IMG/VR virus record: IMGVR_UViG_3300028534_000014
Location: 55,272-119,271 of that record
Length of the DNA: 64,000 bases
Reading direction: 5' to 3' (one strand)
Origin: a virus
Program-made: the position numbers and the translations under genes
In this document: piece by piece, positions 1-64,000 of the stretch
How positions within the stretch are numbered: the stretch's first letter is position 1
Layout: each line of letters opens with the position of its first letter
Notes under the pieces: generated by a model
What the model was told of the DNA's origin: nothing
Database searches by the model: none
The model's input: the letters and a program-made list of their open reading frames with translations, nothing else

Positions 1-1
1 T

Positions 2-1231
2 AATAGCAGATATCCTGTAGGTCTCAAATCTACATCAGGTTATACCCCTAAGAAAGATCAAGCCAAATATATCAAGCACTTAGTAGAAAGACCTGATAAC
101 AATAATAAATATCTTTTAGACTTATTCACTGGTGGAGGGAAAACGTACATTTCAACAGAGGCTCTGTCACAAATAGGTGAAAGATATTTCTTATTAACTA
201 AAGCGAAATATATTAATAAGTGGAAAGATGATGTCAAATTCTATCATGGGGTAAAGCCAGAAGAGGTCTATCAATTTAGAGGGTTAGAGTCATTTTACGC
301 ATTCTTTCAAATACCAGAAGAGATAAGAGATAACATAAAAATCTTTATGTGTTCAACAACCACTATGGCTAATCTTATTAAAGCGTATATAACAGGGAAA
401 GAAAAGATAATAAACCCTTATACATTATTTAAGGATATCAAGGTTAATATTATGTTAGTAGATGAGATACATCAACATTTTGAAAGTATCTACAAAGCTA
501 ACATAGTACTTAACCCTAGATTACTTATAGGGTTATCTGCTACATTAGTTACTAAAGATAATGCACTTAAAAAGATATATTATCAGATGTTCCCTGAAGC
601 TAGAAGGTTGTCATTCACATACTATACACCATATATAGATTATTATCTATATAGATACACTATCCGTAAGAACCAACGCTTCAAGATAAAGAGAGGCAAT
701 TATGGTTATAGCCATAACTTATTGGAGAATAGTATTATGAAAAATTATAATACTGAGATAAGATATAAAGAGTTTATTTATAAACTCATAGATAGACACT
801 ATATACAACGGCGAAAGCCTGGGCAAAAAGCTATAGTATTTGTAGCTAGTATAGAGTTTGCTACTAAGTTAACTGAATATTTGCAGAAACAATTAAAGGA
901 TATGAAAGTATCTAGATATGTAGAGAATGACTCTTATGAGAATTTACATGGCGATGATCTTGATATAATCGTATCATCACACGGCTCGGCTGGAACTGCT
1001 GAGGATATTAAAGGTCTAATAACTGTCATAAATACAGTTAACGTAGACTCATACCCAACCAATGTACAAGTATTCGGTAGACTTAGGGATGTGGATGGGG
1101 TACAGATGCAATTTGTGCAGATTATGGATAAAACTATAAAACAACATTCGGCATACCTTAAATCACAGCTCACAGTACTCAGAGGCAAGCCTAAGAGTAT
1201 TATAATGAATGAGTACTATAACCTAATTTAG
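2..1231 (+). CDS. SF2 (DEAD/H-like) helicase, phiKZ gp075-like; 5'-truncated by the window
   Basis: Frame +2 is open from base 2, upstream of the ORF-track start. Walker A LFTGGGKT (~121-145), motif II LVDEIH, motif III LSAT, motif VI QVFGRLR. Confidence 0.88.
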   Translation, partial: NSRYPVGLKSTSGYTPKKDQAKYIKHLVERPDNNNKYLLDLFTGGGKTYISTEALSQIGERYFLLTKAKYINKWKDDVKFYHGVKPEEVYQFRGLESFYAFFQIPEEIRDNIKIFMCSTTTMANLIKAYITGKEKIINPYTLFKDIKVNIMLVDEIHQHFESIYKANIVLNPRLLIGLSATLVTKDNALKKIYYQMFPEARRLSFTYYTPYIDYYLYRYTIRKNQRFKIKRGNYGYSHNLLENSIMKNYNTEIRYKEFIYKLIDRHYIQRRKPGQKAIVFVASIEFATKLTEYLQKQLKDMKVSRYVENDSYENLHGDDLDIIVSSHGSAGTAEDIKGLITVINTVNVDSYPTNVQVFGRLRDVDGVQMQFVQIMDKTIKQHSAYLKSQLTVLRGKPKSIIMNEYYNLI

Positions 1232-1249
1232 TACTCTTTATTTTTTTTT
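1211..1249 (+). terminator. Hairpin plus T-tract at the helicase stop
   Basis: GAGTACTA-N10-TAGTACTC followed by TTTATTTTTTTTT. Confidence 0.7.
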
Positions 1250-1262
1250 ATAAAGGATAAAT

Positions 1263-2171
1263 ATGGCACTACATATCAGCTTCCCGCCACCAGGGTTAGC
1301 GAATAATGAGAAATTAATCGGGACAAGAGTAAAGATTTATGAAGATAGAGAGAAGAGTAGACTAAAGTACACTACTGATGAAACAACTAGTCCATTATCT
1401 TTAGTAAGAGACCCTGGTCTAACTATCAATCAAACCTACTATGTTGAAGGAGCGTATATATTAGAGCCAGGGGGACTACAGGCATTCAGTCCGTTAGTGG
1501 AGTTTACTGTGACTGATAATAATGATATCACTTTAGACGCACTAACTCCAATGGATAAACCTAGACCGTATATTACTATGAGAGAGATTGATGAGGAGAG
1601 TCAGCATACGCTATTACACTTTGATATAGGGTTTACTGGGAAGGTATATCCTATAAAGACTATATCTTGGGTGCTAAAAGATAGCAATGGTGATATAGTG
1701 GATTATATATTAAATAGTGGTAGAGCTATTCATTTTGAAACAAATGCTTTATTACTACCATCTAAAGTCTATACAATAACGGCATTGGTTACATTAACTA
1801 ATAATGTATCTAGTTTTCCCATTAGTAAAACTTTTTATACTGCTAAATATTACCACGATGGTTTTAGTTTTGATAAAAATAGATTTGATGCAGGGGACTT
1901 TAGAAATACTAAGGTATATTTCAATCTAGAGAATAATCATAATGTGATTAGACTAGAGGTTCTTGACGAGGGCGGGATTGTTAATAGTCATACATTCTCA
2001 GGAGATTATATAGATGTAGCACAATATATTGATGTTACCGCTAATGCTGTGATGAGGTTCATCAGTATAGATAATGATGGTGTGGAAAGAGGACCATTAT
2101 ATTTCTATCATTTTATTGATAGTAGCAGTATGTTACCATCAGGTTTACCATACAATACAAGAGAGGAATAA
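1263..2171 (+). CDS. Putative virion structural protein with Ig/Fn3-like beta domains
   Basis: AAAGGA RBS. Beta-rich sequence that resembles the N-terminus of 61900..63639. C-terminal LPSGLPY motif. Lies upstream of the tail fibre cluster. Confidence 0.5.
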   Translation: MALHISFPPPGLANNEKLIGTRVKIYEDREKSRLKYTTDETTSPLSLVRDPGLTINQTYYVEGAYILEPGGLQAFSPLVEFTVTDNNDITLDALTPMDKPRPYITMREIDEESQHTLLHFDIGFTGKVYPIKTISWVLKDSNGDIVDYILNSGRAIHFETNALLLPSKVYTITALVTLTNNVSSFPISKTFYTAKYYHDGFSFDKNRFDAGDFRNTKVYFNLENNHNVIRLEVLDEGGIVNSHTFSGDYIDVAQYIDVTANAVMRFISIDNDGVERGPLYFYHFIDSSSMLPSGLPYNTREE

Positions 2172-2173
2172 GA

Positions 2174-2860
2174 ATGAACGATTTAATGTCAGATATATCA
2201 TCAGAAGATATAAATGCAGATGCTAAAAGTAAACTATTAGCTAGCCTAGTCGCAAAAGGACCAAAATTAACTCTAGCTGTAGTAGATAATTTAAACAAGA
2301 TTAAAAAAGCTAAAGAGAGATTATTAAATACGACTACTATTAGTTGGAACTCATTACCAGCAGACTTGGAAAGTCGTAGTAGAGCATTCTTTAACTTTAA
2401 CACATTGCCTAAGATGCCTTTATATGAAGTATATTTAAAGAATATACTAACAAATAACCTAATAAAATCTCCGTTATATACTGGTATTATAAATAAGTTA
2501 TCTATTGAATATAATAACAAAGATTTAATATTGGATAATTGGTATGTATCTGATATAGATGGCACAGATATCACTTTACTAAATCTCCGCAATGGCGTTT
2601 TAGCTAATTTTAATTATAAAGGACATCCTTCAACTACTATAGAATTCGGTATACGGGAGATATTAGATTGTATAAATATGATAACAGATAACATACATCT
2701 TGATATTTATGCCAATTATGCCAATACATTAAGTGACGAATACATGTCTTTACTGGAAATAGAGGTATTTGAAAAAATGATAGATGGCATGGGCTCGCTC
2801 TATATTGAATTAACTGATTTGATAGCAACATTAACAGACTATATAGATTATCACGGCTAA
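2174..2860 (+). CDS. Hypothetical protein, probably tail-associated
   Basis: 228-aa ORF coupled to the upstream gene and preceding the tail fibres. No catalytic motif recognised. Confidence 0.5.
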   Translation: MNDLMSDISSEDINADAKSKLLASLVAKGPKLTLAVVDNLNKIKKAKERLLNTTTISWNSLPADLESRSRAFFNFNTLPKMPLYEVYLKNILTNNLIKSPLYTGIINKLSIEYNNKDLILDNWYVSDIDGTDITLLNLRNGVLANFNYKGHPSTTIEFGIREILDCINMITDNIHLDIYANYANTLSDEYMSLLEIEVFEKMIDGMGSLYIELTDLIATLTDYIDYHG

Positions 2861-2874
2861 GTCCGTGATAATCT
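2845..2874 (+). terminator. 12-bp hairpin with the stop codon in the loop
   Basis: AGATTATCACGG-CTAAGT-CCGTGATAATCT; no T-tract. Confidence 0.6.
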
Positions 2875-2905
2875 GTTAGTTGACATAACTACAAAGGATA
2901 AAACT

Positions 2906-5899
2906 ATGTTTATCGATGATAATATAGATATATTAACAGCAAAAGATTTGAATGTTATATATAGCAATTTTAACTACATAATCACTCAGACAGGAGATAG
3001 TAAACCAGACAGTCCTGCTGATATACAGATGATAACAGCTTTACAGAAGATGTCTTGTTTAGAATGGAGCTATTCGATAAATAATTCTAATAATATAGTA
3101 TTAAATCCCCCTATAGCAGATTTAGCTATATTTGATGGATTTAGAATAGAATTAGATTTGAATGTAACAATAACGCCAGACACTAAGATTGATTATAATA
3201 ATAGCCAATATGATATCAAGATAGCAAACGTTACGATTAATAATAATGTAGATATAACTGGTTCTACTGTATTAATATATGAGAACAATGTATTTAATAT
3301 CTATCCATATGGTATAGACCTTTCTAACATTGTATCTGGCAAATATTTACGATTAAAAGATAGTACGCCATATAACAATATCTTGACAACTACTATACAC
3401 GATACAGTTAAGGCATACATCCATTTAACGAAATTTCATATTCCTCCTGGTATGCCTAAATGGAGAGTAAGTAATATTAATAACTTAGGCTCATTTGGTG
3501 CTACTGTTAAAATAGCTTATAAAGCAAATGGTAAACAAGAGGTATGTAACTTCATTATCTATACTGAGCTATATAGCAGTCAAAGTAATACAGTTTCAGA
3601 TGGATATATGAGAATAATGCATCTTTCTACTGAAAGTGGTATTACTGCTACACTTAAGATGCAAAGAGTGGTTAATAGCAATACTCCGGATAGTATTGAG
3701 TACTTCTTAGATATTAAACAAAATGGTACGCCTATTGTAATTGATTATTTCATTATTGATAATGTTATAGGGTCGCAATTAGTATTTCTCCAACTGGATG
3801 ACGATATAGCAATAAGTACAGATAACCCTAATAGCTTAATTGACTCAAATAGTATTATTGCTGAAGATACTGATGCTATATTAGGTCATAACATTGAGTA
3901 TCTATACACATCACAAAACGTTGTTAGTGATACTTTCTATAAATATAGTTATAGAAATACTAATACACCTACAGATGATTATTGGTTTATATTGCATCTG
4001 AAATCTGATACAGGTTTAGAGATAGAGGAAGCAAATAGAAATGGGACTAAATACATACGTATGAAGTTGGGGTCTGATACTGCCTGGGCTACATGGGTAC
4101 GAAAAACCCCTGAACTCAACTCTCTAGTTAATAGTTTAAAGACATATATCAGAGGCGGTGATAATAGTTTAACGTTGCAAGATATTAAAAATCAGTTAGA
4201 TACAATTAATACCACACTATTAGATATATACGATAAAGATTATGTAGCTAAAGGTGGTGATAGCGCAAAGAGTTTGATAGTAGGTACTGCTGATGATAAC
4301 TCTTCTGATAATACAACAGTAAACCTTGAATATGCGTTATCTAAATTTTATAAAAAGAGCGATGTTCCATCAGACCCACAACCTAGTGATCATATATTCT
4401 GGGCTGATAATACTCAGATAGCTCATAAATGCGTAACTGACCATACAAGCGATACTAGAGTATATAAAAGAGCTGCATTAGATGTTTATGATAAGAGTAG
4501 TTACCAGATAATTAATAATCTCTTTTACGATAATGCTTCATCTCCAAATCGTTCTAAGAATACACATGGTGCATATGCGTATAGTTTAATCATGTCTGAA
4601 CATACTATAAGTATTAGTATAAATAATAATGCAAGACAGTTTATAAGCGGAATGCATTTGCCTAAAAGACTGAGTTCAATATCAACAACCGCAACTAATA
4701 ACGGTGGATATTATAGATATACAGAAGGAAGCGATGCGCGCCGTTATCCAACTGAAACTATACCATATATATATACATTAGATAAAGTGATGTGGGAGTA
4801 TATTGAGACTGTTAAACCAGATATAGATATAGTCAAACGCATCGATGTAGTAGGGTTAGGTAGAGCTTTATTAATTCATAAATATAATGGAATTTCTCTA
4901 TACGGTACAGGTAAAACTAATGATTTTATTTCAGAGTTATCAGCACCGTATTATATAGATGCTTATAAGATAGTAGCTGATGATATAAATATAGGGGTAT
5001 TAACAATTTCTAAGAAACTATATGGGTTATCATTTGATTTGGATAATGATACAAAACCTACGTTTCCTATTATGAGCGATGCGACAGCAATGCCTCAATT
5101 GATAGCAGATAATGTCTCTGACTATGATACATCTATCAATATAACAACCTATGTGTCTGATGGTAATTTGTATGTTAGAGGTACTAATACATTTGGTGTG
5201 GGTGGAACTAGTAGTGATGAGGAGATCACAGATTGGACACAATCATCAACAGCGCCTTCTAATATTACAAAGGTTTTCTGTATCGATCATCACACATACG
5301 TATTAACCGATGATAATAAAATGTATGTAGCTAGTAGTTGTGATCAGCCATATTTAACTAAACTAGATAATAGAGATACTTCTTTCATAGACCATACCAC
5401 AGCCTTGAATAACGATGGACTGGCACCAAACTCAATAGACGTTATAGCAGGAATTGAGTCGGCGACATTTATACAACAAGGAGACTTGGTATATGCTATC
5501 ATGGCTGAGTATGGTGAAATATATGGTCTAGATTATACTATACCAACAGATCATTATGGGTTATTAATGTCAGATGTATTAAAAGTAATACAGCGCTCTA
5601 GATATCATGTAGAGATACAATTAAAGAATAGAAGCAGTATACATATATTACAGGGCTTTTATAAATATGGTGAGTTCAAATATAGTGAAGGGATAGTGAA
5701 TATTATATCTGGGAATAATCCTTTATCCATAGATGAAACATATTCACTCTATGGCAAACTTACTATAGATAAAAAGCATGTTAGAATATATTCAACACAA
5801 TGCAAGATTAACGGACAATGGTGCGTTGATAGACGTACGGCAGATAGTAAAGGGTATATTATCAAGATGCCTGCTAAATTATTAACACAAGGACATTAA
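2906..5899 (+). CDS. Tail fibre/receptor-binding protein 1 with C-terminal RCC1/BLIP-II-like propeller
   Basis: N-terminal AKDLN anchor-like motif shared with the next two genes. Knob-like segment GTKYIRMKLGSDTAWATW. RCC1-like repeats such as DGNLYVRGTNTFGVGG and HTYVLTDDNKMYV. Confidence 0.65.
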   Translation: MFIDDNIDILTAKDLNVIYSNFNYIITQTGDSKPDSPADIQMITALQKMSCLEWSYSINNSNNIVLNPPIADLAIFDGFRIELDLNVTITPDTKIDYNNSQYDIKIANVTINNNVDITGSTVLIYENNVFNIYPYGIDLSNIVSGKYLRLKDSTPYNNILTTTIHDTVKAYIHLTKFHIPPGMPKWRVSNINNLGSFGATVKIAYKANGKQEVCNFIIYTELYSSQSNTVSDGYMRIMHLSTESGITATLKMQRVVNSNTPDSIEYFLDIKQNGTPIVIDYFIIDNVIGSQLVFLQLDDDIAISTDNPNSLIDSNSIIAEDTDAILGHNIEYLYTSQNVVSDTFYKYSYRNTNTPTDDYWFILHLKSDTGLEIEEANRNGTKYIRMKLGSDTAWATWVRKTPELNSLVNSLKTYIRGGDNSLTLQDIKNQLDTINTTLLDIYDKDYVAKGGDSAKSLIVGTADDNSSDNTTVNLEYALSKFYKKSDVPSDPQPSDHIFWADNTQIAHKCVTDHTSDTRVYKRAALDVYDKSSYQIINNLFYDNASSPNRSKNTHGAYAYSLIMSEHTISISINNNARQFISGMHLPKRLSSISTTATNNGGYYRYTEGSDARRYPTETIPYIYTLDKVMWEYIETVKPDIDIVKRIDVVGLGRALLIHKYNGISLYGTGKTNDFISELSAPYYIDAYKIVADDINIGVLTISKKLYGLSFDLDNDTKPTFPIMSDATAMPQLIADNVSDYDTSINITTYVSDGNLYVRGTNTFGVGGTSSDEEITDWTQSSTAPSNITKVFCIDHHTYVLTDDNKMYVASSCDQPYLTKLDNRDTSFIDHTTALNNDGLAPNSIDVIAGIESATFIQQGDLVYAIMAEYGEIYGLDYTIPTDHYGLLMSDVLKVIQRSRYHVEIQLKNRSSIHILQGFYKYGEFKYSEGIVNIISGNNPLSIDETYSLYGKLTIDKKHVRIYSTQCKINGQWCVDRRTADSKGYIIKMPAKLLTQGH

Positions 5900-5900
5900 G

Positions 5901-8780
5901 ATGTTTATATATAAAGAAGATTATATACCTGGTAAAACAGGTCGTATATATAAATTCGAAAAGAATATCATAGCTAAAGAGTTAAATGCTATAACAGACG
6001 TAGATGGCTCAGAGCCATCGGCTATTTTTACAGGGATATATAGAAAAACTAGAAGTAAGAGTGATATTACAATAACTGATGATGGATTAGAGATAGTTAA
6101 TCAGCCAGCTATAGGTGTGTTGAGTTTCATATCCCCAATAACTAATACAGAAGATATAACTCTTAAAATAGATACTAAGGTTATACCTATACCGGCCAAC
6201 ACTTTATATGAAAATATGGTATATTATGTTGATATACCGAATGAGAAGATTATAGTAGCATCAACACCTAATACGATACATGAACTAGGTATAGATAATA
6301 TAGAGCTATCAAAAGGTATCAAGACAGTGAATAGTGATACACTATTCTCCATATTATACCCTCACATCACGGTAATGAGTTTACCAGGCTCTAATGAGAA
6401 GATTGTATTAAAAACACCTAGACCAGGTGATGCATCAGATGTGATAATACATATGTTCATAAAGGATGCTGTTCTAGGTATTGCTAAGGTATCATTACAC
6501 TATAATGATGATAGTAATACTAACTCTGTGATGATATCTAAGACTAACATATTAGGATATCAAGTATATATTAACAACAATAACAGCACAATAGAGTTTA
6601 TCTTTACAAAAGAGAATGGTAGCGATTTCCAAGATGTAGATTTTATTATCGAGTCGGTTAGCTATAGTGGTACAGCCGAGACTAGATTGGATGATAGCTG
6701 GAGTATAGAGGCATACACAGGAGATTTAGCAGGATTAACCGCTACCATTACTAATACAAAAGTGAATGATGCAACTAACATATTAGGTTATGATACTAGA
6801 AAGATATTTGGCTATATCGCAGATAATGCTGTATATACATCTAGTAATGCAGATGGCGTGAATACTGATGACGATGTTACATCATTCTATAGAAAGTATA
6901 TATATAATGATGGTAGTTCGCCTATCGCTTTTAATTACGTGGAGAATAATAAAGTTGATATATATCTTAATAATAGTTATTTAACGTCATTAGAGGTTAA
7001 GCTTTCAGATATCAACTTATCAGAATTATATGGACAAGATAACTTGCCTAATAATTTACAGACTATACATGATAACTGTGTGAACTTACAAAATAGCGCT
7101 GATGACACTGCTGTAGTATATTCTGGTTTAGCAACCTATCCTGGGAGCAGTGATAGCCAATTTATTAATAAAGCCCCAGAGGGCGATAGTGATGCTATTA
7201 TAAAAGGGTATGCTAATGCGACGTTACTAAGTAAAGATGTTGTAGTAGATGCCGATAGCTTTGAGGATATGGATAATGATATTCTATTCCAATTGCATAA
7301 ACCATTAAAAAGTGGTGAGACTTTAGCTACTAGTAGTTATCCATACATCAAAATAGTTAATAGTAATGATGCACCTGTTAGTAATGGGACTTTCTATATC
7401 ACCATTCTTCAACAAGGTAGCACTAGATACTTCTTTGCTGTAGGACTACCGACTAATAGTACTGATGCCTCTAGAACTATTGCTCTACCTGAAAAGTCGT
7501 TAATATATTCTGGATACTATGATAGTAATGCTAATAAATATATATGGAAGAAATTGGGAAGACATAATTATAAAGTATCCTATGACATTTATAAAGCATT
7601 CGAAAATGATGTTATAAAATTTGGATTAAACTATTTTAAATTAGTTAGAACTAGTGCAAATAATTTAATACCAATGAAGCAAACTCGTAGGAGTTTATAT
7701 GATGTGGATATGTTTATACCTTCTAATAAATATTATATCTATGTATTTACAAAAGATGAATGTAGATATGCGCATCATAGTGTAATGGATCCTATCACTA
7801 ATGAAGATGGTAACGGTAATGTTATATCAGATATATATAATATCAGAAAAGGTAACAGATACACTACTGTAAATAAAGGTTTACTAATTTTAACAACTGA
7901 TAATAAACTATATTGCTATCCACAAGAGGATAATGCATCTGGTTGTGGCCAATGTGTAAAATTGCAAGTTAATGATAGTGGATTAAGCGATGTGATCGAT
8001 TTCGGTTCTGGGCTTGATTTCACTTTCGCATTATTATCAGATGGTAGTATGAAGTTTACTGGAAATAATGTTGGTAATGTTTCTGGCATCGACAGTGATA
8101 CTAGCTCATATGCTGATTGGACTGATACAAACGATAAGTGCGCAGAGATATTCGCAGGTAAGAGTGAGATATTATTTAGAAAAGCAAACGGTGGTTGGCA
8201 CGGGCGCGGGAGTGCGAGTCTATTCAAGAATAGCACGAGTGCAGACTCTGATGGGTATACTGACGTTTATGCATTTAGCAATTTAGGAAATAAGGGTATT
8301 AAGAAGTTTGTAACAGCATTTGAGGATTATGGAGCTGTACTAACTGATACTAATGAAGTTTATGTAATTGGTAGTGTATCTAGTGGTAATCTTCCAGGGT
8401 TAACAGTATCAAGTGTGACTGACTTTACAAAACTAGACCTAAATTTCAAACCATGTGATATAGCTATTACAGAAAAAGCTATGGTGATTTTAGATATAAA
8501 TGGTAATGTATATACAGCACATGGTGATGTTACTGTCTATAAAGAAACTTATCCTGGCAGTAGCGTTGATGTATTTGGTAGAGTAAAATGCGATAAGTAT
8601 ATTACAGAATTAGTCTCCCGTAATGGTATGTGCTTAGCTAGAACTACTGAAAATGAATGGTTAAGATTTGCTACCACATTAGTACCTGGCTATTCGGGAT
8701 GGTATACTGCCGGTGTATCGCATAATGTATTTGGTTTTATTAATGTATTACCAATACCATTTAAAAAGATGTTAAAATAG
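5901..8780 (+). CDS. Tail fibre/receptor-binding protein 2 with RCC1/BLIP-II-like propeller
   Basis: N-terminal AKELN. Repeats DFGSGLDFTFALLSDGSMKFTGNN, YGAVLTDTNEVYVIG, MVILDINGNVYTA. Confidence 0.68.
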   Translation: MFIYKEDYIPGKTGRIYKFEKNIIAKELNAITDVDGSEPSAIFTGIYRKTRSKSDITITDDGLEIVNQPAIGVLSFISPITNTEDITLKIDTKVIPIPANTLYENMVYYVDIPNEKIIVASTPNTIHELGIDNIELSKGIKTVNSDTLFSILYPHITVMSLPGSNEKIVLKTPRPGDASDVIIHMFIKDAVLGIAKVSLHYNDDSNTNSVMISKTNILGYQVYINNNNSTIEFIFTKENGSDFQDVDFIIESVSYSGTAETRLDDSWSIEAYTGDLAGLTATITNTKVNDATNILGYDTRKIFGYIADNAVYTSSNADGVNTDDDVTSFYRKYIYNDGSSPIAFNYVENNKVDIYLNNSYLTSLEVKLSDINLSELYGQDNLPNNLQTIHDNCVNLQNSADDTAVVYSGLATYPGSSDSQFINKAPEGDSDAIIKGYANATLLSKDVVVDADSFEDMDNDILFQLHKPLKSGETLATSSYPYIKIVNSNDAPVSNGTFYITILQQGSTRYFFAVGLPTNSTDASRTIALPEKSLIYSGYYDSNANKYIWKKLGRHNYKVSYDIYKAFENDVIKFGLNYFKLVRTSANNLIPMKQTRRSLYDVDMFIPSNKYYIYVFTKDECRYAHHSVMDPITNEDGNGNVISDIYNIRKGNRYTTVNKGLLILTTDNKLYCYPQEDNASGCGQCVKLQVNDSGLSDVIDFGSGLDFTFALLSDGSMKFTGNNVGNVSGIDSDTSSYADWTDTNDKCAEIFAGKSEILFRKANGGWHGRGSASLFKNSTSADSDGYTDVYAFSNLGNKGIKKFVTAFEDYGAVLTDTNEVYVIGSVSSGNLPGLTVSSVTDFTKLDLNFKPCDIAITEKAMVILDINGNVYTAHGDVTVYKETYPGSSVDVFGRVKCDKYITELVSRNGMCLARTTENEWLRFATTLVPGYSGWYTAGVSHNVFGFINVLPIPFKKMLK

Positions 8781-8793
8781 GGGAGTATGAAGT

Positions 8794-11700
8794 ATGATAT
8801 ATTTTTACAACAATCGATTAGAAAAAATTGATAATAATACTGATGACGTAGGTCAGGTATATGCAATTGATATTAATAATATCTTTAAGATATTTGATAA
8901 CATTCGAAATATGCTACACTACACCGATAAAGAGAATATGGTCACACATAGCTTCTATCGGTTATCTAAGAGAGAATTAGGGGCTGTGACTATTGTAGGT
9001 AATACATATACGCTAATTGAGCCGAGTATACCTGCTGATGGTAGTGATATTAGAGCATACTTTAGACCTCCATCAACACCAGATGGAGAGCTATTCATAA
9101 AGATTAATAGTAGAGATACTTTACCTTTATATAACCATAGTGGTATAAGAGTGACTGGTGATATGATAACAGCGAATAGCCTGTATACTATTATTATCAA
9201 AAGTGATAGAGTAGTATTAGGTAAACCATTCACGAAGTTCGACGGCATAAATAACCTAGCCTCAACTGCTGTAACTGAAGAACCTTTCATTATTCCTATA
9301 GGGACAGATGCTTATAGTATCATTGGTGCTCAATATCTCATAAAGAAATTTAATAATGAGTATAATAACGATATTGTTATTTCTATACCTGATAGTGCTA
9401 TTAACTCTAAAGCGTTAATCAGTATGGAGATACTCTTAAAAACATTAGAGCATAATAAATCTATTAGTCTTGATATTTCTTTTAATTATGATAATAGTAC
9501 CACACCAAAGATAACTAATATTGCAGGACTAAGAAAGGAGGCGAATGATAGCGATATTGATATTCTGGTTTTAGATAATGGTATTGCACTTAGACCAAAA
9601 ACGAAATTTAAGAAGTTACTATTATCTATACCAAAGATAAGTATCAAAACAACATCTATAGAGAAATGGGTTAAAGGATGGAATGTTACAGAAAATGACT
9701 CTCTAAATCCTATAGCGATAGTTCCTACAAGTATAACAGCTAGTGTCCTTAATATCGAGCCAGACTCTAGATTAAATATCATGTTAAATCGTATAAGTAG
9801 ACATACATTGGCGGAGAGTCTCTATTATAGATATTGTATATCAACTATCTCTTACGATGGTCAGGATTATGAATGCTTTATAGAGACACATATGAATGGT
9901 CAGAATGGTATACAATTTGCATATAGCATAGATATGAATAAACCTTTCTACTTCTATAGGGAGATTGTTAACAATGATCACACAAGCGAATGGTACTCAC
10001 ATGACTTACTTAAGAATAGTGATAAAAATGCATTAATATCTGAATTAAAGAATGGTTATAATAAGACTATATATGATTTAATATTAACTTATGAAAGTCT
10101 ATATGGGACTAATACTAGTCTATATAGCGATAGTACTCTATACTTCCAGGCTGGAGGTGATAGTAATTATACATTAGCAGTAAGCGATATCACGACTGAT
10201 AGTAATAATAAATTAGCATTGAATAAAAAGAGTGCTAATAGTATCTTCGTGCCTAGCACGTATAAACTATATGCATCAGAGTTCGATGGTAAAAATAGTG
10301 ATTACTATAAACTACCACCAGTATCTACATATACTTTAGACACTGGTGATAAAGCTGATGCTATATTTAGTAGAGCGCATGAAACTGTTGATACAGCTAG
10401 ACGCGGTATAATGGAAAGATATCTTAACATATCGGAAGGGTCAGTTACAGATATAAATAAATTCATTAGACTAGATGCCGATTTACCATATGTGTCTTGT
10501 AGTTTTATAGGACATAATAGACGAGTTAAGATTGGCAATATACTAAATGGGGTGAATAAGGTAATCGATACTGACGCCAGCCCAGATGAAACGTATAAAG
10601 CCACTAAATATGTTGTTAATGATAACTCCGTCTCTGAATATTATGTAGTACCTGAAGAGCCTGATACTTTTAGAGACTCTAAAGCAGGTTCATTAGCATT
10701 ATATAATTTTAAAGAGATGTTTGATATAGGGTTTAATTTAGCCGGAGTGACATATGGTAATAAGTTAATTAAAGAGTATGGCGATGTTGTCCAGTTAACA
10801 TCATATCCAAAGATATTCACAGCAAGAGATTTGAAAAGATTAGTCTATGTAATAGATACTGAAGCAAAAGTCATACATTATTATTCAAGAACCAATGATG
10901 TCGGTGAGGCTTACTTGGTATCTTCTAGCGATACTGGATGGAATAGCATTACATTAGATAAACTACCTGAAACTATCTCCATTACAGCATACATGACATT
11001 TACACATTTTCTAGATAGTAATGGTAATTATCTTATGGTAAGTGGAGTGCAAGACTGGGTAAGAGATATCACAGGAGATACTGGTTATACTCCAGCAGAC
11101 AATCCTGATGGAGTTAAGATAGATGGTGTAGATGAGTTCTACGCATCTGATCATATCTTAATATATAGAAAAGGAAGTGACTGGTTTGTAAATGGTACAG
11201 TAGCGGGAACTAGTTATAATGCTGAGCCGCTAGATAATGTATATGGCAATCTACCATCCAATATTAAAGAGGGTTATAATCTCATAGATGGTTTAGTGTT
11301 ATTAACAGAAGACGGAAGACTATTTACTACATACACACAAGACGATTATCAATCAGAGATATTTAATACTACTGATAGCATCGGTAAGAATTTTTATACG
11401 CTTTATGATATCGGTGATATAAAGAAGGTTCATACCTCTATTAGTTATCTACCGTTTTTTATGTTTGAAAGATATGATGGGACATTCATAACATTTAATC
11501 AGACTACTCACTATCGTTCATTCCAAACAGTGGATGACACGAGATTTACATATCCAGCTAATTTGGAGATAGTAAATACAAATGGGTCGATTAGAATATT
11601 AAAAGATAAACAGACATTAGAGATCTATACAGTATCTGTATATCGCGATGGATTAACTAAACATGGTATAGATTTTAGAGCATATTCTAACAATGCTGAT

Positions 11701-12288
11701 ACCCATTATATCGATACAATGTTCTCAGAAATATATAGAACATTCCCGTATAAAGAGACATTCTTAGATGAGTTAGAGGGTGCTAATATACATAAAATTA
11801 ACAATTTATCAACTAATGCTATTGTCGATGGTGGAGCGGATATGTATGATGATGGTAACTTGATACTGTTTGATGGAATAGTACAATCATATGCAAATGC
11901 TCTGTACCAGAATAAATGTCTAGTTCTTATAATTCCAGAGGGGACTAAAAGAGTCGAAATTAGAGGTAACTTAGGCGCTGATGGAGATGGAACGAAAGAG
12001 GCATATGGTATATCCAATTTTGGTAAGTATCAATCTGCTGGAGTTAGAACATATAACGGCGCAGGCGGGGACCCTACTGTCAATCATTTAGTTGTTATTG
12101 ATGGTACTATCGATAGTCATACGTATGATAGTAGTACGGATGTTGATGATGATTTCTACACAATAACAGGTAAAGGCTATCTCATAGTATGGTGGGATGA
12201 TGAAGAAGTCGGTATCTCTGATGCTACTTATAATCATGCATGGATGAGCAATAAACTGACTGGAGAGGTAGAGACACCAAATGATTAG
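8794..12288 (+). CDS. Tail fibre/receptor-binding protein 3 with RCC1-like repeats and an extra C-terminal domain
   Basis: N-terminal AIDIN. Repeats LVLLTEDGRLFT and THFLDSNGNYLMVSG. Gly-rich C-terminal domain (GNLGADGDG...NGAGGD). Confidence 0.6.
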   Translation: MIYFYNNRLEKIDNNTDDVGQVYAIDINNIFKIFDNIRNMLHYTDKENMVTHSFYRLSKRELGAVTIVGNTYTLIEPSIPADGSDIRAYFRPPSTPDGELFIKINSRDTLPLYNHSGIRVTGDMITANSLYTIIIKSDRVVLGKPFTKFDGINNLASTAVTEEPFIIPIGTDAYSIIGAQYLIKKFNNEYNNDIVISIPDSAINSKALISMEILLKTLEHNKSISLDISFNYDNSTTPKITNIAGLRKEANDSDIDILVLDNGIALRPKTKFKKLLLSIPKISIKTTSIEKWVKGWNVTENDSLNPIAIVPTSITASVLNIEPDSRLNIMLNRISRHTLAESLYYRYCISTISYDGQDYECFIETHMNGQNGIQFAYSIDMNKPFYFYREIVNNDHTSEWYSHDLLKNSDKNALISELKNGYNKTIYDLILTYESLYGTNTSLYSDSTLYFQAGGDSNYTLAVSDITTDSNNKLALNKKSANSIFVPSTYKLYASEFDGKNSDYYKLPPVSTYTLDTGDKADAIFSRAHETVDTARRGIMERYLNISEGSVTDINKFIRLDADLPYVSCSFIGHNRRVKIGNILNGVNKVIDTDASPDETYKATKYVVNDNSVSEYYVVPEEPDTFRDSKAGSLALYNFKEMFDIGFNLAGVTYGNKLIKEYGDVVQLTSYPKIFTARDLKRLVYVIDTEAKVIHYYSRTNDVGEAYLVSSSDTGWNSITLDKLPETISITAYMTFTHFLDSNGNYLMVSGVQDWVRDITGDTGYTPADNPDGVKIDGVDEFYASDHILIYRKGSDWFVNGTVAGTSYNAEPLDNVYGNLPSNIKEGYNLIDGLVLLTEDGRLFTTYTQDDYQSEIFNTTDSIGKNFYTLYDIGDIKKVHTSISYLPFFMFERYDGTFITFNQTTHYRSFQTVDDTRFTYPANLEIVNTNGSIRILKDKQTLEIYTVSVYRDGLTKHGIDFRAYSNNADTHYIDTMFSEIYRTFPYKETFLDELEGANIHKINNLSTNAIVDGGADMYDDGNLILFDGIVQSYANALYQNKCLVLIIPEGTKRVEIRGNLGADGDGTKEAYGISNFGKYQSAGVRTYNGAGGDPTVNHLVVIDGTIDSHTYDSSTDVDDDFYTITGKGYLIVWWDDEEVGISDATYNHAWMSNKLTGEVETPND

Positions 12289-12339
12289 TCTTAAGAAGTA
12301 TTATTTCTATGAATATAAAAATTATTAAGGAATTTACAA

Positions 12340-12486
12340 ATGCAAAATATTATCCATCACCTTACATATAAAAACGCTATCATTGCAGGTTTATTATTCT
12401 CTTCATACGGGGTATATGTAGCGATAGGTATGTTCATAGGGTATATAGTTAATCTATATAGACTTCATTCTGGGGATGCAGTATAA
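12340..12486 (+). CDS. Small membrane protein (48 aa), not in the ORF track
   Basis: Hand translation MQNIIHHLTYKNAIIAGLLFSSYGVYVAIGMFIGYIVNLYRLHSGDAV. AAGGA RBS. The stop overlaps the next ATG (TAATG). Confidence 0.65.
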   Translation: MQNIIHHLTYKNAIIAGLLFSSYGVYVAIGMFIGYIVNLYRLHSGDAV

Positions 12487-12662
12487 TGATTACGAAAATC
12501 GCTCAATTCGTTTTCATAGTATTGGCTATTGTTATTATTATCAGCCAATACTTTATGGAAGGTATAATTAAGAAAGATGTTCCTATGGAACTTTTATTCT
12601 TAATTATCGGTATAGCGGCAGGGATTAAAGATATACCAGGCATGTTTAAGGGGAAGAAATGA
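12486..12662 (+). CDS. Small 2-TM membrane protein (58 aa, basic C-terminus; holin/antiholin-like), not in the ORF track
   Basis: Hand translation MITKIAQFVFIVLAIVIIISQYFMEGIIKKDVPMELLFLIIGIAAGIKDIPGMFKGKK. ATGA overlap with the next gene. Confidence 0.65.
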   Translation: MITKIAQFVFIVLAIVIIISQYFMEGIIKKDVPMELLFLIIGIAAGIKDIPGMFKGKK

Positions 12663-12913
12663 ATTATGTTATCTTAAATATAGTATGTGTAATCTTTTTA
12701 ACTTTAGTATTTACATACTTCAGCTTTAAGATGAAACTATCTAAATATGTTACAATGGGCATGTTTGTATTCTCTATAAATGTACTTATCTCTCATTATT
12801 TATATCATATGCACGATATACACATTGAAGGAGTCTTTGGTCTATTGAATACTTTAGCGCTACTTTCTGTATTACTTGGATTTAATACTGTATATAGGAG
12901 TAGAAAATGCTAA
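12659..12913 (+). CDS. Small 3-TM membrane protein
   Basis: Three hydrophobic segments, basic tail RSRKC, translational coupling on both sides. Confidence 0.65.
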   Translation: MNYVILNIVCVIFLTLVFTYFSFKMKLSKYVTMGMFVFSINVLISHYLYHMHDIHIEGVFGLLNTLALLSVLLGFNTVYRSRKC

Positions 12914-13182
12914 GTATATTAATGAGCATCATATCGATTGTTATGATAATGATTGGATTAGTGGTTATATGGCATAGCTTAGACATGTGCTGTAATCTGT
13001 TTATAAGATTAGGTTTAAAACTAATGGCTGTAGATTTAATCCTGCAAGCTATTACTATTATGGTAGGAACATATGATCTAACACTATACTCGCATATTGA
13101 TGAGTTAAGGTTACGCGGGATAACACTATTAGTTTTTACAATAGGCATTATTATTAGTTATAGACAGAACAAGAGTAGATAG
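12907..13182 (+). CDS. Small 3-TM membrane protein
   Basis: Three hydrophobic segments, basic tail RQNKSR, followed by a hairpin. Confidence 0.65.
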   Translation: MLSILMSIISIVMIMIGLVVIWHSLDMCCNLFIRLGLKLMAVDLILQAITIMVGTYDLTLYSHIDELRLRGITLLVFTIGIIISYRQNKSR

Positions 13183-13199
13183 CTTTTATAAGCTATCTA
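13176..13199 (+). terminator. 10-bp hairpin over a stop codon
   Basis: TAGATAGCTT-TTAT-AAGCTATCTA. Confidence 0.6.
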
Positions 13200-13246
13200 T
13201 TATATACTATTTCACGGTTCTATGAGAATAGATGAAAGGAAAAAAT

Positions 13247-13732
13247 ATGCATTTAGCATTCTACAAAGCTTTTAATCCGAAGGCTACTCTATTAGATAGT
13301 CTCATAGGCTCTTTCTCAAAAGGCTGTTATAGCCATGTTGAGATAGTGATTGATTATAATAAAGACGGGCGTAGCTTTTGTATAGGCTCTTCTGCCCGAG
13401 ATGGCGGCGTTCGTAAAAAGCATATCTTTTTAAAAGATGAGCAATGGGAAGTTATACAATTAAATTTCCTTACTAACGAACAGATAATGAAGATACATAC
13501 GGCATTAAATAAATACTTGGGCTATAAATATGATATCTTAGGAGCATTGACTAGTATATTTGGCATAAAGGTAGATATACAGAATAGAGTCTTTTGCTCA
13601 GAGTTAGTGGCATTAACAGTATTAGGTGTAATGGGTGAACCATTTCTAATAAGTGATATTCCTCCATCATATCTAAGGAATAAGATATTGGAATTAAATA
13701 AGAAACATACAACAACAATAAAGGATATATAA
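13247..13732 (+). CDS. Permuted papain-like NlpC/P60 amidase (YaeF/YiiX-type)
   Basis: Catalytic His in GCYSHVEIV precedes Cys in FCSELVA; also YDILG. Start placed after the AAAGGA RBS (13232 is an alternative). Confidence 0.8.
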   Translation: MHLAFYKAFNPKATLLDSLIGSFSKGCYSHVEIVIDYNKDGRSFCIGSSARDGGVRKKHIFLKDEQWEVIQLNFLTNEQIMKIHTALNKYLGYKYDILGALTSIFGIKVDIQNRVFCSELVALTVLGVMGEPFLISDIPPSYLRNKILELNKKHTTTIKDI

Positions 13733-14269
13733 ATGAACATGTTTAACGATTTGATGAACCAAGGTAAGGACCAATTAGCTTCTGCTCTATTAAATGGTCT
13801 ATTAAAAAAGGGTACGGAATTTGTACAAAGTAAATTAAAAGAGTCAACAGGCATCGATATAGATTTCAATAACCCTACACCAGAGCAGACACAAGCTGTA
13901 GTAAATAATGAGAAGCAAATCTTAGCTGATTTAGAGATGGTTAAAGAGTCTAATAGACATGATGAGGCTGAAGCTACTATGAGGTTAAAAGAGTTCGAGC
14001 AAGAGAGCAAAAATACTAATGATGCCAGAAACGCTATAACAGCATCACTAGCATCAACTAGCCCTCACGCTAGAGCATTTGGGTACTTAGCAGTAGTTAT
14101 GATACCTGTAATGTTTATATTCTTCTCTGCACTATTAACAGCTATGGTTCTGGGTAAAGTAGAAGCTAACCCTACAACTATTAGCACTGTAGAATTCTTA
14201 AAATATGCTATTACGCTAATCGTAGGTTTCTTTGTAGGTTCTAGTACAGGTAGCAAATTAAAGACTTGA
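13733..14269 (+). CDS. Putative holin (GTA_holin_3TM-like)
   Basis: Helical N-terminus, D-ARN motif, two TM helices, C-terminal IVGFFVGSSTGSKLK typical of this family. Directly upstream of the endolysin. Confidence 0.7.
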   Translation: MNMFNDLMNQGKDQLASALLNGLLKKGTEFVQSKLKESTGIDIDFNNPTPEQTQAVVNNEKQILADLEMVKESNRHDEAEATMRLKEFEQESKNTNDARNAITASLASTSPHARAFGYLAVVMIPVMFIFFSALLTAMVLGKVEANPTTISTVEFLKYAITLIVGFFVGSSTGSKLKT

Positions 14270-14279
14270 AAGGTATAAT

Positions 14280-15170
14280 ATGAAATTAACTAATATAGCC
14301 AATCTTAAAGGAACGCTGTATTATGATCGAATGGTTATGCTACAAACTATATTAGATAATCAGTTAGTGGATTATCTACAAAAAGCATTAAGCTATTTTG
14401 GTTATAATTATGTTAAAGTAACACATATATTAGACACACCTACTATTATAGCATTTATAACACATCCTAATAGTTTAGAGATTATCCAGGCAGTCAAAGC
14501 CCTGAAAGAGGCTGATGATAGTAGAAACAGGATAGTCAGGGATAAGTTAGTAGGTAAGCAGACTATTATGTCTTTCTTACATGCTAATGAGGGCGATGAT
14601 ATAGCCTGGCTTCCAGGTGAAAAGGGTGTGACAGGACCAATGGGTGTTTATAGCTACTTACACCCTAAGTCTGAGCCTATACAGTTATTAAAAAGGTTAT
14701 ATAAAAAATATGGATATAATTTTTATAATAGAACACATGCTAGATTAATGAATAGAGCTATCTCTAAGAGTGAAAGAGAAGCTTTGATAGAGAGTGCTTG
14801 GTTATACTATAAAAAGACATATTTAGTAGATACATTAGATTTCCTTAAATATTATCCTAAGAGCTATTTAACACTTTTTAGCAATAATCTTAATGCAGGT
14901 AAGAGTAGAGGGATAAAAGTGCTTCAGGAGGCTGTTGGGGCCTATAGTGATGGCATTCCTGGTAAAAAGACTGTGAAGACTGTGCTTAATTATGTTAAAG
15001 TACATAAAGATAATGGACTTAATCAAGCTCAGTTATCATTTATGGCTAAATTCTATATATACTTATGCACTAAATCTAAAAGAGCTAAACACTTCTTTAA
15101 GTTTAGAAAAGGATGGTGCAATAGATTGAAATATTTAGGATTTAAAACAATTAAAAATACTTGTGTCTAG
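14280..15170 (+). CDS. Endolysin: GH108 muramidase + PG_binding_3, with a degenerate N-terminal PG-binding-like segment
   Basis: NEGDDIAWLPGEKGVTGPMGV resembles GH108 EGG...DPGG.T.YGI. NNLNAGKSRGIKVLQEAVGAYSDGIPGKKT. C-terminal FRKGWCNRL. Confidence 0.8.
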   Translation: MKLTNIANLKGTLYYDRMVMLQTILDNQLVDYLQKALSYFGYNYVKVTHILDTPTIIAFITHPNSLEIIQAVKALKEADDSRNRIVRDKLVGKQTIMSFLHANEGDDIAWLPGEKGVTGPMGVYSYLHPKSEPIQLLKRLYKKYGYNFYNRTHARLMNRAISKSEREALIESAWLYYKKTYLVDTLDFLKYYPKSYLTLFSNNLNAGKSRGIKVLQEAVGAYSDGIPGKKTVKTVLNYVKVHKDNGLNQAQLSFMAKFYIYLCTKSKRAKHFFKFRKGWCNRLKYLGFKTIKNTCV

Positions 15171-15183
15171 CATATGCTAGACA
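15164..15183 (+). terminator. Perfect 20-bp palindrome, CATATG core
   Basis: TGTCTAGCATATGCTAGACA over the endolysin TAG. T7 tract 7 nt downstream. Confidence 0.65.
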
Positions 15184-15202
15184 TGAGTTATTTTTTTATT
15201 GT

Positions 15203-15219
15203 ATATCATTGTTAAATAG
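15203..15219 (+). promoter_or_regulatory. Putative phage promoter motif (degenerate copy)
   Basis: T-tract then ATATCATTGTTAAATAG, ~20 nt before the dut RBS. Confidence 0.4.
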
Positions 15220-15241
15220 AATATAATAATAAGGAGAAATA

Positions 15242-16240
15242 ATGTTTAAAACATTAACTAAAGAAGATATTGTTGATTATATAGTGGACGGTATAAAGGA
15301 CAGAAGTGCTAATGATTTATATAGTTATATAGAAATACTAAATATAGAACATGATGGGTATGCTAAGATTAAGATACCGTTTACTTATCTTCTAGCACGA
15401 GATACAGTGGATGATTTAGATGCACTGTATAGAGAAATGTCTTTATATACAATAGAAGAACTAACGATGCGTGTTAATGAAATAATATCAGATTATAGTC
15501 GTATTAAACTAGTAGAGAAGATAAGTGATTTTATTAATAGTGAAAGTATCAAAAATAACCCAATCCTAGAAGTCTCTGAACTATGTGAAATGTTTATATT
15601 ACAAAATAAACTAAACAAAAAAACAATAGGCGATAATTGGAGCATTATAGACTATATTGATAATAAACGTATCGATTGGTTTACATATATCATAACAGAG
15701 TTAGCTGAGGCTATAGAGAGTTTGAATTATAAACATTGGAAACAGCAGAAGAATGATATAGATAACTTCTTAATAGAAGCTGTAGATGTTATGCATTTTA
15801 TCATAAGTAAGATTATTAAAGATAATAGTACTAAACCAAGAAATAGCGATATGTTATGCAGATTAGCAACAACTGTTTTTCAAGATGCTAGAATGGATAG
15901 AATAATGCCTAATGATATGGAAATAGACATTGATGGGGTTATAGATGCAATAAAAGATATAATGAAAAAACCTAATTCTAATCAGTCTATCTTATTAAAT
16001 TACATTAAGATGTTAGAGAAAGCACATATCTCATTATTTACTATATATCAAATATATCTAGGTAAGAATATACTGAATGAATTCAGACAAAATAATGGAT
16101 ATAAAGATGGGACCTATATTAAGATATGGGATGGTATTGAGGATAATATCTATATGCTAAATAAGATAAAAGATGGTATAGATATTGATGACTTATATGA
16201 GATATTAGAGAATAAATATACTAAAATACGAAGTAGATAG
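15242..16240 (+). CDS. dut: Dimeric all-alpha dUTPase (Campylobacter/trypanosome type) with ~110-aa N-terminal extension
   Basis: Motifs LQNKLN, ELAEAIESLNYKHWK, EAVDVMHF, KNILNEFRQNNGYKDGTYIKIWDGIEDN. Confidence 0.9.
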   Translation: MFKTLTKEDIVDYIVDGIKDRSANDLYSYIEILNIEHDGYAKIKIPFTYLLARDTVDDLDALYREMSLYTIEELTMRVNEIISDYSRIKLVEKISDFINSESIKNNPILEVSELCEMFILQNKLNKKTIGDNWSIIDYIDNKRIDWFTYIITELAEAIESLNYKHWKQQKNDIDNFLIEAVDVMHFIISKIIKDNSTKPRNSDMLCRLATTVFQDARMDRIMPNDMEIDIDGVIDAIKDIMKKPNSNQSILLNYIKMLEKAHISLFTIYQIYLGKNILNEFRQNNGYKDGTYIKIWDGIEDNIYMLNKIKDGIDIDDLYEILENKYTKIRSR

Positions 16241-16263
16241 TAGGTCATATGACCTGCTATCTA
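16234..16263 (+). terminator. 30-bp palindrome, CATATG core, one U-G pair
   Basis: TAGATAGTAGGTCATATGACCTGCTATCTA over the dUTPase TAG. Confidence 0.65.
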
Positions 16264-16312
16264 TACATTATTTATGACTCAAATAGTTCATTAGACGAAA
16301 AAGGAGAAAGTT

Positions 16313-18445
16313 ATGATAAAAGAATTTGTAAATAGTTTAGATAAATATACTTTTGAACTAAAACCCATTGAGGGAGCTAAGAATAAGATGGTTTTATACT
16401 TAATGGAAAAGTATAATATATCCCGAGATAAGGCTATAGATATAGTAAATAAAGCCATAACTGAAAAAGGTCCTATTAACCCCACGGTTAAATATTGGGA
16501 AAGAGATAAAAAGACATTAGACAAACATGAAAGGAGTATATCTCTATCAAATTATATACATACTATAACATCAGAAGATTTAATCATTGTGCCTAGCGGT
16601 ACCTGTTATATCAAGAAAGATGAATATGGTCAAGATATAAAGTCATTAGACGCAGAATGGACTGTTGATAATATGATACGCCGTAACGAGGAGAAGAGTG
16701 AAGCTAAGAAACTTAAAGCCTTAGGGGAGTTTGAGAAAGCTGAAATACCTGATACATTGCAAAATGTTATGAAGACTAAGAATAACTCTTTGTCTGGTAT
16801 TTATAGTTTACAACATTTACCTATATCTACCCATAGCGCTCATTATACTTTAACCTCTATTACTAGAGTGACTTCAGGTATAGGTAACATACTAAGCGAG
16901 AAATTAGTCGCAGGTAATCGATTTTATAGAGTAAAGAATGATGTTTTAGCAGAGTTTGTGAGTTTACTGGAAGCTAGTAATTATGATAATGTTAAAAATG
17001 TAATAAATAAATATAAACTAGTAGAGCCGACTACTGATAACGTTATTGATATGATTATTGATAGTAGTAAATGGTATTGGAGTGATAGAAATTATATCTC
17101 ATTTATTAGAGAATTTATAGATGAATTAGACGGTATACAAAAAGCCATTATCTTATATACTCACGATATGTTTCACCTATATAAATTAAATAGAGAGTTT
17201 ATGACCACTATGGTAAATAAAATGGCATACAAAACATCAACTATTACTGATGATATAGAGATTATCAAGAGTGCAGATGAGTCTATTAAAAATATCGTAC
17301 ACCATATATGTGCTAAAGAGTTAAGAGGCAAAGGCATGGATTATGATAAATTTAAAGGGACGCAGATAGGCAATACATTAGCTAGTACTACATATCATCT
17401 ACTAGCCATGTTAGAACGATATAGTGATTTTATCTCAGCATTCTTTAAAGATGTATTCCTTATACCTATTAATACTGCTTCTGTTAAAGAGATGGTTAGG
17501 AAGTCTATATCATTATCAGATACAGATAGCACTTGTGCATCCTATTTTAGTCTAATCAATAATGATAAGGTTATGTTCCAAACAGACTTTAGTGATATAG
17601 CTAAATCATCTATCATTATGATGTTCAATACAGAGACGATGAACCATCTACTCCGTATATATGCATCACAAATGAACGCAAGAAAAGAGCATTACGATAG
17701 AATAAAGATGAAACCTGAGTTTTTCTGGGATGTATTTATACCTATGAATGGTTCTAAGCATTATATTAATAGGTCAATGGTAGAAGAGCTTATTGTGCTA
17801 CCTGAAGATAAATTAGAACCATCGTCATCAGGAGTTTCATTAATAGCATCTAAATTACCTATTAAATATAGCGAGAAACTGGACGAATTTAAAACCTGGT
17901 ACATAGATATGGCTACAGGGAAAGTGCCTGTGTCTATAGGCGAATTCGTCGATAAGATTATAGCTATAGAACAAGATATTGTTGAAACCTCTACTAAGTC
18001 CCCGTTTGAGGTATTAGGTATAGAGAAGATTAAACCTATGAAAGATTATAGTAACTCTTGGGATAAATCTCCTTATTTTTATTATGAGTTATATATAAAG
18101 ACTATAGGCAATAAATACGGTAAAATTGATGAAGCTCCTATACTTACCGTAAAAGTACCAGTTACAACAAGTAAAAAACAACTACTAGATAACTGGATAG
18201 CGACTCTATCCCCTAAGCAACAATATGGCATTAGAGGAGTATTGGAAGAGAGTGGTAAATCGGCTATTAATATATGGAGAATACCTAAAGGAGTTGCGGA
18301 GGCTCATGGTATTCCAACAGAATTATTAAACATAATAGATTATAAGAAGATTATTCTTAATATAATGAAACCATTCTATATGTTAGCGGAAGCCGCTGGT
18401 ATATATGTTTATGAAGACACTACCTTTAGCGAGGTTTATATCTAA
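16313..18445 (+). CDS. Split family-B DNA polymerase, catalytic subunit (phiKZ gp050-like)
   Basis: Q..MKT.NNSLSG (motif B-like) and SLSDTDSTC (YGDTDS-like motif C). No exonuclease domain recognised. Confidence 0.82.
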   Translation: MIKEFVNSLDKYTFELKPIEGAKNKMVLYLMEKYNISRDKAIDIVNKAITEKGPINPTVKYWERDKKTLDKHERSISLSNYIHTITSEDLIIVPSGTCYIKKDEYGQDIKSLDAEWTVDNMIRRNEEKSEAKKLKALGEFEKAEIPDTLQNVMKTKNNSLSGIYSLQHLPISTHSAHYTLTSITRVTSGIGNILSEKLVAGNRFYRVKNDVLAEFVSLLEASNYDNVKNVINKYKLVEPTTDNVIDMIIDSSKWYWSDRNYISFIREFIDELDGIQKAIILYTHDMFHLYKLNREFMTTMVNKMAYKTSTITDDIEIIKSADESIKNIVHHICAKELRGKGMDYDKFKGTQIGNTLASTTYHLLAMLERYSDFISAFFKDVFLIPINTASVKEMVRKSISLSDTDSTCASYFSLINNDKVMFQTDFSDIAKSSIIMMFNTETMNHLLRIYASQMNARKEHYDRIKMKPEFFWDVFIPMNGSKHYINRSMVEELIVLPEDKLEPSSSGVSLIASKLPIKYSEKLDEFKTWYIDMATGKVPVSIGEFVDKIIAIEQDIVETSTKSPFEVLGIEKIKPMKDYSNSWDKSPYFYYELYIKTIGNKYGKIDEAPILTVKVPVTTSKKQLLDNWIATLSPKQQYGIRGVLEESGKSAINIWRIPKGVAEAHGIPTELLNIIDYKKIILNIMKPFYMLAEAAGIYVYEDTTFSEVYI

Positions 18446-18489
18446 TGCTATAGTTTTATGATTACAAATCAATACATAAAAGAGGTGAG

Positions 18490-19002
18490 ATGATAATTAT
18501 TACTAGCAATGGATTAGAAGTAAGTGATATAAAGAGAAGACTAGCTGCGTATTTAGATATCTTTACAATTAGTAAGGTTGATGATGGTATTGTTATAAGA
18601 GTCCCGCATAAACTAAAATATACTAATACTGATACCTTGTGGTTAGTTAGAAATTCATTAGAGAAAATTGATAATATCATTATCAAGGATATTAAGAGAA
18701 CACCGGTGGCAGAAGTATTAGATGATATTACTCTATATGAGCAGATTAAAGATAATGAATTAACATCAATTGAACGCGGGTTTATATCATTAGTACCGAA
18801 GGTATTATTAAAGAGACCTACAAAATATCATGATAGTCTAAATGGTTATCCCCAATACGAAATGCTAAAAAGAGATGTCTTTAAAATAAAGACAGACTTA
18901 CCTAAGAGTTCAGGTGATAGATTAGTACTGTCTAGATTAATAGATAGTATATTCTTATTTATAAATAAAAGGTTAGATTATGTCCCAGCACTGGCGAAAT
19001 AG
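18490..19002 (+). CDS. Hypothetical protein
   Basis: 170-aa ORF with GAGG RBS, downstream of the polymerase. Confidence 0.6.
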   Translation: MIIITSNGLEVSDIKRRLAAYLDIFTISKVDDGIVIRVPHKLKYTNTDTLWLVRNSLEKIDNIIIKDIKRTPVAEVLDDITLYEQIKDNELTSIERGFISLVPKVLLKRPTKYHDSLNGYPQYEMLKRDVFKIKTDLPKSSGDRLVLSRLIDSIFLFINKRLDYVPALAK

Positions 19003-19288
19003 TAAAGAGTGGCATAGTGCTAGAAATCTAGCATTAGAATTGCATCCCTATTGCGATATATGCGGAGCTACTTCTAGATTACAGGTACATCATATGGATG
19101 ATGCTAGTTATCATCCTGATGAACGATATATACAATCTAACTTGAAAGTCTTGTGCTATAAGTGTCATTTCACAATGCTACATATACTCTATAAAGGCGG
19201 TACTAGGAGGAAGACTACAAAAAAAGATTACAGAAGATTTAAAGCTTTGGCTAAATACTATATAAAGACATCGTATACTACTAGATAG
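18980..19288 (+). CDS. HNH endonuclease
   Basis: CDIC...LQVHH...NLKVLCYKCH: Zn-knuckle plus HNH signature. Confidence 0.9.
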   Translation: MSQHWRNSKEWHSARNLALELHPYCDICGATSRLQVHHMDDASYHPDERYIQSNLKVLCYKCHFTMLHILYKGGTRRKTTKKDYRRFKALAKYYIKTSYTTR

Positions 19289-19310
19289 CCATATGGCTAT
19301 CTAGTAGTAT
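19275..19310. terminator. Perfect 36-bp palindrome between convergent genes, CATATG core
   Basis: ATACTACTAGATAGCCATATGGCTATCTAGTAGTAT. The two TAG stops (19286-88 and 19297-99) are symmetric about the centre. Confidence 0.7.
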
Positions 19311-19743
19311 GCTCTCTTACTATTAACACGCTATCTTTATCCATTATATCTATAAACCTTTTCTCTATCTCTATACTAGGTGTTAGACTATCTAATGTAT
19401 ATATACCAGGACGTAAATCCAGTTCTGGATAATCGCTACTGTTTATTATGATAGAGTATCCTTTTTTGATATTGTTCATTTTATGAACTAGAACGACATC
19501 AAGTTTGAATACATCTGCGACCAATCCAAATCTCTTAGTAATAGGATCATAATACTGTCCATACTCTCTAGCAATACCTGTTTCTTTATTAGTATGAACA
19601 CTTCTACCAGCTATACGATATGGTATATCGGTATCTATATCATCTACCTCGTCCTCTAATGGCAATCTATAAAATGGATGTTTTTGGATATATTCTATAA
19701 TCCCGTCATATGTCATCTTTTTTATAAGTCTTTTGATATGCAT
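19297..19743 (-). CDS. Hypothetical protein; N-terminus weakly resembles DUF1566/Lcl (RLP motif)
   Basis: AAGGAG RBS. MTYDGIIEYIQKHPFYRLPLEDEV resembles W.eA..yC...gwRLPt.eEL. Confidence 0.55.
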   Translation of the reverse strand: MHIKRLIKKMTYDGIIEYIQKHPFYRLPLEDEVDDIDTDIPYRIAGRSVHTNKETGIAREYGQYYDPITKRFGLVADVFKLDVVLVHKMNNIKKGYSIIINSSDYPELDLRPGIYTLDSLTPSIEIEKRFIDIMDKDSVLIVREHTTR

Positions 19744-19755
19744 AAAACTCCTTTT

Positions 19756-21768
19756 TTATACTCTTACTTCTAAACCAAGACGTCTCTCAACTATAGGTTT
19801 ATCATCTATACTAACACTAATTAATTTATTTCTAGTCTTAGCACTTAGCGTATTTAATGGATATACCTTACCTTTAAGTCTATCGTCATTTGCTTTTATG
19901 TTTATATTAGATACAGCGCCATTGCAATCGTATTCTCCCCTTAATATATCGACTATATTATAACTATGCATTACATCAATGCTACCGGTATTTACTGATA
20001 AATAATTACTATTCACACTTCTTAACACTTGTATAGTATAAGGTGTTAATCTATCCACAAGACGTCTCATAGCCTCCATAGCTCTATCTGCTTCATAATT
20101 CGCCATAATAGATATACCTGATACATTTCTAAATATAATATCTATCATATCCACTCTAATAAGCGCGGTATCAATATTATATATATTCAGTAACTCTTTT
20201 ATGCTCTTATTATTAAATAATGGAATAGCACTCTCTTTTAATAATCTGTTATATATAAATACCCAAAAATCAGAGTCAATGCTGTTATAAGTATTATAGC
20301 GATATAGACCAATTAATTCATGTGCCAATATATTCTTCTTTATAAATCTATTAATAGCATCTTTACCAATATTTATATAAAGAGGTTGAAGTAATATATC
20401 TTTTATATAATCTAATCGTTTAGCTATGATATGGTTGGGTATGTTTACTTCAACATTATCAGTATAGGCACTAAGAATATTCTTTACATTGTATGTACTT
20501 ATAATAGTATCCATAGATATATTTAGTTCTTGAAATAGAGATGCTAATAAGATGATTAGCATTTTTTCACCAGTTAGTTTTAGATAGATACCATCTTCTG
20601 TTTGTATATTATATACCATATTTCGATTAAATTTAGATAGTATTAAGATTATTGCATCAAATAGAATATCTTCTCTATTAGACACAATATCAAACCTTTG
20701 GTCAATCGAGCGTATTTCAATATCTTTAGATCTATTCCTGATATTACTATTTCTAAGTATTCTAGAATAATATGTATCAAGATTTGGCATCTTTGTTAAA
20801 TACCCTAGCTGTTCCTTAGTTTTTAATTCAGTGATAGTCTCTAATGTCTTTATAGAGCTACCTCTCATCTTCTTAAAAAGCGTAGAGTTCTCTATAGTTT
20901 GAGTTATATCAGCTGTATATTTGGGCAATCTTTTAATAGAGACAGGTTCTAGTATATATTCATAGATATACATACCATTAGGTTTTACTATATTTTCATG
21001 GATTAAGTCTAAAGTGGACTCTTTTCCTAGATTATATACTATATAATTAATGTTAATGTACAGCCATAAAAGAGACTCTCTACTTAAGATATCGACAAAC
21101 TCTCCGATACCCAAGATGCTATTAAGTGCTTGAATTATGTAATATGAGTGTGTAGCATGAGTGTTAATATTAAACACTCTAGTCTCTAATATCTTCTTAT
21201 AAATAAACTCTTTAGCTTGCATGAATATCGCATATCCATAAAGAGTGTCTGTTGATATATAGTCTGTGGTAAATATCTGCTTGAACCATATGTATAAACC
21301 TTCTTGAATGGTTTGTATCAAGTTCTCTTCATTCCACTCTATGAATGTATCGTCTACATAAAGTATTTCGCATTCATTAGCCTCTACTAATTTATCCATA
21401 TCTATAGGATACATCATGCCATGTATATATAAAGCATCTGATGGGTAATTTTCCATCAGGCTATTATAAAAATCTGTCTGTTGTAATAAGATAGAGCGTA
21501 TGTCTCTATTCTCCTCTAAGAACTCTCTAGTAATTTCTATATCAGAGTTATCTATAGGTGATTTTGTAATAATCTTATTATTATATCTATGTGGTTGACC
21601 ATTCATATTTAGATAATATGGCCATGTTTTTATATCTTCAGGGTCGAATGTATATAATGGGTCAATCTCTTTAAATTGCATATTCATAGATACCGCTACA
21701 AAGTGCGCTTTAATCACTATAGAATTCATTAATTTCAAAGCATCTATTTTATATTTGGAGTTTAACAT
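19756..21768 (-). CDS. Conserved phiKZ-like virion structural protein (gp128-like)
   Basis: DPEDIKTWPYYLNMNG motif. Divergent from the portal gene, as recalled for phiKZ gp128/129. Confidence 0.7.
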   Translation of the reverse strand: MLNSKYKIDALKLMNSIVIKAHFVAVSMNMQFKEIDPLYTFDPEDIKTWPYYLNMNGQPHRYNNKIITKSPIDNSDIEITREFLEENRDIRSILLQQTDFYNSLMENYPSDALYIHGMMYPIDMDKLVEANECEILYVDDTFIEWNEENLIQTIQEGLYIWFKQIFTTDYISTDTLYGYAIFMQAKEFIYKKILETRVFNINTHATHSYYIIQALNSILGIGEFVDILSRESLLWLYININYIVYNLGKESTLDLIHENIVKPNGMYIYEYILEPVSIKRLPKYTADITQTIENSTLFKKMRGSSIKTLETITELKTKEQLGYLTKMPNLDTYYSRILRNSNIRNRSKDIEIRSIDQRFDIVSNREDILFDAIILILSKFNRNMVYNIQTEDGIYLKLTGEKMLIILLASLFQELNISMDTIISTYNVKNILSAYTDNVEVNIPNHIIAKRLDYIKDILLQPLYINIGKDAINRFIKKNILAHELIGLYRYNTYNSIDSDFWVFIYNRLLKESAIPLFNNKSIKELLNIYNIDTALIRVDMIDIIFRNVSGISIMANYEADRAMEAMRRLVDRLTPYTIQVLRSVNSNYLSVNTGSIDVMHSYNIVDILRGEYDCNGAVSNINIKANDDRLKGKVYPLNTLSAKTRNKLISVSIDDKPIVERRLGLEVRV

Positions 21769-21840
21769 TTAGTAATCCTTTAAGTGTAATCAATTAAACT
21801 CGTGTCTGTATTTTATATGATTAACATAAAAAGGATGCAT

Positions 21841-24195
21841 ATGAGACTAGTAAGACATGACTATCGAATAGCGAAGACTTCTAATAAAAAGAAGATTGAC
21901 CCCGAAACAGAACCGAAAAAAATACGATTCGAAGATATAGCAGATAGTAATATAGATGCGTTAATGGACTATAACATAAGAAAGACTAGAGATGTTAATG
22001 ATATTCTAATACTATTCCCAGATATTAATCTAGCTATAGATATGATGGTTTCCTCAATTATATCTCCAAACGATTTCGAAAATGTGACATTCAATGTTTC
22101 TAATATGAGCAATAAAATACCATCTAATATATTAGCTATACTAAATGATATAATGACACAAGAGTTAGCAAACTATTATGATTTAACAGAGAAGTTACCT
22201 CATATGACTTATGAAGCGTTTGCTACTAAAGGAGCATATGTGGAAATAGTAGTTAGCACTACTAGTATGTTTAACTTTTTTAAAGAAAGGCATAATACCA
22301 TAGATAAAAATGGTACCACAATAGAAGCATTATCAGATGTGATAGATAGATATGTAGGACATAGTAGTAATACTAGAGTGGTTAAAGTTAATGATAAGTC
22401 TATAAGCATTAGTAGCGATTTAAACTTATTATGCATAGGTGACGCATATACAGACCTATTGGCTGAGAAGAAAGCACTTGATAAGAAAGGTAAAGTAGGG
22501 TTAGAACTCGATGTTATATCTCAATTGAATAGCTACTTTGAAGCAGAGGCTATTAAAAGAGATAATAAAGGAGTAATTCAACTATCATATAGTACACCAA
22601 CAGACTTGAGACCGCATAATCTAGTATTAGACCCTAATAGCGTTATACCATTATACGCATCCGGCGATAAAAGAGATATCTATGGAGCATTTGTTATTAT
22701 AGATACTGAGACTGGTAAACCCATAGACACGGCTAAGTATCAATATATCCAAGAGGAACAATTAAAGGAGCAGGAAAAGAATGATGTCTTTACCCTTACA
22801 TCTCTCATAGTCGCTGAAGCTGAGAAAGGTCGTAAAAAAGACTTAGAGAAAGCGCCTGAACTAAAAATCTCAGTAGCTGAAAGAGAGCTTGTGAGAAGAA
22901 ACATAGAAGCGATAGCTAGCGAGTTTATAGATCCCAAATTACTAGATAACGATACTGTTAAATTTGTGCAAGCTGTAAGTATGGCTGAAGGGCTATTGAA
23001 GAGCGGTACTAGCATTATTTACATACCGAAAGAACAATTATTCTATTTAGCATTTAATTACAGAGAGAATGGTACAGGTAAACCTATACTAGAAGATATA
23101 TATAGTCTAGCTAGTATGAGAGCGCTATTATTCTATAGTAGAGTAAATGCACAGATAGAAGGTAGTATTACTAAAACAAAGGTTAAGGTCGAGATACCAT
23201 CTCAGGATAACCCTAAGGTAAGGATACCGGAGATAGATAAGTATATCTTAAATAATATTAAGAAAAAGGTACCTTGGGGTATAACTAACCCAAGTCTTAT
23301 ATCTAGCTGGATACAGCGTGCTGGATTAAATGTAGAATATGTACATGACACCCTACCTAAGTATGAAGTAGATGTCATGGAGTCTGGGAGAGAGCTACAC
23401 GAGCCTAACGAGGATTTAGAAAAAACTATTAAAGATAGAATAACAGCTCGTATAGGTATGACTCCTGAAGTAGTTGAGAACGGTATGGCTGATGCTAACT
23501 TTGCGGCAGGGATTATTGCCGAAAAAGGCATGTTGGCTAAAAGAGTCTATATGAAACAATTAGTATTAAATAGAGGATTAAATCAATATGCTCGGATTAT
23601 TGGTCTAAATGACGGTGTTGTCTACAATAGACTAATCAGCGCTATTGAGAGTAACTATGATGAAATTATAAACTCTTTTTCAGATGAATTTAAAGATAAA
23701 CTCAAAAACATTAAAGTAGATAAAGATGGAATGGCTAAATATCTAGTAAATGACTACTTTAATTATATAGATATCACTCTCCCTAAACCTAATGTAAATG
23801 ATGAAGAAGTTAAGACTGATCATTTCAATAATTTTAAAGACAATTTATCAGATGTAGTTGATTTCTTTTTCGATGATGCTGGTATTAGTGATTTATTAGG
23901 AGATAAGAGTGACGATATTAAGAAAGGTCTTTTATATACTAAGATGTCAGAATATCTCAATACTAAAGGTTATTTCAATGATATTACAGAAATAGTTAAC
24001 ATTGTTAAAGGTAACGATGTTAAAATAAATACATTAGACGTGATCTCGAACTTAAAAAAGAAATTCGAAGAAGCAATAAAAGAACATACCGAACACAGTG
24101 ATGCAGAAGAAGAGAATACAGCACCTAAGACTTCTACTAAGAAAAATGATGGAGTAGAAAGTAATAATAATAATGATAATAATGATAACTGGTAG
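21841..24195 (+). CDS. Portal protein (phiKZ gp129-like)
   Basis: DILILFPDINLAIDMMVSSIISP and NGTGKPILEDI..LASMRALL. Start placed after the AAGGA RBS (ORF track uses GTG 21802). Asn-rich tail. Confidence 0.75.
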   Translation: MRLVRHDYRIAKTSNKKKIDPETEPKKIRFEDIADSNIDALMDYNIRKTRDVNDILILFPDINLAIDMMVSSIISPNDFENVTFNVSNMSNKIPSNILAILNDIMTQELANYYDLTEKLPHMTYEAFATKGAYVEIVVSTTSMFNFFKERHNTIDKNGTTIEALSDVIDRYVGHSSNTRVVKVNDKSISISSDLNLLCIGDAYTDLLAEKKALDKKGKVGLELDVISQLNSYFEAEAIKRDNKGVIQLSYSTPTDLRPHNLVLDPNSVIPLYASGDKRDIYGAFVIIDTETGKPIDTAKYQYIQEEQLKEQEKNDVFTLTSLIVAEAEKGRKKDLEKAPELKISVAERELVRRNIEAIASEFIDPKLLDNDTVKFVQAVSMAEGLLKSGTSIIYIPKEQLFYLAFNYRENGTGKPILEDIYSLASMRALLFYSRVNAQIEGSITKTKVKVEIPSQDNPKVRIPEIDKYILNNIKKKVPWGITNPSLISSWIQRAGLNVEYVHDTLPKYEVDVMESGRELHEPNEDLEKTIKDRITARIGMTPEVVENGMADANFAAGIIAEKGMLAKRVYMKQLVLNRGLNQYARIIGLNDGVVYNRLISAIESNYDEIINSFSDEFKDKLKNIKVDKDGMAKYLVNDYFNYIDITLPKPNVNDEEVKTDHFNNFKDNLSDVVDFFFDDAGISDLLGDKSDDIKKGLLYTKMSEYLNTKGYFNDITEIVNIVKGNDVKINTLDVISNLKKKFEEAIKEHTEHSDAEEENTAPKTSTKKNDGVESNNNNDNNDNW

Positions 24196-24220
24196 TATAG
24201 AGGTTTAAACCTCTATACTA
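24193..24220. terminator. Perfect 28-bp palindrome between convergent portal and sbcC
   Basis: TAGTATAGAGGTTTAAACCTCTATACTA. It begins at each gene's TAG. Confidence 0.7.
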
Positions 24221-26533
24221 TGTATATTGTATATATTCATTTTCTTTATTCAGATTTATAATACCTATACTACTATCCTTTAATCTAGTAGCATATTCTA
24301 AATGAGATATCATAAAGACTTGTCTATTATATCTCTCGGCTAGACGTTGCACAAATGATAATGCTTTTTTGGCATGTCTAACATCGAATGTTTTACCAAA
24401 TTCATCTAAGTATAATGGAAAGCTATTTAGATTTTTCAATTCTGTGTATACTATAAGGAATGCCAAATCAATTACCTCTTTCATACCAGCGCTACCTAGT
24501 GTTATATCAGGTATGATATCCTCCTGATTAATTCTTATATATAATCTATAACTTATATTCTCCTCATCATCAGGAACCAATATCTCCATAGGATACTCCC
24601 ATATATCAGATATAATCTTAGTCATCTCTTGAGCAATATAGGACATAAATCCTTTAATAGAGTCTCCTATTAAACCAGTCTTAGGTCCTAGTGCTATTAT
24701 CATCTCTTTAACTAGCTCTAACTCCTGTTCCATAACTTCTATCTCTTTAGTATACTCGGCTTTAAGTCTATTAGCAGATTGAATGGAGTTAACCTCCTTC
24801 TCTAGCTCTGAAATACGACCATCTATAACCGTTAATGCATACCTGTAATATTCACTTATCTTCTTACTTATTTTAAGGCCTCTAAATGCCTTATATTTAG
24901 CGATTAAGGACCTTACCTTATGTCTAGCATTAACTAGCTCTTCGAACGCTAATTTCGCCTTTTTTAATCTATCTAGTTTCTTAGATAACTCTTCGCGTAA
25001 TTGTACCTTACTCTTAAGAGAGTTCTCTAACTCTTTTATAGTCATAGTATTAGATAGAGTTGATAGTAATAGTTGCATCTTTTTAAGTTCTGATAGCTTC
25101 TTACTTAGTTTATCCACTTCATATGCCTCTTTGAGTTTATTATATACCTCAATAAGCTTTGTCTCATATGAAGAGATATTGGCATCTATTGTGATAGGTT
25201 CTAATAGACCGACTTCTATTAATGGTGTTATTAATGAGTTTATAGTATTAATAATAGCAGTGACAGATTTATATCTATTATACTCCTCTATAACGGCATC
25301 AACCTTAGGTTTCACTTCAGCTATTCTGATATTCACACTACTTAACTCTCTTACTTTCTCGTCTATCTCTTTTCCATACTTATCTATTATATTAATTGTA
25401 TTACAACTACTACATGTAAACTTACTTATCTCATTACTATCTTTAAGTAATTTAATAGTACTATTAAGATACTGTTCAGTGTCTAATAGTTTTTTATACT
25501 CCTCGTTAAGTTTGGATACTTCTATCTCATTATTGACTACTCGCCCGGCTCTTAATATCTCATCAGCTTTTGTTAAGTTACTTCTAAGCGTTTGTTCGAT
25601 ATTAATATAATAGTTATATAATGATAATAATTCTGTATTAATCTGAGCGCCGTATTCGTTTAATTTGCACTCTATATTACTCACTTGCTGATTTATATCA
25701 TCTATATTATCAGGGATATCTATATTAGCTATTTTAGATAGTTTTTCTCTAAGAGATATTATTTCTCTATCTAAGATTGCTACCTCCTTATCTATCATAT
25801 CTATCTCACTCGTATCTAAATAGTCAATCTTATTTGTGATAGCTCTTAGAGTTCGTATAGCATTCATTAATTCTCTAGTGGGATCATCTACATTAACCTG
25901 TTTAAGATTACTATAGATAAGCTCTCGCAACTCTTTTGCTTCTGTTATCTCTCCGTTTATCTCTTTTATTCTGGTATCATCGTTATGAGACTCTAAGTCC
26001 ACCACCTTTCTCTTCAAAAGAGCTAACGCTCCATTAAGATTATTCCTTTTCTTTTGCAACTTTTTAAGAGTAGTATAAGCATAATCATATGATACCTTAG
26101 AGATAGATGTTATCCATTCTCTTCTCTCATTGAGAGATATAGATGTCACTGTCTTATATCCTAGCAAGATATCGTATATATTAGAAGTAATGCCTAACTC
26201 ATTTTCTAGAAGCAGAGTATATAGTTTTCTAGTGTAACCTTGATTAAGCTCTTCACCATTTTTAATAAAAGAGTGTCTACCACTACCATATTTATTAGTA
26301 GATAATATATACTCGTTATTATTATTCCATATGACTATTTCACTATATCCATTTTTATTATATTCATTCTTATCCTTAGGTAAAGGCGATGTATAGTGTA
26401 GAAGAGACGATTTACCAATCCCATTAGGACCAATAATAAGGTTGAAATGCGGATGCGGTTTAAATGTCACTTTTTCATAAGATTTTAATCTAAATCTTTT
26501 ACTATTACATATTATACATTGTTTGATTATCAT
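24218..26533 (-). CDS. sbcC: SbcC/Rad50-like SMC ATPase (phiKZ gp165-like)
   Basis: Walker A GPNGIGKS, long coiled coil, central CSSC Zn-hook-like motif, signature GSAGMKE, Walker B LYLDEF, H-loop ISH. Confidence 0.9.
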   Translation of the reverse strand: MIIKQCIICNSKRFRLKSYEKVTFKPHPHFNLIIGPNGIGKSSLLHYTSPLPKDKNEYNKNGYSEIVIWNNNNEYILSTNKYGSGRHSFIKNGEELNQGYTRKLYTLLLENELGITSNIYDILLGYKTVTSISLNERREWITSISKVSYDYAYTTLKKLQKKRNNLNGALALLKRKVVDLESHNDDTRIKEINGEITEAKELRELIYSNLKQVNVDDPTRELMNAIRTLRAITNKIDYLDTSEIDMIDKEVAILDREIISLREKLSKIANIDIPDNIDDINQQVSNIECKLNEYGAQINTELLSLYNYYINIEQTLRSNLTKADEILRAGRVVNNEIEVSKLNEEYKKLLDTEQYLNSTIKLLKDSNEISKFTCSSCNTINIIDKYGKEIDEKVRELSSVNIRIAEVKPKVDAVIEEYNRYKSVTAIINTINSLITPLIEVGLLEPITIDANISSYETKLIEVYNKLKEAYEVDKLSKKLSELKKMQLLLSTLSNTMTIKELENSLKSKVQLREELSKKLDRLKKAKLAFEELVNARHKVRSLIAKYKAFRGLKISKKISEYYRYALTVIDGRISELEKEVNSIQSANRLKAEYTKEIEVMEQELELVKEMIIALGPKTGLIGDSIKGFMSYIAQEMTKIISDIWEYPMEILVPDDEENISYRLYIRINQEDIIPDITLGSAGMKEVIDLAFLIVYTELKNLNSFPLYLDEFGKTFDVRHAKKALSFVQRLAERYNRQVFMISHLEYATRLKDSSIGIINLNKENEYIQYT

Positions 26534-26622
26534 AATTATCCCTTCTTATTTCATCTACTTAAATAGTGCCTATGTTTAAATTGTAGATAGCGATTGTATG
26601 AACTGATATAAAGGATTTATAT

Positions 26623-27477
26623 ATGAGAACAGAATTACGATCAGGTTTTAGGGTCGCGGGTATTGGTGTAGTAGTAGAACATCTGAAACCTACTTCTTTA
26701 TACGCCAAAATTCATCTATTAGAACATATGGGATCGCACACAGTAACATTTGAGGATAAAGAAACTAATACAAAGAGTGCCACGAAGCATAACTTTAGTA
26801 ATCCATTAGGGGGGATAGTTACACCAGATGTAAAGTTCGATACAGTTATAGAAGCCAGATGGTTGCATAGTAATGGTAACAGAATATCTCCACCGACGCT
26901 GTATAGAGGTGAGACGGTTAAGGTATACCAATATGCTGATAGCGACCAATACTTTTGGGAGCCTATGTATTATGAACCAGATATCAGAGGAAAAGAGGTT
27001 GGAGTATTTGCTTATAGTAACTTAGAGAAAAGAAAGAAAGGTGAAAGAGAGAAGAACTTTCTTAAGATGATGGATAAAGATAGTAGCTATTGGTATAAGA
27101 TAGATACTATTAATAAGAAGGTCCATTTACATACAAGTAATAATGACAAAGAACCTGCTACTTGGGATATTGGTATAGATACTAAGAAAGGTATCTTTAG
27201 ATTAGAAAATAGCAAGAATAACTATTTCGAGATGAGTTTAGACCATATCTTTATGAAGACTACGCACTTTAAAGTTATAGCTAATGATGGTACATGGCTC
27301 TTAAAGAAAAAAGGATTATTCAATACCCCTGATTTAACTATTAAAGGAGGCGTGTTAAATATACTATCTAAAACTATACATAAAGCTATGACAATATTTA
27401 AGGCTGCTACTAATTTTAAAGCTAGCGTTAAGATTAATAAGAATACTAAAACAACAGATGGATCAAGTGTACTATAG
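26623..27477 (+). CDS. Baseplate central spike/tail tip (phiKZ gp164-like)
   Basis: OB-fold-like N-terminus (IEARWL..NRISPP.LYRGETV.VYQYAD.D.YFW) and beta-helix-like C-terminus. Divergent from sbcC. Confidence 0.72.
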   Translation: MRTELRSGFRVAGIGVVVEHLKPTSLYAKIHLLEHMGSHTVTFEDKETNTKSATKHNFSNPLGGIVTPDVKFDTVIEARWLHSNGNRISPPTLYRGETVKVYQYADSDQYFWEPMYYEPDIRGKEVGVFAYSNLEKRKKGEREKNFLKMMDKDSSYWYKIDTINKKVHLHTSNNDKEPATWDIGIDTKKGIFRLENSKNNYFEMSLDHIFMKTTHFKVIANDGTWLLKKKGLFNTPDLTIKGGVLNILSKTIHKAMTIFKAATNFKASVKINKNTKTTDGSSVL

Positions 27478-27497
27478 ACTCATATGAGTCTATAGTA
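27470..27497 (+). terminator. Perfect 28-bp palindrome, CATATG core
   Basis: TACTATAGACTCATATGAGTCTATAGTA over the spike TAG. Confidence 0.65.
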
Positions 27498-27525
27498 TTA
27501 TATATTTGGTTCTTTTTTTATTAAC

Positions 27526-27551
27526 ATATCATTATTACAGTCTATAAGACT
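27526..27551 (+). promoter_or_regulatory. Putative phage promoter motif
   Basis: ATATCATTATTACAGTC-TATAAGACT upstream of SLT. Confidence 0.55.
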
Positions 27552-27573
27552 AATATACATTTAAGGAGATAAA

Positions 27574-28296
27574 ATGAAAGTTCTTTTATTATTAGTGGCT
27601 ATAACACTAACCGTTATAGGAGTAGAACCCCAAAAGCTATTTGCGAAACTGCATAATGATAAACCTACGCCATCTACATCTGTCCCGGAAGATAGAACCG
27701 GACGCCATGATATGGTGTACGGGAGAGCGAAAGAAATAGCCATATTTCAGATGTATTATCTGAAGGCTAAGAAGGAGGCTGTACTCTTACATAAAGCTAA
27801 AATAGAGAGGCTATTATATAAAGGTATAACAGTTAAAGCACGTAAAGACATACCTGCTTTAACTAATGCTATATTGAAATACAGCAATATGTATAAAGTC
27901 GATGCTAGCGTCATTGCCGCTATAGTCATTAAAGAGAGTAGCGGTAGATCGTGGATTAAACACAAGCCTGTAACTGTGGCAGTGCCTTTAGCTCCTAATT
28001 GGACTAAAGTGGGATGCCAGAAAGTGCAAGCTATTGGGGCTATGGGTGTAATATGGGAAATCTGGAAGTACGACCTAAAGAAAATAGGTCTTACTAAGAA
28101 GGACCTATTCACCATTGATGGTAATATAAAAGCGGGGACATATATCTATAAGAAATATATGGATAAACCTAAAATAAAAGGTGCGCCTAGTAAAAGAGCC
28201 AGTGCGCTTTCTCGCTTTTATGGCATAGTAAGAGACAAGTCCGGGAAATTGAACTTAACTTACTACAAGCAAGTTCAAAACATAATAGATGGTTAG
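27574..28296 (+). CDS. SLT-family lytic transglycosylase with N-terminal signal/anchor
   Basis: MKVLLLLVAITLTVIG hydrophobic N-terminus. IAAIVIKESS (catalytic Glu), AIGAMGV, NIKAGTYIY. Confidence 0.82.
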   Translation: MKVLLLLVAITLTVIGVEPQKLFAKLHNDKPTPSTSVPEDRTGRHDMVYGRAKEIAIFQMYYLKAKKEAVLLHKAKIERLLYKGITVKARKDIPALTNAILKYSNMYKVDASVIAAIVIKESSGRSWIKHKPVTVAVPLAPNWTKVGCQKVQAIGAMGVIWEIWKYDLKKIGLTKKDLFTIDGNIKAGTYIYKKYMDKPKIKGAPSKRASALSRFYGIVRDKSGKLNLTYYKQVQNIIDG

Positions 28297-28313
28297 GTCC
28301 ATGCCTAACTATC
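28288..28313 (+). terminator. 10-bp hairpin with a G-U pair
   Basis: GATGGTTAGG-TCCATG-CCTAACTATC over the SLT TAG. Confidence 0.6.
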
Positions 28314-28337
28314 GTTATTCGATTTTTTTTTATTAAT

Positions 28338-28362
28338 ATATTATTAAGATAGTCATAAGACT
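28338..28362 (+). promoter_or_regulatory. Putative phage promoter motif
   Basis: ATATTATTAAGATAGTC-ATAAGACT upstream of HU. Confidence 0.6.
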
Positions 28363-28393
28363 AAATATTAAATTTAACAAAGGAGAAACTTAA

Positions 28394-28675
28394 ATGAAGA
28401 AAAGACAACTAGCACAAGAAGTTGCAGAAAGAACAGGGATAGATAGCAAAGAGGTAGAAATCATTATTGATAATATGTTATCAATAACGATGGAGGCACT
28501 AAAAGCTGGAGAGGGTATCGGATTTAAGGGGTTTGGCTCTATCAAACCGGTGGTAAAGAAAGAAAGGGAAATCTTTATACCTGGTACGGGTAAGAAGATA
28601 AAGGTTGAGTCTAAGGTGAGTATACAGTTTCGACCTAGTAAAACACTCAAGGACTACGTAAATACAAAGAATTAA
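28394..28675 (+). CDS. hup: HU/IHF-family DNA-binding protein
   Basis: MKKRQLAQEVAERTG...GFGS....ER...PGTGKKI.V.....FRPSKTLKD.VN. Confidence 0.92.
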   Translation: MKKRQLAQEVAERTGIDSKEVEIIIDNMLSITMEALKAGEGIGFKGFGSIKPVVKKEREIFIPGTGKKIKVESKVSIQFRPSKTLKDYVNTKN

Positions 28676-28685
28676 TTCTTTGTAT
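28662..28685 (+). terminator. Perfect 24-bp palindrome at the HU stop
   Basis: ATACAAAGAATTAATTCTTTGTAT followed by a T-rich tract. Confidence 0.62.
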
Positions 28686-28758
28686 GTATTCTTTCTTTTT
28701 TACCTCTTCGTAACAAAAACCTAATCCTATCTAGTTGATTAGAATAAAGGAGAATGAA

Positions 28759-29433
28759 ATGATAATGCATAAGAAAGGTAATATATTTGATACTGAATGC
28801 CAAACTATAGTTAATACAGTAAATACAGATGGAGTTATGGGAGCTGGTATTGCTTTAGAATTTAAAATAAGATTTCCAGATATGTTTGAAGAGTATCTAG
28901 AGCTATGTAAACAGGAAATAATAAAGATAGGATATATGCAACTATATACTATACCTATCAATCCTATAGGTAAATATGAAAAGATACTAAATTTCCCAAC
29001 TAAGACTACTTGGAGACTTCCGTCTAAACACTCTTATCTAGAAATCGGTTTAAAGGCTCTTAGCAAGCAATATAAGGCACTTAGAATAACTTCTATAGCG
29101 TTTCCCTTACTAGGAGCTAATAATGGTAAAATTGGCTCTGAGGACTCTATTCGCATAATGGAAGAACATTTAATAGACTTTGATATACCTATAGAGATTT
29201 GGACATTAGATCCAAAGGCTAAAGATAAGGTTTTTGAAGCATTTAGAAATCGCATGCTTAGTTTAGATAATAACGTTTTAAAAGATATGTTAAAACTATC
29301 CGATAAAGTTATTAATACTCTGAAAGTTCATCTTCATAGAGACGATGTTAATAGTTTTAGCATCTTATCGAGAATAAAAGGTTTAAATAATAAAATAATA
29401 ACACAAGCATATTATAATCTAGACAGTCTCTAA
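28759..29433 (+). CDS. DarG-like macrodomain ADP-ribosylhydrolase with a possible C-terminal HhH segment
   Basis: KGNIF...IVNTVNTDGVMGAGIALEFK.RFP, NFPTKTTWRLPS, SIAFPLLGANNG. C-terminal LSRIKGLNNK. AAGGAG RBS 6 nt upstream of ATG 28759. Confidence 0.85.
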   Translation: MIMHKKGNIFDTECQTIVNTVNTDGVMGAGIALEFKIRFPDMFEEYLELCKQEIIKIGYMQLYTIPINPIGKYEKILNFPTKTTWRLPSKHSYLEIGLKALSKQYKALRITSIAFPLLGANNGKIGSEDSIRIMEEHLIDFDIPIEIWTLDPKAKDKVFEAFRNRMLSLDNNVLKDMLKLSDKVINTLKVHLHRDDVNSFSILSRIKGLNNKIITQAYYNLDSL

Positions 29434-29444
29434 AGACTGTCTAG
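29419..29444. terminator. 11-bp hairpin whose 4-nt loop holds both convergent stop codons
   Basis: CTAGACAGTCT-CTAA-AGACTGTCTAG. TAA on + (29431-33) and TAG on - (29430-32). Confidence 0.68.
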
Positions 29445-29987
29445 TATTAATAATGGGTTTTGTAGTATTGTGTTATATAAATAATAAGCCACTCCAGTAG
29501 CATCTATCTCATGATCAGTAATATCATTAGGGCTAATATATTTAGTAATCTCTTTACTAGATAGTATTGCCTCTAGTACAGGTTCTTTACCTGTTCCACC
29601 TTTAGCGCCTAATGCATTCTTTACCTCACCTGGCGATGGTCTAGCTATTAACATATACGGGTTATACATATAAAGGTTATTCTCTAAGACCTGTAATGCT
29701 CTGGCTAATGGTATAACTGCCGTAGGTCTAAACCTCATATTTATAAAAGGCTGTTCAATAGCCACTGCCATAGGTCTATATTTTCTTAATATCTCCTCTA
29801 TCCTATCTTGTAATACTCTCATCTTATATATAAGTGCATTATTATGTTCATTCGGTATAGCATACTCTTTGATGAAGATATGTTCTGTTACTATATTAAC
29901 TATCTTTAACGAGTATTCATCTATAGTTAAAATAGATACCCCTATATGAGTCGTGCTAGGGTCTATTCCTATTATATTAAATGTCAT
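29430..29987 (-). CDS. ruvC: RuvC-like Holliday junction resolvase
   Basis: IIGIDPS, VAIEQPF, EVK....KG...K, DHEIDA acidic tetrad. Confidence 0.88.
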   Translation of the reverse strand: MTFNIIGIDPSTTHIGVSILTIDEYSLKIVNIVTEHIFIKEYAIPNEHNNALIYKMRVLQDRIEEILRKYRPMAVAIEQPFINMRFRPTAVIPLARALQVLENNLYMYNPYMLIARPSPGEVKNALGAKGGTGKEPVLEAILSSKEITKYISPNDITDHEIDATGVAYYLYNTILQNPLLILDSL

Positions 29988-30796
29988 GACACACCTCTTG
30001 CTGTTGAGTTACCTATCTCTATCGTAGCATCATAAGCAGTATCTATATCATTAACAACTAATGGATTATATTGACTATCTATATTAACAAAATAACTAGC
30101 TTGAGGGATAGCTAAACCTAAAGGAGTAGGTCTACCTGTATATAAGCAAATTTCTCCTATATTATATTTAATCTCCTCTGCTCTATCTGGGTATAATAAG
30201 TCAATAGCTTCTTTAATATAAGACTTCTCTATCTTTGTTAAAGCTATCTTTAATTTAGCATTAGCTACCACAAAACTCATATTATCTTTTTCAGGTATAC
30301 TCTTAATATGTTGTGTAGCAGGATTGTAACCACTAGTAAATAACTCTTCCACCGACCATACTACATCTTTAGTTAGTTTATAATAGTTTATTTCACTAGA
30401 GATTGTCTCTATTCGTTTTAAATAGAATAAATTATATACAATTCCGTCTATTGTTTTTTCTACGATGATACTATATTTATTAGCCTCTTCTGTAGTTATA
30501 GATGAAGATTTCCTCTTAATCTTAAATGGGATAGGTATATATACATCTATATCTGTTGGGTCATGGTATATGTTTGTAGTAGATACCACACCATTATCTA
30601 CAACGCTAGCTATTGACAAACCTAAACCCCACCAATTAAGATAAGGGATATTATCAATAGTCTGTGGGTAGGGTACAAGTTTCCCATATTTCTCATTTAG
30701 AGTAGTACCAGATACAGGTATGTATGGGATATTAAGTTTCTTACATATATCTATAGCATCACTATAGATGGTCTTGGTATTAGTTATCATCATCAT
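29984..30796 (-). CDS. Conserved phiKZ-like virion structural protein (gp139-like)
   Basis: WWGLG, HDPTD..VY.PIPF, .FYLKRI and IGEICLYTG motifs recalled from phiKZ-like structural proteins. Confidence 0.6.
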   Translation of the reverse strand: MMMITNTKTIYSDAIDICKKLNIPYIPVSGTTLNEKYGKLVPYPQTIDNIPYLNWWGLGLSIASVVDNGVVSTTNIYHDPTDIDVYIPIPFKIKRKSSSITTEEANKYSIIVEKTIDGIVYNLFYLKRIETISSEINYYKLTKDVVWSVEELFTSGYNPATQHIKSIPEKDNMSFVVANAKLKIALTKIEKSYIKEAIDLLYPDRAEEIKYNIGEICLYTGRPTPLGLAIPQASYFVNIDSQYNPLVVNDIDTAYDATIEIGNSTARGVS

Positions 30797-31229
30797 CGCC
30801 TTTTAAAAAATCTTTAACATTTAAAGGAGCTGGATTTATCTCTAACTCACCCTCAACTATATCGTTAGGGATAAATGACTCATCTAATTCTAATGGAACT
30901 TCCCCAATAGAATTTCTAGCTTCTCTTAATTGCTGTTGTCTTCTAATAGCAGCCTGCTTAACAGTCTCAATCATACGAGTCTTAATGTTAGTATCGGCCT
31001 TATCTTTCTTTGCTTTATTCTTTATCTCAGCAATCTTAATAATATTAGCTGATGCTGACTCTAATATCTCTTTAGCCGCTCTCATTTCGCTAAAGCGCTT
31101 AGGCGCGCCGTCTTCAAAAGCTCTCTCTACCAAATCATCGAACTTCTGTTGATATTTCTCTATTCTACTTTTCTCTGTCTCGTTAAATATATCCACATCT
31201 TGGAAATCATTATCTTTTTGATCACTCAT
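30780..31229 (-). CDS. Hypothetical protein, helical with acidic tail
   Basis: AAAGGA RBS. Coupled to the downstream structural gene. Confidence 0.65.
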   Translation of the reverse strand: MSDQKDNDFQDVDIFNETEKSRIEKYQQKFDDLVERAFEDGAPKRFSEMRAAKEILESASANIIKIAEIKNKAKKDKADTNIKTRMIETVKQAAIRRQQQLREARNSIGEVPLELDESFIPNDIVEGELEINPAPLNVKDFLKGDDDDN

Positions 31230-31300
31230 CCTATATCCTTTAAGTTATTATGTCATTAAAATATCTTTTAGCTATTAATATGATTATGATGGAGGTATAT

Positions 31301-31672
31301 ATGAAAAAGGTAATACGTAGATTGAAATTTCGCATGTTGTTTAAATCTGTAAATAGTATTGGAGATAAATATTTAGATACTCCATTTAAGAATATAACTA
31401 GACTAAATAAGAAATTGCAATATCTTATAAAAAATGATATTACACTTGATGACGACTTGCCAGAAGAGTATTTTAAATTGAATATGTTAGATTTTCTAAC
31501 AGATGATATGATAATCATAGATGGCAATAAAGCAATTAAAACATTGATTGGGCTGTATTATAAATTGATAGAAAAGATTAATAGCATGGACTTAGGGCTT
31601 GAAAGAAGTATATTACACCGTTATCAAATATTAGTAGAGACTATATTGAAGTCTATTAATGAGTATATATAA
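31301..31672 (+). CDS. Hypothetical protein
   Basis: GGAGG RBS at 31291-31295 places the start at ATG 31301 (ORF track start 31250). Confidence 0.6.
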   Translation: MKKVIRRLKFRMLFKSVNSIGDKYLDTPFKNITRLNKKLQYLIKNDITLDDDLPEEYFKLNMLDFLTDDMIIIDGNKAIKTLIGLYYKLIEKINSMDLGLERSILHRYQILVETILKSINEYI

Positions 31673-31687
31673 TATATTTTTAAACAC

Positions 31688-31704
31688 ATATTATTAAGAC
31701 AGTC
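31688..31704 (+). promoter_or_regulatory. Putative phage promoter motif
   Basis: ATATTATTAAGACAGTC upstream of the 31731 operon. Confidence 0.6.
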
Positions 31705-31730
31705 TTGAAGTTAAAAAAAAAGGAGAAGAC

Positions 31731-32186
31731 ATGTCAAATAGTAAGTTAACAGTAATAAAAAGAGATAGCCCTAACACATCGCCGCACGGGAAGTTAGCGA
31801 CATTCTTTAGAAGAATAGCTAGAGCTAATGGAGGTGTGAAAGGATTGTTACAGGCACTTAGTAGAAACCATAGTTATGGTAAATCTACTAAGAACGAGAT
31901 AACGAATACCAATGCATTGATAAAAGAAATGACATCGGATACAATGACATTGGCGACTTTTATAAAGTTAATAGCAATAAGATTTATACCTAAGCGAATA
32001 GTGTTGCATATTGAGATAATAGATAGAAAGGGAGATACTTTAACATATAGCATCCCCATGAAAATAACAGAAAAGTTAGTAGGAGGCTTGAATGACGATA
32101 GCGATGAAACAAATGACTCAGTATCTGAAAACGAGCCAGGTACTAGAGAAAGAAAAAGAGGTGCTGGTAAAGGAAGAGCCGGTTAA
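31731..32186 (+). CDS. Hypothetical basic protein
   Basis: AAGGAG RBS, preceded by the repeated upstream motif. Overlaps the next gene by 95 nt. Confidence 0.65.
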   Translation: MSNSKLTVIKRDSPNTSPHGKLATFFRRIARANGGVKGLLQALSRNHSYGKSTKNEITNTNALIKEMTSDTMTLATFIKLIAIRFIPKRIVLHIEIIDRKGDTLTYSIPMKITEKLVGGLNDDSDETNDSVSENEPGTRERKRGAGKGRAG

Positions 32187-33384
32187 AGAGCATATAGCTA
32201 AAGAAGAAAAAACAGATGAGATGATACTTACCCACACACTACCATCTGGTAGTGATGGGGATTTTGACACGGTTAAGGATAAATTTATAATAGAAGTAAG
32301 CAGAGATGAACTTCGGAATTTGATATTAAGTTTACCTACTAACCCAGAGGAAGCTAGTTATAGTGTTAAGATAATTACTAATATTAAAGATAATATTGTA
32401 TACCTTAACGATAATGGCTTTACACCAAGAGCTATAGAATTCAACAAAGTTCTATTTGATGAATTACGAACTATAAGACCTAGTATAGCTAAGACAGTAC
32501 CCGAAGATGCTGAAGGCGTCTTTATTATTAAATATGGCATGAGGTCAGCTATCTATCCGAATATCGAAGCTACAAAATTATCTATCCATGCGGTAAAGCA
32601 ATTTATTACTAAGGATAGCAATAAAGCATTAACGGCGTGTAATGAGCATATAGTCCCATATATAGATGCCCGTGATCGTTATAGATATACACATAAGTAT
32701 AGGTTATTAATAGAGTATATCTCTAGAGATGATTTAAAACTATATGACCATATATTAGCTGAAGTAGACGTGCTTTCAATAGCGACTGGGGCTATTCCTA
32801 GACCTCCGACCTTTACGAAGATAGAAAAAGAGGATAACTTTAGCGTACCATTGATATATACAATATCCCCTAATAGAAGATATTATACAGTGATATCCGG
32901 TATCCCTACAGAGCTTCCTAGAGTGGTCAATGCTCAAGAAGATAAATGCGTTATCCGATATAAAGAAGAGAACATTATAAAACAAATAATCATATATCCT
33001 GACGAGTATAAAGATTATGCTATATTTAGTAATATGTTAGATGCTAGAGAACATAGTCAATCAGCATATAACTTAGAAAGAGAGTCTATTATAGTTAAAC
33101 AGAAAGAGATAGACTATAAAAAGACTAAGCTTCTATCTGATGTCGAATTGGATATGTATGCGAAACGCATTGAAGAGATTAGACTTAAAATGGAAGCTGA
33201 TATGGCTACAAATAAAGAGTTTGCTAAACTTAATATGGAGATAATTACATTAAAACAACGATTAGCCGATGCTAAAAACAATAATCTGAAGAACACAGCT
33301 AATGGATTGAATAATAGCGTAGATTTAATTAAATCTTTTAACGCTATACTACAAACAGCAAGCAATTTCGGTCTTTTAGGATAA
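32092..33384 (+). CDS. Hypothetical protein with C-terminal coiled coil
   Basis: AGGAGG RBS at 32081-32086. Immediately upstream of the nvRNAP beta gene. Confidence 0.7.
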   Translation: MTIAMKQMTQYLKTSQVLEKEKEVLVKEEPVKEHIAKEEKTDEMILTHTLPSGSDGDFDTVKDKFIIEVSRDELRNLILSLPTNPEEASYSVKIITNIKDNIVYLNDNGFTPRAIEFNKVLFDELRTIRPSIAKTVPEDAEGVFIIKYGMRSAIYPNIEATKLSIHAVKQFITKDSNKALTACNEHIVPYIDARDRYRYTHKYRLLIEYISRDDLKLYDHILAEVDVLSIATGAIPRPPTFTKIEKEDNFSVPLIYTISPNRRYYTVISGIPTELPRVVNAQEDKCVIRYKEENIIKQIIIYPDEYKDYAIFSNMLDAREHSQSAYNLERESIIVKQKEIDYKKTKLLSDVELDMYAKRIEEIRLKMEADMATNKEFAKLNMEIITLKQRLADAKNNNLKNTANGLNNSVDLIKSFNAILQTASNFGLLG

Positions 33385-33423
33385 AAAATAAAAAGCATAT
33401 TTAGATATGCAATAATAAAGGAG

Positions 33424-35175
33424 ATGACGATGGACATAGTAATGAATGAGATATTTAAACACCAGCCTAAACTAAATAGCATTATTAAACGAGGCATGGC
33501 TCGTGATGTATTACAAAACATCATGGAAGAGTATCATGTTATGCTTGATAGCATGATTAATAAGCATAACGGGAATAACGGGTTATTCAAGTACGTGGGT
33601 TATAGAGCATTATACCCATCTGAAGAAGTGGACTCCATATTAACACCTACACAAAAATCTGGCGGTCAGAGGAAGAATGTAGATATATCTCCAACAGATG
33701 CTCGTAAATATAGAGCGCACTTTATCTACAATGGAGTTAGCTATTATAAAGATATCTATATGATAGCCGTTAATGATATGAGTAGTATTAGAATAAGCAA
33801 TACTAAATATTACTTAGCTCCAGTCTTAGCTAATCCTATTATATCACCAACAAACGATGGACAAGGACTATTCCTAAACCCATTCAAGATAAAGAGTATA
33901 GCAAAAAGCAGACCTTTTCTAGTCAGCTATAATGATAGAGTGGTCGATGGCGCGCCTGTGTATATTGAGAAATTCTATAACAGTAAGAGGATAGATGATA
34001 AAATTAATCCTGTATACAAAAATATAGAGTGTCCATTAATATTCTATACATTATGCAGATATACTATAGAGGAGCTAGTGAAACGTGAGAAATATGACTA
34101 TGGTAAAGACTTCTTAATAATCGATCGTAAAGATGTGAAGTTAAAGAAAATAGACTTAACTAAATACGATATAGTAAAATCATTAGGCAAGCATCATCCT
34201 GATGTTAGTAAGAGAGTAGAACTGCCTAAAAACAATATAATAATACTCATTAACAAGGATATAAAAAACAACAGGTTCCTATTAGAACTGGCTTTTAATT
34301 TGATGTACGCCTTTGATGCGTATCCTGATATGGCTGAGGCTGTGGTTAATAGTATAGGATTAAATTCAGAACTACCTATGTGGAAATTATTTACAGGGGC
34401 TATGACTTTTAAAGAAGCGTATACGCGTGAGCGTATAATCGAAGCAATCGATGAGCATCTCAATAGGATAGAGAATTACCTAGAGCCGTTATCTATCAAG
34501 AGATTTGCTCAAATGGGTATTAAAGTTGAGACAATGCATGACTTAATTATCGCGCTTACTAAAGAATTTAAAGATAGACTAAGTACGAGTAGAGAGTATG
34601 ATAATCAACAGCAATTTAAAGAGAGGCATTTAGAGATAGTTTATTATGTATTATTTAACCTAATCACTACTCTAAATATCGAGTTTGATAACCTACTAAC
34701 CACGGCTAAAAAGAATAGATTAACCGATAAAAATATTAATCAGTATCTAAACAAGCTAATGCCAACTAGAGCTATACTAAATATTAGCAAGAGTAGTAGT
34801 CAGATATTGCCATTAATGCTATTTAATACTGTCCCTGATAACGGTAGCTTTAAGATATATCCTACGTTAGAGATACAGGAGAGAGGGGATGGCGTAAGTA
34901 GAGCCAAAGCTAAAAGAGGTAAAGCATTCCCTGAGAATGTTAGAAAATTAACAGGAATGAGTATGTTTATAGGGAGTCTATATTATCAACCTAAAGCCTG
35001 TCCTACGCCGTTAGTGAGATTAAATCCAATGAGTCAATGGGATGAGGAGTATCAACCATTATTAAGCAAAAGCATGGATACTAAAGTAAATAGATTGAAT
35101 AAACTACTATCCAATACGTTTGAAGATATCAGTTTTGAAGAAGATATTGATACCATTAAAGATGATGACCTATAG
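33424..35175 (+). CDS. Non-virion RNA polymerase beta subunit, N-terminal part (phiKZ gp123-like)
   Basis: N-terminal ..PKLN..I..G.A pattern, YYLAPVLAN..ISP, and PTP..RLNP features recalled from gp123. Confidence 0.75.
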   Translation: MTMDIVMNEIFKHQPKLNSIIKRGMARDVLQNIMEEYHVMLDSMINKHNGNNGLFKYVGYRALYPSEEVDSILTPTQKSGGQRKNVDISPTDARKYRAHFIYNGVSYYKDIYMIAVNDMSSIRISNTKYYLAPVLANPIISPTNDGQGLFLNPFKIKSIAKSRPFLVSYNDRVVDGAPVYIEKFYNSKRIDDKINPVYKNIECPLIFYTLCRYTIEELVKREKYDYGKDFLIIDRKDVKLKKIDLTKYDIVKSLGKHHPDVSKRVELPKNNIIILINKDIKNNRFLLELAFNLMYAFDAYPDMAEAVVNSIGLNSELPMWKLFTGAMTFKEAYTRERIIEAIDEHLNRIENYLEPLSIKRFAQMGIKVETMHDLIIALTKEFKDRLSTSREYDNQQQFKERHLEIVYYVLFNLITTLNIEFDNLLTTAKKNRLTDKNINQYLNKLMPTRAILNISKSSSQILPLMLFNTVPDNGSFKIYPTLEIQERGDGVSRAKAKRGKAFPENVRKLTGMSMFIGSLYYQPKACPTPLVRLNPMSQWDEEYQPLLSKSMDTKVNRLNKLLSNTFEDISFEEDIDTIKDDDL

Positions 35176-35227
35176 CACCTTAGAGTGCTATAGGTATTAT
35201 CTTAATAGTGTGTTTCTTTTTTTCTTT
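35168..35227. terminator. 11-bp hairpin between convergent nvRNAP and TMP genes
   Basis: ACCTATAGCAC-CTTAGA-GTGCTATAGGT, with a T-rich tract at 35213-35227. Confidence 0.62.
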
Positions 35228-38200
35228 TTAGGTCTCTGGTATCCATTGTCATTACGTTTGTATCTCTAACATGTGTCTTAGAATGCTGTTGATGTAATGG
35301 TGTTGTTAACTCTTGACCACTTCTACTACTTGGTAACTTATCTATAGAGTTAAGTATGCCTTCTAACAATTTGTTAGTTGTATCTGTCTTATCTAAAAGA
35401 GGACCTTTAACATCAGCTGTCACAGTATCAGGAATAGCTACATTAACATTTGGTGCATCCACCTTGATATGTTGAGCTGTTTTTACTGTTTTATTAATCA
35501 CTTCTTGCTGATTAGCTTTAGCTGTATGTTTACCTATACGAATAGGCGCTATGTCCTCACTATCTTTATTTAACTTAGGTTTGCTTCCTATATCGTTTTT
35601 AGATATGCCATTATTAGATAACTCTCCTTTCTTTTTCTCCATAGTAGCACCTAGCTTATTACCAATGCTATTGTCTTTAACTGTAGCACTATTGTTATGT
35701 AGCCCTGTAATAGTCTTAGATTTATTAGTGACAACTACTTCTTCACTATCATTAGACGCGTCTGGGACATCTAGTAGTCTTTTAGCTTCCTGCAAAACTT
35801 TAAGCATTCTACTATAACTATTTCTAGCGGTTTGTCCTCCATAATAGCCTGTGCCTTTATAAGGGTCTTCTATAGATGCAAATTCTTTAGATAGATTATG
35901 TATGAAATCTTTATCGCTTAATAATCCATCCTCCCATCTATTTAATCCTCTCTTACTAATTAATCTCTTAACGATTAAGAAATCTTGAGTCGTAGCACTA
36001 AATTGTGCTCTTGGGTCTATACCGGTTTGTTTAACCATCTCTTTTAAAGTAGCTTGTGTAAATTGGTATTTACCAACTGCCGATGTTGGCATATTAGTAC
36101 CTTTAGTTAAATTACTTAACTTAATCTGGATTTTATAAATATCAGCAACACTCTTATCAGTAAGTGTAACTGTTTTAGGTATATACTTACCATTACCGAA
36201 AGTGTAGTTATATCCATCAGGACCTTCTTTTGACTCGTATTTAGCGATTGCTTCTAATATAAGCTTCTCACCTCTTGAGATAGTAAAGTTTGTCTTACTA
36301 CCATTAGCTAATGGTATAGATGAATTAACCGTAGCTTTAACTTGACTAGGATCAAATCCTATCTCATTGTTAATAGTTTCAGCCGTGGTCTGTCCACTTT
36401 TTTTAGCACTCTTATGTTCTATATCTATACCAAAGAATGCGAATAATGCCGCTATCGCGCCTTTAGCCGCTTCTTGCACAAAGTTAAGGACTTTTTTGCC
36501 CATACTTTTAGCTTTATTATAGTTACTGTTATTAGGACCGGAGGACTCGCCTACTCTAGTGGATAGTTTACTCTTACTAGGCGATACTAGTTCTGAAGTA
36601 GGCTTACCAGTCTTCTTAACACTAGACGCTAGCCTTTGAGCTTTAGCCACAGTATCAGCGAATTTACTAGGTACACCAGGTTTAGTGCCATTTGCTGTAT
36701 ATGTCCAGGACGCATTATAATCGCGTGTATCTATATGTAAGGTAGTTGGACCATATCCATATCCTCTAAAGCCATATCTACCTGCTAATAATATTAGGTA
36801 CTTCACCTCCTCATCTGTTAAATTAGTATGAATGATATCAATAGCCATGCCTTTCATATGGAATGAATGTTTAGCACCTCCTACTTTGGAGTTTTTGCTA
36901 GGGCTACGATAACCATACTTAACTTCTAACTTCTTACCTGTATCAGTATACCATGTTTTAGCTAGTCCTGTGAATGCCTTTTTGGTAAATGGTTCTAATC
37001 TACCAATATCAGCGCCTTTCTTAGATGTATAATATTTAGAAATATGCTCCATATCATCCTTACTAACCTCCATAGGCATAAACATAGCTCTACTATGCTT
37101 TATATAATTGCCTCCACTTATAGTAGTAGCTGATGCCGGGTTAACAGTTTGTGGATGTGTATTACTACTATGTCTTATATTAGGATTAGTCTCCCCTAAC
37201 TTAGCTGTATTACCAGCATCAACTGTATCTATGTTTTTAAGTTTATAACTACCTCTATCGAGTATATCCTGAACTATATGAAGAGCCTCCATGCCCTCAC
37301 CAGCTGTCTTTGGTGATACCTGGATATGTGCAAATACATGCTGTTTATCTATACCAAATTTACTAGTGATACATCCAGCTACTTTTTTAAGACTTTCTAT
37401 TTGTGCTTTTGTATACGGTTGCCACTTCTTAGTATCCTTATAGTATGCTGAAACCATCTCTATTCCGATAGCATTATTGTTAGAGACTATATTTCTATAT
37501 TTTGGTAATCGTTTACCTACATGCGCATAACGATATGATAGTTTACCAAATTTATGTATAGTACCATCTCTATCAATATAAATGTGCGCTCCATACCCTT
37601 TGCTATAAAATCTACCAAATGATAACTTAGAACCAGCTGTATTGTGTACTATTAAATAATCAGGCTTACCATTATCAAAGCTCTCATAATTCATAATCTC
37701 ACGAGCTTTCTTTGGCGCTTTATACCAGAGTACAGGTATCCCACAGAGTTCATCTTTACCATCTATAGCATCTTGAGGTATAATGGTATCTGGTAACGCC
37801 TTCCAATGTTTTCCTGATTTAGGAGTAATTCCATGTGCTATATATGACTTATACGATGTAGAGTCTTGGATGCTTTTAGGACCTGAAATTTGTCTATTGT
37901 TAATCTGGTTATTTGCATTCGGGTTAGATATATCTTTAGCTGTAACAGCGTCATATACATCATACGCTGTAGTAGCTAAAAATCCTAATGGTAATAAATT
38001 AACAATAGCTTCTAACGCCTGAACACCTGCCTCTTTATAATGCCCGGCTACTAGAGCCTTACTAGCATCATATATACTTAATGCAGAACCCATTATAGGC
38101 ACTTTCTTAAGACCTTTGCCTAATAACTTAGAACCTAATTTACCTAACCCTTTCTTCGATGCAGTCTTAGCTATATTCTCAGCTTCTTTAACCTTTGTAA

Positions 38201-41200
38201 TCTTGCTAGATAATGTTCTAGTTAATTTATCTGCTCTCTCTGTATCCCTATCTTTAAATGTCTTGTGAGCTAGTTTTAAAGACCCAGCGCCAGCTAACAT
38301 TAAGCCAGTTGTCTGTACCCCAGAATAAGAGGTATCATTAATATTAACTTGTTGCTCCGCTAACTCTTTGTTAACTCTATTCTTATCGACCAACCCATGA
38401 CCGCTTTTTAACGGGATAGTCATATCAGGATTAGTAACCTGCTGGTCTATAGTATATGCAGTAAACTTATTAAGTTCATATGTTATATCTTTATGAGATG
38501 TATGATTATCTATACTAGGATGCGATGTATGTGTATGATGGAATTTATCCTTAACCCAATCCCAAGCATCACCTCCATACTCATAAAGACCGTATGCAGC
38601 TCCAGCTATAGCAGCAGCTTTCCCAGGCTTACCTTTCAGTGCTTTGAATGCTCTACTTAATAGACTGCTTTTACCAGCAGCTCTAGCATCTCTCCAATTC
38701 TTACCAGATAAGAAGTCTCCCATCTTTTTCCCTAATAATAATGGAAGAGTCTTTTCTAATACCCATCCGATACCTGATAGTATCTTGCTGGATACTAGAA
38801 CACCACTTTTTATTATCTTACTCGCGCCTGATATACCGGTTAATGTAGCTGATATTACTGTCAATGGGTTTAATAATTTGGCTAAGTTCCAAACCCCTTT
38901 GGCTATACTATTACCTGTCAACTTCATAACCTTTGCTAACAGATCAAATGGCTTGAGGAAATTAACTGAGAATAAGCCTTTTAATCCAGCGAATACACCA
39001 CTTGCTAATAATCCTAAGATACCTTTATCGATGACTGATTTTTTATCATTACTCTGGCTTTCCTTATTATCCTCGTTATCTTTTTTATTTCTTCTAGATA
39101 AGATATCTCTCCAAGAGTTATCTCGAAAACCGTTTCCGTCTCTATCAGCCTCTACCTTCTTTTTCTTCGTAGACTCTACAATAGATTTTGCGTATTCAGT
39201 AAGCCTCTTAAGAATGGATGTTTGCTCCCTTTCATCATCGGCTAATGTATGCTTCTTACCACTCGCTTTGCTTAAGAGATCTTTGTGATTTATTTTATCA
39301 GGTACTTCAATATCATCGGGATCATATCCGTTTGCATTAATAGCGATGCTGTTGATTAATCTAATGAACTTTGAGCTAATATTAGTTAATGTATTTTTTA
39401 CAGCACTACCCACGCTATCCTTAGTTGAAAACCTGTTCTTAGCTTTTTCAGTAAGATTATAAATATAATCTACTGTTTTATCTGCTTCTTTTGATATCTC
39501 TATAGGTGAAGATCTTTTACTCTTTCTTTTGAACGAGTAATATCTATTCTTGATTTTAGCATAAACATCTTTAATTAAAGAATTAGTAATAACTCTATCT
39601 TTCTTTTTAATACTCGGCATTATATCAGCTATAGTATTATCTAAATCTATATCATCTACTTCATCTTTATAAGATAGTATCTTTCTAGATAGACTAGATA
39701 TAGTATCCATAGTAACTTTTCTAAGCTTTTGGAATAGTGAGCGAGCCTTCTTAACCTTTACTCTCTTTTCAACTTCACTAATAGCCATAGTTACATTGGT
39801 TTTAACATCTTTAACTAATCTCTCTCTATCTTCTTTAGACATGTTACCTGGGTCTATGTCTAACTTTTGTACTTCTGTCTGAATAGTGGTCTTTAGTTTA
39901 TCAATCCCTTTATTTATATCGATATCTTGAATAGCCTCTTTACCTTGTTTCCCGAGATTAATAATTTTCTCTGTAATGCTTTTCTTATTTTTATCAAATT
40001 CTCTATCATTAGCCGATTGTTCACTACTCCTATTACCAATAATATTGCCAACCATATCAGCTGACATATTGTTATAGTAATCTTTATTAAGAGTATAATC
40101 ACGAGTCTTTTTATCAAAGTTAATAATACCGAGTTTAACTAGTTCTTCAGCATGCCCTGTTTCCATATATTTCTGTATAAGCTGGATAGGCATAGGTTGA
40201 CTGCGATTAATATCTTTAATTCTCTTATCTAAATTGAAGACACTATCATAATCTTGTTCGCCGTTTTTATTTGTAGTAGCTAATTTGAATATCTTTAAGA
40301 ACTTCTCCTTACTATCTTTATCAAGTCCTTTAAAGAAATCATGTTTATCATCTATATCTAATGTAGTGAATGACTTTTTACGCGTTTTACCTACTAACTG
40401 TCTACCAAATATCTTACGCTCTTCAGGTGTTAATTTAATACCACTCGCACTTTCTAACTCTTGGATAGCTAAACTAGTATTTCTAGATAAGCTCGAGTCT
40501 CTCAATCCATCAAAGATATCTTGACGAACTCGTTCTCTAATGCCTTTTCTATCTGTAAAACTATCTCGTAGATAATCATACCTAAGTTCATTAGGTTTAA
40601 TACCGGTCTCAATAGCTTGCACACTCGCTTGAATTTTTGATAGCAAATCCGGTATAACTATATTAAGTGTCGTATGAGTTCTATTATCGAAGATAGCCGG
40701 TGAGTTAAATGCTTTACTACCTACTTCGATTTTAGGATTAACGCTCTCATCATCAAATAATGATGCTATCGCGCTCCATCCAGACTTCTTGATACTTGAC
40801 CAAACACCATCACCTCTAACTGCATCTCGTTTAGCTTCAAAATACTCTCTACCTCCTTCTTCTATAGGAGCAAAAAACTCTCTAGCTTTCTGACCTACTT
40901 TAGTCTTTGATAACATATTACCTGCAAATGTTCCAATTGCATCTCGAACAGCATCGGCGCCCATGCTACCAGCCATAGACGCTTTAGAACCCATTCCACC
41001 CATATTGTTAGACACATCACTCGCTAAACCAATACCATCTAAAATACCTGTTATAGAGTCTCTAGCCTGTCCGGATATATTAGTTATCTTATTTTTAAGT
41101 CTAGTTAATACAGTAGAGTTTGATACAATGCCATCGATAAAGTTTCGACTCATATCTTGTTTCATCTTACCCATAACACCTTCAGATGTTTTCATTTTTA

Positions 41201-41897
41201 TAATGTCAGGTAATGATGTATTTTTCTCGATGTTTCTTAGCTGCTTAGGCAACGCATCTACTAATAATGCTAACGCCTTAGCTGATCTATCACTTACTAA
41301 AATATGTTTATATTTAAGCTCTAATGACTTTCTATAATATGCTTCTGAAATTGATATTTGATATCGAGTCAGCGCATCACTTCGAGATGATAAGTCAGTC
41401 TGTTGTAATATAGGAGGTTGTTGTATATTAAGAAAAACACCTTTACTTATATCTTGCGCTCTCTCATCCTCTGTAGGACCTCTGTCTATGTTACTATCTT
41501 TTTTCTTAACTCCTAAATAGTTACCAACAGTTTCTGCGATAGATTTAACTGCCTGATTTTCAGATGACTTCATCTTATCTATTAACGGAGAAGCTGACTC
41601 ACCTATAGACTTCTTAGCTTTATCATATGACTCAGTTATAGTACGTTTAAAATCAGTTGCTTCTTTATATAAGCTATCTCCAATTAAGCTAGGTATAGCC
41701 TTATCAATGACTTGTCCAGCTTGTTGAAATTTATCAGTATACTGAAAGTCCTCTTTGAAAGCCTTCATACCCTCTTCTATCTGACTAACAGCTGTACTTC
41801 TATCACCTGATGCATTTTCATCGATAGTTTCCCCCATATCCTCATTTAGAAAATCATCTAATTCTGAGAAACCATCATCTATATTATTACTCCCCAT
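35202..41897 (-). CDS. Tape-measure/tail-associated lysin (phiKZ gp181-like) with amidase_2, peptidase M15 and lysozyme-like domains
   Basis: 2231 aa, divergent from the vRNAP beta' gene. YLIVHNTAG..AHIYIDRDG..IGIEMV..AH (amidase). GYRS..N..VGGAKHSFHMKGMAIDI..LHIDTR (M15). AIAKYES..YN..SAVGKYQF (lysozyme). Confidence 0.85.
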   Translation of the reverse strand: MGSNNIDDGFSELDDFLNEDMGETIDENASGDRSTAVSQIEEGMKAFKEDFQYTDKFQQAGQVIDKAIPSLIGDSLYKEATDFKRTITESYDKAKKSIGESASPLIDKMKSSENQAVKSIAETVGNYLGVKKKDSNIDRGPTEDERAQDISKGVFLNIQQPPILQQTDLSSRSDALTRYQISISEAYYRKSLELKYKHILVSDRSAKALALLVDALPKQLRNIEKNTSLPDIIKMKTSEGVMGKMKQDMSRNFIDGIVSNSTVLTRLKNKITNISGQARDSITGILDGIGLASDVSNNMGGMGSKASMAGSMGADAVRDAIGTFAGNMLSKTKVGQKAREFFAPIEEGGREYFEAKRDAVRGDGVWSSIKKSGWSAIASLFDDESVNPKIEVGSKAFNSPAIFDNRTHTTLNIVIPDLLSKIQASVQAIETGIKPNELRYDYLRDSFTDRKGIRERVRQDIFDGLRDSSLSRNTSLAIQELESASGIKLTPEERKIFGRQLVGKTRKKSFTTLDIDDKHDFFKGLDKDSKEKFLKIFKLATTNKNGEQDYDSVFNLDKRIKDINRSQPMPIQLIQKYMETGHAEELVKLGIINFDKKTRDYTLNKDYYNNMSADMVGNIIGNRSSEQSANDREFDKNKKSITEKIINLGKQGKEAIQDIDINKGIDKLKTTIQTEVQKLDIDPGNMSKEDRERLVKDVKTNVTMAISEVEKRVKVKKARSLFQKLRKVTMDTISSLSRKILSYKDEVDDIDLDNTIADIMPSIKKKDRVITNSLIKDVYAKIKNRYYSFKRKSKRSSPIEISKEADKTVDYIYNLTEKAKNRFSTKDSVGSAVKNTLTNISSKFIRLINSIAINANGYDPDDIEVPDKINHKDLLSKASGKKHTLADDEREQTSILKRLTEYAKSIVESTKKKKVEADRDGNGFRDNSWRDILSRRNKKDNEDNKESQSNDKKSVIDKGILGLLASGVFAGLKGLFSVNFLKPFDLLAKVMKLTGNSIAKGVWNLAKLLNPLTVISATLTGISGASKIIKSGVLVSSKILSGIGWVLEKTLPLLLGKKMGDFLSGKNWRDARAAGKSSLLSRAFKALKGKPGKAAAIAGAAYGLYEYGGDAWDWVKDKFHHTHTSHPSIDNHTSHKDITYELNKFTAYTIDQQVTNPDMTIPLKSGHGLVDKNRVNKELAEQQVNINDTSYSGVQTTGLMLAGAGSLKLAHKTFKDRDTERADKLTRTLSSKITKVKEAENIAKTASKKGLGKLGSKLLGKGLKKVPIMGSALSIYDASKALVAGHYKEAGVQALEAIVNLLPLGFLATTAYDVYDAVTAKDISNPNANNQINNRQISGPKSIQDSTSYKSYIAHGITPKSGKHWKALPDTIIPQDAIDGKDELCGIPVLWYKAPKKAREIMNYESFDNGKPDYLIVHNTAGSKLSFGRFYSKGYGAHIYIDRDGTIHKFGKLSYRYAHVGKRLPKYRNIVSNNNAIGIEMVSAYYKDTKKWQPYTKAQIESLKKVAGCITSKFGIDKQHVFAHIQVSPKTAGEGMEALHIVQDILDRGSYKLKNIDTVDAGNTAKLGETNPNIRHSSNTHPQTVNPASATTISGGNYIKHSRAMFMPMEVSKDDMEHISKYYTSKKGADIGRLEPFTKKAFTGLAKTWYTDTGKKLEVKYGYRSPSKNSKVGGAKHSFHMKGMAIDIIHTNLTDEEVKYLILLAGRYGFRGYGYGPTTLHIDTRDYNASWTYTANGTKPGVPSKFADTVAKAQRLASSVKKTGKPTSELVSPSKSKLSTRVGESSGPNNSNYNKAKSMGKKVLNFVQEAAKGAIAALFAFFGIDIEHKSAKKSGQTTAETINNEIGFDPSQVKATVNSSIPLANGSKTNFTISRGEKLILEAIAKYESKEGPDGYNYTFGNGKYIPKTVTLTDKSVADIYKIQIKLSNLTKGTNMPTSAVGKYQFTQATLKEMVKQTGIDPRAQFSATTQDFLIVKRLISKRGLNRWEDGLLSDKDFIHNLSKEFASIEDPYKGTGYYGGQTARNSYSRMLKVLQEAKRLLDVPDASNDSEEVVVTNKSKTITGLHNNSATVKDNSIGNKLGATMEKKKGELSNNGISKNDIGSKPKLNKDSEDIAPIRIGKHTAKANQQEVINKTVKTAQHIKVDAPNVNVAIPDTVTADVKGPLLDKTDTTNKLLEGILNSIDKLPSSRSGQELTTPLHQQHSKTHVRDTNVMTMDTRDLKRKKETHY

Positions 41898-41973
41898 ATA
41901 GTATCCTTTGGGTTAATTTTTATAATTCACGATTTCCGTGATTAATATTCATAAAACAGAAAGGGGCATCATA

Positions 41974-43560
41974 ATGAACCAGGCTAAAACACTAGTTGCG
42001 AAGCTTATATTTCCTGATAAATTTTACGTAAAATACCTAGGAGAGATACTTACATCTAGAGTAATAAATAGAAGAGAGATTGATGAATTAGGATTATATT
42101 CTACAAAGATATTCGGACCATTGGGTTCGGAAGAGAGGAATAGTACATTTGCTTATATAGACTTAAAGAGCGATATACTGCATCCAACTATATATGAGTA
42201 TCTACTAAAGATTAATAGTCTTTATGGGCGCATAATGAATAGCTCTATTTATGTTAAATACAATAAGCAGAATAGAACTTTTGAGATAAGTGATATAGAG
42301 AACGGTTATACAGGTTATAGCTATTTCTTAGAACATCTACCTGAATTAGATTTAGGTAGTAGCGATAGTGACGATAAACAAAATATGATTGATGTTATAA
42401 ATAAGTATAGAGAAAAGGGCAAACTAACTAATAATAAATTATTAGTACTACCAGCAGGACTTCGAGATATTGAAATTAAACTTGATGGTCAGACAGTTGA
42501 GCATGAAATCAATGACTATTACAAAAAAGTATTCAACAATGTACAATTACTTAACTTTAATAATAGTGTGATGAGTACTAAAGATAGACTGCTCTTAACA
42601 TTACAGAATAGAGTTAATGATTTAATGGCCGAGTTATTTAAAGTAATCAATGGTAAAAAGAAACTCATTGGAGGCCAATACGTTTCTAGACATGTAGATT
42701 ACATAACTAGAAATGTAGCAACTGGTAGAAGTGTTAAAGTGGATGATGTTACTAAAATAGACTTTAATCCTATTAATATAACACTGATAGGATTATATCA
42801 ATATAGTAAAGCCATTACCCCTATAACCAAATATTATCTTAATGACATCTTTCTAAACAAAGTATTGGATAGAAGTAAGAAGACTATTCGTTGTTTTGAT
42901 CCAGATAATAACACTTTTAAAAATGTAGAAATAGATGATAAAACATTTAGAATGCTATCTACTAAAGACGGTCTAGATAAACTATTATCTAGAATGAAAG
43001 ATGATGAGTTTAAAAATAAAGAGCTAGTATTCGATGGGTGTATAGCCTTTCCTGTTGTAGAGACTAACGGAGAGACTAGGATATACGTGAATACTCTACC
43101 GGATGGAAAGGTAAGAGCATTAACATATGGTGAATTAGTATATAATGCCATATATAAATATAGTTTAACTAACCATGGCTATATAACAAGATACCCTATC
43201 ACAGAGCAGGGTTCTATATTTATTACTAAAGTAAGAGTAAATACAACTAGTAGAGAAAAAGAGACTAAAGTAGAGATAATCTCAGAGTATGGTCAAGATA
43301 ATTTCACTACAACAGAGTATCCTATACCAGGACTACCTTATGATAGTAGTTTAAGCCCGTCATACGCTAGAGCTAAGGGACTAGGATTAGATTATGATGG
43401 AGATAAAATTGTATTCACAGCATTCATTACGGAAGATGCTAATGAAGAAGCCGATAAATTTTTAAAGTCTGTTAATAATTATGTTAAACCAGATGGCAAA
43501 TTAACACTCGACTTAATAGACCATCCATTAGAGATATTATTAAAAAGCATGACAAAATAG
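41974..43560 (+). CDS. Virion RNA polymerase beta' subunit, catalytic part (phiKZ gp180-like)
   Basis: GLYSTKIFG, LVLPAGLRD, RYP, and the catalytic GLDYDGD motif. Start inferred at ATG 41974 (track uses GTG 41938). Confidence 0.88.
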   Translation: MNQAKTLVAKLIFPDKFYVKYLGEILTSRVINRREIDELGLYSTKIFGPLGSEERNSTFAYIDLKSDILHPTIYEYLLKINSLYGRIMNSSIYVKYNKQNRTFEISDIENGYTGYSYFLEHLPELDLGSSDSDDKQNMIDVINKYREKGKLTNNKLLVLPAGLRDIEIKLDGQTVEHEINDYYKKVFNNVQLLNFNNSVMSTKDRLLLTLQNRVNDLMAELFKVINGKKKLIGGQYVSRHVDYITRNVATGRSVKVDDVTKIDFNPINITLIGLYQYSKAITPITKYYLNDIFLNKVLDRSKKTIRCFDPDNNTFKNVEIDDKTFRMLSTKDGLDKLLSRMKDDEFKNKELVFDGCIAFPVVETNGETRIYVNTLPDGKVRALTYGELVYNAIYKYSLTNHGYITRYPITEQGSIFITKVRVNTTSREKETKVEIISEYGQDNFTTTEYPIPGLPYDSSLSPSYARAKGLGLDYDGDKIVFTAFITEDANEEADKFLKSVNNYVKPDGKLTLDLIDHPLEILLKSMTK

Positions 43561-43572
43561 AAAGGGGTATAT

Positions 43573-46500
43573 ATGTTAAGATATTTTGAATTAGAAAAAA
43601 GGATAGGTGTTAGGAAGAAAGCAGATTTCCTAACACCCAGAATTCTCGATATAAGCGATTTTAGTTTTAGTAGAAGTTCTACTATACATTGGAGACAGGG
43701 AGTGCCATCTCCTAATGATAATATATTAACCAATATAGATAATGTATTTGAATATATTATTCCTAAATATAGCAGAACTGGATTAGGGAAGTATAAGAGA
43801 GTATCTATTTCGCTAACAGCTTTAATATCGGCTAGAAAAAAAGAGGTACCTGAATATAAGTATCTAACAGATATTAGTAAATGCGAAGCTGTCAGTAGTA
43901 GTAAGTACTGTATAGTAGATTATAGCGAGTTAAAGAGTCTTTATATTTATAACTCCGATAAAAGGAATTATAGAGCTAGGCTATATAACGAATATATAAC
44001 TATAATCGATACCATTAATCAATCTAATATGGATGGTAAAATACATTATATACATATAGACCTACCAGACACATTGCTTACATACCAAGAAATCAAAAAG
44101 GTTGTTAAGAATGAGAATACTAGCAATTATGAGAAGTTAGTAACTAATGAAAAGCAATATATTCTAATAGAAATATATAAAGCTTTAATGGCTGATTACA
44201 AAGAGAGCAGTATATTTAATAATGTGAAAAACATTGATACTTCTAATATCGTATTCGTATTTACACATGCAAATAAAGTAACTATAGCTAGACTGTATAA
44301 CATTTTAGCATTAAGTAAAGAGACTGGCTTAATTCATAGTAGAATAAAAGCTGTTAATGAGATGCAAGCTATTGCTATACTAAGCAAATACTTATATAAA
44401 ATTATAGCTACAGCAAATCCTATGTCTATAACAGAAATAGAACGTCGAAAAGATATAGTGGCTGTGGATAGATTTAATAATGATGAAGAGGTCGATATCA
44501 AAGAGATAGATAAATTAATAGAAAATCAAAAAGAGATTGCTACTATTAATATCTCTACAGAGAATAAACCTATAAAGACAGATATTAAAACAACAGAAGA
44601 TCCTGTAGAGACAGCTAAACTATTAGTGGACGATAAAGTAGCAAAGGGCATTATATCAGAGAAGAAAGCTAAGATAATTGAAGAAGAGGTACAACGTGTT
44701 GTAAAGGAGTATAAGAAATATATACCTAAGCCTAAAGAGTTAATCTTCAGACCAAAACCTATTCCTGATATGAAGACAGTCTTTGATAAACAGCTATTAG
44801 TCGATACGATTAAGGAGTATGATGAACACTATATTCGTGATATTATCGATAAAGAGAGATTAGCTGTAATTTACTCTATGAGTAAGTTTGGTTACATAGT
44901 CACAAGCGCTGAAAAGAAGATTAATGATAATCTAAGTAATAATGAGGAGATATGGAACATTACTGTTAAACAGCCTACAGGCACCAGTGTTAAATTGAGC
45001 ATCAGAATACCTATTGTAACGCCCGGAGGAATTATACGCAATAACGGTAAAGAATATCTAATGAATAAATTACAAAAAGATTATATTATCAAAAAGATTA
45101 ACTTTAATACAGTATCTATGTTAAGCTATTATAGTAAACTATTCTTTGTTAAAGCCAACTACTCAAGATATAATATGAGTACAGCAATACATAAAACTTT
45201 AGTAAATATGTCAGCTGATTTAGATAATGAGATAGGTATGGCTGTATACGGTGAGAATAGTCTGCCTAATATAAAAGTACCGTATTGGTATAGTATTGTT
45301 ATGCGTGAGACGCGTAGTGTTATGAAAGGTAACTGGTATCTACTATTTGATTATAGTAACAGGAGTTCTTTATTAAATAAAGAGGATGACCTAAAAAGCG
45401 TGGAGAGACACGGTATCTTAATGGGTAACTATAAAAAGGAGTATATCGTAGTTGATAAAGATGACCAGCTGTATAAAGTAAATAGTAAAGGCGATATATT
45501 AGAAGAATTAGGTGATTTATTAGAGTTTATCAATATCGATAAGACTAAATTACCTGTAGAGTTTGTATCTAGTAAAATGGTAGGAGAGAGCTTTCCTGTT
45601 GTCATTATGTTTATGTATTATTTAGGGATTAAACCTTTATTAAACCACTTAGATATGAGATATAGATTATTAAAGAATAAGAGGGATTTAACTTCGAGTG
45701 AATTCTCTATTAAATTTTCAGATGGATATTACGCATTTGATAAATTTAATAAGAGCGGTGCATTAATACTAGGTGGATTAAAGAGTGTTGAAAAGTATCT
45801 AAGTAATATACCATTCAATTCTCTCAATGGGGAGTCGGGTGTATTGGATTTAATGCACGCTATAGGCTATCCATCCAAACTATCTATAGCTATGAAATTA
45901 TTTAGAGCCGGGTTTATAGGCCCTTTAGAAGTTCCTTCGCTTGAGATAAAAGAGCTACCAACAGATACAGTGGCACTACTATTTAAAGCAATTAAGATGT
46001 TAGAAACAGACGCCTTTACAGACCCTAATAGTATTGAAACCATTGATATTACTGGATATGAAAGATTGAATGGAATGTTATACAATGTTTTAACATCAGC
46101 AATTAGAGTTAACGAGAGTAAGATTGGTAGGGTTAGAACTAAACTAACATTAGACCCGTTCATTATATATAAAAACCTGGCTAGCGATGCTGGATTTAAT
46201 TTAGTAGATGACTTAAATCCTATACAATCAGTATTACAAGCATATGAAGTAAAACTAACAGGCACATTCGGGCGTAATAAAGATACTATCACATTTAAGA
46301 ACCGCTCTTATTACCCTGACCAAGTAGGTTATATATCAGAAGCTACTAAAGACAGTAGTTCAGTTGGCGAGAGCTATAGTTTAAGTGCAACACCTAAATT
46401 AATGAATACTAAAGGCATTAATAAAGATATACCTATAGATGAATTAACGCCAGCTAATATCTATAGTATATCCGCACTTTTAGGAACTGATACATTAAAA

Positions 46501-47613
46501 GATGATGGTAAAAGGTTACTATATACAGGTGTGCAAACTAAACACCCTGTTAATGTGGCTGGACAGGAGCTTATACCATATCGAACTGATATGGCCGATA
46601 TCATACCATATAGAGTAAATAGTAAACACGCATTACACGCTGATATAGATGGAGTCGTTACCAAGGTTACTCGAAACAAAATAGTAATTAAATATAAAAC
46701 AGGCAAGAGTCAAACCTATAGTTTAAAAAGCTGGTATAGTAAAGATACAGGAGGAGTGACATATAAGCATACGCTTAAAACTTTACTTAAAGAGGGCGAT
46801 AGAGTGCAACCTGGGGATAATATCTATTATGATAGTGGATATTTTGGACCTAACTTTTTTAACAAGAAAAAAGTAACATATAAGTTTGGAGTGTTAGCTA
46901 CTACTGTTCTATATGACTCTGACAGAGGTTATAATGACTCTACAACTATATCAAAAGAGTTCGCTGATAAACTTAAGACTAATATAGTATACCTAGCAAA
47001 TAAATTAGTACATCCTGGAGTTATAGTTGTTGAATATGCTAATGTAGGAGATACTGTTGAGTATGATAGTCCAGTAGTAACGTTTATAACTGATGAGGCT
47101 ATTGAAAATGTAGATAACATTAACCCAGAGACTGTGAGAATGTTAAGAGATATAAATAAGTCAGTTATATCAGCTCCGATTAAAGGAAAGGTAACTAATT
47201 TCGAAATCATATATAATTTCGAGCTAGATGATTGTAAAGATGCGAGATTAAAAGAGATGATAGCAGAGTCCGATAAGAGACTTAAAGAGTCTACTGGCAT
47301 GACTGGCAGAGTTGATAACACCTATAGTTATAAAGGTAAAGGAATTGAAGAAGGCGAATATCTCATTAAGTACTATATAGAAAAAGAACTTGGTATGTAT
47401 AATGGAGATAAGCTTATTGCCGCAAATCAGTTGAAAGCAACAGTAGGCGGTATCCATGAACCTAAATATACTAGTGGTGGGAGAGTTATAGATTTATACA
47501 TAGATAGCGATAGTGTCGCTGCACGTATAGTCGAGTCGGCTAAACTGATGGGTCTTATGAACTATGCTCTAGTTCATATGAGTGAAAAAGCGGTAATGCT
47601 CTACGATAAGTAG
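43573..47613 (+). CDS. Virion RNA polymerase beta subunit (phiKZ gp178-like)
   Basis: 1346 aa. G.FGRNK..., ISEATKDSSSVG, D.KRLLYTGVQTKH, GYNDS..IS..FA.K, GDKL...NQLK. Confidence 0.88.
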   Translation: MLRYFELEKRIGVRKKADFLTPRILDISDFSFSRSSTIHWRQGVPSPNDNILTNIDNVFEYIIPKYSRTGLGKYKRVSISLTALISARKKEVPEYKYLTDISKCEAVSSSKYCIVDYSELKSLYIYNSDKRNYRARLYNEYITIIDTINQSNMDGKIHYIHIDLPDTLLTYQEIKKVVKNENTSNYEKLVTNEKQYILIEIYKALMADYKESSIFNNVKNIDTSNIVFVFTHANKVTIARLYNILALSKETGLIHSRIKAVNEMQAIAILSKYLYKIIATANPMSITEIERRKDIVAVDRFNNDEEVDIKEIDKLIENQKEIATINISTENKPIKTDIKTTEDPVETAKLLVDDKVAKGIISEKKAKIIEEEVQRVVKEYKKYIPKPKELIFRPKPIPDMKTVFDKQLLVDTIKEYDEHYIRDIIDKERLAVIYSMSKFGYIVTSAEKKINDNLSNNEEIWNITVKQPTGTSVKLSIRIPIVTPGGIIRNNGKEYLMNKLQKDYIIKKINFNTVSMLSYYSKLFFVKANYSRYNMSTAIHKTLVNMSADLDNEIGMAVYGENSLPNIKVPYWYSIVMRETRSVMKGNWYLLFDYSNRSSLLNKEDDLKSVERHGILMGNYKKEYIVVDKDDQLYKVNSKGDILEELGDLLEFINIDKTKLPVEFVSSKMVGESFPVVIMFMYYLGIKPLLNHLDMRYRLLKNKRDLTSSEFSIKFSDGYYAFDKFNKSGALILGGLKSVEKYLSNIPFNSLNGESGVLDLMHAIGYPSKLSIAMKLFRAGFIGPLEVPSLEIKELPTDTVALLFKAIKMLETDAFTDPNSIETIDITGYERLNGMLYNVLTSAIRVNESKIGRVRTKLTLDPFIIYKNLASDAGFNLVDDLNPIQSVLQAYEVKLTGTFGRNKDTITFKNRSYYPDQVGYISEATKDSSSVGESYSLSATPKLMNTKGINKDIPIDELTPANIYSISALLGTDTLKDDGKRLLYTGVQTKHPVNVAGQELIPYRTDMADIIPYRVNSKHALHADIDGVVTKVTRNKIVIKYKTGKSQTYSLKSWYSKDTGGVTYKHTLKTLLKEGDRVQPGDNIYYDSGYFGPNFFNKKKVTYKFGVLATTVLYDSDRGYNDSTTISKEFADKLKTNIVYLANKLVHPGVIVVEYANVGDTVEYDSPVVTFITDEAIENVDNINPETVRMLRDINKSVISAPIKGKVTNFEIIYNFELDDCKDARLKEMIAESDKRLKESTGMTGRVDNTYSYKGKGIEEGEYLIKYYIEKELGMYNGDKLIAANQLKATVGGIHEPKYTSGGRVIDLYIDSDSVAARIVESAKLMGLMNYALVHMSEKAVMLYDK

Positions 47614-47659
47614 AACATACTACCGTTTTTAATGAATTAAAATAAGAAAAGGAATATAA

Positions 47660-47830
47660 ATGGATAATATAAGTATTGTAAATGCCTTGACAGATGCAAT
47701 AGTTGACATCACTAAGAGAGTGGCTAGTAATCCTGATACGGGATTAGTGTTACAATCGGATGAGACACTTGAGAAACAGATTTCATTAAGTCTATTGTAT
47801 GCGATTAAAGAAAAAAGTGAAGGAAAGTAG
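47660..47830 (+). CDS. Small hypothetical protein (56 aa), not in the ORF track
   Basis: Hand translation MDNISIVNALTDAIVDITKRVASNPDTGLVLQSDETLEKQISLSLLYAIKEKSEGK. AAAAGGA RBS. Stop is 1 nt before the next ATG. Confidence 0.6.
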   Translation: MDNISIVNALTDAIVDITKRVASNPDTGLVLQSDETLEKQISLSLLYAIKEKSEGK

Positions 47831-47831
47831 A

Positions 47832-49109
47832 ATGTTTAGATACCCAAGAGAATTAGAGTTAATTAACAAACCGATTAGTGTCATGCCTAACAGTATTGTT
47901 GCTGCTATTGTAGGTGATAATGATAATCTAAGAGATATAGAAATAGAAAAGATAGCCGATATCGTAACGAATGAAGTGTTATTCTATAGAAATAATATAA
48001 ATCCTTTGTTTAATACATTAGGCACCAAGATCACGGAACTTAAAGATAATATTATGAACATTAACAGTACTATCAATCTACAACAGGTAGTAGTTCCTAC
48101 ATTTATCCAAATGATGGATGAAGAGAATTATTATAATGAAAATAGAGGAGATTATACAGGTGACGTGGTATTCATTCCAAAGGATGCTAATATTAAAGAA
48201 TTAGCTAAGAGTCTAAATGATTTTAATCCTGTAATATCTGATGTTAAAAAGTACATAGCAGGCGTTACTAATGCAGATGTTCAAGAAGCGATTGAATTAC
48301 TTAATAGTTCAGTTCGATTAGATGACTCATTTAGTAACTATAGCAGAAAGTTATCAAACCTAGGAACAATTACTAATGCGTTAGCCGTTGCATATATACT
48401 TAGATATAGTGACCCTGTTGACGGTACATTAGGAACTATTGATGATTATGAGAGATATCTAGATAGCATCTCTAATAGATTTATAGCTATTACTACCGGT
48501 ATATATAGAATGGTAAAAAGATACATGGAAGAGACTAATCCTATAGTGGTTATTGGTTATGAAGAAGATGCTGATACAGTATTTGTTACATCGGCTATCA
48601 CAAATGTATATAGAGCCGGAGTTAATGTGGATGCTGTTTTAGGCGCTGGCGTATCAGGGCAGAAACGTGTATATTCTTTAAGTGATATTGTAGATAATAA
48701 AGATACTTATACAAAAGTCTATCAAGATCATATGACTACTATCATTACTAAGGGTCGTATAAAACAATTGAGTATATTTAGAGAGAAGTTAACTTCTTTA
48801 TTACTATCATATGTAGAGAATAGTGAGTATCCAGAGCTAGGTCTATCTTTAAGAGATAGTAAACTATTCCTTATAAATCTATTAGATAATGATGAGAAGA
48901 TTATGTATACATATGATATACTAAGAGAATTCATCTTAGGATGCCTATACGCTAAGACTAATGCTAAGAGACTATATGACAATATAGAATACTTTAAAAG
49001 CATTAGTTCTGCAATGAATAATTATCAGACAGATGATAAGATTTATATTACATTAGCTGTTAGTAAATTGGTTGAAGAGTTTTTACTTAAACAAATTAGC
49101 GTAGGGTGA
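47832..49109 (+). CDS. Head/ejection protein (phiKZ gp177 / SPN3US gp243-like)
   Basis: Syntenic between vRNAP beta and the beta'-C subunit. ATG 47832 follows an AGGA RBS. Confidence 0.55.
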   Translation: MFRYPRELELINKPISVMPNSIVAAIVGDNDNLRDIEIEKIADIVTNEVLFYRNNINPLFNTLGTKITELKDNIMNINSTINLQQVVVPTFIQMMDEENYYNENRGDYTGDVVFIPKDANIKELAKSLNDFNPVISDVKKYIAGVTNADVQEAIELLNSSVRLDDSFSNYSRKLSNLGTITNALAVAYILRYSDPVDGTLGTIDDYERYLDSISNRFIAITTGIYRMVKRYMEETNPIVVIGYEEDADTVFVTSAITNVYRAGVNVDAVLGAGVSGQKRVYSLSDIVDNKDTYTKVYQDHMTTIITKGRIKQLSIFREKLTSLLLSYVENSEYPELGLSLRDSKLFLINLLDNDEKIMYTYDILREFILGCLYAKTNAKRLYDNIEYFKSISSAMNNYQTDDKIYITLAVSKLVEEFLLKQISVG

Positions 49110-49123
49110 TCCCTATGCTAATT
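49094..49123 (+). terminator. 13-bp hairpin with a G-U pair and the stop in the loop
   Basis: AATTAGCGTAGGG-TGAT-CCCTATGCTAATT. Confidence 0.62.
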
Positions 49124-49166
49124 TTACTAAGCGCGGTTATCTGAAAAAAGATATGAAGGACATATA

Positions 49167-49877
49167 ATGGATTATAAGAAGTTAAAAGAGAACCCTAGAA
49201 AAATACAAAGTATACTTAAAACAGATGGCGAGAATATAATAACTACCGAAACATTGTATTTAATCTTTCCTGAGCGTTTTATTACTAAAGATATAGCAAT
49301 GATAGGGCGTACAGTAGAAACGCCTTGTATATACCTTTTACACGACGCTAATGGTAACTATATTAAACAACTAATACCTACAAGAGTATCATTTATACCT
49401 AATGCTGTTGAAGATATTGAAATAGAAGGTAAGAAGTATAAAAAACTAACATTTATTAAAGGTGCTGTTTTTAATAATGGTAAGATGGTTATTGATAAAG
49501 ATATCCCATTTATATTACAAGATGACTGGATAAATAAGAGTGGGAATATACCATTCTTTATAAATATGGATGATATACAAAAAGTATTTATTAATGGCGT
49601 TGTTTATGGAGGTTCGGTGGTAGGTAGTAACCCTGTTCCTATAGCTACATTTATATCCATAATCGCTAGAGATAGTAAAAATAGATATGTTAGACAATAC
49701 TATACAAAGGAACAAATTAAGCATATGAAGATTAAATTTGTAGGATTAAGTAAAGTTAGCGCAGTATATAATAATGTATTCAGTGCTATTACAGGAGCAT
49801 ATTTAAAACAAGGAATAGCGGCTTCGTTAAATATGGATAACCCGGGTCAGACAAAAATAGATGCAGTATTAAATTAG
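49167..49877 (+). CDS. Virion RNAP beta' C-terminal subunit (phiKZ gp176 / SPN3US gp244-like)
   Basis: 236 aa. C-terminal KFVGLSKVSAVYNNVFSAITGAYLKQGIAASL aligns by eye with beta' region H (LLGITKASL.TESFISAASFQET..VL..A). Synteny agrees. Confidence 0.62.
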   Translation: MDYKKLKENPRKIQSILKTDGENIITTETLYLIFPERFITKDIAMIGRTVETPCIYLLHDANGNYIKQLIPTRVSFIPNAVEDIEIEGKKYKKLTFIKGAVFNNGKMVIDKDIPFILQDDWINKSGNIPFFINMDDIQKVFINGVVYGGSVVGSNPVPIATFISIIARDSKNRYVRQYYTKEQIKHMKIKFVGLSKVSAVYNNVFSAITGAYLKQGIAASLNMDNPGQTKIDAVLN

Positions 49878-49901
49878 TGCTAGGTATATGCCTAGCACTA
49901 A
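49874..49901. terminator. Palindrome between convergent genes, TATATG core
   Basis: TTAGTGCTAGG-TATATG-CCTAGCACTAA. TAG stops at 49875-77 and 49898-900 are symmetric. Confidence 0.68.
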
Positions 49902-50947
49902 AAGTCCATTTTTAATCCGATAGAATAATCTGTACTTCTGCCATCGAAACCGCCGTTAGTGCTATTATTCATAGCTAACATATCTTCTAAGAATTGGTAC
50001 GGATTATCGTTATCTGGATATATTTTATCTAACTTAAATCCCTTTAATACTCTATTGCCTAAGAAATTAGTATACTGCTCATTAAGTATAGGAGTAAATC
50101 CTAATAAATAATCTCCAAATACATAATTAGCCCATTTAAGCTCTAGTTTAACAGCATCGTCTATAATCTTATAGGCTTTCTCGTATAATTCAGGGGTCAT
50201 TATCTCAGGGTTCTCTCTACGGATAGCTCTATTGATATTTTGGAATAGAGTTACATGTGTTGACTCATCTCTAAATATTAATTTAATCATCTCTAATGAT
50301 CCATGCATGTATCCCGCTCTTGATAACGCTGCAAAGAATATAAACGCTGATTGAAAATAAATATTCTCTAAACAACCATTAGCAATAGTAGCTAGATAAA
50401 TATTCTCCTTAGTAGGATCATTGCCAAGAGTTTCAAATGATTTAGCTATATGATAATTCTTCTCTCTAAGCACATCATCCGTTCTCCAGAGGTTGTATAA
50501 CTCCTCTCTCTCTTCTGTAGAAATAGCGGCATCAGCTGTCACTCCATAACTCTCCGCGTGTAGTGCCTCTTGCGCCGCTTGCTCAATTAGACATTTATTA
50601 ACATCAGGAGCTGTGATATATGGATTAAAGTTGTCCATGATATTATTAAACTGTGCAGAGTCGTTAAAGATGATACCAGCAAAAAATAACTTGAATGCCC
50701 TCCTATACTCCTCAGGCATTGACTTATAAGACTTAGCTTCATTAGTTAGGTTTGGTTCAGATGTTTGCCATGTATTAGCTCTCATTAGCTCATACATACT
50801 ATTAGCCCATGGATATGACATCATACCTTTTGCGAATATACCATCCGGTCTACCGCCTATAATTCTCTGCTTCTGTCTAGGCTCCTGTGTTTGGGGATCG
50901 AATAGACTCTTTTTATGCAGTAGTTCTATGTCTGTTTTTATGCTCAT
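49898..50947 (-). CDS. nrdB: Class I ribonucleotide reductase beta subunit
   Basis: FNDSAQ, QEALHAESY (Fe ligands plus radical Tyr), LENIYFQSAF, IFRDESTH. Confidence 0.93.
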   Translation of the reverse strand: MSIKTDIELLHKKSLFDPQTQEPRQKQRIIGGRPDGIFAKGMMSYPWANSMYELMRANTWQTSEPNLTNEAKSYKSMPEEYRRAFKLFFAGIIFNDSAQFNNIMDNFNPYITAPDVNKCLIEQAAQEALHAESYGVTADAAISTEEREELYNLWRTDDVLREKNYHIAKSFETLGNDPTKENIYLATIANGCLENIYFQSAFIFFAALSRAGYMHGSLEMIKLIFRDESTHVTLFQNINRAIRRENPEIMTPELYEKAYKIIDDAVKLELKWANYVFGDYLLGFTPILNEQYTNFLGNRVLKGFKLDKIYPDNDNPYQFLEDMLAMNNSTNGGFDGRSTDYSIGLKMDF

Positions 50948-51019
50948 TTTTATCCTTTATATTTTCTGTCATAAGAAACATAATGACTATTTAATTCTTA
51001 ATAAATATATTTTATATAC

Positions 51020-51045
51020 ATATTATTTAGATAGTCATAAAGACT
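51020..51045 (+). promoter_or_regulatory. Putative phage promoter motif
   Basis: ATATTATTTAGATAGTC-ATAAAGACT upstream of DHH. Confidence 0.6.
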
Positions 51046-51066
51046 AATATAAAAACAGGAGCGAAT

Positions 51067-51906
51067 ATGGGGATTGTTAATATTACACATAAAGACTGTA
51101 ATGATGGATTTACAGCAAAATGGGTAGTTTGGAAAAGATATGGTAATGAAGTAGAATTCATTGATGGTGTATACGGTAAAGAGCCTGATTATGAATTGCT
51201 TAAAGATAATAAAGTGATTATAACTGACTTTAGTTATAAGAGAGATATTATGTTAAAGATTATTAACATCGCTAAAGAAGTAATCATTTATGACCATCAT
51301 ATTAGTGCTAAAAAAGAGCTAGCCGGATTAGAAGAGATGGATAACACGACCATTGTATTTGATATGGACAGATGCGGTAGTGTAATTACTTGGAATGAAT
51401 TATTTCCAAATAAAGAGACCCCTTTATTAATGAAATATGTACAAGATAGAGATTTATGGATTAAAGAATTACCATATACAGATGCTATTAGTATGTTTAT
51501 ATTCTCGTTAGAGAAAAACTTCGCTAACTGGGATATGTTAATGAGTATTAATGATTTTAAAGATGAAAAGGGTAAATACCTAATAACTGAAGCTAAAGCT
51601 ATGTATAAAAAATATAAAATAGATTTAAAAAATCTTATGAAGCTTGCTAGGCCTATAGAACATAACGGTATGTCAGGCATGATAGTGAATGTACCTGGTA
51701 TATACGGTTCTGATATATGCCATGAGTTATGTAAAGAGCATAAGGTAGAGTTTGCTATCTATTGGTTTCAAAATGCTGATGGTGACTTTATTCACGGTAT
51801 CCGTAGTTTAGAATTCGGTCCAGATGTATCATCTATAGCCGAGGGATTCGGCGGAGGCGGTCATAAGCATGCTGCTGGATTTAAGTTAAATAGACAGCTA
51901 TCATAG
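51067..51906 (+). CDS. DHH/DHHA1 phosphoesterase (NrnB/oligoribonuclease-like)
   Basis: HKDCNDG, TDFS, DHH, QDRDLW, SIRS-like GIRS, GGGGHKHAAGF. Confidence 0.9.
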   Translation: MGIVNITHKDCNDGFTAKWVVWKRYGNEVEFIDGVYGKEPDYELLKDNKVIITDFSYKRDIMLKIINIAKEVIIYDHHISAKKELAGLEEMDNTTIVFDMDRCGSVITWNELFPNKETPLLMKYVQDRDLWIKELPYTDAISMFIFSLEKNFANWDMLMSINDFKDEKGKYLITEAKAMYKKYKIDLKNLMKLARPIEHNGMSGMIVNVPGIYGSDICHELCKEHKVEFAIYWFQNADGDFIHGIRSLEFGPDVSSIAEGFGGGGHKHAAGFKLNRQLS

Positions 51907-51942
51907 ACCATAAAATGCGGTTATTTCAACATTAATGCGTAA

Positions 51943-51980
51943 CTAGCGAGTTAATTGAAAAATAGTAACTCGCTAGGAGG
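51943..51980 (+). promoter_or_regulatory. Hairpin overlapping the Shine-Dalgarno of the 51985 gene
   Basis: CTAGCGAGTTA-N12-TAACTCGCTAG. The 3' arm ends inside AGGAGG. Confidence 0.55.
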
Positions 51981-51984
51981 ACGT

Positions 51985-52395
51985 ATGTTAGAGTATATAG
52001 TTTTATTTTTTTACCTAGTGATTGTATTAAATCTAGCTATAATTATATATTTCCATATAATAAAGAATAAGTTTAAGGATATGTTATCTGTGGTGTTATT
52101 TACCTTATATGACTCAGGCGTCGGTATGAGTATTATCTCGTTATTAGGGTATCTTAATACGCATAAAAGAAATGCATATAATCTATTAGGTATATATGTG
52201 CTATTAGAAGAGATAACTATAATAGTATTAAATTTTATAATGCTATACATATTCAGACAATATAAAAAAAGAAAGTTCGATAATTTAATAATTAATATCC
52301 ATATTATCATCATAGCAAGTATTACTACGGTAATGCTTTATATCTTAACAATACACCTGGCTATGGGTTTACATAGTTTAGTGAATAACTTATAA
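51985..52395 (+). CDS. 4-TM membrane protein
   Basis: AGGAGG RBS at 51975-51980 places the start at ATG 51985. Four hydrophobic segments. Confidence 0.7.
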   Translation: MLEYIVLFFYLVIVLNLAIIIYFHIIKNKFKDMLSVVLFTLYDSGVGMSIISLLGYLNTHKRNAYNLLGIYVLLEEITIIVLNFIMLYIFRQYKKRKFDNLIINIHIIIIASITTVMLYILTIHLAMGLHSLVNNL

Positions 52396-52404
52396 AGGAT
52401 TGGT

Positions 52405-53166
52405 ATGGCATTAATGACTCTTAACAATGAGTTGATAGATTTAAAAGATAAACTAGAGGTATTTAGTAAACCGGATGAGAACGGTTACTACCCTGTAGTA
52501 TTAGGCGCGTTTAATGTATACGCTAGTAACGGGGCTTTCTATAAGATAACAGAAAACTTAGTTAGATTATTTGGACCTGAGGCTTATATTAACATGAAAG
52601 CTAAGAATGGACAATTAAAAGCTGAAGCTGAGCATCCGAAGTTTGTTAAAGGCATGACTAAAGAGGAGTGGCTACAGCGATTAGCTATGACTGATGAGAA
52701 GTATACTTGTGGATTGTTCGGAGAAGTTAAACTAGATGATGTTCCTAGACGATTAACAACGCAAAAAGGTGAAGCTTATCTAACTTTAGGTAAAATCAAA
52801 CCTATTGGAAAGTATGGAGACGCTTTAAAGAGTGACCTTGAGACTCCTGATAGTAATACTAGTTTTAGTATTAGGGCATTAAGTAATCGTAATGTAATTG
52901 CAGGTATAGATGTTAGAGAGATATTTGCTATTTATGGATGGGATTGGACTAATAGAGGCGCTATTAGTGGAGCCGGTACAAGGACGTTAGTAGAATTACA
53001 ATCATATGGTCTACAGGTAACTACGGAAGAGTTAAGTGCTATGATAACTCATCTAGAGCAAACTTCAAATCCTGAAGAGCTATTAAGTTGCCAATATGAT
53101 TTAGAAGTAACTAAGCATGCTATTAAGAGATGTAGCGGTGGTGTATGTATAACTAAAGACTGGTGA
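52405..53166 (+). CDS. Prohead maturation protease (phiKZ gp175-like)
   Basis: GYY.VVLGAFN...NG..Y, EAEHP (His), SFSIRA (Ser), WDW (Asp) catalytic triad pattern. Confidence 0.85.
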   Translation: MALMTLNNELIDLKDKLEVFSKPDENGYYPVVLGAFNVYASNGAFYKITENLVRLFGPEAYINMKAKNGQLKAEAEHPKFVKGMTKEEWLQRLAMTDEKYTCGLFGEVKLDDVPRRLTTQKGEAYLTLGKIKPIGKYGDALKSDLETPDSNTSFSIRALSNRNVIAGIDVREIFAIYGWDWTNRGAISGAGTRTLVELQSYGLQVTTEELSAMITHLEQTSNPEELLSCQYDLEVTKHAIKRCSGGVCITKDW

Positions 53167-53186
53167 TAGCTTATGCTATCATCAGT
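53159..53186 (+). terminator. 12-bp hairpin with a G-U pair at the protease stop
   Basis: ACTGGTGATAGC-TTAT-GCTATCATCAGT. Confidence 0.6.
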
Positions 53187-53212
53187 TTTATGATTAAAGT
53201 AAAAGGACTGAT

Positions 53213-55291
53213 ATGATAGTAGGACCAAGTAAAAAATTTGAATTTAAACTTCCTATAATAGAAACAAAAGAGGATGAGGTCGTTGTTCGTAAACAGCCTC
53301 GTATAGTAGATACTGATTGGATAAGAATGTCACTAATGACAGAGATAGATGAGTATGAGAAAGAGTTTGTTAAACATATGTATAAGTCCGGAGTAATGGG
53401 GGATACTATGTCTTCTACTATAGGTGACCACTTGACATTAAATCCGCCATACGGTTTAGGACCGTGGGCTGACGTACATTATAAAGGAAGAATAGTAGAT
53501 AATGATGTATATCTACCCGAAAGAAGAGTAGTACATACTGGAGCAGGTAGACGTTGGTATGAGATGTTCCAGGTCAATAGTAAGCCGAGAACTCTTATAA
53601 TGGAGTCTGGCGTGCCTCATTTCCAATCTATATTTTCGTTCTGGACTCAAAGCGTTAACTACGCTCAATCTATTAAGGCTGTTGAAGCCCGTAGCCCTAT
53701 CTTTTATTATATGGGGTATGGTATGGGTGCTAGAACAGCATTCTTAGCGTTTCCTGTACTCACTGTGGCATACTACCTCTTAACATCAGCTTACAAAGCC
53801 ACTATAGGGCTACCGGACCCTAGATATTATACATTTAAAAGTAATATGCATGTATACTGGGGGACTGTTAATAATATTATGAATACTATAGCTGCTAATA
53901 AGGGTGTTATTAGTTTAATCGAAAAACATCCTGGCAGTGATGATGATAGAGTCGGAGTACCTATAGAAGTTGATAAAGGCGATTTAAAAGAATTAAACAA
54001 ATTGATGCCTTATTTATTTAAAACTACTGGATACTTTGATGTAATGGGGCTAGCAGGTAGATATCAACGTATGTTGAATAAACAGCTGAAGACTGAGATT
54101 AAACTAATGAAAAAAGGGACTTTATCATCTTACATGGATTTAAGTAGTAATGTGGACCCATTTAAAGGTGGTGTTAAATTTGATGATGTTCCTGAATATG
54201 CTAAGTTTGTCGAGAGTGTTGAAAAGCTACAAGCATTTAAGGCAGAGAAAAGAAGGATAGAAGCAGAAAAGCCTCCTACAACATCAGCTAATGTGAACCC
54301 CGATGACTATAAGAAAGTAGATAGCGATGGCAGAATGAAACTTCTTCCTCATATGATAGATGATTGGTTTAAAACTATGCGTAGTTATAGATCGGCTGCC
54401 ATTCAAGATGGTGCTGGGGAGGTTGCATTTCAGATAGAGTATTTAGGAAGTCATAGTATAACTTTTAATAATAGTGTTAAAGATATACCATTAAAGAGCG
54501 TGGTGAATAATGTAGGTGGCGGATTTAAAGATATACGCTTTAGTGCAAGTGATTTCAATGTATTTGGAGATGTTGTTGATAGTGTAGTAAATGCAGGTAA
54601 AGATGTAGCTATGGGGTTTCTAGACGGTGTATCATTCGGATTAACAAATGTTATTCAAGCACTAACTGGAGGTGGTTATATATCATTTCCTAAGATGTGG
54701 GATGATAGTAGTACTAGTTTTGATAATCATACATTTAAGATAATAGCATCAGGTCCATATGGTAATCCTATATCCACTATGATAGACCAGGATATTATAG
54801 TATCATCACTATTAGCATTTATGGCACCCATGAGCATAGGACGAAATGCTTATACCAGTCCACCGTTAGTTAAAGCTTTTATTCAAGGAATGCTTAATAT
54901 CGACTTTGGTATGGTAACATCTGGAACTATAACAGCAGGAACTAGTAATCTAGGATATGCCACAGATGGTTCGCCATTGGGAGTAGAGATTACATTCTCT
55001 ATTACTGATTTCAGTAGTATAGTAACCGCTCCAGTTAACGTTGGTATAGGTTGGAGTGAAGATGAATACCAGACTATGAGTAGGTATCTAAAGGTATTAG
55101 CAGGTACATCATATAGTTATAATAAATTTATAAGCAAGAAAGTGCTGTTAAATATAGCTAAGAAGGTATCTGGCGTAGAGTCGTTTTTAAGCCCTGCTGG
55201 ATGGGGTATTAGACTGAGCGATAACTTATTAAGCAAAATTGAATCAGCGATAGTGCCAGACCTATCTGGTGTCTCCCTATTTACAAACTAG
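53213..55291 (+). CDS. Conserved phiKZ-like virion (tail/baseplate) protein
   Basis: LNPP...AD, G.GRRWYE...N...L....GVP, FPKMWDDS, PP LVKAF..G...I.FG motifs. Follows the protease gene. Confidence 0.6.
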   Translation: MIVGPSKKFEFKLPIIETKEDEVVVRKQPRIVDTDWIRMSLMTEIDEYEKEFVKHMYKSGVMGDTMSSTIGDHLTLNPPYGLGPWADVHYKGRIVDNDVYLPERRVVHTGAGRRWYEMFQVNSKPRTLIMESGVPHFQSIFSFWTQSVNYAQSIKAVEARSPIFYYMGYGMGARTAFLAFPVLTVAYYLLTSAYKATIGLPDPRYYTFKSNMHVYWGTVNNIMNTIAANKGVISLIEKHPGSDDDRVGVPIEVDKGDLKELNKLMPYLFKTTGYFDVMGLAGRYQRMLNKQLKTEIKLMKKGTLSSYMDLSSNVDPFKGGVKFDDVPEYAKFVESVEKLQAFKAEKRRIEAEKPPTTSANVNPDDYKKVDSDGRMKLLPHMIDDWFKTMRSYRSAAIQDGAGEVAFQIEYLGSHSITFNNSVKDIPLKSVVNNVGGGFKDIRFSASDFNVFGDVVDSVVNAGKDVAMGFLDGVSFGLTNVIQALTGGGYISFPKMWDDSSTSFDNHTFKIIASGPYGNPISTMIDQDIIVSSLLAFMAPMSIGRNAYTSPPLVKAFIQGMLNIDFGMVTSGTITAGTSNLGYATDGSPLGVEITFSITDFSSIVTAPVNVGIGWSEDEYQTMSRYLKVLAGTSYSYNKFISKKVLLNIAKKVSGVESFLSPAGWGIRLSDNLLSKIESAIVPDLSGVSLFTN

Positions 55292-55317
55292 ACTATAGTA
55301 CCATATGGTACTATAGT
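55292..55317. terminator. Perfect 26-bp palindrome between convergent genes, CATATG core
   Basis: ACTATAGTACCATATGGTACTATAGT. Confidence 0.68.
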
Positions 55318-56927
55318 GCTAATTTTTGTTCATCAGTTAATAAGGCTGTATTTGTAGATATGACTATTGGTAACCTATTTATAACTAGAAACTGTCTATA
55401 ATAACTTCTAATATATAATGACCTATATCTCATTAGATATGTAATGTCTTTATATACCTTATTATCAATGTTCTTTAATGTATCGATTAATCTACCCATC
55501 TTTACATACTTATCTTGCCTAAAGTAAAGTGTAGGTATACTATCGCTTGGTGGTATATCACATATACCATTCTTTAATCCTGTTCTTCTATAGCTCATCT
55601 GTTCAAAATTATCCACTATATCAACAAATTCAAAACCAAGTTTACTTAAATCGATAGGGTCGTATCTTTTAGGTTTACTATACGTTTTACTAAGAGTAAA
55701 TTTAATATCATCTATGCCATCTCCTCTTGTAATAGATGGTTTAGGCTGCACTTTAACGGACTTTCTATCTAAAGTTTCTAGTGTTAAGGGAACTATATCA
55801 TGCTCCATTTTTCTTAGATATATAGGAACAGTCGTTTCTGATATACTTATAACGAAATCCATAAGCTGATCTACATTATTATTAGGATTATCTGCTATAG
55901 CCTTTGTAGTAATAATCGCTATCTGCGCTAATTTAAGATTAGCCTCATTAAGCTCTCTAGCTAACTCTTTCTCTAACTCTATCAATTTATAATTTATCTT
56001 ATCAATTTCGGGACTACCTTTTTTAATAAAAGCATCCAATGCATCTCTAGCATCTTGTAAATTCTTTAGCGCATTTTTAAGATCTGTATCGTCTCCGTCT
56101 AATATTAAAGCTTCTAACCTTTCATAATCATCATTTAATGCCTCTCTAGCACTGTTTAAATCGTCAATTATATCGTCTAAGGGTAAATCATTACCTTTAG
56201 TCTTAAATGCCTTTATTTCGTCTTCTAGAGACTTGATATCTGCTAAAGTATTATTTATCTCATTAACTATATCTGATGTGGTGGTATTAGTAGATGCTTT
56301 AGTTAATAGAATGTCTTTATAATCCTTGATGTCTTTCTCTAATTGTGTTCTCTCTAAATTATCATTAGAATTATCTAAATCGTTCTGTAAATCTGCTATA
56401 TGCTCATTGATATCCGTTATAGTCTCACTATGCTGTAAAGCCGTAGCTATATGTGGGTATATATCCTTAGAGTGTCCTGAACATGATAAACCTGCTATCA
56501 GAATAGCAAGAATGATAGTATCCAGTTTTCCCCAATTAGCCTTTTTAGTATCTTCAACATCTATACATAAAGCATTTAATAAGTTCATAATACCTGTGAT
56601 ATCGTATAAACTTAATCCGAAAGCTCCTAATAATGATGATAAGAAATTTAATACCATATCTACGAACTTGTCTATGGTATCTATTATCATATCTAATATA
56701 GCTAATATCCAATCTATAAAGTCTAATATCTTCTTAACCAGCCCTTTTAAGAAAGATAAACCTTTCTTTAATGCTGATATTAAATCTTTAATACCTGGTA
56801 ATTTCGATAAATAGTCATTAGACTCTACTTTACCTATATAATCATCTAATGGAAAACTATTAAGAGTATCATCTATATGATCTCTCAAGTTTACACCGGC
56901 GTTCTTTAATCCGTCTAAGGTTTTCAT
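55311..56927 (-). CDS. Putative virion protein with amphipathic helices and a long acidic coiled coil
   Basis: Amphipathic segment FLKGLVKKILDFIDWILAILDMIIDTIDKFVDMVLNFL, hydrophobic IILAILIAGLSC, and a heptad-rich D/E/L region. Confidence 0.6.
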   Translation of the reverse strand: MKTLDGLKNAGVNLRDHIDDTLNSFPLDDYIGKVESNDYLSKLPGIKDLISALKKGLSFLKGLVKKILDFIDWILAILDMIIDTIDKFVDMVLNFLSSLLGAFGLSLYDITGIMNLLNALCIDVEDTKKANWGKLDTIILAILIAGLSCSGHSKDIYPHIATALQHSETITDINEHIADLQNDLDNSNDNLERTQLEKDIKDYKDILLTKASTNTTTSDIVNEINNTLADIKSLEDEIKAFKTKGNDLPLDDIIDDLNSAREALNDDYERLEALILDGDDTDLKNALKNLQDARDALDAFIKKGSPEIDKINYKLIELEKELARELNEANLKLAQIAIITTKAIADNPNNNVDQLMDFVISISETTVPIYLRKMEHDIVPLTLETLDRKSVKVQPKPSITRGDGIDDIKFTLSKTYSKPKRYDPIDLSKLGFEFVDIVDNFEQMSYRRTGLKNGICDIPPSDSIPTLYFRQDKYVKMGRLIDTLKNIDNKVYKDITYLMRYRSLYIRSYYRQFLVINRLPIVISTNTALLTDEQKLAL

Positions 56928-56988
56928 TGTCTTTCCTTATGTTTTATTCATTAAATTGTATAAGATATAATAACCTAAATATATGTAT

Positions 56989-57005
56989 ATATCATTTAGA
57001 TAGTC
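56989..57005 (+). promoter_or_regulatory. Putative phage promoter motif
   Basis: ATATCATTTAGATAGTC upstream of 57039. Confidence 0.6.
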
Positions 57006-57038
57006 TGTATAGATATAAATAAACATAAAGGATATATA

Positions 57039-57503
57039 ATGGATATAGGAAATTACGCTAGAGTATCATCTATAAGGAATGCAATACTAACCGGTGTATA
57101 TGGCTCTAATAGTGAGGAAGCGTATCTAGCACTCAAAATGGCTATATCAGATTTTCTTATAAATAACCCACAGCTCGATGCCGACGACCTTGTATCTATA
57201 CCTGCTTATATCAGATTAGGCACGATATTACAAGAAAGACTGGAGAGTATTAAGCATGTTCGATATGCAGTAGTTACATTAGAAGTTGATATAGTGGAAA
57301 TTGTATTTAATAATGGTAAAGGGTATATATATAAATATGCTCAGAAAGATATAGAAATATATAGCATAAACGATATGTCTATATCTAATGATATTGATGA
57401 AGAGATTATAAGTGTTATGACAGAGTTTTTAGAAGAGTATAAATTTTTCAATAATGAAAGTGTAGAAACACCGAAGAGTCCTGATATAGTACAAGTCTAC
57501 TAA
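57039..57503 (+). CDS. Hypothetical protein
   Basis: AAAGGA RBS, preceded by the repeated motif. Confidence 0.65.
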   Translation: MDIGNYARVSSIRNAILTGVYGSNSEEAYLALKMAISDFLINNPQLDADDLVSIPAYIRLGTILQERLESIKHVRYAVVTLEVDIVEIVFNNGKGYIYKYAQKDIEIYSINDMSISNDIDEEIISVMTEFLEEYKFFNNESVETPKSPDIVQVY

Positions 57504-57522
57504 TAACAAAAAATATATGCAC

Positions 57523-57539
57523 ATATCATTTAGATAGTC
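57523..57539 (+). promoter_or_regulatory. Putative phage promoter motif
   Basis: ATATCATTTAGATAGTC (identical to 56989) upstream of 57592. Confidence 0.6.
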
Positions 57540-57591
57540 ATAAGGATATATGCATAATCCCGAGACTTAAAAACTTTATAAAGGAATAACA

Positions 57592-58218
57592 ATGGCTGTA
57601 CAACCAGAAGACGTGGAATCTATAGATACTGTAGATAACATACAAAACAACGAGGTTCCGGAACAAGATGATCCTAAGACATCTATCGATGAAGAGGGCG
57701 ATAATACACTAACTGAAGAAGAGCAATTCTCTAAAGAGATAGATGTAGCAATAGCGACTCTTAACCAACTCTATAGTAATGAAACTGATGAAGATGGTAA
57801 GATTAACCTATCTCCAGATATCAATGCTATTAGCAGCATTATCTTCAAATTAGCAGGACTGACCAATAGTGCTGAGATTATGTCAACTATATTGAGAGAT
57901 ATGGAAGACAAAACAGTATTAAATTTCAGTATACGAAAAGAGTTAATCCAATTAGATAAAGATATAAAAGGACTGGAAGTTAGATATATAAGAATAAATA
58001 AAATTGATGTATTTAACTTTATTGTAACGTATGATGAAGATGTAAAGGTGGAATTTGCTGTTATCGTAAAAGATAATAAAATATCATTTGCATCTCCTGC
58101 GGACCAAGATTATGATAATGGGAAGTTGGCTATATTACAAAACAACGCAGTCGAGGCGCTTAAAGCCTCTTATGATAAATTATACCCTAATAAAGAGGAG
58201 GGCAATGAAGATGAGTAA
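57592..58218 (+). CDS. Hypothetical acidic protein
   Basis: AAAGGA RBS, D/E-rich N-terminus, preceded by the repeated motif. Confidence 0.7.
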   Translation: MAVQPEDVESIDTVDNIQNNEVPEQDDPKTSIDEEGDNTLTEEEQFSKEIDVAIATLNQLYSNETDEDGKINLSPDINAISSIIFKLAGLTNSAEIMSTILRDMEDKTVLNFSIRKELIQLDKDIKGLEVRYIRINKIDVFNFIVTYDEDVKVEFAVIVKDNKISFASPADQDYDNGKLAILQNNAVEALKASYDKLYPNKEEGNEDE

Positions 58219-58690
58219 AGAAATTAAAATTAGTGCAAAATATAGCACTAAAGAGAAAGTAAAGAAGGTGAAAATAGGCACTGGTGACGATGTTAAAATT
58301 AAAGAAGTAAAAATCATCGAAGCTATTATTGAAGGTAACCCATATGTAGATAACTATGATGGTGAAAAAGCCGAGCTAAAGAAAGTTGAGACATATCGCA
58401 ATGAGTTCGGTGCAGTAGCTAGAACTGAAGGTGCTAAGATTGCAGGTGAACTACTTAAGGAGAATAAAAAGGTCGATAGAGCTATCGTAAAAGTGCCTGC
58501 TGGCGTATCTTCTAGAGAAAAAATTACGGTAATTGGAAACAGAGAAGTGTCTCAGTATGACAGAGATACCAAAACTGTGAAAAAAGTACCAGGTGTAGGA
58601 TTTAAGGTAGAAAGCGCAGTTGACCCGAAATCGGGGGCGAAATCTATTAAGGAAGCAAAAGCGGCTTTCTTAGAAGCGTTAAGTAAATGA
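58211..58690 (+). CDS. Small Lys-rich hypothetical protein
   Basis: GAGGAG RBS at 58195-58200. ATG 58211 or 58205; the ORF-track start 58088 lies inside the previous gene. Confidence 0.7.
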   Translation: MSKEIKISAKYSTKEKVKKVKIGTGDDVKIKEVKIIEAIIEGNPYVDNYDGEKAELKKVETYRNEFGAVARTEGAKIAGELLKENKKVDRAIVKVPAGVSSREKITVIGNREVSQYDRDTKTVKKVPGVGFKVESAVDPKSGAKSIKEAKAAFLEALSK

Positions 58691-58695
58691 TATAC

Positions 58696-58742
58696 TACTA
58701 GATACCATATGGTATCTAGTAAATATAATTTCTTTTTTTTTA
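58696..58742. terminator. Perfect 26-bp palindrome, CATATG core, plus T-tract
   Basis: TACTAGATACCATATGGTATCTAGTA, then TTTCTTTTTTTTT at ~58729-58741. Confidence 0.68.
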
Positions 58743-58746
58743 GTAA

Positions 58747-59697
58747 TTACTTACTTTCCACTCTGCCTTTATATATCTCATCTGGATTAACTTCATTTCC
58801 ATTCTTTTGAATAGGCACATCGCCCCTATTCCAGCCCATTCCATCTAATTGTTGTGCACTTTGTACTTCATTTAGATTAGCAGGTAATATAGCCTCATCA
58901 GGTGTAGATAAGAATATACTCATTTGATCAATAATAGTTTGTAGATATGCAGCAGTAGCAGCATTCTCTATAACCATGCACTCATGCTCAATAGAGTATC
59001 TTTTAAGCTCTTTAGCGCCTTTATTAAGTTTACCAGTTTGTTCACCATCCTTAAGAGGGAAGAAATTTACTGCAATAAAACCTTTCAATACATTAACACC
59101 AGGTTCATCTAGTTCTGCAAATCCCATAGCACCTGTATGCATTGTAGCTGGATAAATGTGTCCTTTTAACTTCGCTCTAATATCAGGAATAGTTCCTATT
59201 AAAGCATATTTAGTATCAGGGTCCATCATACCATATCTAATGATAAAGTTTAGGATATCGTGAATAGTTAACCCCTTAAGCTCTTGCCACTCTATAGTAA
59301 TAGTTGACTGCGCTCTCTCTACATTAGTTACTTCTGCTTGTTGCAGGTACTCTGGTCCCACTTTATGTTTATCTGTAGATACTGTTAAAGTTGTATCTAG
59401 ACCAGAGATACTATATACTTGGTTAGTATATAACTCTACCCAAATTTGTCTAAGTTTTTTAGCTATATTAGTAGGGAATAAATCAAATAGTGCTGGAGTT
59501 CTTAAAACTATAGGCACTACATCCCCTTGTGTATATGCCGCATTAGACGCCCAAGCATCAAATACCTCATCACCCTCAACAGCCGCTAACAAAGGCATAT
59601 AGCCCTGTTGCGCACCTACTCTAAGGTCTAATTTACCTCTATCAGCTCTTCCAAGTGGATTTAGTCTATCTTCTTGTTTCTGTGTTATAAATGCCAT
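58747..59697 (-). CDS. Tail tube protein (phiKZ gp030-like)
   Basis: W.SNAAY....V.PIVL..P, I.GLD.TL, V.RAQS.....W.EL.G..I, RYGM.DPDTK. Follows the sheath gene. Confidence 0.8.
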   Translation of the reverse strand: MAFITQKQEDRLNPLGRADRGKLDLRVGAQQGYMPLLAAVEGDEVFDAWASNAAYTQGDVVPIVLRTPALFDLFPTNIAKKLRQIWVELYTNQVYSISGLDTTLTVSTDKHKVGPEYLQQAEVTNVERAQSTITIEWQELKGLTIHDILNFIIRYGMMDPDTKYALIGTIPDIRAKLKGHIYPATMHTGAMGFAELDEPGVNVLKGFIAVNFFPLKDGEQTGKLNKGAKELKRYSIEHECMVIENAATAAYLQTIIDQMSIFLSTPDEAILPANLNEVQSAQQLDGMGWNRGDVPIQKNGNEVNPDEIYKGRVESK

Positions 59698-59706
59698 CTA
59701 TATTCC

Positions 59707-61818
59707 TTATCCATTAAATTCTTCTGAACGGAATAGAACTGTTCTACTCTCATTCACTGTTTTAGCAACATTAGCATATAGATCAATTTCACTATCCCAT
59801 TTAAAACCTAAGAGTTTATCTCTCTCTGTGATAATTACTTTTGGAATAGTTTTATATGCTGAACCATATTTACCGTCAAGGATATCAGACATGAACTTAG
59901 TTACAGTAATGATGAAATCGATATCATTTAGGTCAGTCGCTCCTGTAAATGCTCTCCATGCTTTATGATGCACTCTAGCAGTGCTACCTAGTACTAATGC
60001 AGTAGTAATTGAGTTCAATACACTAGTATCATCAGGATATACTGTTTGTTGTTGTGGATAGAAATACTCTAATTTATTCTCATTACGAACCCATACTAAT
60101 CCGCTATCATAAAGTACATCTAATACTTCATCAGAAAGTTTCGCAGGGTCGATATCAATTAGAGCCTCAACTTTATTTGCATCTTGACGACTGAATGCAT
60201 AAGTATCATTAATCTTACCATCTAATGCCCCTGCCCATTTTTGCATCTTGATTGCATAATCTAGAGTCAATGGTAATCTGTATCTCCACTCTTTAGTCTT
60301 ATCGATACCTGTTTGCATAAATACAGCAGCTCTAGCAGTTGGTGTATTATAGATAGGGGACTCTATATATAATCTAAGTGCTGTTTGTAATGCAGCTCCT
60401 TTAGAGATATATTCATCTACATCTAACTTTTTATTATCTTTATTAAAAGATGCTACAGATAGTGCTACAAAAGTATCTTTTCTTAGACCAATATATTTCG
60501 CTAGTGCTAATTTAGTATCCCATTTAAAACCACTGTCATATAGAGTAGTATCAGGATTAACAGCTACGTCTAATCTATCTGAGCCTCTATCCATGTAAAG
60601 ATCCATAGCATCTTTTACATTTCTTTCAAACTCATCTAGGTTGTCTATATCCCCGTCTTCGCCGTTCACTAGTCTTATAGGAGTCTTATCATTACCTGTG
60701 CCTATGGTAACGCCTTGCCCTTTTAGATCTTCAGTATCAGCGAATGATAAATTTAAAGGTCTAATATATTCATACTCTATACCGCCAAGTGTTTTGTTGG
60801 TGATGAAGTTTACGAGATATTTATACTCTTCACTTGCTTCATCTGTAGTTGTTCCAGCAGGTTGACTATAATCAGCCCATGATGGTACATTACCACCAAA
60901 TCCTTCTACCTCTGCTAAAGCCATCTCTTTTAAAATTGCAGCAACACTCACTTCATCGTGTACTACAGTTTCATCGAATGTATAACTTTGGTATGGTTTT
61001 CTAAAGTCAACTGTATTTCCATATTCCGCTGGGAAAACGTCTCTAATATCTTTAGTATATGGCTTCAATGCAAATTCAACATTCTTAGTACCAGCAATTG
61101 TACTAAATACATCGTCATTATAGTATACTTTAAGATTAAAGCCTAAAGCTTGTTGTTTTAACAACTCTTTATCGATATCATCACCGATTTTAGGAGTGAT
61201 AGCAATTCCATAGTTATTGTAATCAGACCCATGTGCTTCAGCATAAACGCTAAACATTGGCACTGCCTTACCAATAGTATTACCGCCAACCACTACATCG
61301 AATGCTGTAACAGCATTTACATCATCATTATACTTAGTAATGATAGCCGTTTCTACTATATTAATATCATCAGCATCTTCTTGATATAACGGTGCTCCCG
61401 TGATATCTCTTTTTACTTTAAATGTAACTGCATCTCTCTGATACGGTTTTGCTGTTTTACTAACAGACTTAAAAAGGTAGAATGTATTTCCTGCTCTTTT
61501 AGGAGCTCTCTCTTCAGGTGTACCAGCATTAACTCTTGGTACCATTCTGTTAACTATACAAGTACCACCGCCATTAGCTAATAATAACTTAATAAATGCT
61601 GTAGCATGATTAGCATATGGTGATTTAAGGTTTAATGCGTCTTGTCCGAATAGCTCCAATAATTCGCCACCAGTTACGTGTGTAGGCTCTAACGGTCCTT
61701 TAGGCGTATTAAGGAAAACTAATGGGGCATGTATTACATCACCCTTTGGTTCAGGGTAAATTCGTCTGATAGACTTATCCTGACCACCATTATGAGTTTG
61801 TCTAGGTGTCGCTCTCAT
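59707..61818 (-). CDS. Contractile tail sheath protein (phiKZ gp029-like)
   Basis: G.QDKS, HAP......PKGP, ..FG.D.L...SPY.NHAT, YDSGF...TK, LRLY.ES..Y.TPT.RA, YFP..QTVY.DDTSVLNS. Confidence 0.88.
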   Translation of the reverse strand: MRATPRQTHNGGQDKSIRRIYPEPKGDVIHAPLVFLNTPKGPLEPTHVTGGELLELFGQDALNLKSPYANHATAFIKLLLANGGGTCIVNRMVPRVNAGTPEERAPKRAGNTFYLFKSVSKTAKPYQRDAVTFKVKRDITGAPLYQEDADDINIVETAIITKYNDDVNAVTAFDVVVGGNTIGKAVPMFSVYAEAHGSDYNNYGIAITPKIGDDIDKELLKQQALGFNLKVYYNDDVFSTIAGTKNVEFALKPYTKDIRDVFPAEYGNTVDFRKPYQSYTFDETVVHDEVSVAAILKEMALAEVEGFGGNVPSWADYSQPAGTTTDEASEEYKYLVNFITNKTLGGIEYEYIRPLNLSFADTEDLKGQGVTIGTGNDKTPIRLVNGEDGDIDNLDEFERNVKDAMDLYMDRGSDRLDVAVNPDTTLYDSGFKWDTKLALAKYIGLRKDTFVALSVASFNKDNKKLDVDEYISKGAALQTALRLYIESPIYNTPTARAAVFMQTGIDKTKEWRYRLPLTLDYAIKMQKWAGALDGKINDTYAFSRQDANKVEALIDIDPAKLSDEVLDVLYDSGLVWVRNENKLEYFYPQQQTVYPDDTSVLNSITTALVLGSTARVHHKAWRAFTGATDLNDIDFIITVTKFMSDILDGKYGSAYKTIPKVIITERDKLLGFKWDSEIDLYANVAKTVNESRTVLFRSEEFNG

Positions 61819-61876
61819 TTTTGTCCTTTATATTTTGATTTAAAAATGAATATATTATTCATACAAACGAATATTA

Positions 61877-61910
61877 TATTTAGCTAGAGGTATATACCCC
61901 TAACTAAATA
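61877..61910 (-). terminator. Palindrome with two G-U pairs on the minus strand, over the minus-strand TAG
   Basis: Minus strand reads TATTTAGTTAGGGGTATATACCTCTAGCTAAATA. Confidence 0.62.
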
Positions 61911-63639
61911 TATAAGTATCTGTTGTATCTGCATTAAACTCAGCATCAATTGCTTTAATATCTTTAAAAAATATCACACTACCATCATTATCTCTATATA
62001 TAGACTGCACATTAAAGTTGTTTGGTAATGCTATTGAAAGTATCTCATTAGTCGAATGTTTATATAGCACTGCGCCACTACCATCCTTAGCTACTAATAA
62101 TACACTACCATTGATTAACGTTTCTGATACATAAGATGTATTTTTAAATATATCAGGCATAGGTTTCACATAATCTATCTCAGATGTGATTATATTAAAG
62201 ATAGTTATATTATCTAGGTCCCCAGTAATCAGTATCTTGCTACCGTAGATATAATTAAGATTAAAGTTACTAGAGGTAGTTGTTATAATATCCACTAAAT
62301 CTAACTGATTACCTGTTAATATATTTACCTTACTTAACTTAAGAGAATTATTTGCATCTTTATAGATATAATATAAATCTTCAGTATTATACGCATATAT
62401 GGCACTAATTATTTCTGGTATAGTTATACTATGCACTCTTTCAATAGAGTCTACATTATAATTATGTTTATAATATTCTACTTGATAATTATTATCCGTA
62501 TTCTTATACACTATCACAAATGATGTAGGAGTCACTGTATATACTCTAATATCAGATATAGGTTGAGTTAATAATTCAAAATTGGTTACAAATACATTAT
62601 AACCAGTACCGGTTCTTACTATACTATTTAACTTATTATCCTTTATATCAATATAAACTCCTTTCATAAGCTCTTCTGAGCAGATGGCACTAGGTCTATA
62701 TTGAACAGAGTCTGTTTGTATAATACTCCTACTATAAACATAATCTGGTTTATAAGAATATACCTCTCGTCCCGATAACGTCTTAAATGGAAAGTCTATA
62801 ATATATCTAGTAGTATCGTCATTAGCATCGCGCACTTTCAATATCAAGCGATAACTTCTATTGAATTTTAGATATCTGCTACCTATAATAAATGTATCAG
62901 TCATTGATAAAACGGTCTCTGATAAATACTCATCAACTAGTATGGCTTCATCAATGAGATAATCGCTTGTTGTTAATAATATAGGATAATCACTTGTCGG
63001 GTCTAAATTTGATAACGGCTTTACTAGCTCGACTGACACTGTTCTACCAGGTATAATGTTTATAGCAAAGTTCGACATGACTCCTATATTATTCATATGC
63101 GCTACCTCTAGTATCAGCTGCTCTCCAGCTATATACTCGGTTATCTCACTTCTTAAGATAGTTTTTGATGTAAGATTAGTAGTATCTACTGAATAGTAAA
63201 CTACCTCTCTTTTTGTGTTATATAAAATATATATGGTCTTGTAGAGGATGTTTCCTCTCTCTCTTATCCTGCTTGTCTCTATCTCTAATTGTCCATCAGT
63301 CTCCGAAAGCGTGTTAGACTTAATTCTAATAATAGGCATCTCTACACCGACATTAGGTGTATTATACACTTTAGTATTGAAATCCTCTATATTAGCCTCA
63401 ATAACTTCATGCTCATATAATGAGCCATCTTGCGTCTTAGAGACAGCATAAATGTAATACGGTTTATTATCTTCTACCGGATATCCAAATATAACAGAGA
63501 CTTTTTGTGTAGAGTCATCTACATATTTATCTAAGGCTTTCGATAGATCTGATGTATCCGAAGTTTCAAATAGATACCAACTTGTAGAGACTATCTCTTG
63601 TTCTACATTTTCTGATATAGGTAATATTACTTTTAACAT
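61900..63639 (-). CDS. Putative virion structural protein (Ig/Fn3-like N-terminus, beta-propeller-like C-terminus)
   Basis: N-terminal half resembles 1263..2171. Beta-rich C-terminal repeats. Confidence 0.55.
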   Translation of the reverse strand: MLKVILPISENVEQEIVSTSWYLFETSDTSDLSKALDKYVDDSTQKVSVIFGYPVEDNKPYYIYAVSKTQDGSLYEHEVIEANIEDFNTKVYNTPNVGVEMPIIRIKSNTLSETDGQLEIETSRIRERGNILYKTIYILYNTKREVVYYSVDTTNLTSKTILRSEITEYIAGEQLILEVAHMNNIGVMSNFAINIIPGRTVSVELVKPLSNLDPTSDYPILLTTSDYLIDEAILVDEYLSETVLSMTDTFIIGSRYLKFNRSYRLILKVRDANDDTTRYIIDFPFKTLSGREVYSYKPDYVYSRSIIQTDSVQYRPSAICSEELMKGVYIDIKDNKLNSIVRTGTGYNVFVTNFELLTQPISDIRVYTVTPTSFVIVYKNTDNNYQVEYYKHNYNVDSIERVHSITIPEIISAIYAYNTEDLYYIYKDANNSLKLSKVNILTGNQLDLVDIITTTSSNFNLNYIYGSKILITGDLDNITIFNIITSEIDYVKPMPDIFKNTSYVSETLINGSVLLVAKDGSGAVLYKHSTNEILSIALPNNFNVQSIYRDNDGSVIFFKDIKAIDAEFNADTTDTYIFS

Positions 63640-63640
63640 T

Positions 63641-64000
63641 TTAATTGCCTCCTAATTCTATAGGGAATGTATACGGGAACCCTACTTCCCCATCCGCGTC
63701 GAGATTTACTATACTCAATACAAAACTACTCATTATTGGCCGCCTATCATCGATACTAGCGCTAACTAATAATGTCACCTTAGTATATTTATTTAATACT
63801 CTAGCTGGTATCATAACAGTATCACTATTTGAAGTGGCTTTATATACCTCTATATATCTATCAGTTACTTGTACTCTAATATCTAAGTTAGTTATACGCC
63901 CGCTACTAGTTAATACTGTTATTACATTATCACTATCTGCGCTTAGGTATGTTCTATCAAGTGTGAGGTGTGTAGTTATAGTATCCTTGATTTGTATCAT
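63641..64000 (-). CDS. Putative structural protein, possibly 5'-truncated, ending in GFPYTFPIEL
   Basis: Frame is open to the window edge. C-terminal FPYTFP motif is seen in phage tail proteins. Confidence 0.5.
   Translation of the reverse strand: MIQIKDTITTHLTLDRTYLSADSDNVITVLTSSGRITNLDIRVQVTDRYIEVYKATSNSDTVMIPARVLNKYTKVTLLVSASIDDRRPIMSSFVLSIVNLDADGEVGFPYTFPIELGGN

Follow-up and report, generated by a model that had tools for sequence, protein, structure and literature searches.

Stop-codon-associated hairpins, mostly without an adjacent U-tract, at the 3' ends of transcription units in an uncultivated phiKZ-like jumbo phage

Palindromes at the gene ends of a divergent, uncultivated phiKZ-like jumbo phage probably yield RNA hairpins of 10-18 bp at which its transcription units end, most likely as factor-independent terminators for the phage's own multisubunit RNA polymerases (RNAPs). 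The best reading is that they serve these polymerases as intrinsic terminators, poor in U-tracts and usable in both directions, and also protect the 3' ends. The hairpins sit at gene 3' ends, pair in a strand-specific manner, mostly lack an adjacent U-run and occur clade-wide. The window (the whole stretch of 64,000 nt analysed here) is part of a 157-kb contig, 58% complete, all of which was scanned. RNAP beta-like genes were located at 41938-43560 and 43573-47613, and the phage also encodes a phiKZ-type divergent family-B DNA polymerase. DNA of the stretch occurred in hydrothermal-vent and epibiont metagenomes; among the runs listed for a 10-kb and a 1.8-kb piece of it, none was an RNA data set. 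No match was obtained by megablast against cultured phages or by IMG/VR single-protein searches for close relatives, and a search of Rfam returned no family reaching its gathering score.

All 18 positions listed in the original prediction folded into a hairpin at the place given. The bare-hairpin dG was <= -12 kcal/mol at 15 of them, and the remaining three (1211, 28662 and 61877) were weaker or were missed by a plus-strand scan. Loop-less perfect palindromes of 20-36 bp were confirmed at 15164, 19275, 24193, 27470, 28662, 55292 and 58696. Across the 157-kb contig there were 49 hairpins with dG <= -14, compared with about 3.6 in sequences simulated with order-1 and order-3 Markov models, and 34 with dG <= -16, compared with 0.8 in the Markov simulations. 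This exceeds chance, strong hairpins being some 14- to 40-fold more frequent than in Markov-simulated genomes. Stability ranged from dG -12 to -30. The stems were not GC-rich (median GC 0.38 at convergent junctions), and only the two loop-adjacent pairs were rich in G/C.

On the plus strand, the hairpin at 1211-1236 (8-bp stem, 10-nt loop, dG -10.5, z -4.3) carried the TAG stop codon (1229-1231) in its 3' arm and was followed directly by a T-run (1237-1250), making it the sole canonical-looking terminator of the listed sites. The stop codon TAA lay in the loop of the hairpin at 2845-2874 (12-bp stem, 6-nt loop, dG -18.3), which had no T-run after it, and a TAG lay in the 5' arm of the 10-bp stem at 13176-13199, whose tail begins TTATATAC. 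The hairpin at 15159-15188 was built on a perfect palindrome of 20 bp (15164-15183), centred on CATATG and lengthened by G·U pairing on the plus strand; it held a TAG in its arm, was followed by a T7 run 2 nt past the extended stem, and had a dG of -17.7 on the plus and -13.2 on the minus strand. A CATATG centre and an arm-borne TAG were also found at 16233-16264, where about 14 pairs, one of them a sense-strand G·U, enclosed a 4-nt loop (dG -20.6 on the plus, -15.1 on the minus strand). The palindrome at 27470-27497 was perfect over 28 bp, again with CATATG at its centre and TAG in an arm; the T7 run 14 nt downstream belongs to a promoter-like motif, as does the T9 run 9 nt downstream of the hairpin at 28288-28313. 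The latter (11 pairs, 4-nt loop) was far more stable on the sense strand (dG -13.3) than on the minus strand (-7.8). The 24-bp perfect palindrome at 28662-28685, almost entirely A/T with a 12-bp stem and a central TAA, was weak (dG -9.3, z -4.5). Further downstream, the hairpin at 49093-49124 had 14 pairs with a sense-strand G·U, a TGA in the loop and no T-run (dG -18.9 on the plus, -14.4 on the minus strand), and that at 53156-53189 had 16 pairs, two of them sense-strand G·U, with a TGA in the arm (dG -20.5 and -13.7, respectively). One additional plus-strand hairpin, absent from the original prediction, was found at 51943-51976 (dG -14.3), 37 nt past the stop codon of gene 51067-51906. The hairpin at 61875-61912, listed as 61877, enclosed the stop codon of the minus-strand gene 61900-63639 and reached its full fold of 17 pairs, through G·U pairs, only on the minus (sense) strand (dG -20.6, compared with -12.4 on the plus strand).

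The convergent sites were more symmetrical. A 36-bp perfect palindrome at 19275-19310 (dG -30.1 and z -8.8 on the plus strand, -25.5 and -7.8 on the minus strand) held the stop codons of the plus-strand gene 18980-19288 and the minus-strand gene 19297-19743 in opposite arms. Both TAG stop codons were likewise located in the arms of the 28-bp perfect palindrome at 24193-24220 and of the palindrome at 49874-49901. At 29419-29444 (11-bp stem, 4-nt loop) the two genes overlap and both stop codons fell in the loop region; the hairpin at 35168-35195 (11-bp stem, 6-nt loop) marked the junction with a gene of 2231 aa. Perfect palindromes of 26 bp with a CATATG centre were present at the convergent junction 55292-55317 and at 58696-58721, the latter flanked by the end of a plus-strand ORF (58690) and by the minus-strand gene 58747-59697.

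In the 157-kb contig, a hairpin was present at all 19 convergent junctions and at none of the 19 divergent ones (p = 6e-11). When genes were called again, crudely and independently, the counts were 17/17 and 0/19, respectively. Among co-directional junctions, 26 of 94 on the plus strand and 1 of 13 on the minus strand carried a hairpin; the median gap between plus-strand genes was 89.5 nt with a hairpin and 2 nt without. Co-directional hairpins were placed at the stop codon of the upstream gene and not at the start of the next one. The overlap with stop codons claimed at the outset held: the stop codon began within the hairpin at 35 of 60 oriented ends and finished no more than 12 nt before the stem at a further 21. 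Within the window, 17 of 21 oriented ends had the stop codon in one or other of these positions.

The same arrangement was found outside this genome. In 78 related metagenomic loci, strong hairpins occurred at 115/151 convergent and 10/121 divergent junctions (p = 1e-31), with a median stem of 16 pairs and a median stop-to-stem distance of +4 nt; a run of at least four Ts was adjacent to the stem at 18/230 ends. Long hairpins lacking an adjacent T-run thus recur across these loci and are therefore a trait of the clade. Orthology of the genes flanking one hairpin with those of the nearest relative (L002) had been assumed from position and was refuted by BLASTP. Since those genes are not orthologous, no claim of covariation between orthologous hairpins is made.

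The hairpins act as RNA, as can be seen from their imperfect pairs. In a strand-symmetric scan of one-way contexts, stem mismatches were 24 sense-strand G·U and 5 A·C (p = 5e-4); at convergent junctions the same scan gave 3 G·U and 2 A·C, and it is the head-on junctions that bear the near-perfect palindromes. It is very improbable that the palindromes work at the DNA level, whether as binding sites for a dimeric protein, as sites of recombination or cruciform formation, or as a mobile repeat settled at gene ends. Many of them are perfect and loop-less with a palindromic centre (CATATG at 13/60 oriented ends), and their arms share TAG/CTA-rich words such as TAGATA and CTATAG (TAG 59 observed, 12.7 expected), as such sites might. 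However, the excess of G·U over A·C tracks the orientation of the gene upstream, which is not explained by DNA symmetry. Perfect symmetry is moreover found mainly at sites whose hairpin is transcribed from both strands, none occur at divergent junctions, and inner stem sequences vary among copies with pairing preserved. The hairpins do not share a single conserved repeat sequence of the REP or mobile palindromic type, their inner stems being different; nor do they share the GC-rich stem sequence of phiKZ (CCYCCCC...GGGRRGG type), the arms being AT-rich, TAG-rich and variable. When contigs from four runs were compared with positions 12500-32499 in search of compensatory changes, no variants inside hairpins were present among the matches listed. 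Metagenome contigs tended to end at palindromes, which looks like an effect of assembly.

Classical intrinsic termination requires a U-tract beside the stem. The original prediction described T-tracts as absent or displaced, and homopolymer runs adjacent to the stem were indeed rare: a run of at least four Ts began within 2 nt of the stem at 3/63 ends (null 2%) and was absent at about 95% of ends, and a canonical 7-9-nt U-tract immediately 3' of the stem was not a property of the ends as a set. The tails were, however, not free of U. In the first 9 nt past the stem, A+T made up 80% (68% genome-wide) and T alone 51% (34% genome-wide), and G was depleted. T-runs beginning 3-8 nt downstream were enriched (15/63, compared with 3%). 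Some of those at co-directional junctions fall within a promoter-like motif belonging to the next gene, and downstream T-runs at convergent junctions (15/38) were not commoner than on the antisense strand of the C-termini of other genes (43/108). Both the C-terminal antisense composition and the promoter-like motif weaken the case for a displaced T-run as an integral part of the terminator. The TTATG tail of phiKZ was found at 1/60 ends, with 0.5-0.9 expected, and TTAT in the tail showed only weak enrichment (11/60 ends, 4.8 expected).

An AU-rich tail might be taken as a degenerate U-tract, the hairpins being ordinary intrinsic terminators of the host RNAP. Site 1211 is canonical, and a scan with a relaxed consensus (5 or more T in 8 nt) accepted 16 sites, compared with 5.6 in shuffles, including 16233, 15159, 24192 and 27469. 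We nevertheless regard this explanation as improbable: adjacent T-runs occur at background frequency, the stems are far longer and more AT-rich than those of typical bacterial terminators, the phage carries RNAP beta-like genes, and phiKZ is reported to develop independently of the host's transcription machinery (PMC10914365).

A second possibility is that the hairpins are processing or stability elements only, the polymerase reading through and the transcript being trimmed back to the hairpin by exonucleases or cut there by an endonuclease. Such trimming or cutting is the mode of chloroplast 3' inverted repeats, of REP elements and of the Mimivirus 'hairpin rule'. The missing adjacent U-run at 60/63 ends, the lack of T-run selection behind convergent hairpins and stems of about 12-18 pairs, longer than a terminator requires, would fit, and Mimiviridae do cleave and polyadenylate at AT-rich palindromes (PMC4402537). 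A Mimivirus-like cleavage model was nonetheless unsupported in this phage: the contig, which is 58% complete, yielded no gene for RNase III or poly(A) polymerase, profiles PF14622, PF00636 and PF01743 all being without a match, though host enzymes could serve. The tails are also significantly U/AU-rich and G-poor, neither of which a pure stability element needs; every head-on junction has a hairpin, where arrest of the polymerase matters; and in phiKZ, whose system is homologous, hairpins are read as terminators (PMC10914365). Processing alone is rather unlikely, and the RNA probably ends at the hairpins by termination and not by trimming.

If the hairpins are intrinsic terminators for the phage polymerases, the long hairpin would fold within the exit channel for RNA at a point where the polymerase is on a weak hybrid, rich in A and U and poor in G, with release of the transcript a few nucleotides beyond the stem. 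Where genes meet head-on, a single perfect palindrome would stop transcription on both strands, and on the released mRNA the hairpin may shield against 3'-to-5' exonucleases. Against this explanation, hairpin-only terminator proposals were reportedly not upheld, at least for the mycobacterial RNAP (PMC3993855). In E. coli, where transcription and translation are coupled, a terminator that overlaps a stop codon is strongly repressed (PMC4824070), and a terminator lying close behind the stop codon is accepted as a proxy for the two processes being uncoupled (PMC7858274; PMC4824070). The overlap would be tolerated here because ribosomes probably do not follow closely behind these polymerases. Such uncoupling may have its basis in a phage nucleus; chimallin was not found in the 58%-complete fragment with a relative's chimallin-like protein as query or with Pfam PF25677, which was silent on the control too.

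More tentatively, it is possible that the split multisubunit RNAPs of the phiKZ family, in a large clade of uncultivated jumbo phages with AT-rich genomes, terminate in a way that depends on a long hairpin and can do without a U-tract. Systematic stop-codon placement would then be a genomic signature of transcription uncoupled from translation kinetically or in space, for instance by a phage nucleus, and the UAG-rich arms and C-AUAU-G loops might in addition be recognised by a phage factor that binds or exports RNA. Termination by the divergent, sigma-less phiKZ-like RNAPs has hardly been studied, and the terms 'terminat', 'hairpin' and 'stem-loop' never occur in a 2026 review of jumbo-phage biology (PMC13282480). 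This genome and the 78 related loci represent a phage branch that marks head-on junctions with long hairpins lacking U-runs, and they offer natural templates for in vitro termination assays. Stop-codon overlap may be a proxy, readable from sequence alone, by which uncultivated phages with uncoupled transcription and translation can be recognised, and the hairpins can be used in annotation to delimit transcription units in genomes without a cultured host.

Compared with known systems, the hairpins resemble chloroplast 3' inverted repeats and REPs, which protect upstream mRNA from exonucleases as inverted repeats in the 3' UTR, a putative role for the hairpins here. REPs are also placed between convergent genes. 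However, REPs are a GC-rich mobile family of conserved sequence outside coding regions, whereas the present hairpins are variable and overlap stop codons. Mimiviridae reportedly follow a 'hairpin rule' (Byrne and colleagues, 2009), and here too the viral genome is large, AT-rich and transcribed by a viral polymerase, with an AT-rich palindrome at the 3' end of most transcription units. The viruses are nevertheless unrelated, and in Mimiviridae the hairpin is cut by a virus-encoded enzyme and the RNA polyadenylated (Priet et al. 2015, PMC4402537), for which the 58%-complete contig gave no counterpart. With bacterial Rho-independent terminators they share a stable RNA hairpin at operon ends, two-way use at convergent genes and a U-enriched tail; they differ in having no 7-9-nt U-tract beside the stem, AT-rich and unusually long stems, and stop-codon overlap. 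The closest likeness was to phiKZ, for which we used published data and our own scan of phiKZ 1-50000. ONT-cappable-seq mapped 133 termination sites in phiKZ, 61 of them with one motif, and 6 two-way regions (2024, PMC10914365); its RNA 3' ends fall at hairpins followed by no more than a TTAT tail (PMC10914365). The two jumbo phages encode homologous multisubunit RNAPs of their own and have hairpins at or just past stop codons, used in both directions at convergent genes and followed by a short, non-homopolymeric, U-containing tail; in the location at gene 3' ends, the phiKZ-like RNAPs and the two-way use, the present hairpins agree with the phiKZ type. The phiKZ stems are 8-11 bp and GC-rich, share one common motif, start about 3-30 nt past the stop codon and have a TTAT(G) tail, whereas those described here have 10-18 bp and about 38% GC, vary in sequence, in many cases form perfect palindromes, usually overlap the stop codon and are without the TTATG tail. 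The non-canonical 3'-end system originally proposed therefore stands as genome-wide, RNA-level punctuation of transcript 3' ends in a phage with its own RNAPs, with the canonical U-run architecture mostly absent. It is not unprecedented, since short-TTAT-tail terminators have been mapped in phiKZ (PMC10914365) and related jumbo phages carry the same hairpins. The hairpins are a distinctive local form of phiKZ-like hairpin stop signals and not a new kind of system.

All 18 palindromic hairpins of the original prediction, which placed them on or beside stop codons and mostly without an adjacent U-tract, folded as claimed. Loop-less palindromes of 20-36 bp were borne out at window coordinates 15164, 19275, 24193, 27470, 28662, 55292 and 58696. 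Three of the 18 sites were weaker or strand-specific: 1211 (dG −10.5), the sole one with a T-run directly after it, 28662 (dG −9.3), and 61877, the end of a minus-strand gene, which reached −20.6 on that sense strand and only −12.4 on the plus strand. Scanning of the whole contig, the viral record containing the window, yielded 67 perfect stems of at least 9 bp, loop-less palindromes among them. When G·U pairs and one mismatch were tolerated in a second scan of the contig, 49 hairpins with dG ≤ −14 kcal/mol were observed against about 3.6 in order-1 and order-3 Markov genomes, and 34 against 0.8 at dG ≤ −16 kcal/mol. The predicted family thus exceeds chance, and the hairpin observation is real and highly non-random.

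Hairpins of dG ≤ −12 were counted at the junctions of the 146 genes from a crude gene call, which together take up 93% of the contig. Every convergent junction, where two gene ends face each other, carried a hairpin (19/19), and no divergent junction did (0/19; Fisher p = 6e-11). With another, simpler gene call the counts were 17/17 and 0/19, respectively. Among co-directional junctions, hairpins were present at 26 of 94 in '++' and 1 of 13 in '--' orientation. The median gap of co-directional junctions was 89.5 nt with a hairpin and 2 nt without, so the hairpin-free junctions appear operon-internal. Hairpins started −17 to +8 nt from the upstream gene end and were located 24-82 nt upstream of the next gene start. 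Of 60 oriented ends, 35 had a stop codon that began within the hairpin and a further 21 had one that ended at most 12 nt before the hairpin; the stop codon was located in the loop at 2845, 29419 and 49094, among others. The placement marks transcript 3' ends, and promoters or operators do not fit.

The stems had one architecture in common and were not copies of a single repeat. The two pairs adjoining the loop were G/C-rich and the loop was A/U-only, with CATATG as the commonest centre (13 of 60 oriented ends). TAG was the most enriched trinucleotide of the 5' arms. It occurred 59 times in the outer arms against 12.7 expected, with at least one copy in 40 of 43 arms; TGA and TAA were depleted. 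Stop codon usage showed the same preference: TAG ended 36 of 63 hairpin-ended genes (57%) and 21 of 83 other genes (25%; p = 1.4e-4), and TGA was avoided by hairpin-ended genes.

Whether the palindromes act as RNA or as DNA was addressed by a strand-symmetric rescan, in which only Watson-Crick pairs were counted and any two mismatches were tolerated. At one-way gene ends, transition-type mismatches, read in the sense of the upstream gene, comprised 24 G·U and 5 A·C (binomial p = 5e-4), where base composition predicts a ratio of about 1.15 to 1; at convergent junctions they comprised 3 G·U and 2 A·C. The sense strand was the more stable one in one-way hairpins (dG −20.5 sense vs −13.7 antisense at 53156; −20.6 vs −15.1 at 16233), and both strands were equally stable in convergent hairpins. 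The sense-strand excess of G·U and the greater sense-strand stability indicate that selection on the hairpins acts on the transcript. Perfect DNA symmetry is found where folding is required of both strands. DNA-level palindromes are in our view a very improbable explanation, and the strand-specific G·U pattern counts against them.

The predicted lack of a U-tract held for homopolymer runs, since runs of at least four T beginning within 2 nt of the stem were at background rate (3 of 63 oriented ends), but not for the tails as a whole, which were T- and AT-enriched. The first 9 nt after the stem were G-poor; their A+T content was 80% (68% genome-wide) and their T content 51% (34% genome-wide). 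The words TATT and ATTT were 3-4-fold enriched. T-runs beginning 3-8 nt downstream of the stem were also enriched (15/63 vs 3%). Two controls limit the meaning of these runs. At convergent junctions they were no commoner (15/38) than on the antisense strand of the C-termini of other genes (43/108), and at co-directional junctions several were part of copies of a conserved promoter-like motif. The motif consists of a core resembling ACATATTATTTAGATAGTC, then a short palindrome (TAGTC..GACTA), then AATAT. At least 17 copies were found in the contig, all on the + strand, including those at window 27513-27560, 28323-28370, 51018-51050, 56987 and 57521. They lay 30-60 nt upstream of the start codons of many + strand genes, often preceded by a T-run or A-run, and probably mark a phage-RNAP promoter class. 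The TTATG tail of phiKZ, a cultured jumbo phage with its own multisubunit RNA polymerases, was absent as a feature (1 of 60 oriented ends). A terminator scan with a loose consensus of five or more T in 8 nt accepted 4 hairpins as terminator-like; that the hairpins are terminators of the host RNA polymerase seems improbable.

The window comprises bases 55272-119271 of a 157,169-bp IMG/VR viral contig of 32.6% GC and 58% estimated completeness (CheckV); a longer version of this contig, of 171,733 bp, also exists. The contig encodes a divergent family-B DNA polymerase of phiKZ type (PF20286, E = 3e-130), which shares only about 27% identity with its counterparts in cultured phiKZ-like phages. Together with two RNA polymerase beta-like subunits (window 41938-43560 and 43573-47613), a tail sheath and a 2231-aa protein, all in the window, this gene content identifies the source as an uncultivated, divergent phiKZ-like jumbo phage. 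No gene for the nuclear shell protein chimallin was confirmed in the 58%-complete contig; the Pfam control was also without a match, and absence is not implied. A strong hairpin at window 43604-43639 (dG about −17 on both strands) lies 44 nt past the stop codon of the first beta-like gene and 31 nt inside the second; it may serve as a terminator or attenuator internal to this pair of subunit genes. About 2.2 kb at contig 148325-150537 (93054-95266 in window coordinates, outside the window) had no called genes and contained two perfect palindromes of 34-36 bp, pure A/T-centred and with a common core (contig 148958-148993 and 149025-149058). Unlike the gene-end hairpins, this stretch is a candidate replication origin or other DNA-level element.

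Several studies of hydrothermal vents and epibionts yielded metagenomes with near-identical DNA, so the phage recurs in vent communities. Two runs with near-identical strains contained 94% and 74% of the sampled words. Among the variants listed for related strains in other metagenomes, none changed the inside of a hairpin; T-run length differed just downstream of two (window 15190, +TT; 28691, +T). At the long palindromes at window 19306 and around 24153-24290, Logan contigs of other runs ended or were cut; the most likely cause is that palindromic words disturb assembly, and not biology.

The closest relatives of the DNA polymerase, 39-43% identical, were on metagenomic contigs; the nearest of these also had long stop-adjacent hairpins, and a chimallin-like gene adjoined the polymerase. 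Through a polymerase alignment, 80 related IMG/VR loci were gathered; 78 related loci, counting the contigs of the two nearest relatives, had sufficient length for analysis. Strong hairpins were present at 115 of the 151 convergent junctions and at 10 of the 121 divergent ones (p = 1e-31), and gene-end hairpins are thus a trait of the whole jumbo-phage branch. In these loci the median stem had 16 pairs and a GC content of 0.44, and 18 of the 230 ends had an adjacent run of at least four T. Stop-to-stem distances had a median of +4 nt, with overlap of the stop codon in a quarter of cases. The present genome lies at the compact extreme, with medians of about −3 nt on both sides.

Taken from sequence, these patterns make it very likely that the elements are RNA hairpins defining mRNA 3' ends. 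We favour, with less assurance, the narrower reading of candidate intrinsic terminators that are two-way and U-tract-poor. The phage RNA polymerases would terminate at the hairpins, on both strands where these are two-way, and each hairpin would afterwards shield the mRNA 3' end. The main rival, processing and stability without termination, appears distinctly less likely. In Mimiviridae a viral enzyme cleaves AT-rich palindromes and the RNA is then polyadenylated (PMC4402537); the present contig, itself incomplete, yielded no gene for RNase III or poly(A) polymerase. [quoted passage not shown] Stop-overlapping hairpins are thus consistent with phage polymerases without trailing ribosomes.

The prediction of 3'-end signals that lack a canonical U-tract stands for this phage, which encodes polymerases of its own; given the phiKZ terminators, the novelty was overstated. 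ONT-cappable-seq of phiKZ mapped 133 termination sites, 61 of them with a common GC-rich stem-loop followed by TTAT, and six two-way regions between convergent genes (PMC10914365). For this polymerase family, therefore, 3' ends that depend on a hairpin and have a minimal U-tail are already established. The main value of the present hairpins is as a natural set of test cases, spread across the clade, for termination by phiKZ-type polymerases. In the first 50 kb of phiKZ, gene-end hairpins were short and GC-rich, began 3-30 nt past the stop codon and were followed by TTTAT or TTATG, whereas those of the present phage are a distinct form of this known element type: long, AT-rich, sequence-variable, UAG-rich and stop-overlapping.

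Follow-up and report, generated by a model that had tools for sequence, protein, structure and literature searches.

Palindromes centred on CATATG at gene ends

The window analyzed here is a stretch of 64,000 nucleotides from the genome of an uncultured giant phage, which encodes phiKZ-type RNA polymerase (RNAP) beta subunits and a DNA polymerase that is ~27-34% identical to those of cultured jumbo phages. Within the window, exact copies of CATATG start at 15171, 16246, 19290, 27481, 55302, and 58706, and TATATG starts at 49885, each at the centre of an inverted repeat. An earlier note on this DNA had listed these centres, and we found all seven exactly where it placed them; the near-duplicate arms that it quoted (19275 versus 58692, and 27471 versus 55292) are also letter-perfect. 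Folded as RNA, the seven sites form a stem with a 4-nt AUAU loop, with energies of -15.7 to -30.1 kcal/mol (z = -4.5 to -8.4), while 0 of 200 shuffles fold equally well. The seven sites and other hairpins of the window are listed below, with terminator function as predicted here.

15159..15188, + strand: predicted terminator hairpin, CATATG tip, co-directional junction; stop codon of gene 14280-15170 in the 5' arm, run of seven Ts after; two G-U pairs on the + strand, -18.2 kcal/mol (+) versus -14.2 (-)
16234..16263, + strand: predicted terminator hairpin, CATATG tip, co-directional junction; 49 nt 5' of the DNA polymerase ATG; one sense-strand U-G pair
19275..19310, unstranded: predicted two-way terminator, perfect 36-bp palindrome, CATATG tip, convergent genes 18980-19288 (+) and 19297-19743 (-); arms contain the TAG stops of both genes
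27470..27497, + strand: predicted terminator hairpin, CATATG tip, co-directional junction; downstream, a T-rich tract and, from 27524, a promoter-like motif
49874..49901, unstranded: predicted two-way terminator, TATATG tip; a U-G pair closes the AUAU loop on the + strand, 6-nt loop on the - strand
55292..55317, unstranded: predicted two-way terminator, perfect palindrome, CATATG tip, convergent genes 53213-55291 (+) and 55311-56927 (-)
58696..58721, unstranded: predicted two-way terminator, perfect palindrome, CATATG tip, between 58088-58690 (+) and 58747-59697 (-)
61875..61912, - strand: family member, ATAT loop with a U-A closing pair, located upstream of the tail sheath gene; two sense-strand (-) G-U pairs
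24193..24220, unstranded: family member, self-complementary TTTAAA tip, convergent junction; 10 arm nt in common with the CATATG-tipped hairpin at genome position 1603
2845..2874, + strand: family member, non-palindromic 6-nt loop with a TAA stop inside
13176..13199, + strand: family member, TTAT loop, co-directional junction
28288..28313, + strand: weaker family member; one sense-strand G-U pair, T run after
28662..28685, + strand: family member, ATTAAT tip (TTAA loop), co-directional junction
29419..29444, unstranded: predicted two-way terminator, CTAA loop with a stop codon inside, convergent junction
35168..35195, unstranded: predicted two-way terminator, 6-nt loop, convergent junction
49093..49124, + strand: family member, TGA stop in the loop; one sense-strand G-U pair
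53156..53189, + strand: family member, TTAT loop; two sense-strand G-U pairs

Our genome-wide counts cover the 157 kb of a record that is ~58% complete. CATATG occurs 111 times in this sequence; nine copies have at least 7 further complementary flanking pairs, with 0.015 expected by composition, and a tenth palindrome-centred copy (window 16246) has one U-G mismatch in its stem. The comparison with composition that the earlier note had proposed gives an excess far beyond chance, 10 of 111. The wider class is enriched as well: 54 hairpins score at least 9.5, compared with 3-11 in 20 dinucleotide shuffles, and 20 score at least 13, compared with 0 in the shuffles. The CATATG sites are not a separate element; they form tips within a family of ~44 hairpins that sit at the 3' ends of genes. 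They are the commonest version of this phage's predicted stop hairpins; the bias is statistically strong, and the type of element is an ordinary one.

Position, strand asymmetry, and predicted termination

In this genome, hairpins are found at 20 of the 21 convergent junctions, at 19 of the 107 co-directional ones, and at none of the 21 divergent ones; across six genomes, the corresponding counts are 84/92, 115/526, and 6/94. At co-directional junctions, 49-86 nt separate the hairpin from the next gene. Where the stems at these junctions have transition mismatches, they pair as G-U on the sense strand (13:0 in this genome; 42:6 in the six genomes, p = 1e-7), and because these pairs are confined to the sense strand, we conclude that the hairpins act as RNA. 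Stems at convergent sites are perfectly Watson-Crick, as is required for pairing on both strands. Past the stem, positions +4 to +16 are 55-71% T at co-directional and convergent sites, compared with a background of ~33%, and convergent sites show 55-61% T downstream together with 45-63% A upstream. At 38 of 61 gene ends, the hairpin contains the stop codon, and genes with a hairpin are enriched in TAG stops (p = 6e-4). A consensus terminator scan recovered 13 sites versus 5.7 in shuffles, with 15159, 16233, 24192, and 27469 among the top matches. There is also a conserved promoter-like motif, 5 of the 18 copies of which are directly preceded by a co-directional hairpin, three of these five with ATAT loops.

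We consider it quite probable that the CATATG palindromes are the tips of the phage's own intrinsic terminators, acting in both directions between convergent genes. Each element, once transcribed, would fold into a 10-18-bp stem whose AUAU tetraloop is closed by a C-G pair, with a U-rich tract after the stem; hairpin and tract would end transcription by the phage-encoded multisubunit RNA polymerases and leave a protected 3' end. We infer both the termination itself and the polymerase responsible. As a perfect palindrome between convergent genes gives both transcripts the same hairpin, it would stop transcription both ways. Some features argue against terminators of this kind: the stems are A/T-rich, and the T-rich tract is set off from the stem by a 2-8 nt spacer rather than abutting it, with about half of this genome's co-directional sites having no run of four Ts within 22 nt. 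With coupled transcription and translation, a ribosome that terminates at a stop codon in the 5' arm would unfold the hairpin.

The hairpins might instead be mainly mRNA 3' stabilizers or processing sites that block 3'-5' exonucleases, rather than stops for polymerase, although we regard this as unlikely. Their gene 3'-end position and RNA-level G-U asymmetry fit such a role and the terminator role alike, and the long, stable stems (-15 to -30 kcal/mol) and the offset of the T-rich tract would suit it. However, downstream T-richness is selected even within the coding sequence of the opposing gene, which fits termination rather than mere protection, and the presence of a hairpin at nearly every convergent junction points to the importance of stopping polymerases. 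The two roles are compatible. Reading the family as terminators fits the evidence best, and it was absent from the three functions that the earlier note had proposed (a recognized loop, a protein-binding site, and a dispersed repeat).

Tips, arms, and competing explanations

The bias in the tips is real and clade-wide, with ATAT and TTAA loops strongly over-represented and the closing pair varying by lineage. Of 61 gene ends with a hairpin, 43 have a four-nucleotide loop, most often ATAT. Among A/T-only 4-nt loops of this genome, 12 of 20 are ATAT, compared with a background of 9.7% among A/T-only tetramers; in the six genomes, the count is 27 of 75 (p = 3e-14), and in the relatives alone it is 15 of 55. 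The earlier note had claimed that sequence is conserved here and not only structure. This holds for the AUAU tip, in excess both here and in distant relatives, but not at a matched position in relatives, where the hairpin keeps its structure and not its sequence. Of 12 DNA polymerase loci, 10 have a hairpin 47-76 nt 5' of the gene (9 of the relatives' 11 loci have one at the corresponding position), with arms unrelated in sequence, and only 2 of the 10 hairpin-bearing loci have the C(AUAU)G tip, the remainder having unrelated loops.

These observations bear on whether the C(AUAU)G tip is itself a signal, with a loop sequence that sets terminator efficiency and is read by the phage's non-canonical RNA polymerase or by a partner protein (for instance, a factor for termination or antitermination), a proposal to which we give a small probability. 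ATAT is ~6-fold over uniform expectation in the A/T-only tetraloops of six divergent phages, while TATA, equally frequent in the genome, is rare in loops. The closing pair is also lineage-specific: CATATG here corresponds to GATATC in a relative, G002 (10:0 versus 0:7, p = 5e-5; C-G versus G-C), a contrast that could reflect a co-evolving reader instead of drift. Tips vary independently of arms, and phiKZ terminators too reuse particular tetraloops. Nevertheless, the tip is scarce 5' of the DNA polymerase gene, two thirds of this genome's hairpin family have other loops, and the excess of self-complementary loops (41 versus 11 among WTAW loops) is not what a strand-specific reader of RNA would be expected to produce. 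The loop recognition proposed in the earlier note has the over-representation of AUAU in its favour, whereas the other loops at the matching position and the G-C closing pair in the relative weigh against it. Self-complementary loops are equally common at co-directional (25/63) and convergent (26/58) sites, so two-way use does not explain them. For these tips, we are inclined to invoke hairpin-templated correction and short-patch exchange among terminators, with the outcome tolerated by selection at the RNA level. It is doubtful, in our estimate, that the self-complementary tip (AUAU, then UUAA), with its lineage-varying closing pair, is the signal itself, whether through the polymerase or a partner or through a DNA hairpin or cruciform.

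Perfect palindromes could also act as duplex or cruciform DNA, either as a dyad site for a dimeric protein or as a substrate of phage HU, RuvC, or SbcCD-like proteins. The excess of fully self-complementary centres, co-directional sites included, would fit such a role, as would the preference for a central TpA step (~54 of 66 perfect palindromes over the six genomes) and the presence of an SMC_N/SbcC-like gene at window 24218-26533. We consider it very unlikely, however: duplex recognition does not lead one to expect 42:6 sense-strand G-U versus A-C pairs, hairpins are lacking at the 21 divergent junctions of this genome, and the arms 5' of the DNA polymerase gene are unrelated. The strand-specific G-U pairs, together with TATATG variants that lose the DNA dyad and retain RNA pairing, contradict the double-stranded protein-binding site that had been suggested earlier. 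Extremely unlikely is a reading of CATATG as two late-promoter cores placed back to back and used by the non-virion RNA polymerase; the late promoter core of phiKZ is TATG, with a start at G, and late transcription requires it (PMC4666361). CATATG does bear TATG on both strands, TATATG keeps the + strand copy, and the distance to the next gene beyond co-directional hairpins would suit a promoter. But half of the CATATG hairpins lie between convergent genes, where a promoter gives only antisense RNA, and the GATATC preferred by G002 lacks TATG. Nor is TATG enriched in the 16-nt stretches after the stems (2 of 24), and a motif search upstream of genes yielded no TATG-based motif.

The likeness of the arms raises the question of descent. 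Arms are 63% A+T, are 3.3-fold enriched in TAG/CTA, and avoid A/T runs. Seven arm pairs share at least 9 nt, compared with 3.45 expected (16 of 200 order-2 Markov simulations reach 7), and three share at least 10 nt, compared with 0.5-0.7. The near-duplicate arms are therefore real, but only modestly above chance given this restricted vocabulary. We find it highly improbable that a dispersed mobile or recombining element (of the REP/BIME, MITE, or PeSL cassette type) gave rise to the hairpins as copies that share tip and arms by descent. Consistent with such copying, arm words are shared modestly more often than expected, four similar arms form one cluster (genome positions 68447, 74546, 113967, and 129561), and five hairpins are joined to the repeated promoter-like motif, recalling the PeSL cassettes of T4-type phages (PMC2839356). 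However, identical arms bear differing tips, both members have ATAT in only 2 of the 7 best arm pairs, and four metagenome runs list no presence/absence variation at hairpins, a weak test. In the most alike pairs, flank similarity is at the random level (11-15 matches of 40), and a search for a Y1/RAYT transposase (PF01797) gave no match at E <= 1 in the 157 kb of this ~58%-complete record, while control genomes match. The dispersed REP-like element of the earlier note is not supported, because the flanks are unrelated and no RAYT gene was found in the 157 kb, and the independent assortment of tips and arms speaks against it as well. Under the terminator reading, arm likeness would come from a common vocabulary, with TAG/CTA words giving the stop codon and G-C pairs. 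Across the clade, the favoured tetraloops would be self-complementary with UA at the centre (AUAU first, then UUAA), the closing pair would drift by lineage, and CATATG would simply be the most frequent tip in this genome.

Comparison with known terminators and significance

The closest known parallel appears to be the sequence-conserved terminators of phiKZ and 201phi2-1. In phiKZ, 61 sequence-conserved intrinsic terminators were mapped by ONT-cappable-seq (PMC10914365), and in 201phi2-1, terminator motif A was mapped experimentally at 59 sites (PMC11512511); both combine a conserved sequence with an A/U-rich tetraloop (PMC10914365, PMC11512511). Like these, our phage is a phiKZ-like phage with its own multisubunit RNAPs, with dozens of gene-end hairpins that share sequence and structure and with two-way sites at convergent genes. 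Its A/U-rich tetraloop resembles that of phiKZ, with ATAT fitting the phiKZ consensus HWWD, and phiKZ also reuses identical stem-loop words many times. In contrast, the stems here are A/T-rich with TAG/CTA words rather than CCYCCCC/GGGRRGG, a pattern with 22 occurrences in phiKZ itself, and are followed by a plain T-rich tract rather than a TTAT(G) tail (TTAT after 6 of 24 stems, versus 9.6 expected from shuffles). Unlike in phiKZ and 201phi2-1, the tips are strongly self-complementary, and many stems contain a stop codon.

Other systems share parts of this arrangement. According to a preprint, the bacterial bidirectional terminators of Ju et al. 2019 lie between convergent genes, with one hairpin-encoding element per pair (bioRxiv 10.1101/2022.10.23.513370), and our phage likewise has one element serving both genes at 20 of 21 convergent junctions. 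The same preprint describes the E. coli bidirectional elements as unlike intrinsic terminators and working via polymerase collisions (bioRxiv 10.1101/2022.10.23.513370); as so described, they differ from the hairpins here, which are flanked by a U-rich tract on either side and are found at co-directional junctions too. PeSL (promoter-early stem-loop) cassettes place a terminator stem-loop and a conserved promoter between small accessory genes of T4-type phages (PMC2839356). The hairpin-promoter coupling at 5 of 18 promoter-like motifs is similar, but most CATATG hairpins stand apart from the motif, flanks are unrelated, and we found no evidence of recombination or mini-circles. Enterobacterial REP/BIME elements are also dispersed palindromes at gene 3' ends that can stabilize or terminate transcripts; unlike them, the hairpins here overlap stop codons, reside in a phage genome, have freely varying arms, and lack a conserved head or flank and, in the 157 kb, a RAYT.

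The hairpins map, with statistical support, where transcription units of an uncultured phage probably end, and they extend the reuse of terminator sequence and structure known from phiKZ and 201phi2-1 to a distant clade of jumbo phages. They are also predicted to be compact two-way terminator parts. The clade prefers self-complementary, UA-centred tips even where one-way termination suffices, a small but testable puzzle, and solving it would distinguish loop reading by these unusual polymerases from a mutational process through which palindromes become perfect. If the tip is indeed the signal, termination in this deep-branching, vent-associated phiKZ-like clade would be partly sequence-specific and not purely structural.

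The CATATG palindromes and hairpins at gene 3' ends

All counts for this phage come from a single virus record of 157,169 bp (32.6% G+C), which is ~58% complete; the window spans positions 55272-119271 of it. The earlier note had listed CATATG centres and a TATATG variant among palindromes; all of them are exact, each centres an inverted repeat, and the arm strings quoted there match letter for letter. The sites, by window start, are as follows:

15171, CATATG
16246, CATATG
19290, CATATG
27481, CATATG
49885, TATATG
55302, CATATG
58706, CATATG

RNA folding places a 4-nt AUAU loop on a single stem at all seven sites, with a C-G closing pair (U-G at 49885), folding energies of -15.7 to -30.1 kcal/mol and z of -4.5 to -8.4, values that none of 200 shuffles equalled. 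Genome-wide, 54 hairpins score at least 9.5 versus 3-11 in 20 dinucleotide-preserving shuffles, and 20 score at least 13 versus 0 in shuffles. Nine of the 111 CATATG copies have 7 or more additional complementary pairs around them (0.015 expected), and a tenth centre (window 16246) has one mismatch in its flanking pairs. Other palindromic hexamers fall far behind, TATATA providing 4 such centres among 422 copies. The hexamer is also 1.7-fold over-represented outside hairpins (111 copies versus ~64 in dinucleotide shuffles), for which codon usage (CAT-ATG, TAT) is a possible cause; with CATATG commoner than expected, the idea that it reflects avoidance of restriction was rejected.

The CATATG palindromes are not a separate class but members of a family of ~44 hairpins at gene 3' ends. 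By a crude gene call, hairpins are present at nearly all convergent junctions (20 of 21), at a minority of co-directional ones (19 of 107) and at none of the 21 divergent ones. Of the 61 gene ends that carry a hairpin, 38 have the upstream gene's stop codon within it, and 35 use TAG, compared with 25 of the 88 other gene ends (p = 6e-4); the stop codon serves also as stem sequence. Across this 32.6% G+C genome TAG makes up 40% of stop codons, and this usage is tied to the hairpins. Past the stem, T accounts for 55-71% of positions +4 to +16 at co-directional and convergent sites alike; at convergent sites these positions belong to the opposing gene, at the end of its coding sequence, and a mirrored A-rich stretch lies upstream. 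The best terminator-like sites of a simple consensus scan include 15159, 16233, 24192 and 27469, and no Rfam family matched within the window.

Among the 40 of 191 differences shown between window 12500-32400 and contigs of four metagenome runs, none falls in the eight hairpins there, with ~2 expected. T-run length indels were seen in one metagenome run (X3) at 15190 and 28691, just after two hairpins. Logan contigs of other metagenome runs end at long palindromes (19306/19307 and ~24278-24290), which is probably an assembly effect.

The phage, its relatives and the conserved position of hairpins

This jumbo phage is phiKZ-like, though distantly so. Its DNA polymerase is a divergent family B enzyme (PF20286), at most 28% identical to the polymerases of cultured phages, and it encodes RNA polymerase subunits of the phiKZ type:

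window 41938-43560, phiKZ-type RNA polymerase beta subunit
window 43573-47613, phiKZ-type RNA polymerase beta subunit

Neither tblastn nor a search of the phage's own genome revealed chimallin (phiKZ gp054); with the record ~58% complete, a phage nucleus, and with it uncoupled translation, is possible. The nearest relative by DNA polymerase is the database protein P0003 (43% identity), encoded on a 168-kb contig; the polymerases P0002-P0006 range from 38% to 43% identity. Megablast returned no near-identical phage record, a scan of viral contigs with a single protein gave no match, and a metagenome scan for relatives yielded one 3.2-kb contig. A query alignment of the polymerase and its best database relatives recovered 11 IMG/VR loci at 29-34% identity; the contigs of five were read whole and, together with this genome, make up the six-genome counts. 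DNA near-identical to window 15000-24900 is present in an epibiont metagenome, which may be the source sample; a 2025 run carries 92% of the sampled words of this region, and hydrothermal-vent metagenomes from separate studies carry 78% and 34%. Among the public runs listed with DNA of this phage, none was an RNA run.

The same hairpin system is found in all five relatives at 2.7-4.3 hairpins per 10 kb, with many stems overlapping stop codons and T runs after the stems, and over the six genomes 84 of 92 convergent junctions bear a hairpin. A matching position could be followed at the DNA polymerase gene:

window 16234-16263, hairpin before the DNA polymerase gene
near 9740-9960 in relatives' polymerase loci L002-L005 and L007-L010, hairpin before the DNA polymerase gene

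Ten of the 12 loci have a hairpin 47-76 nt 5' of the polymerase ATG, the polymerases themselves being only 29-34% identical. The arms of these hairpins are wholly dissimilar between loci and their loops vary, ATAT occurring in only two; structure is therefore kept at an apparently matching position, and sequence, including the tip, turns over.

Tip bias and probable action as RNA

The tip, meaning the loop and its closing pair, is biased in a manner that is genuine and common to the relatives. Among 75 A/T-only tetraloops of the six genomes, ATAT is found 27 times, with TTAA (14), TTAT (7), TATA (4), ATAA (4) and AATT (2) among the rest; against a uniform 1/16, the excess of ATAT has p = 3e-14, and the relatives alone give 15 of 55 (p = 9e-7). 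In this genome ATAT makes up 12 of 20 loops, against a background of 9.7% (10% for TATA). WTAW loops are self-complementary in 41 cases and not in 11 (p = 4e-5), and a central TpA occurs in ~54 of 66 perfect palindromes. Because self-complementary tips are in equally large excess at co-directional (25/63) and convergent (26/58) sites, use in both directions is not sufficient by itself to account for them. The closing pair is lineage-specific, with a CATATG to GATATC ratio of 10:0 here and 0:7 in the relative G002, the IMG/VR contig of locus L004 (p = 5e-5). The stems of G002 are also 7-fold enriched in GGG/CCC, and its preferred tip is GATATC, not CATATG. Of the recognised C(AUAU)G loop proposed in the earlier note, the sequence bias stands, as the ATAT excess across six genomes demonstrates, but loops vary at the matching position before the polymerase gene, and a dedicated reader of the loop appears improbable.

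Read on the upstream gene's strand, transition mismatches in the co-directional stems of this genome all pair as G-U and none as A-C (13:0, minus-strand genes included); over this genome and the five relatives, G-U outnumbers A-C on the sense strand by 42 to 6 (p = 1e-7). For the hairpins at 15159 and 16234 the sense strand has a stability advantage of 4-4.7 kcal/mol, and in TATATG variants the DNA dyad is broken while a U-G closing pair is kept on one strand. The strand-specific G-U pairs and the TATATG variants point to hairpins that work as RNA, or at least as a single sense strand, and argue against the suggested protein-binding site in duplex DNA; DNA-level readings of the palindromes are unlikely.

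Alternative readings and known terminators

Near-duplicate arms had suggested a dispersed REP-like element. Hairpin arms are 3.3-fold enriched in TAG and CTA and 3-fold depleted in AA/TT, a rule common to four of the five relatives tested, the exception being G002 with GGG/CCC-rich stems like those of phiKZ. Once this vocabulary is modelled, near-duplicate arms exceed chance only modestly, as 7 arm pairs share at least 9 nt versus 3.45 expected under an order-2 model (as many arise in 16 of 200 simulations) and 3 share at least 10 nt versus 0.74 expected (9 of 200 simulations). Different tips sit on identical arms (genome 82741 versus 137515; 1603 versus 79464), the flanks of the most similar arm pairs show random-level likeness, and no Y1 transposase of REP elements (RAYT) was found in this ~58% complete record. 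Duplication of whole hairpins was rejected, arm sharing being near the modelled level and flanks random. Because of the arm statistics, tip swaps, random flanks and lack of a RAYT or Rfam match, the mobile-element reading is not supported and is unlikely, and some short-patch exchange between terminators is possible. The hexamer might also be read as the core of a phiKZ-type late promoter, as TATG is that core (PMC4666361) and CATATG contains it on both strands. However, half of the CATATG sites lie at convergent junctions, the preferred tip of G002 lacks TATG and no TATG motif emerged near gene starts, which makes this reading unlikely. The stretches upstream of genes yielded no late-promoter motif.

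A conserved promoter-like motif of ~30 nt was found, composed of ACATATTATT, 3-5 nt, TAGTC, 2-5 nt, RRCTAA and TAT, with a middle part that is an inverted repeat. The genome has 18 copies, each on the + strand and just before a small gene, ~10-20 nt 5' of its ribosome-binding site and ATG, among them:

window 27524, + strand, promoter-like motif
window 28336, + strand, promoter-like motif
window 31686, + strand, promoter-like motif
window 51018, + strand, promoter-like motif

As a probe it had no match in IMG/VR viral contigs, and five single matches in genome contigs, without tblastx similarity to the phage, were taken as chance. Outside the window, ~1.5 kb without genes (genome 148330-149800) holds several repeated imperfect hairpins and two perfect palindromes, and may be an origin of replication or a region used in packaging:

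genome 148958-148993, perfect A/T-rich palindrome (34-36 bp)
genome 149025-149058, perfect A/T-rich palindrome (34-36 bp)

In phiKZ, 133 terminators were mapped by ONT-cappable-seq, and 61 of them have in common a conserved stem with an A/U-rich tetraloop, followed by a TTAT tail (PMC10914365); the same motif occurs at 59 sites in 201phi2-1, eight of whose terminators were validated in vivo (PMC11512511). In the phiKZ genome we counted 22 occurrences of the stem pattern; a few identical stem-loop words recur there, at most eight times each. The hairpins described here are the same kind of element but differ in consensus: their arms are A/T-rich, their tip is AUAU, and the stem is followed by a plain U-rich tract in place of the TTAT(G) tail, which is lacking here. 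T4-type phages have cassettes in which a terminator is combined with a promoter (PMC2839356); here a hairpin lies directly 5' of the promoter-like motif in 5 of 18 copies. Bacteria are known to have two-way terminators at convergent genes (10.1101/2022.10.23.513370). Judged from sequence, the hairpins of this phage are best explained as intrinsic terminators with CATATG as their favoured tip; we infer that transcription would indeed terminate at them, in both directions where genes converge.
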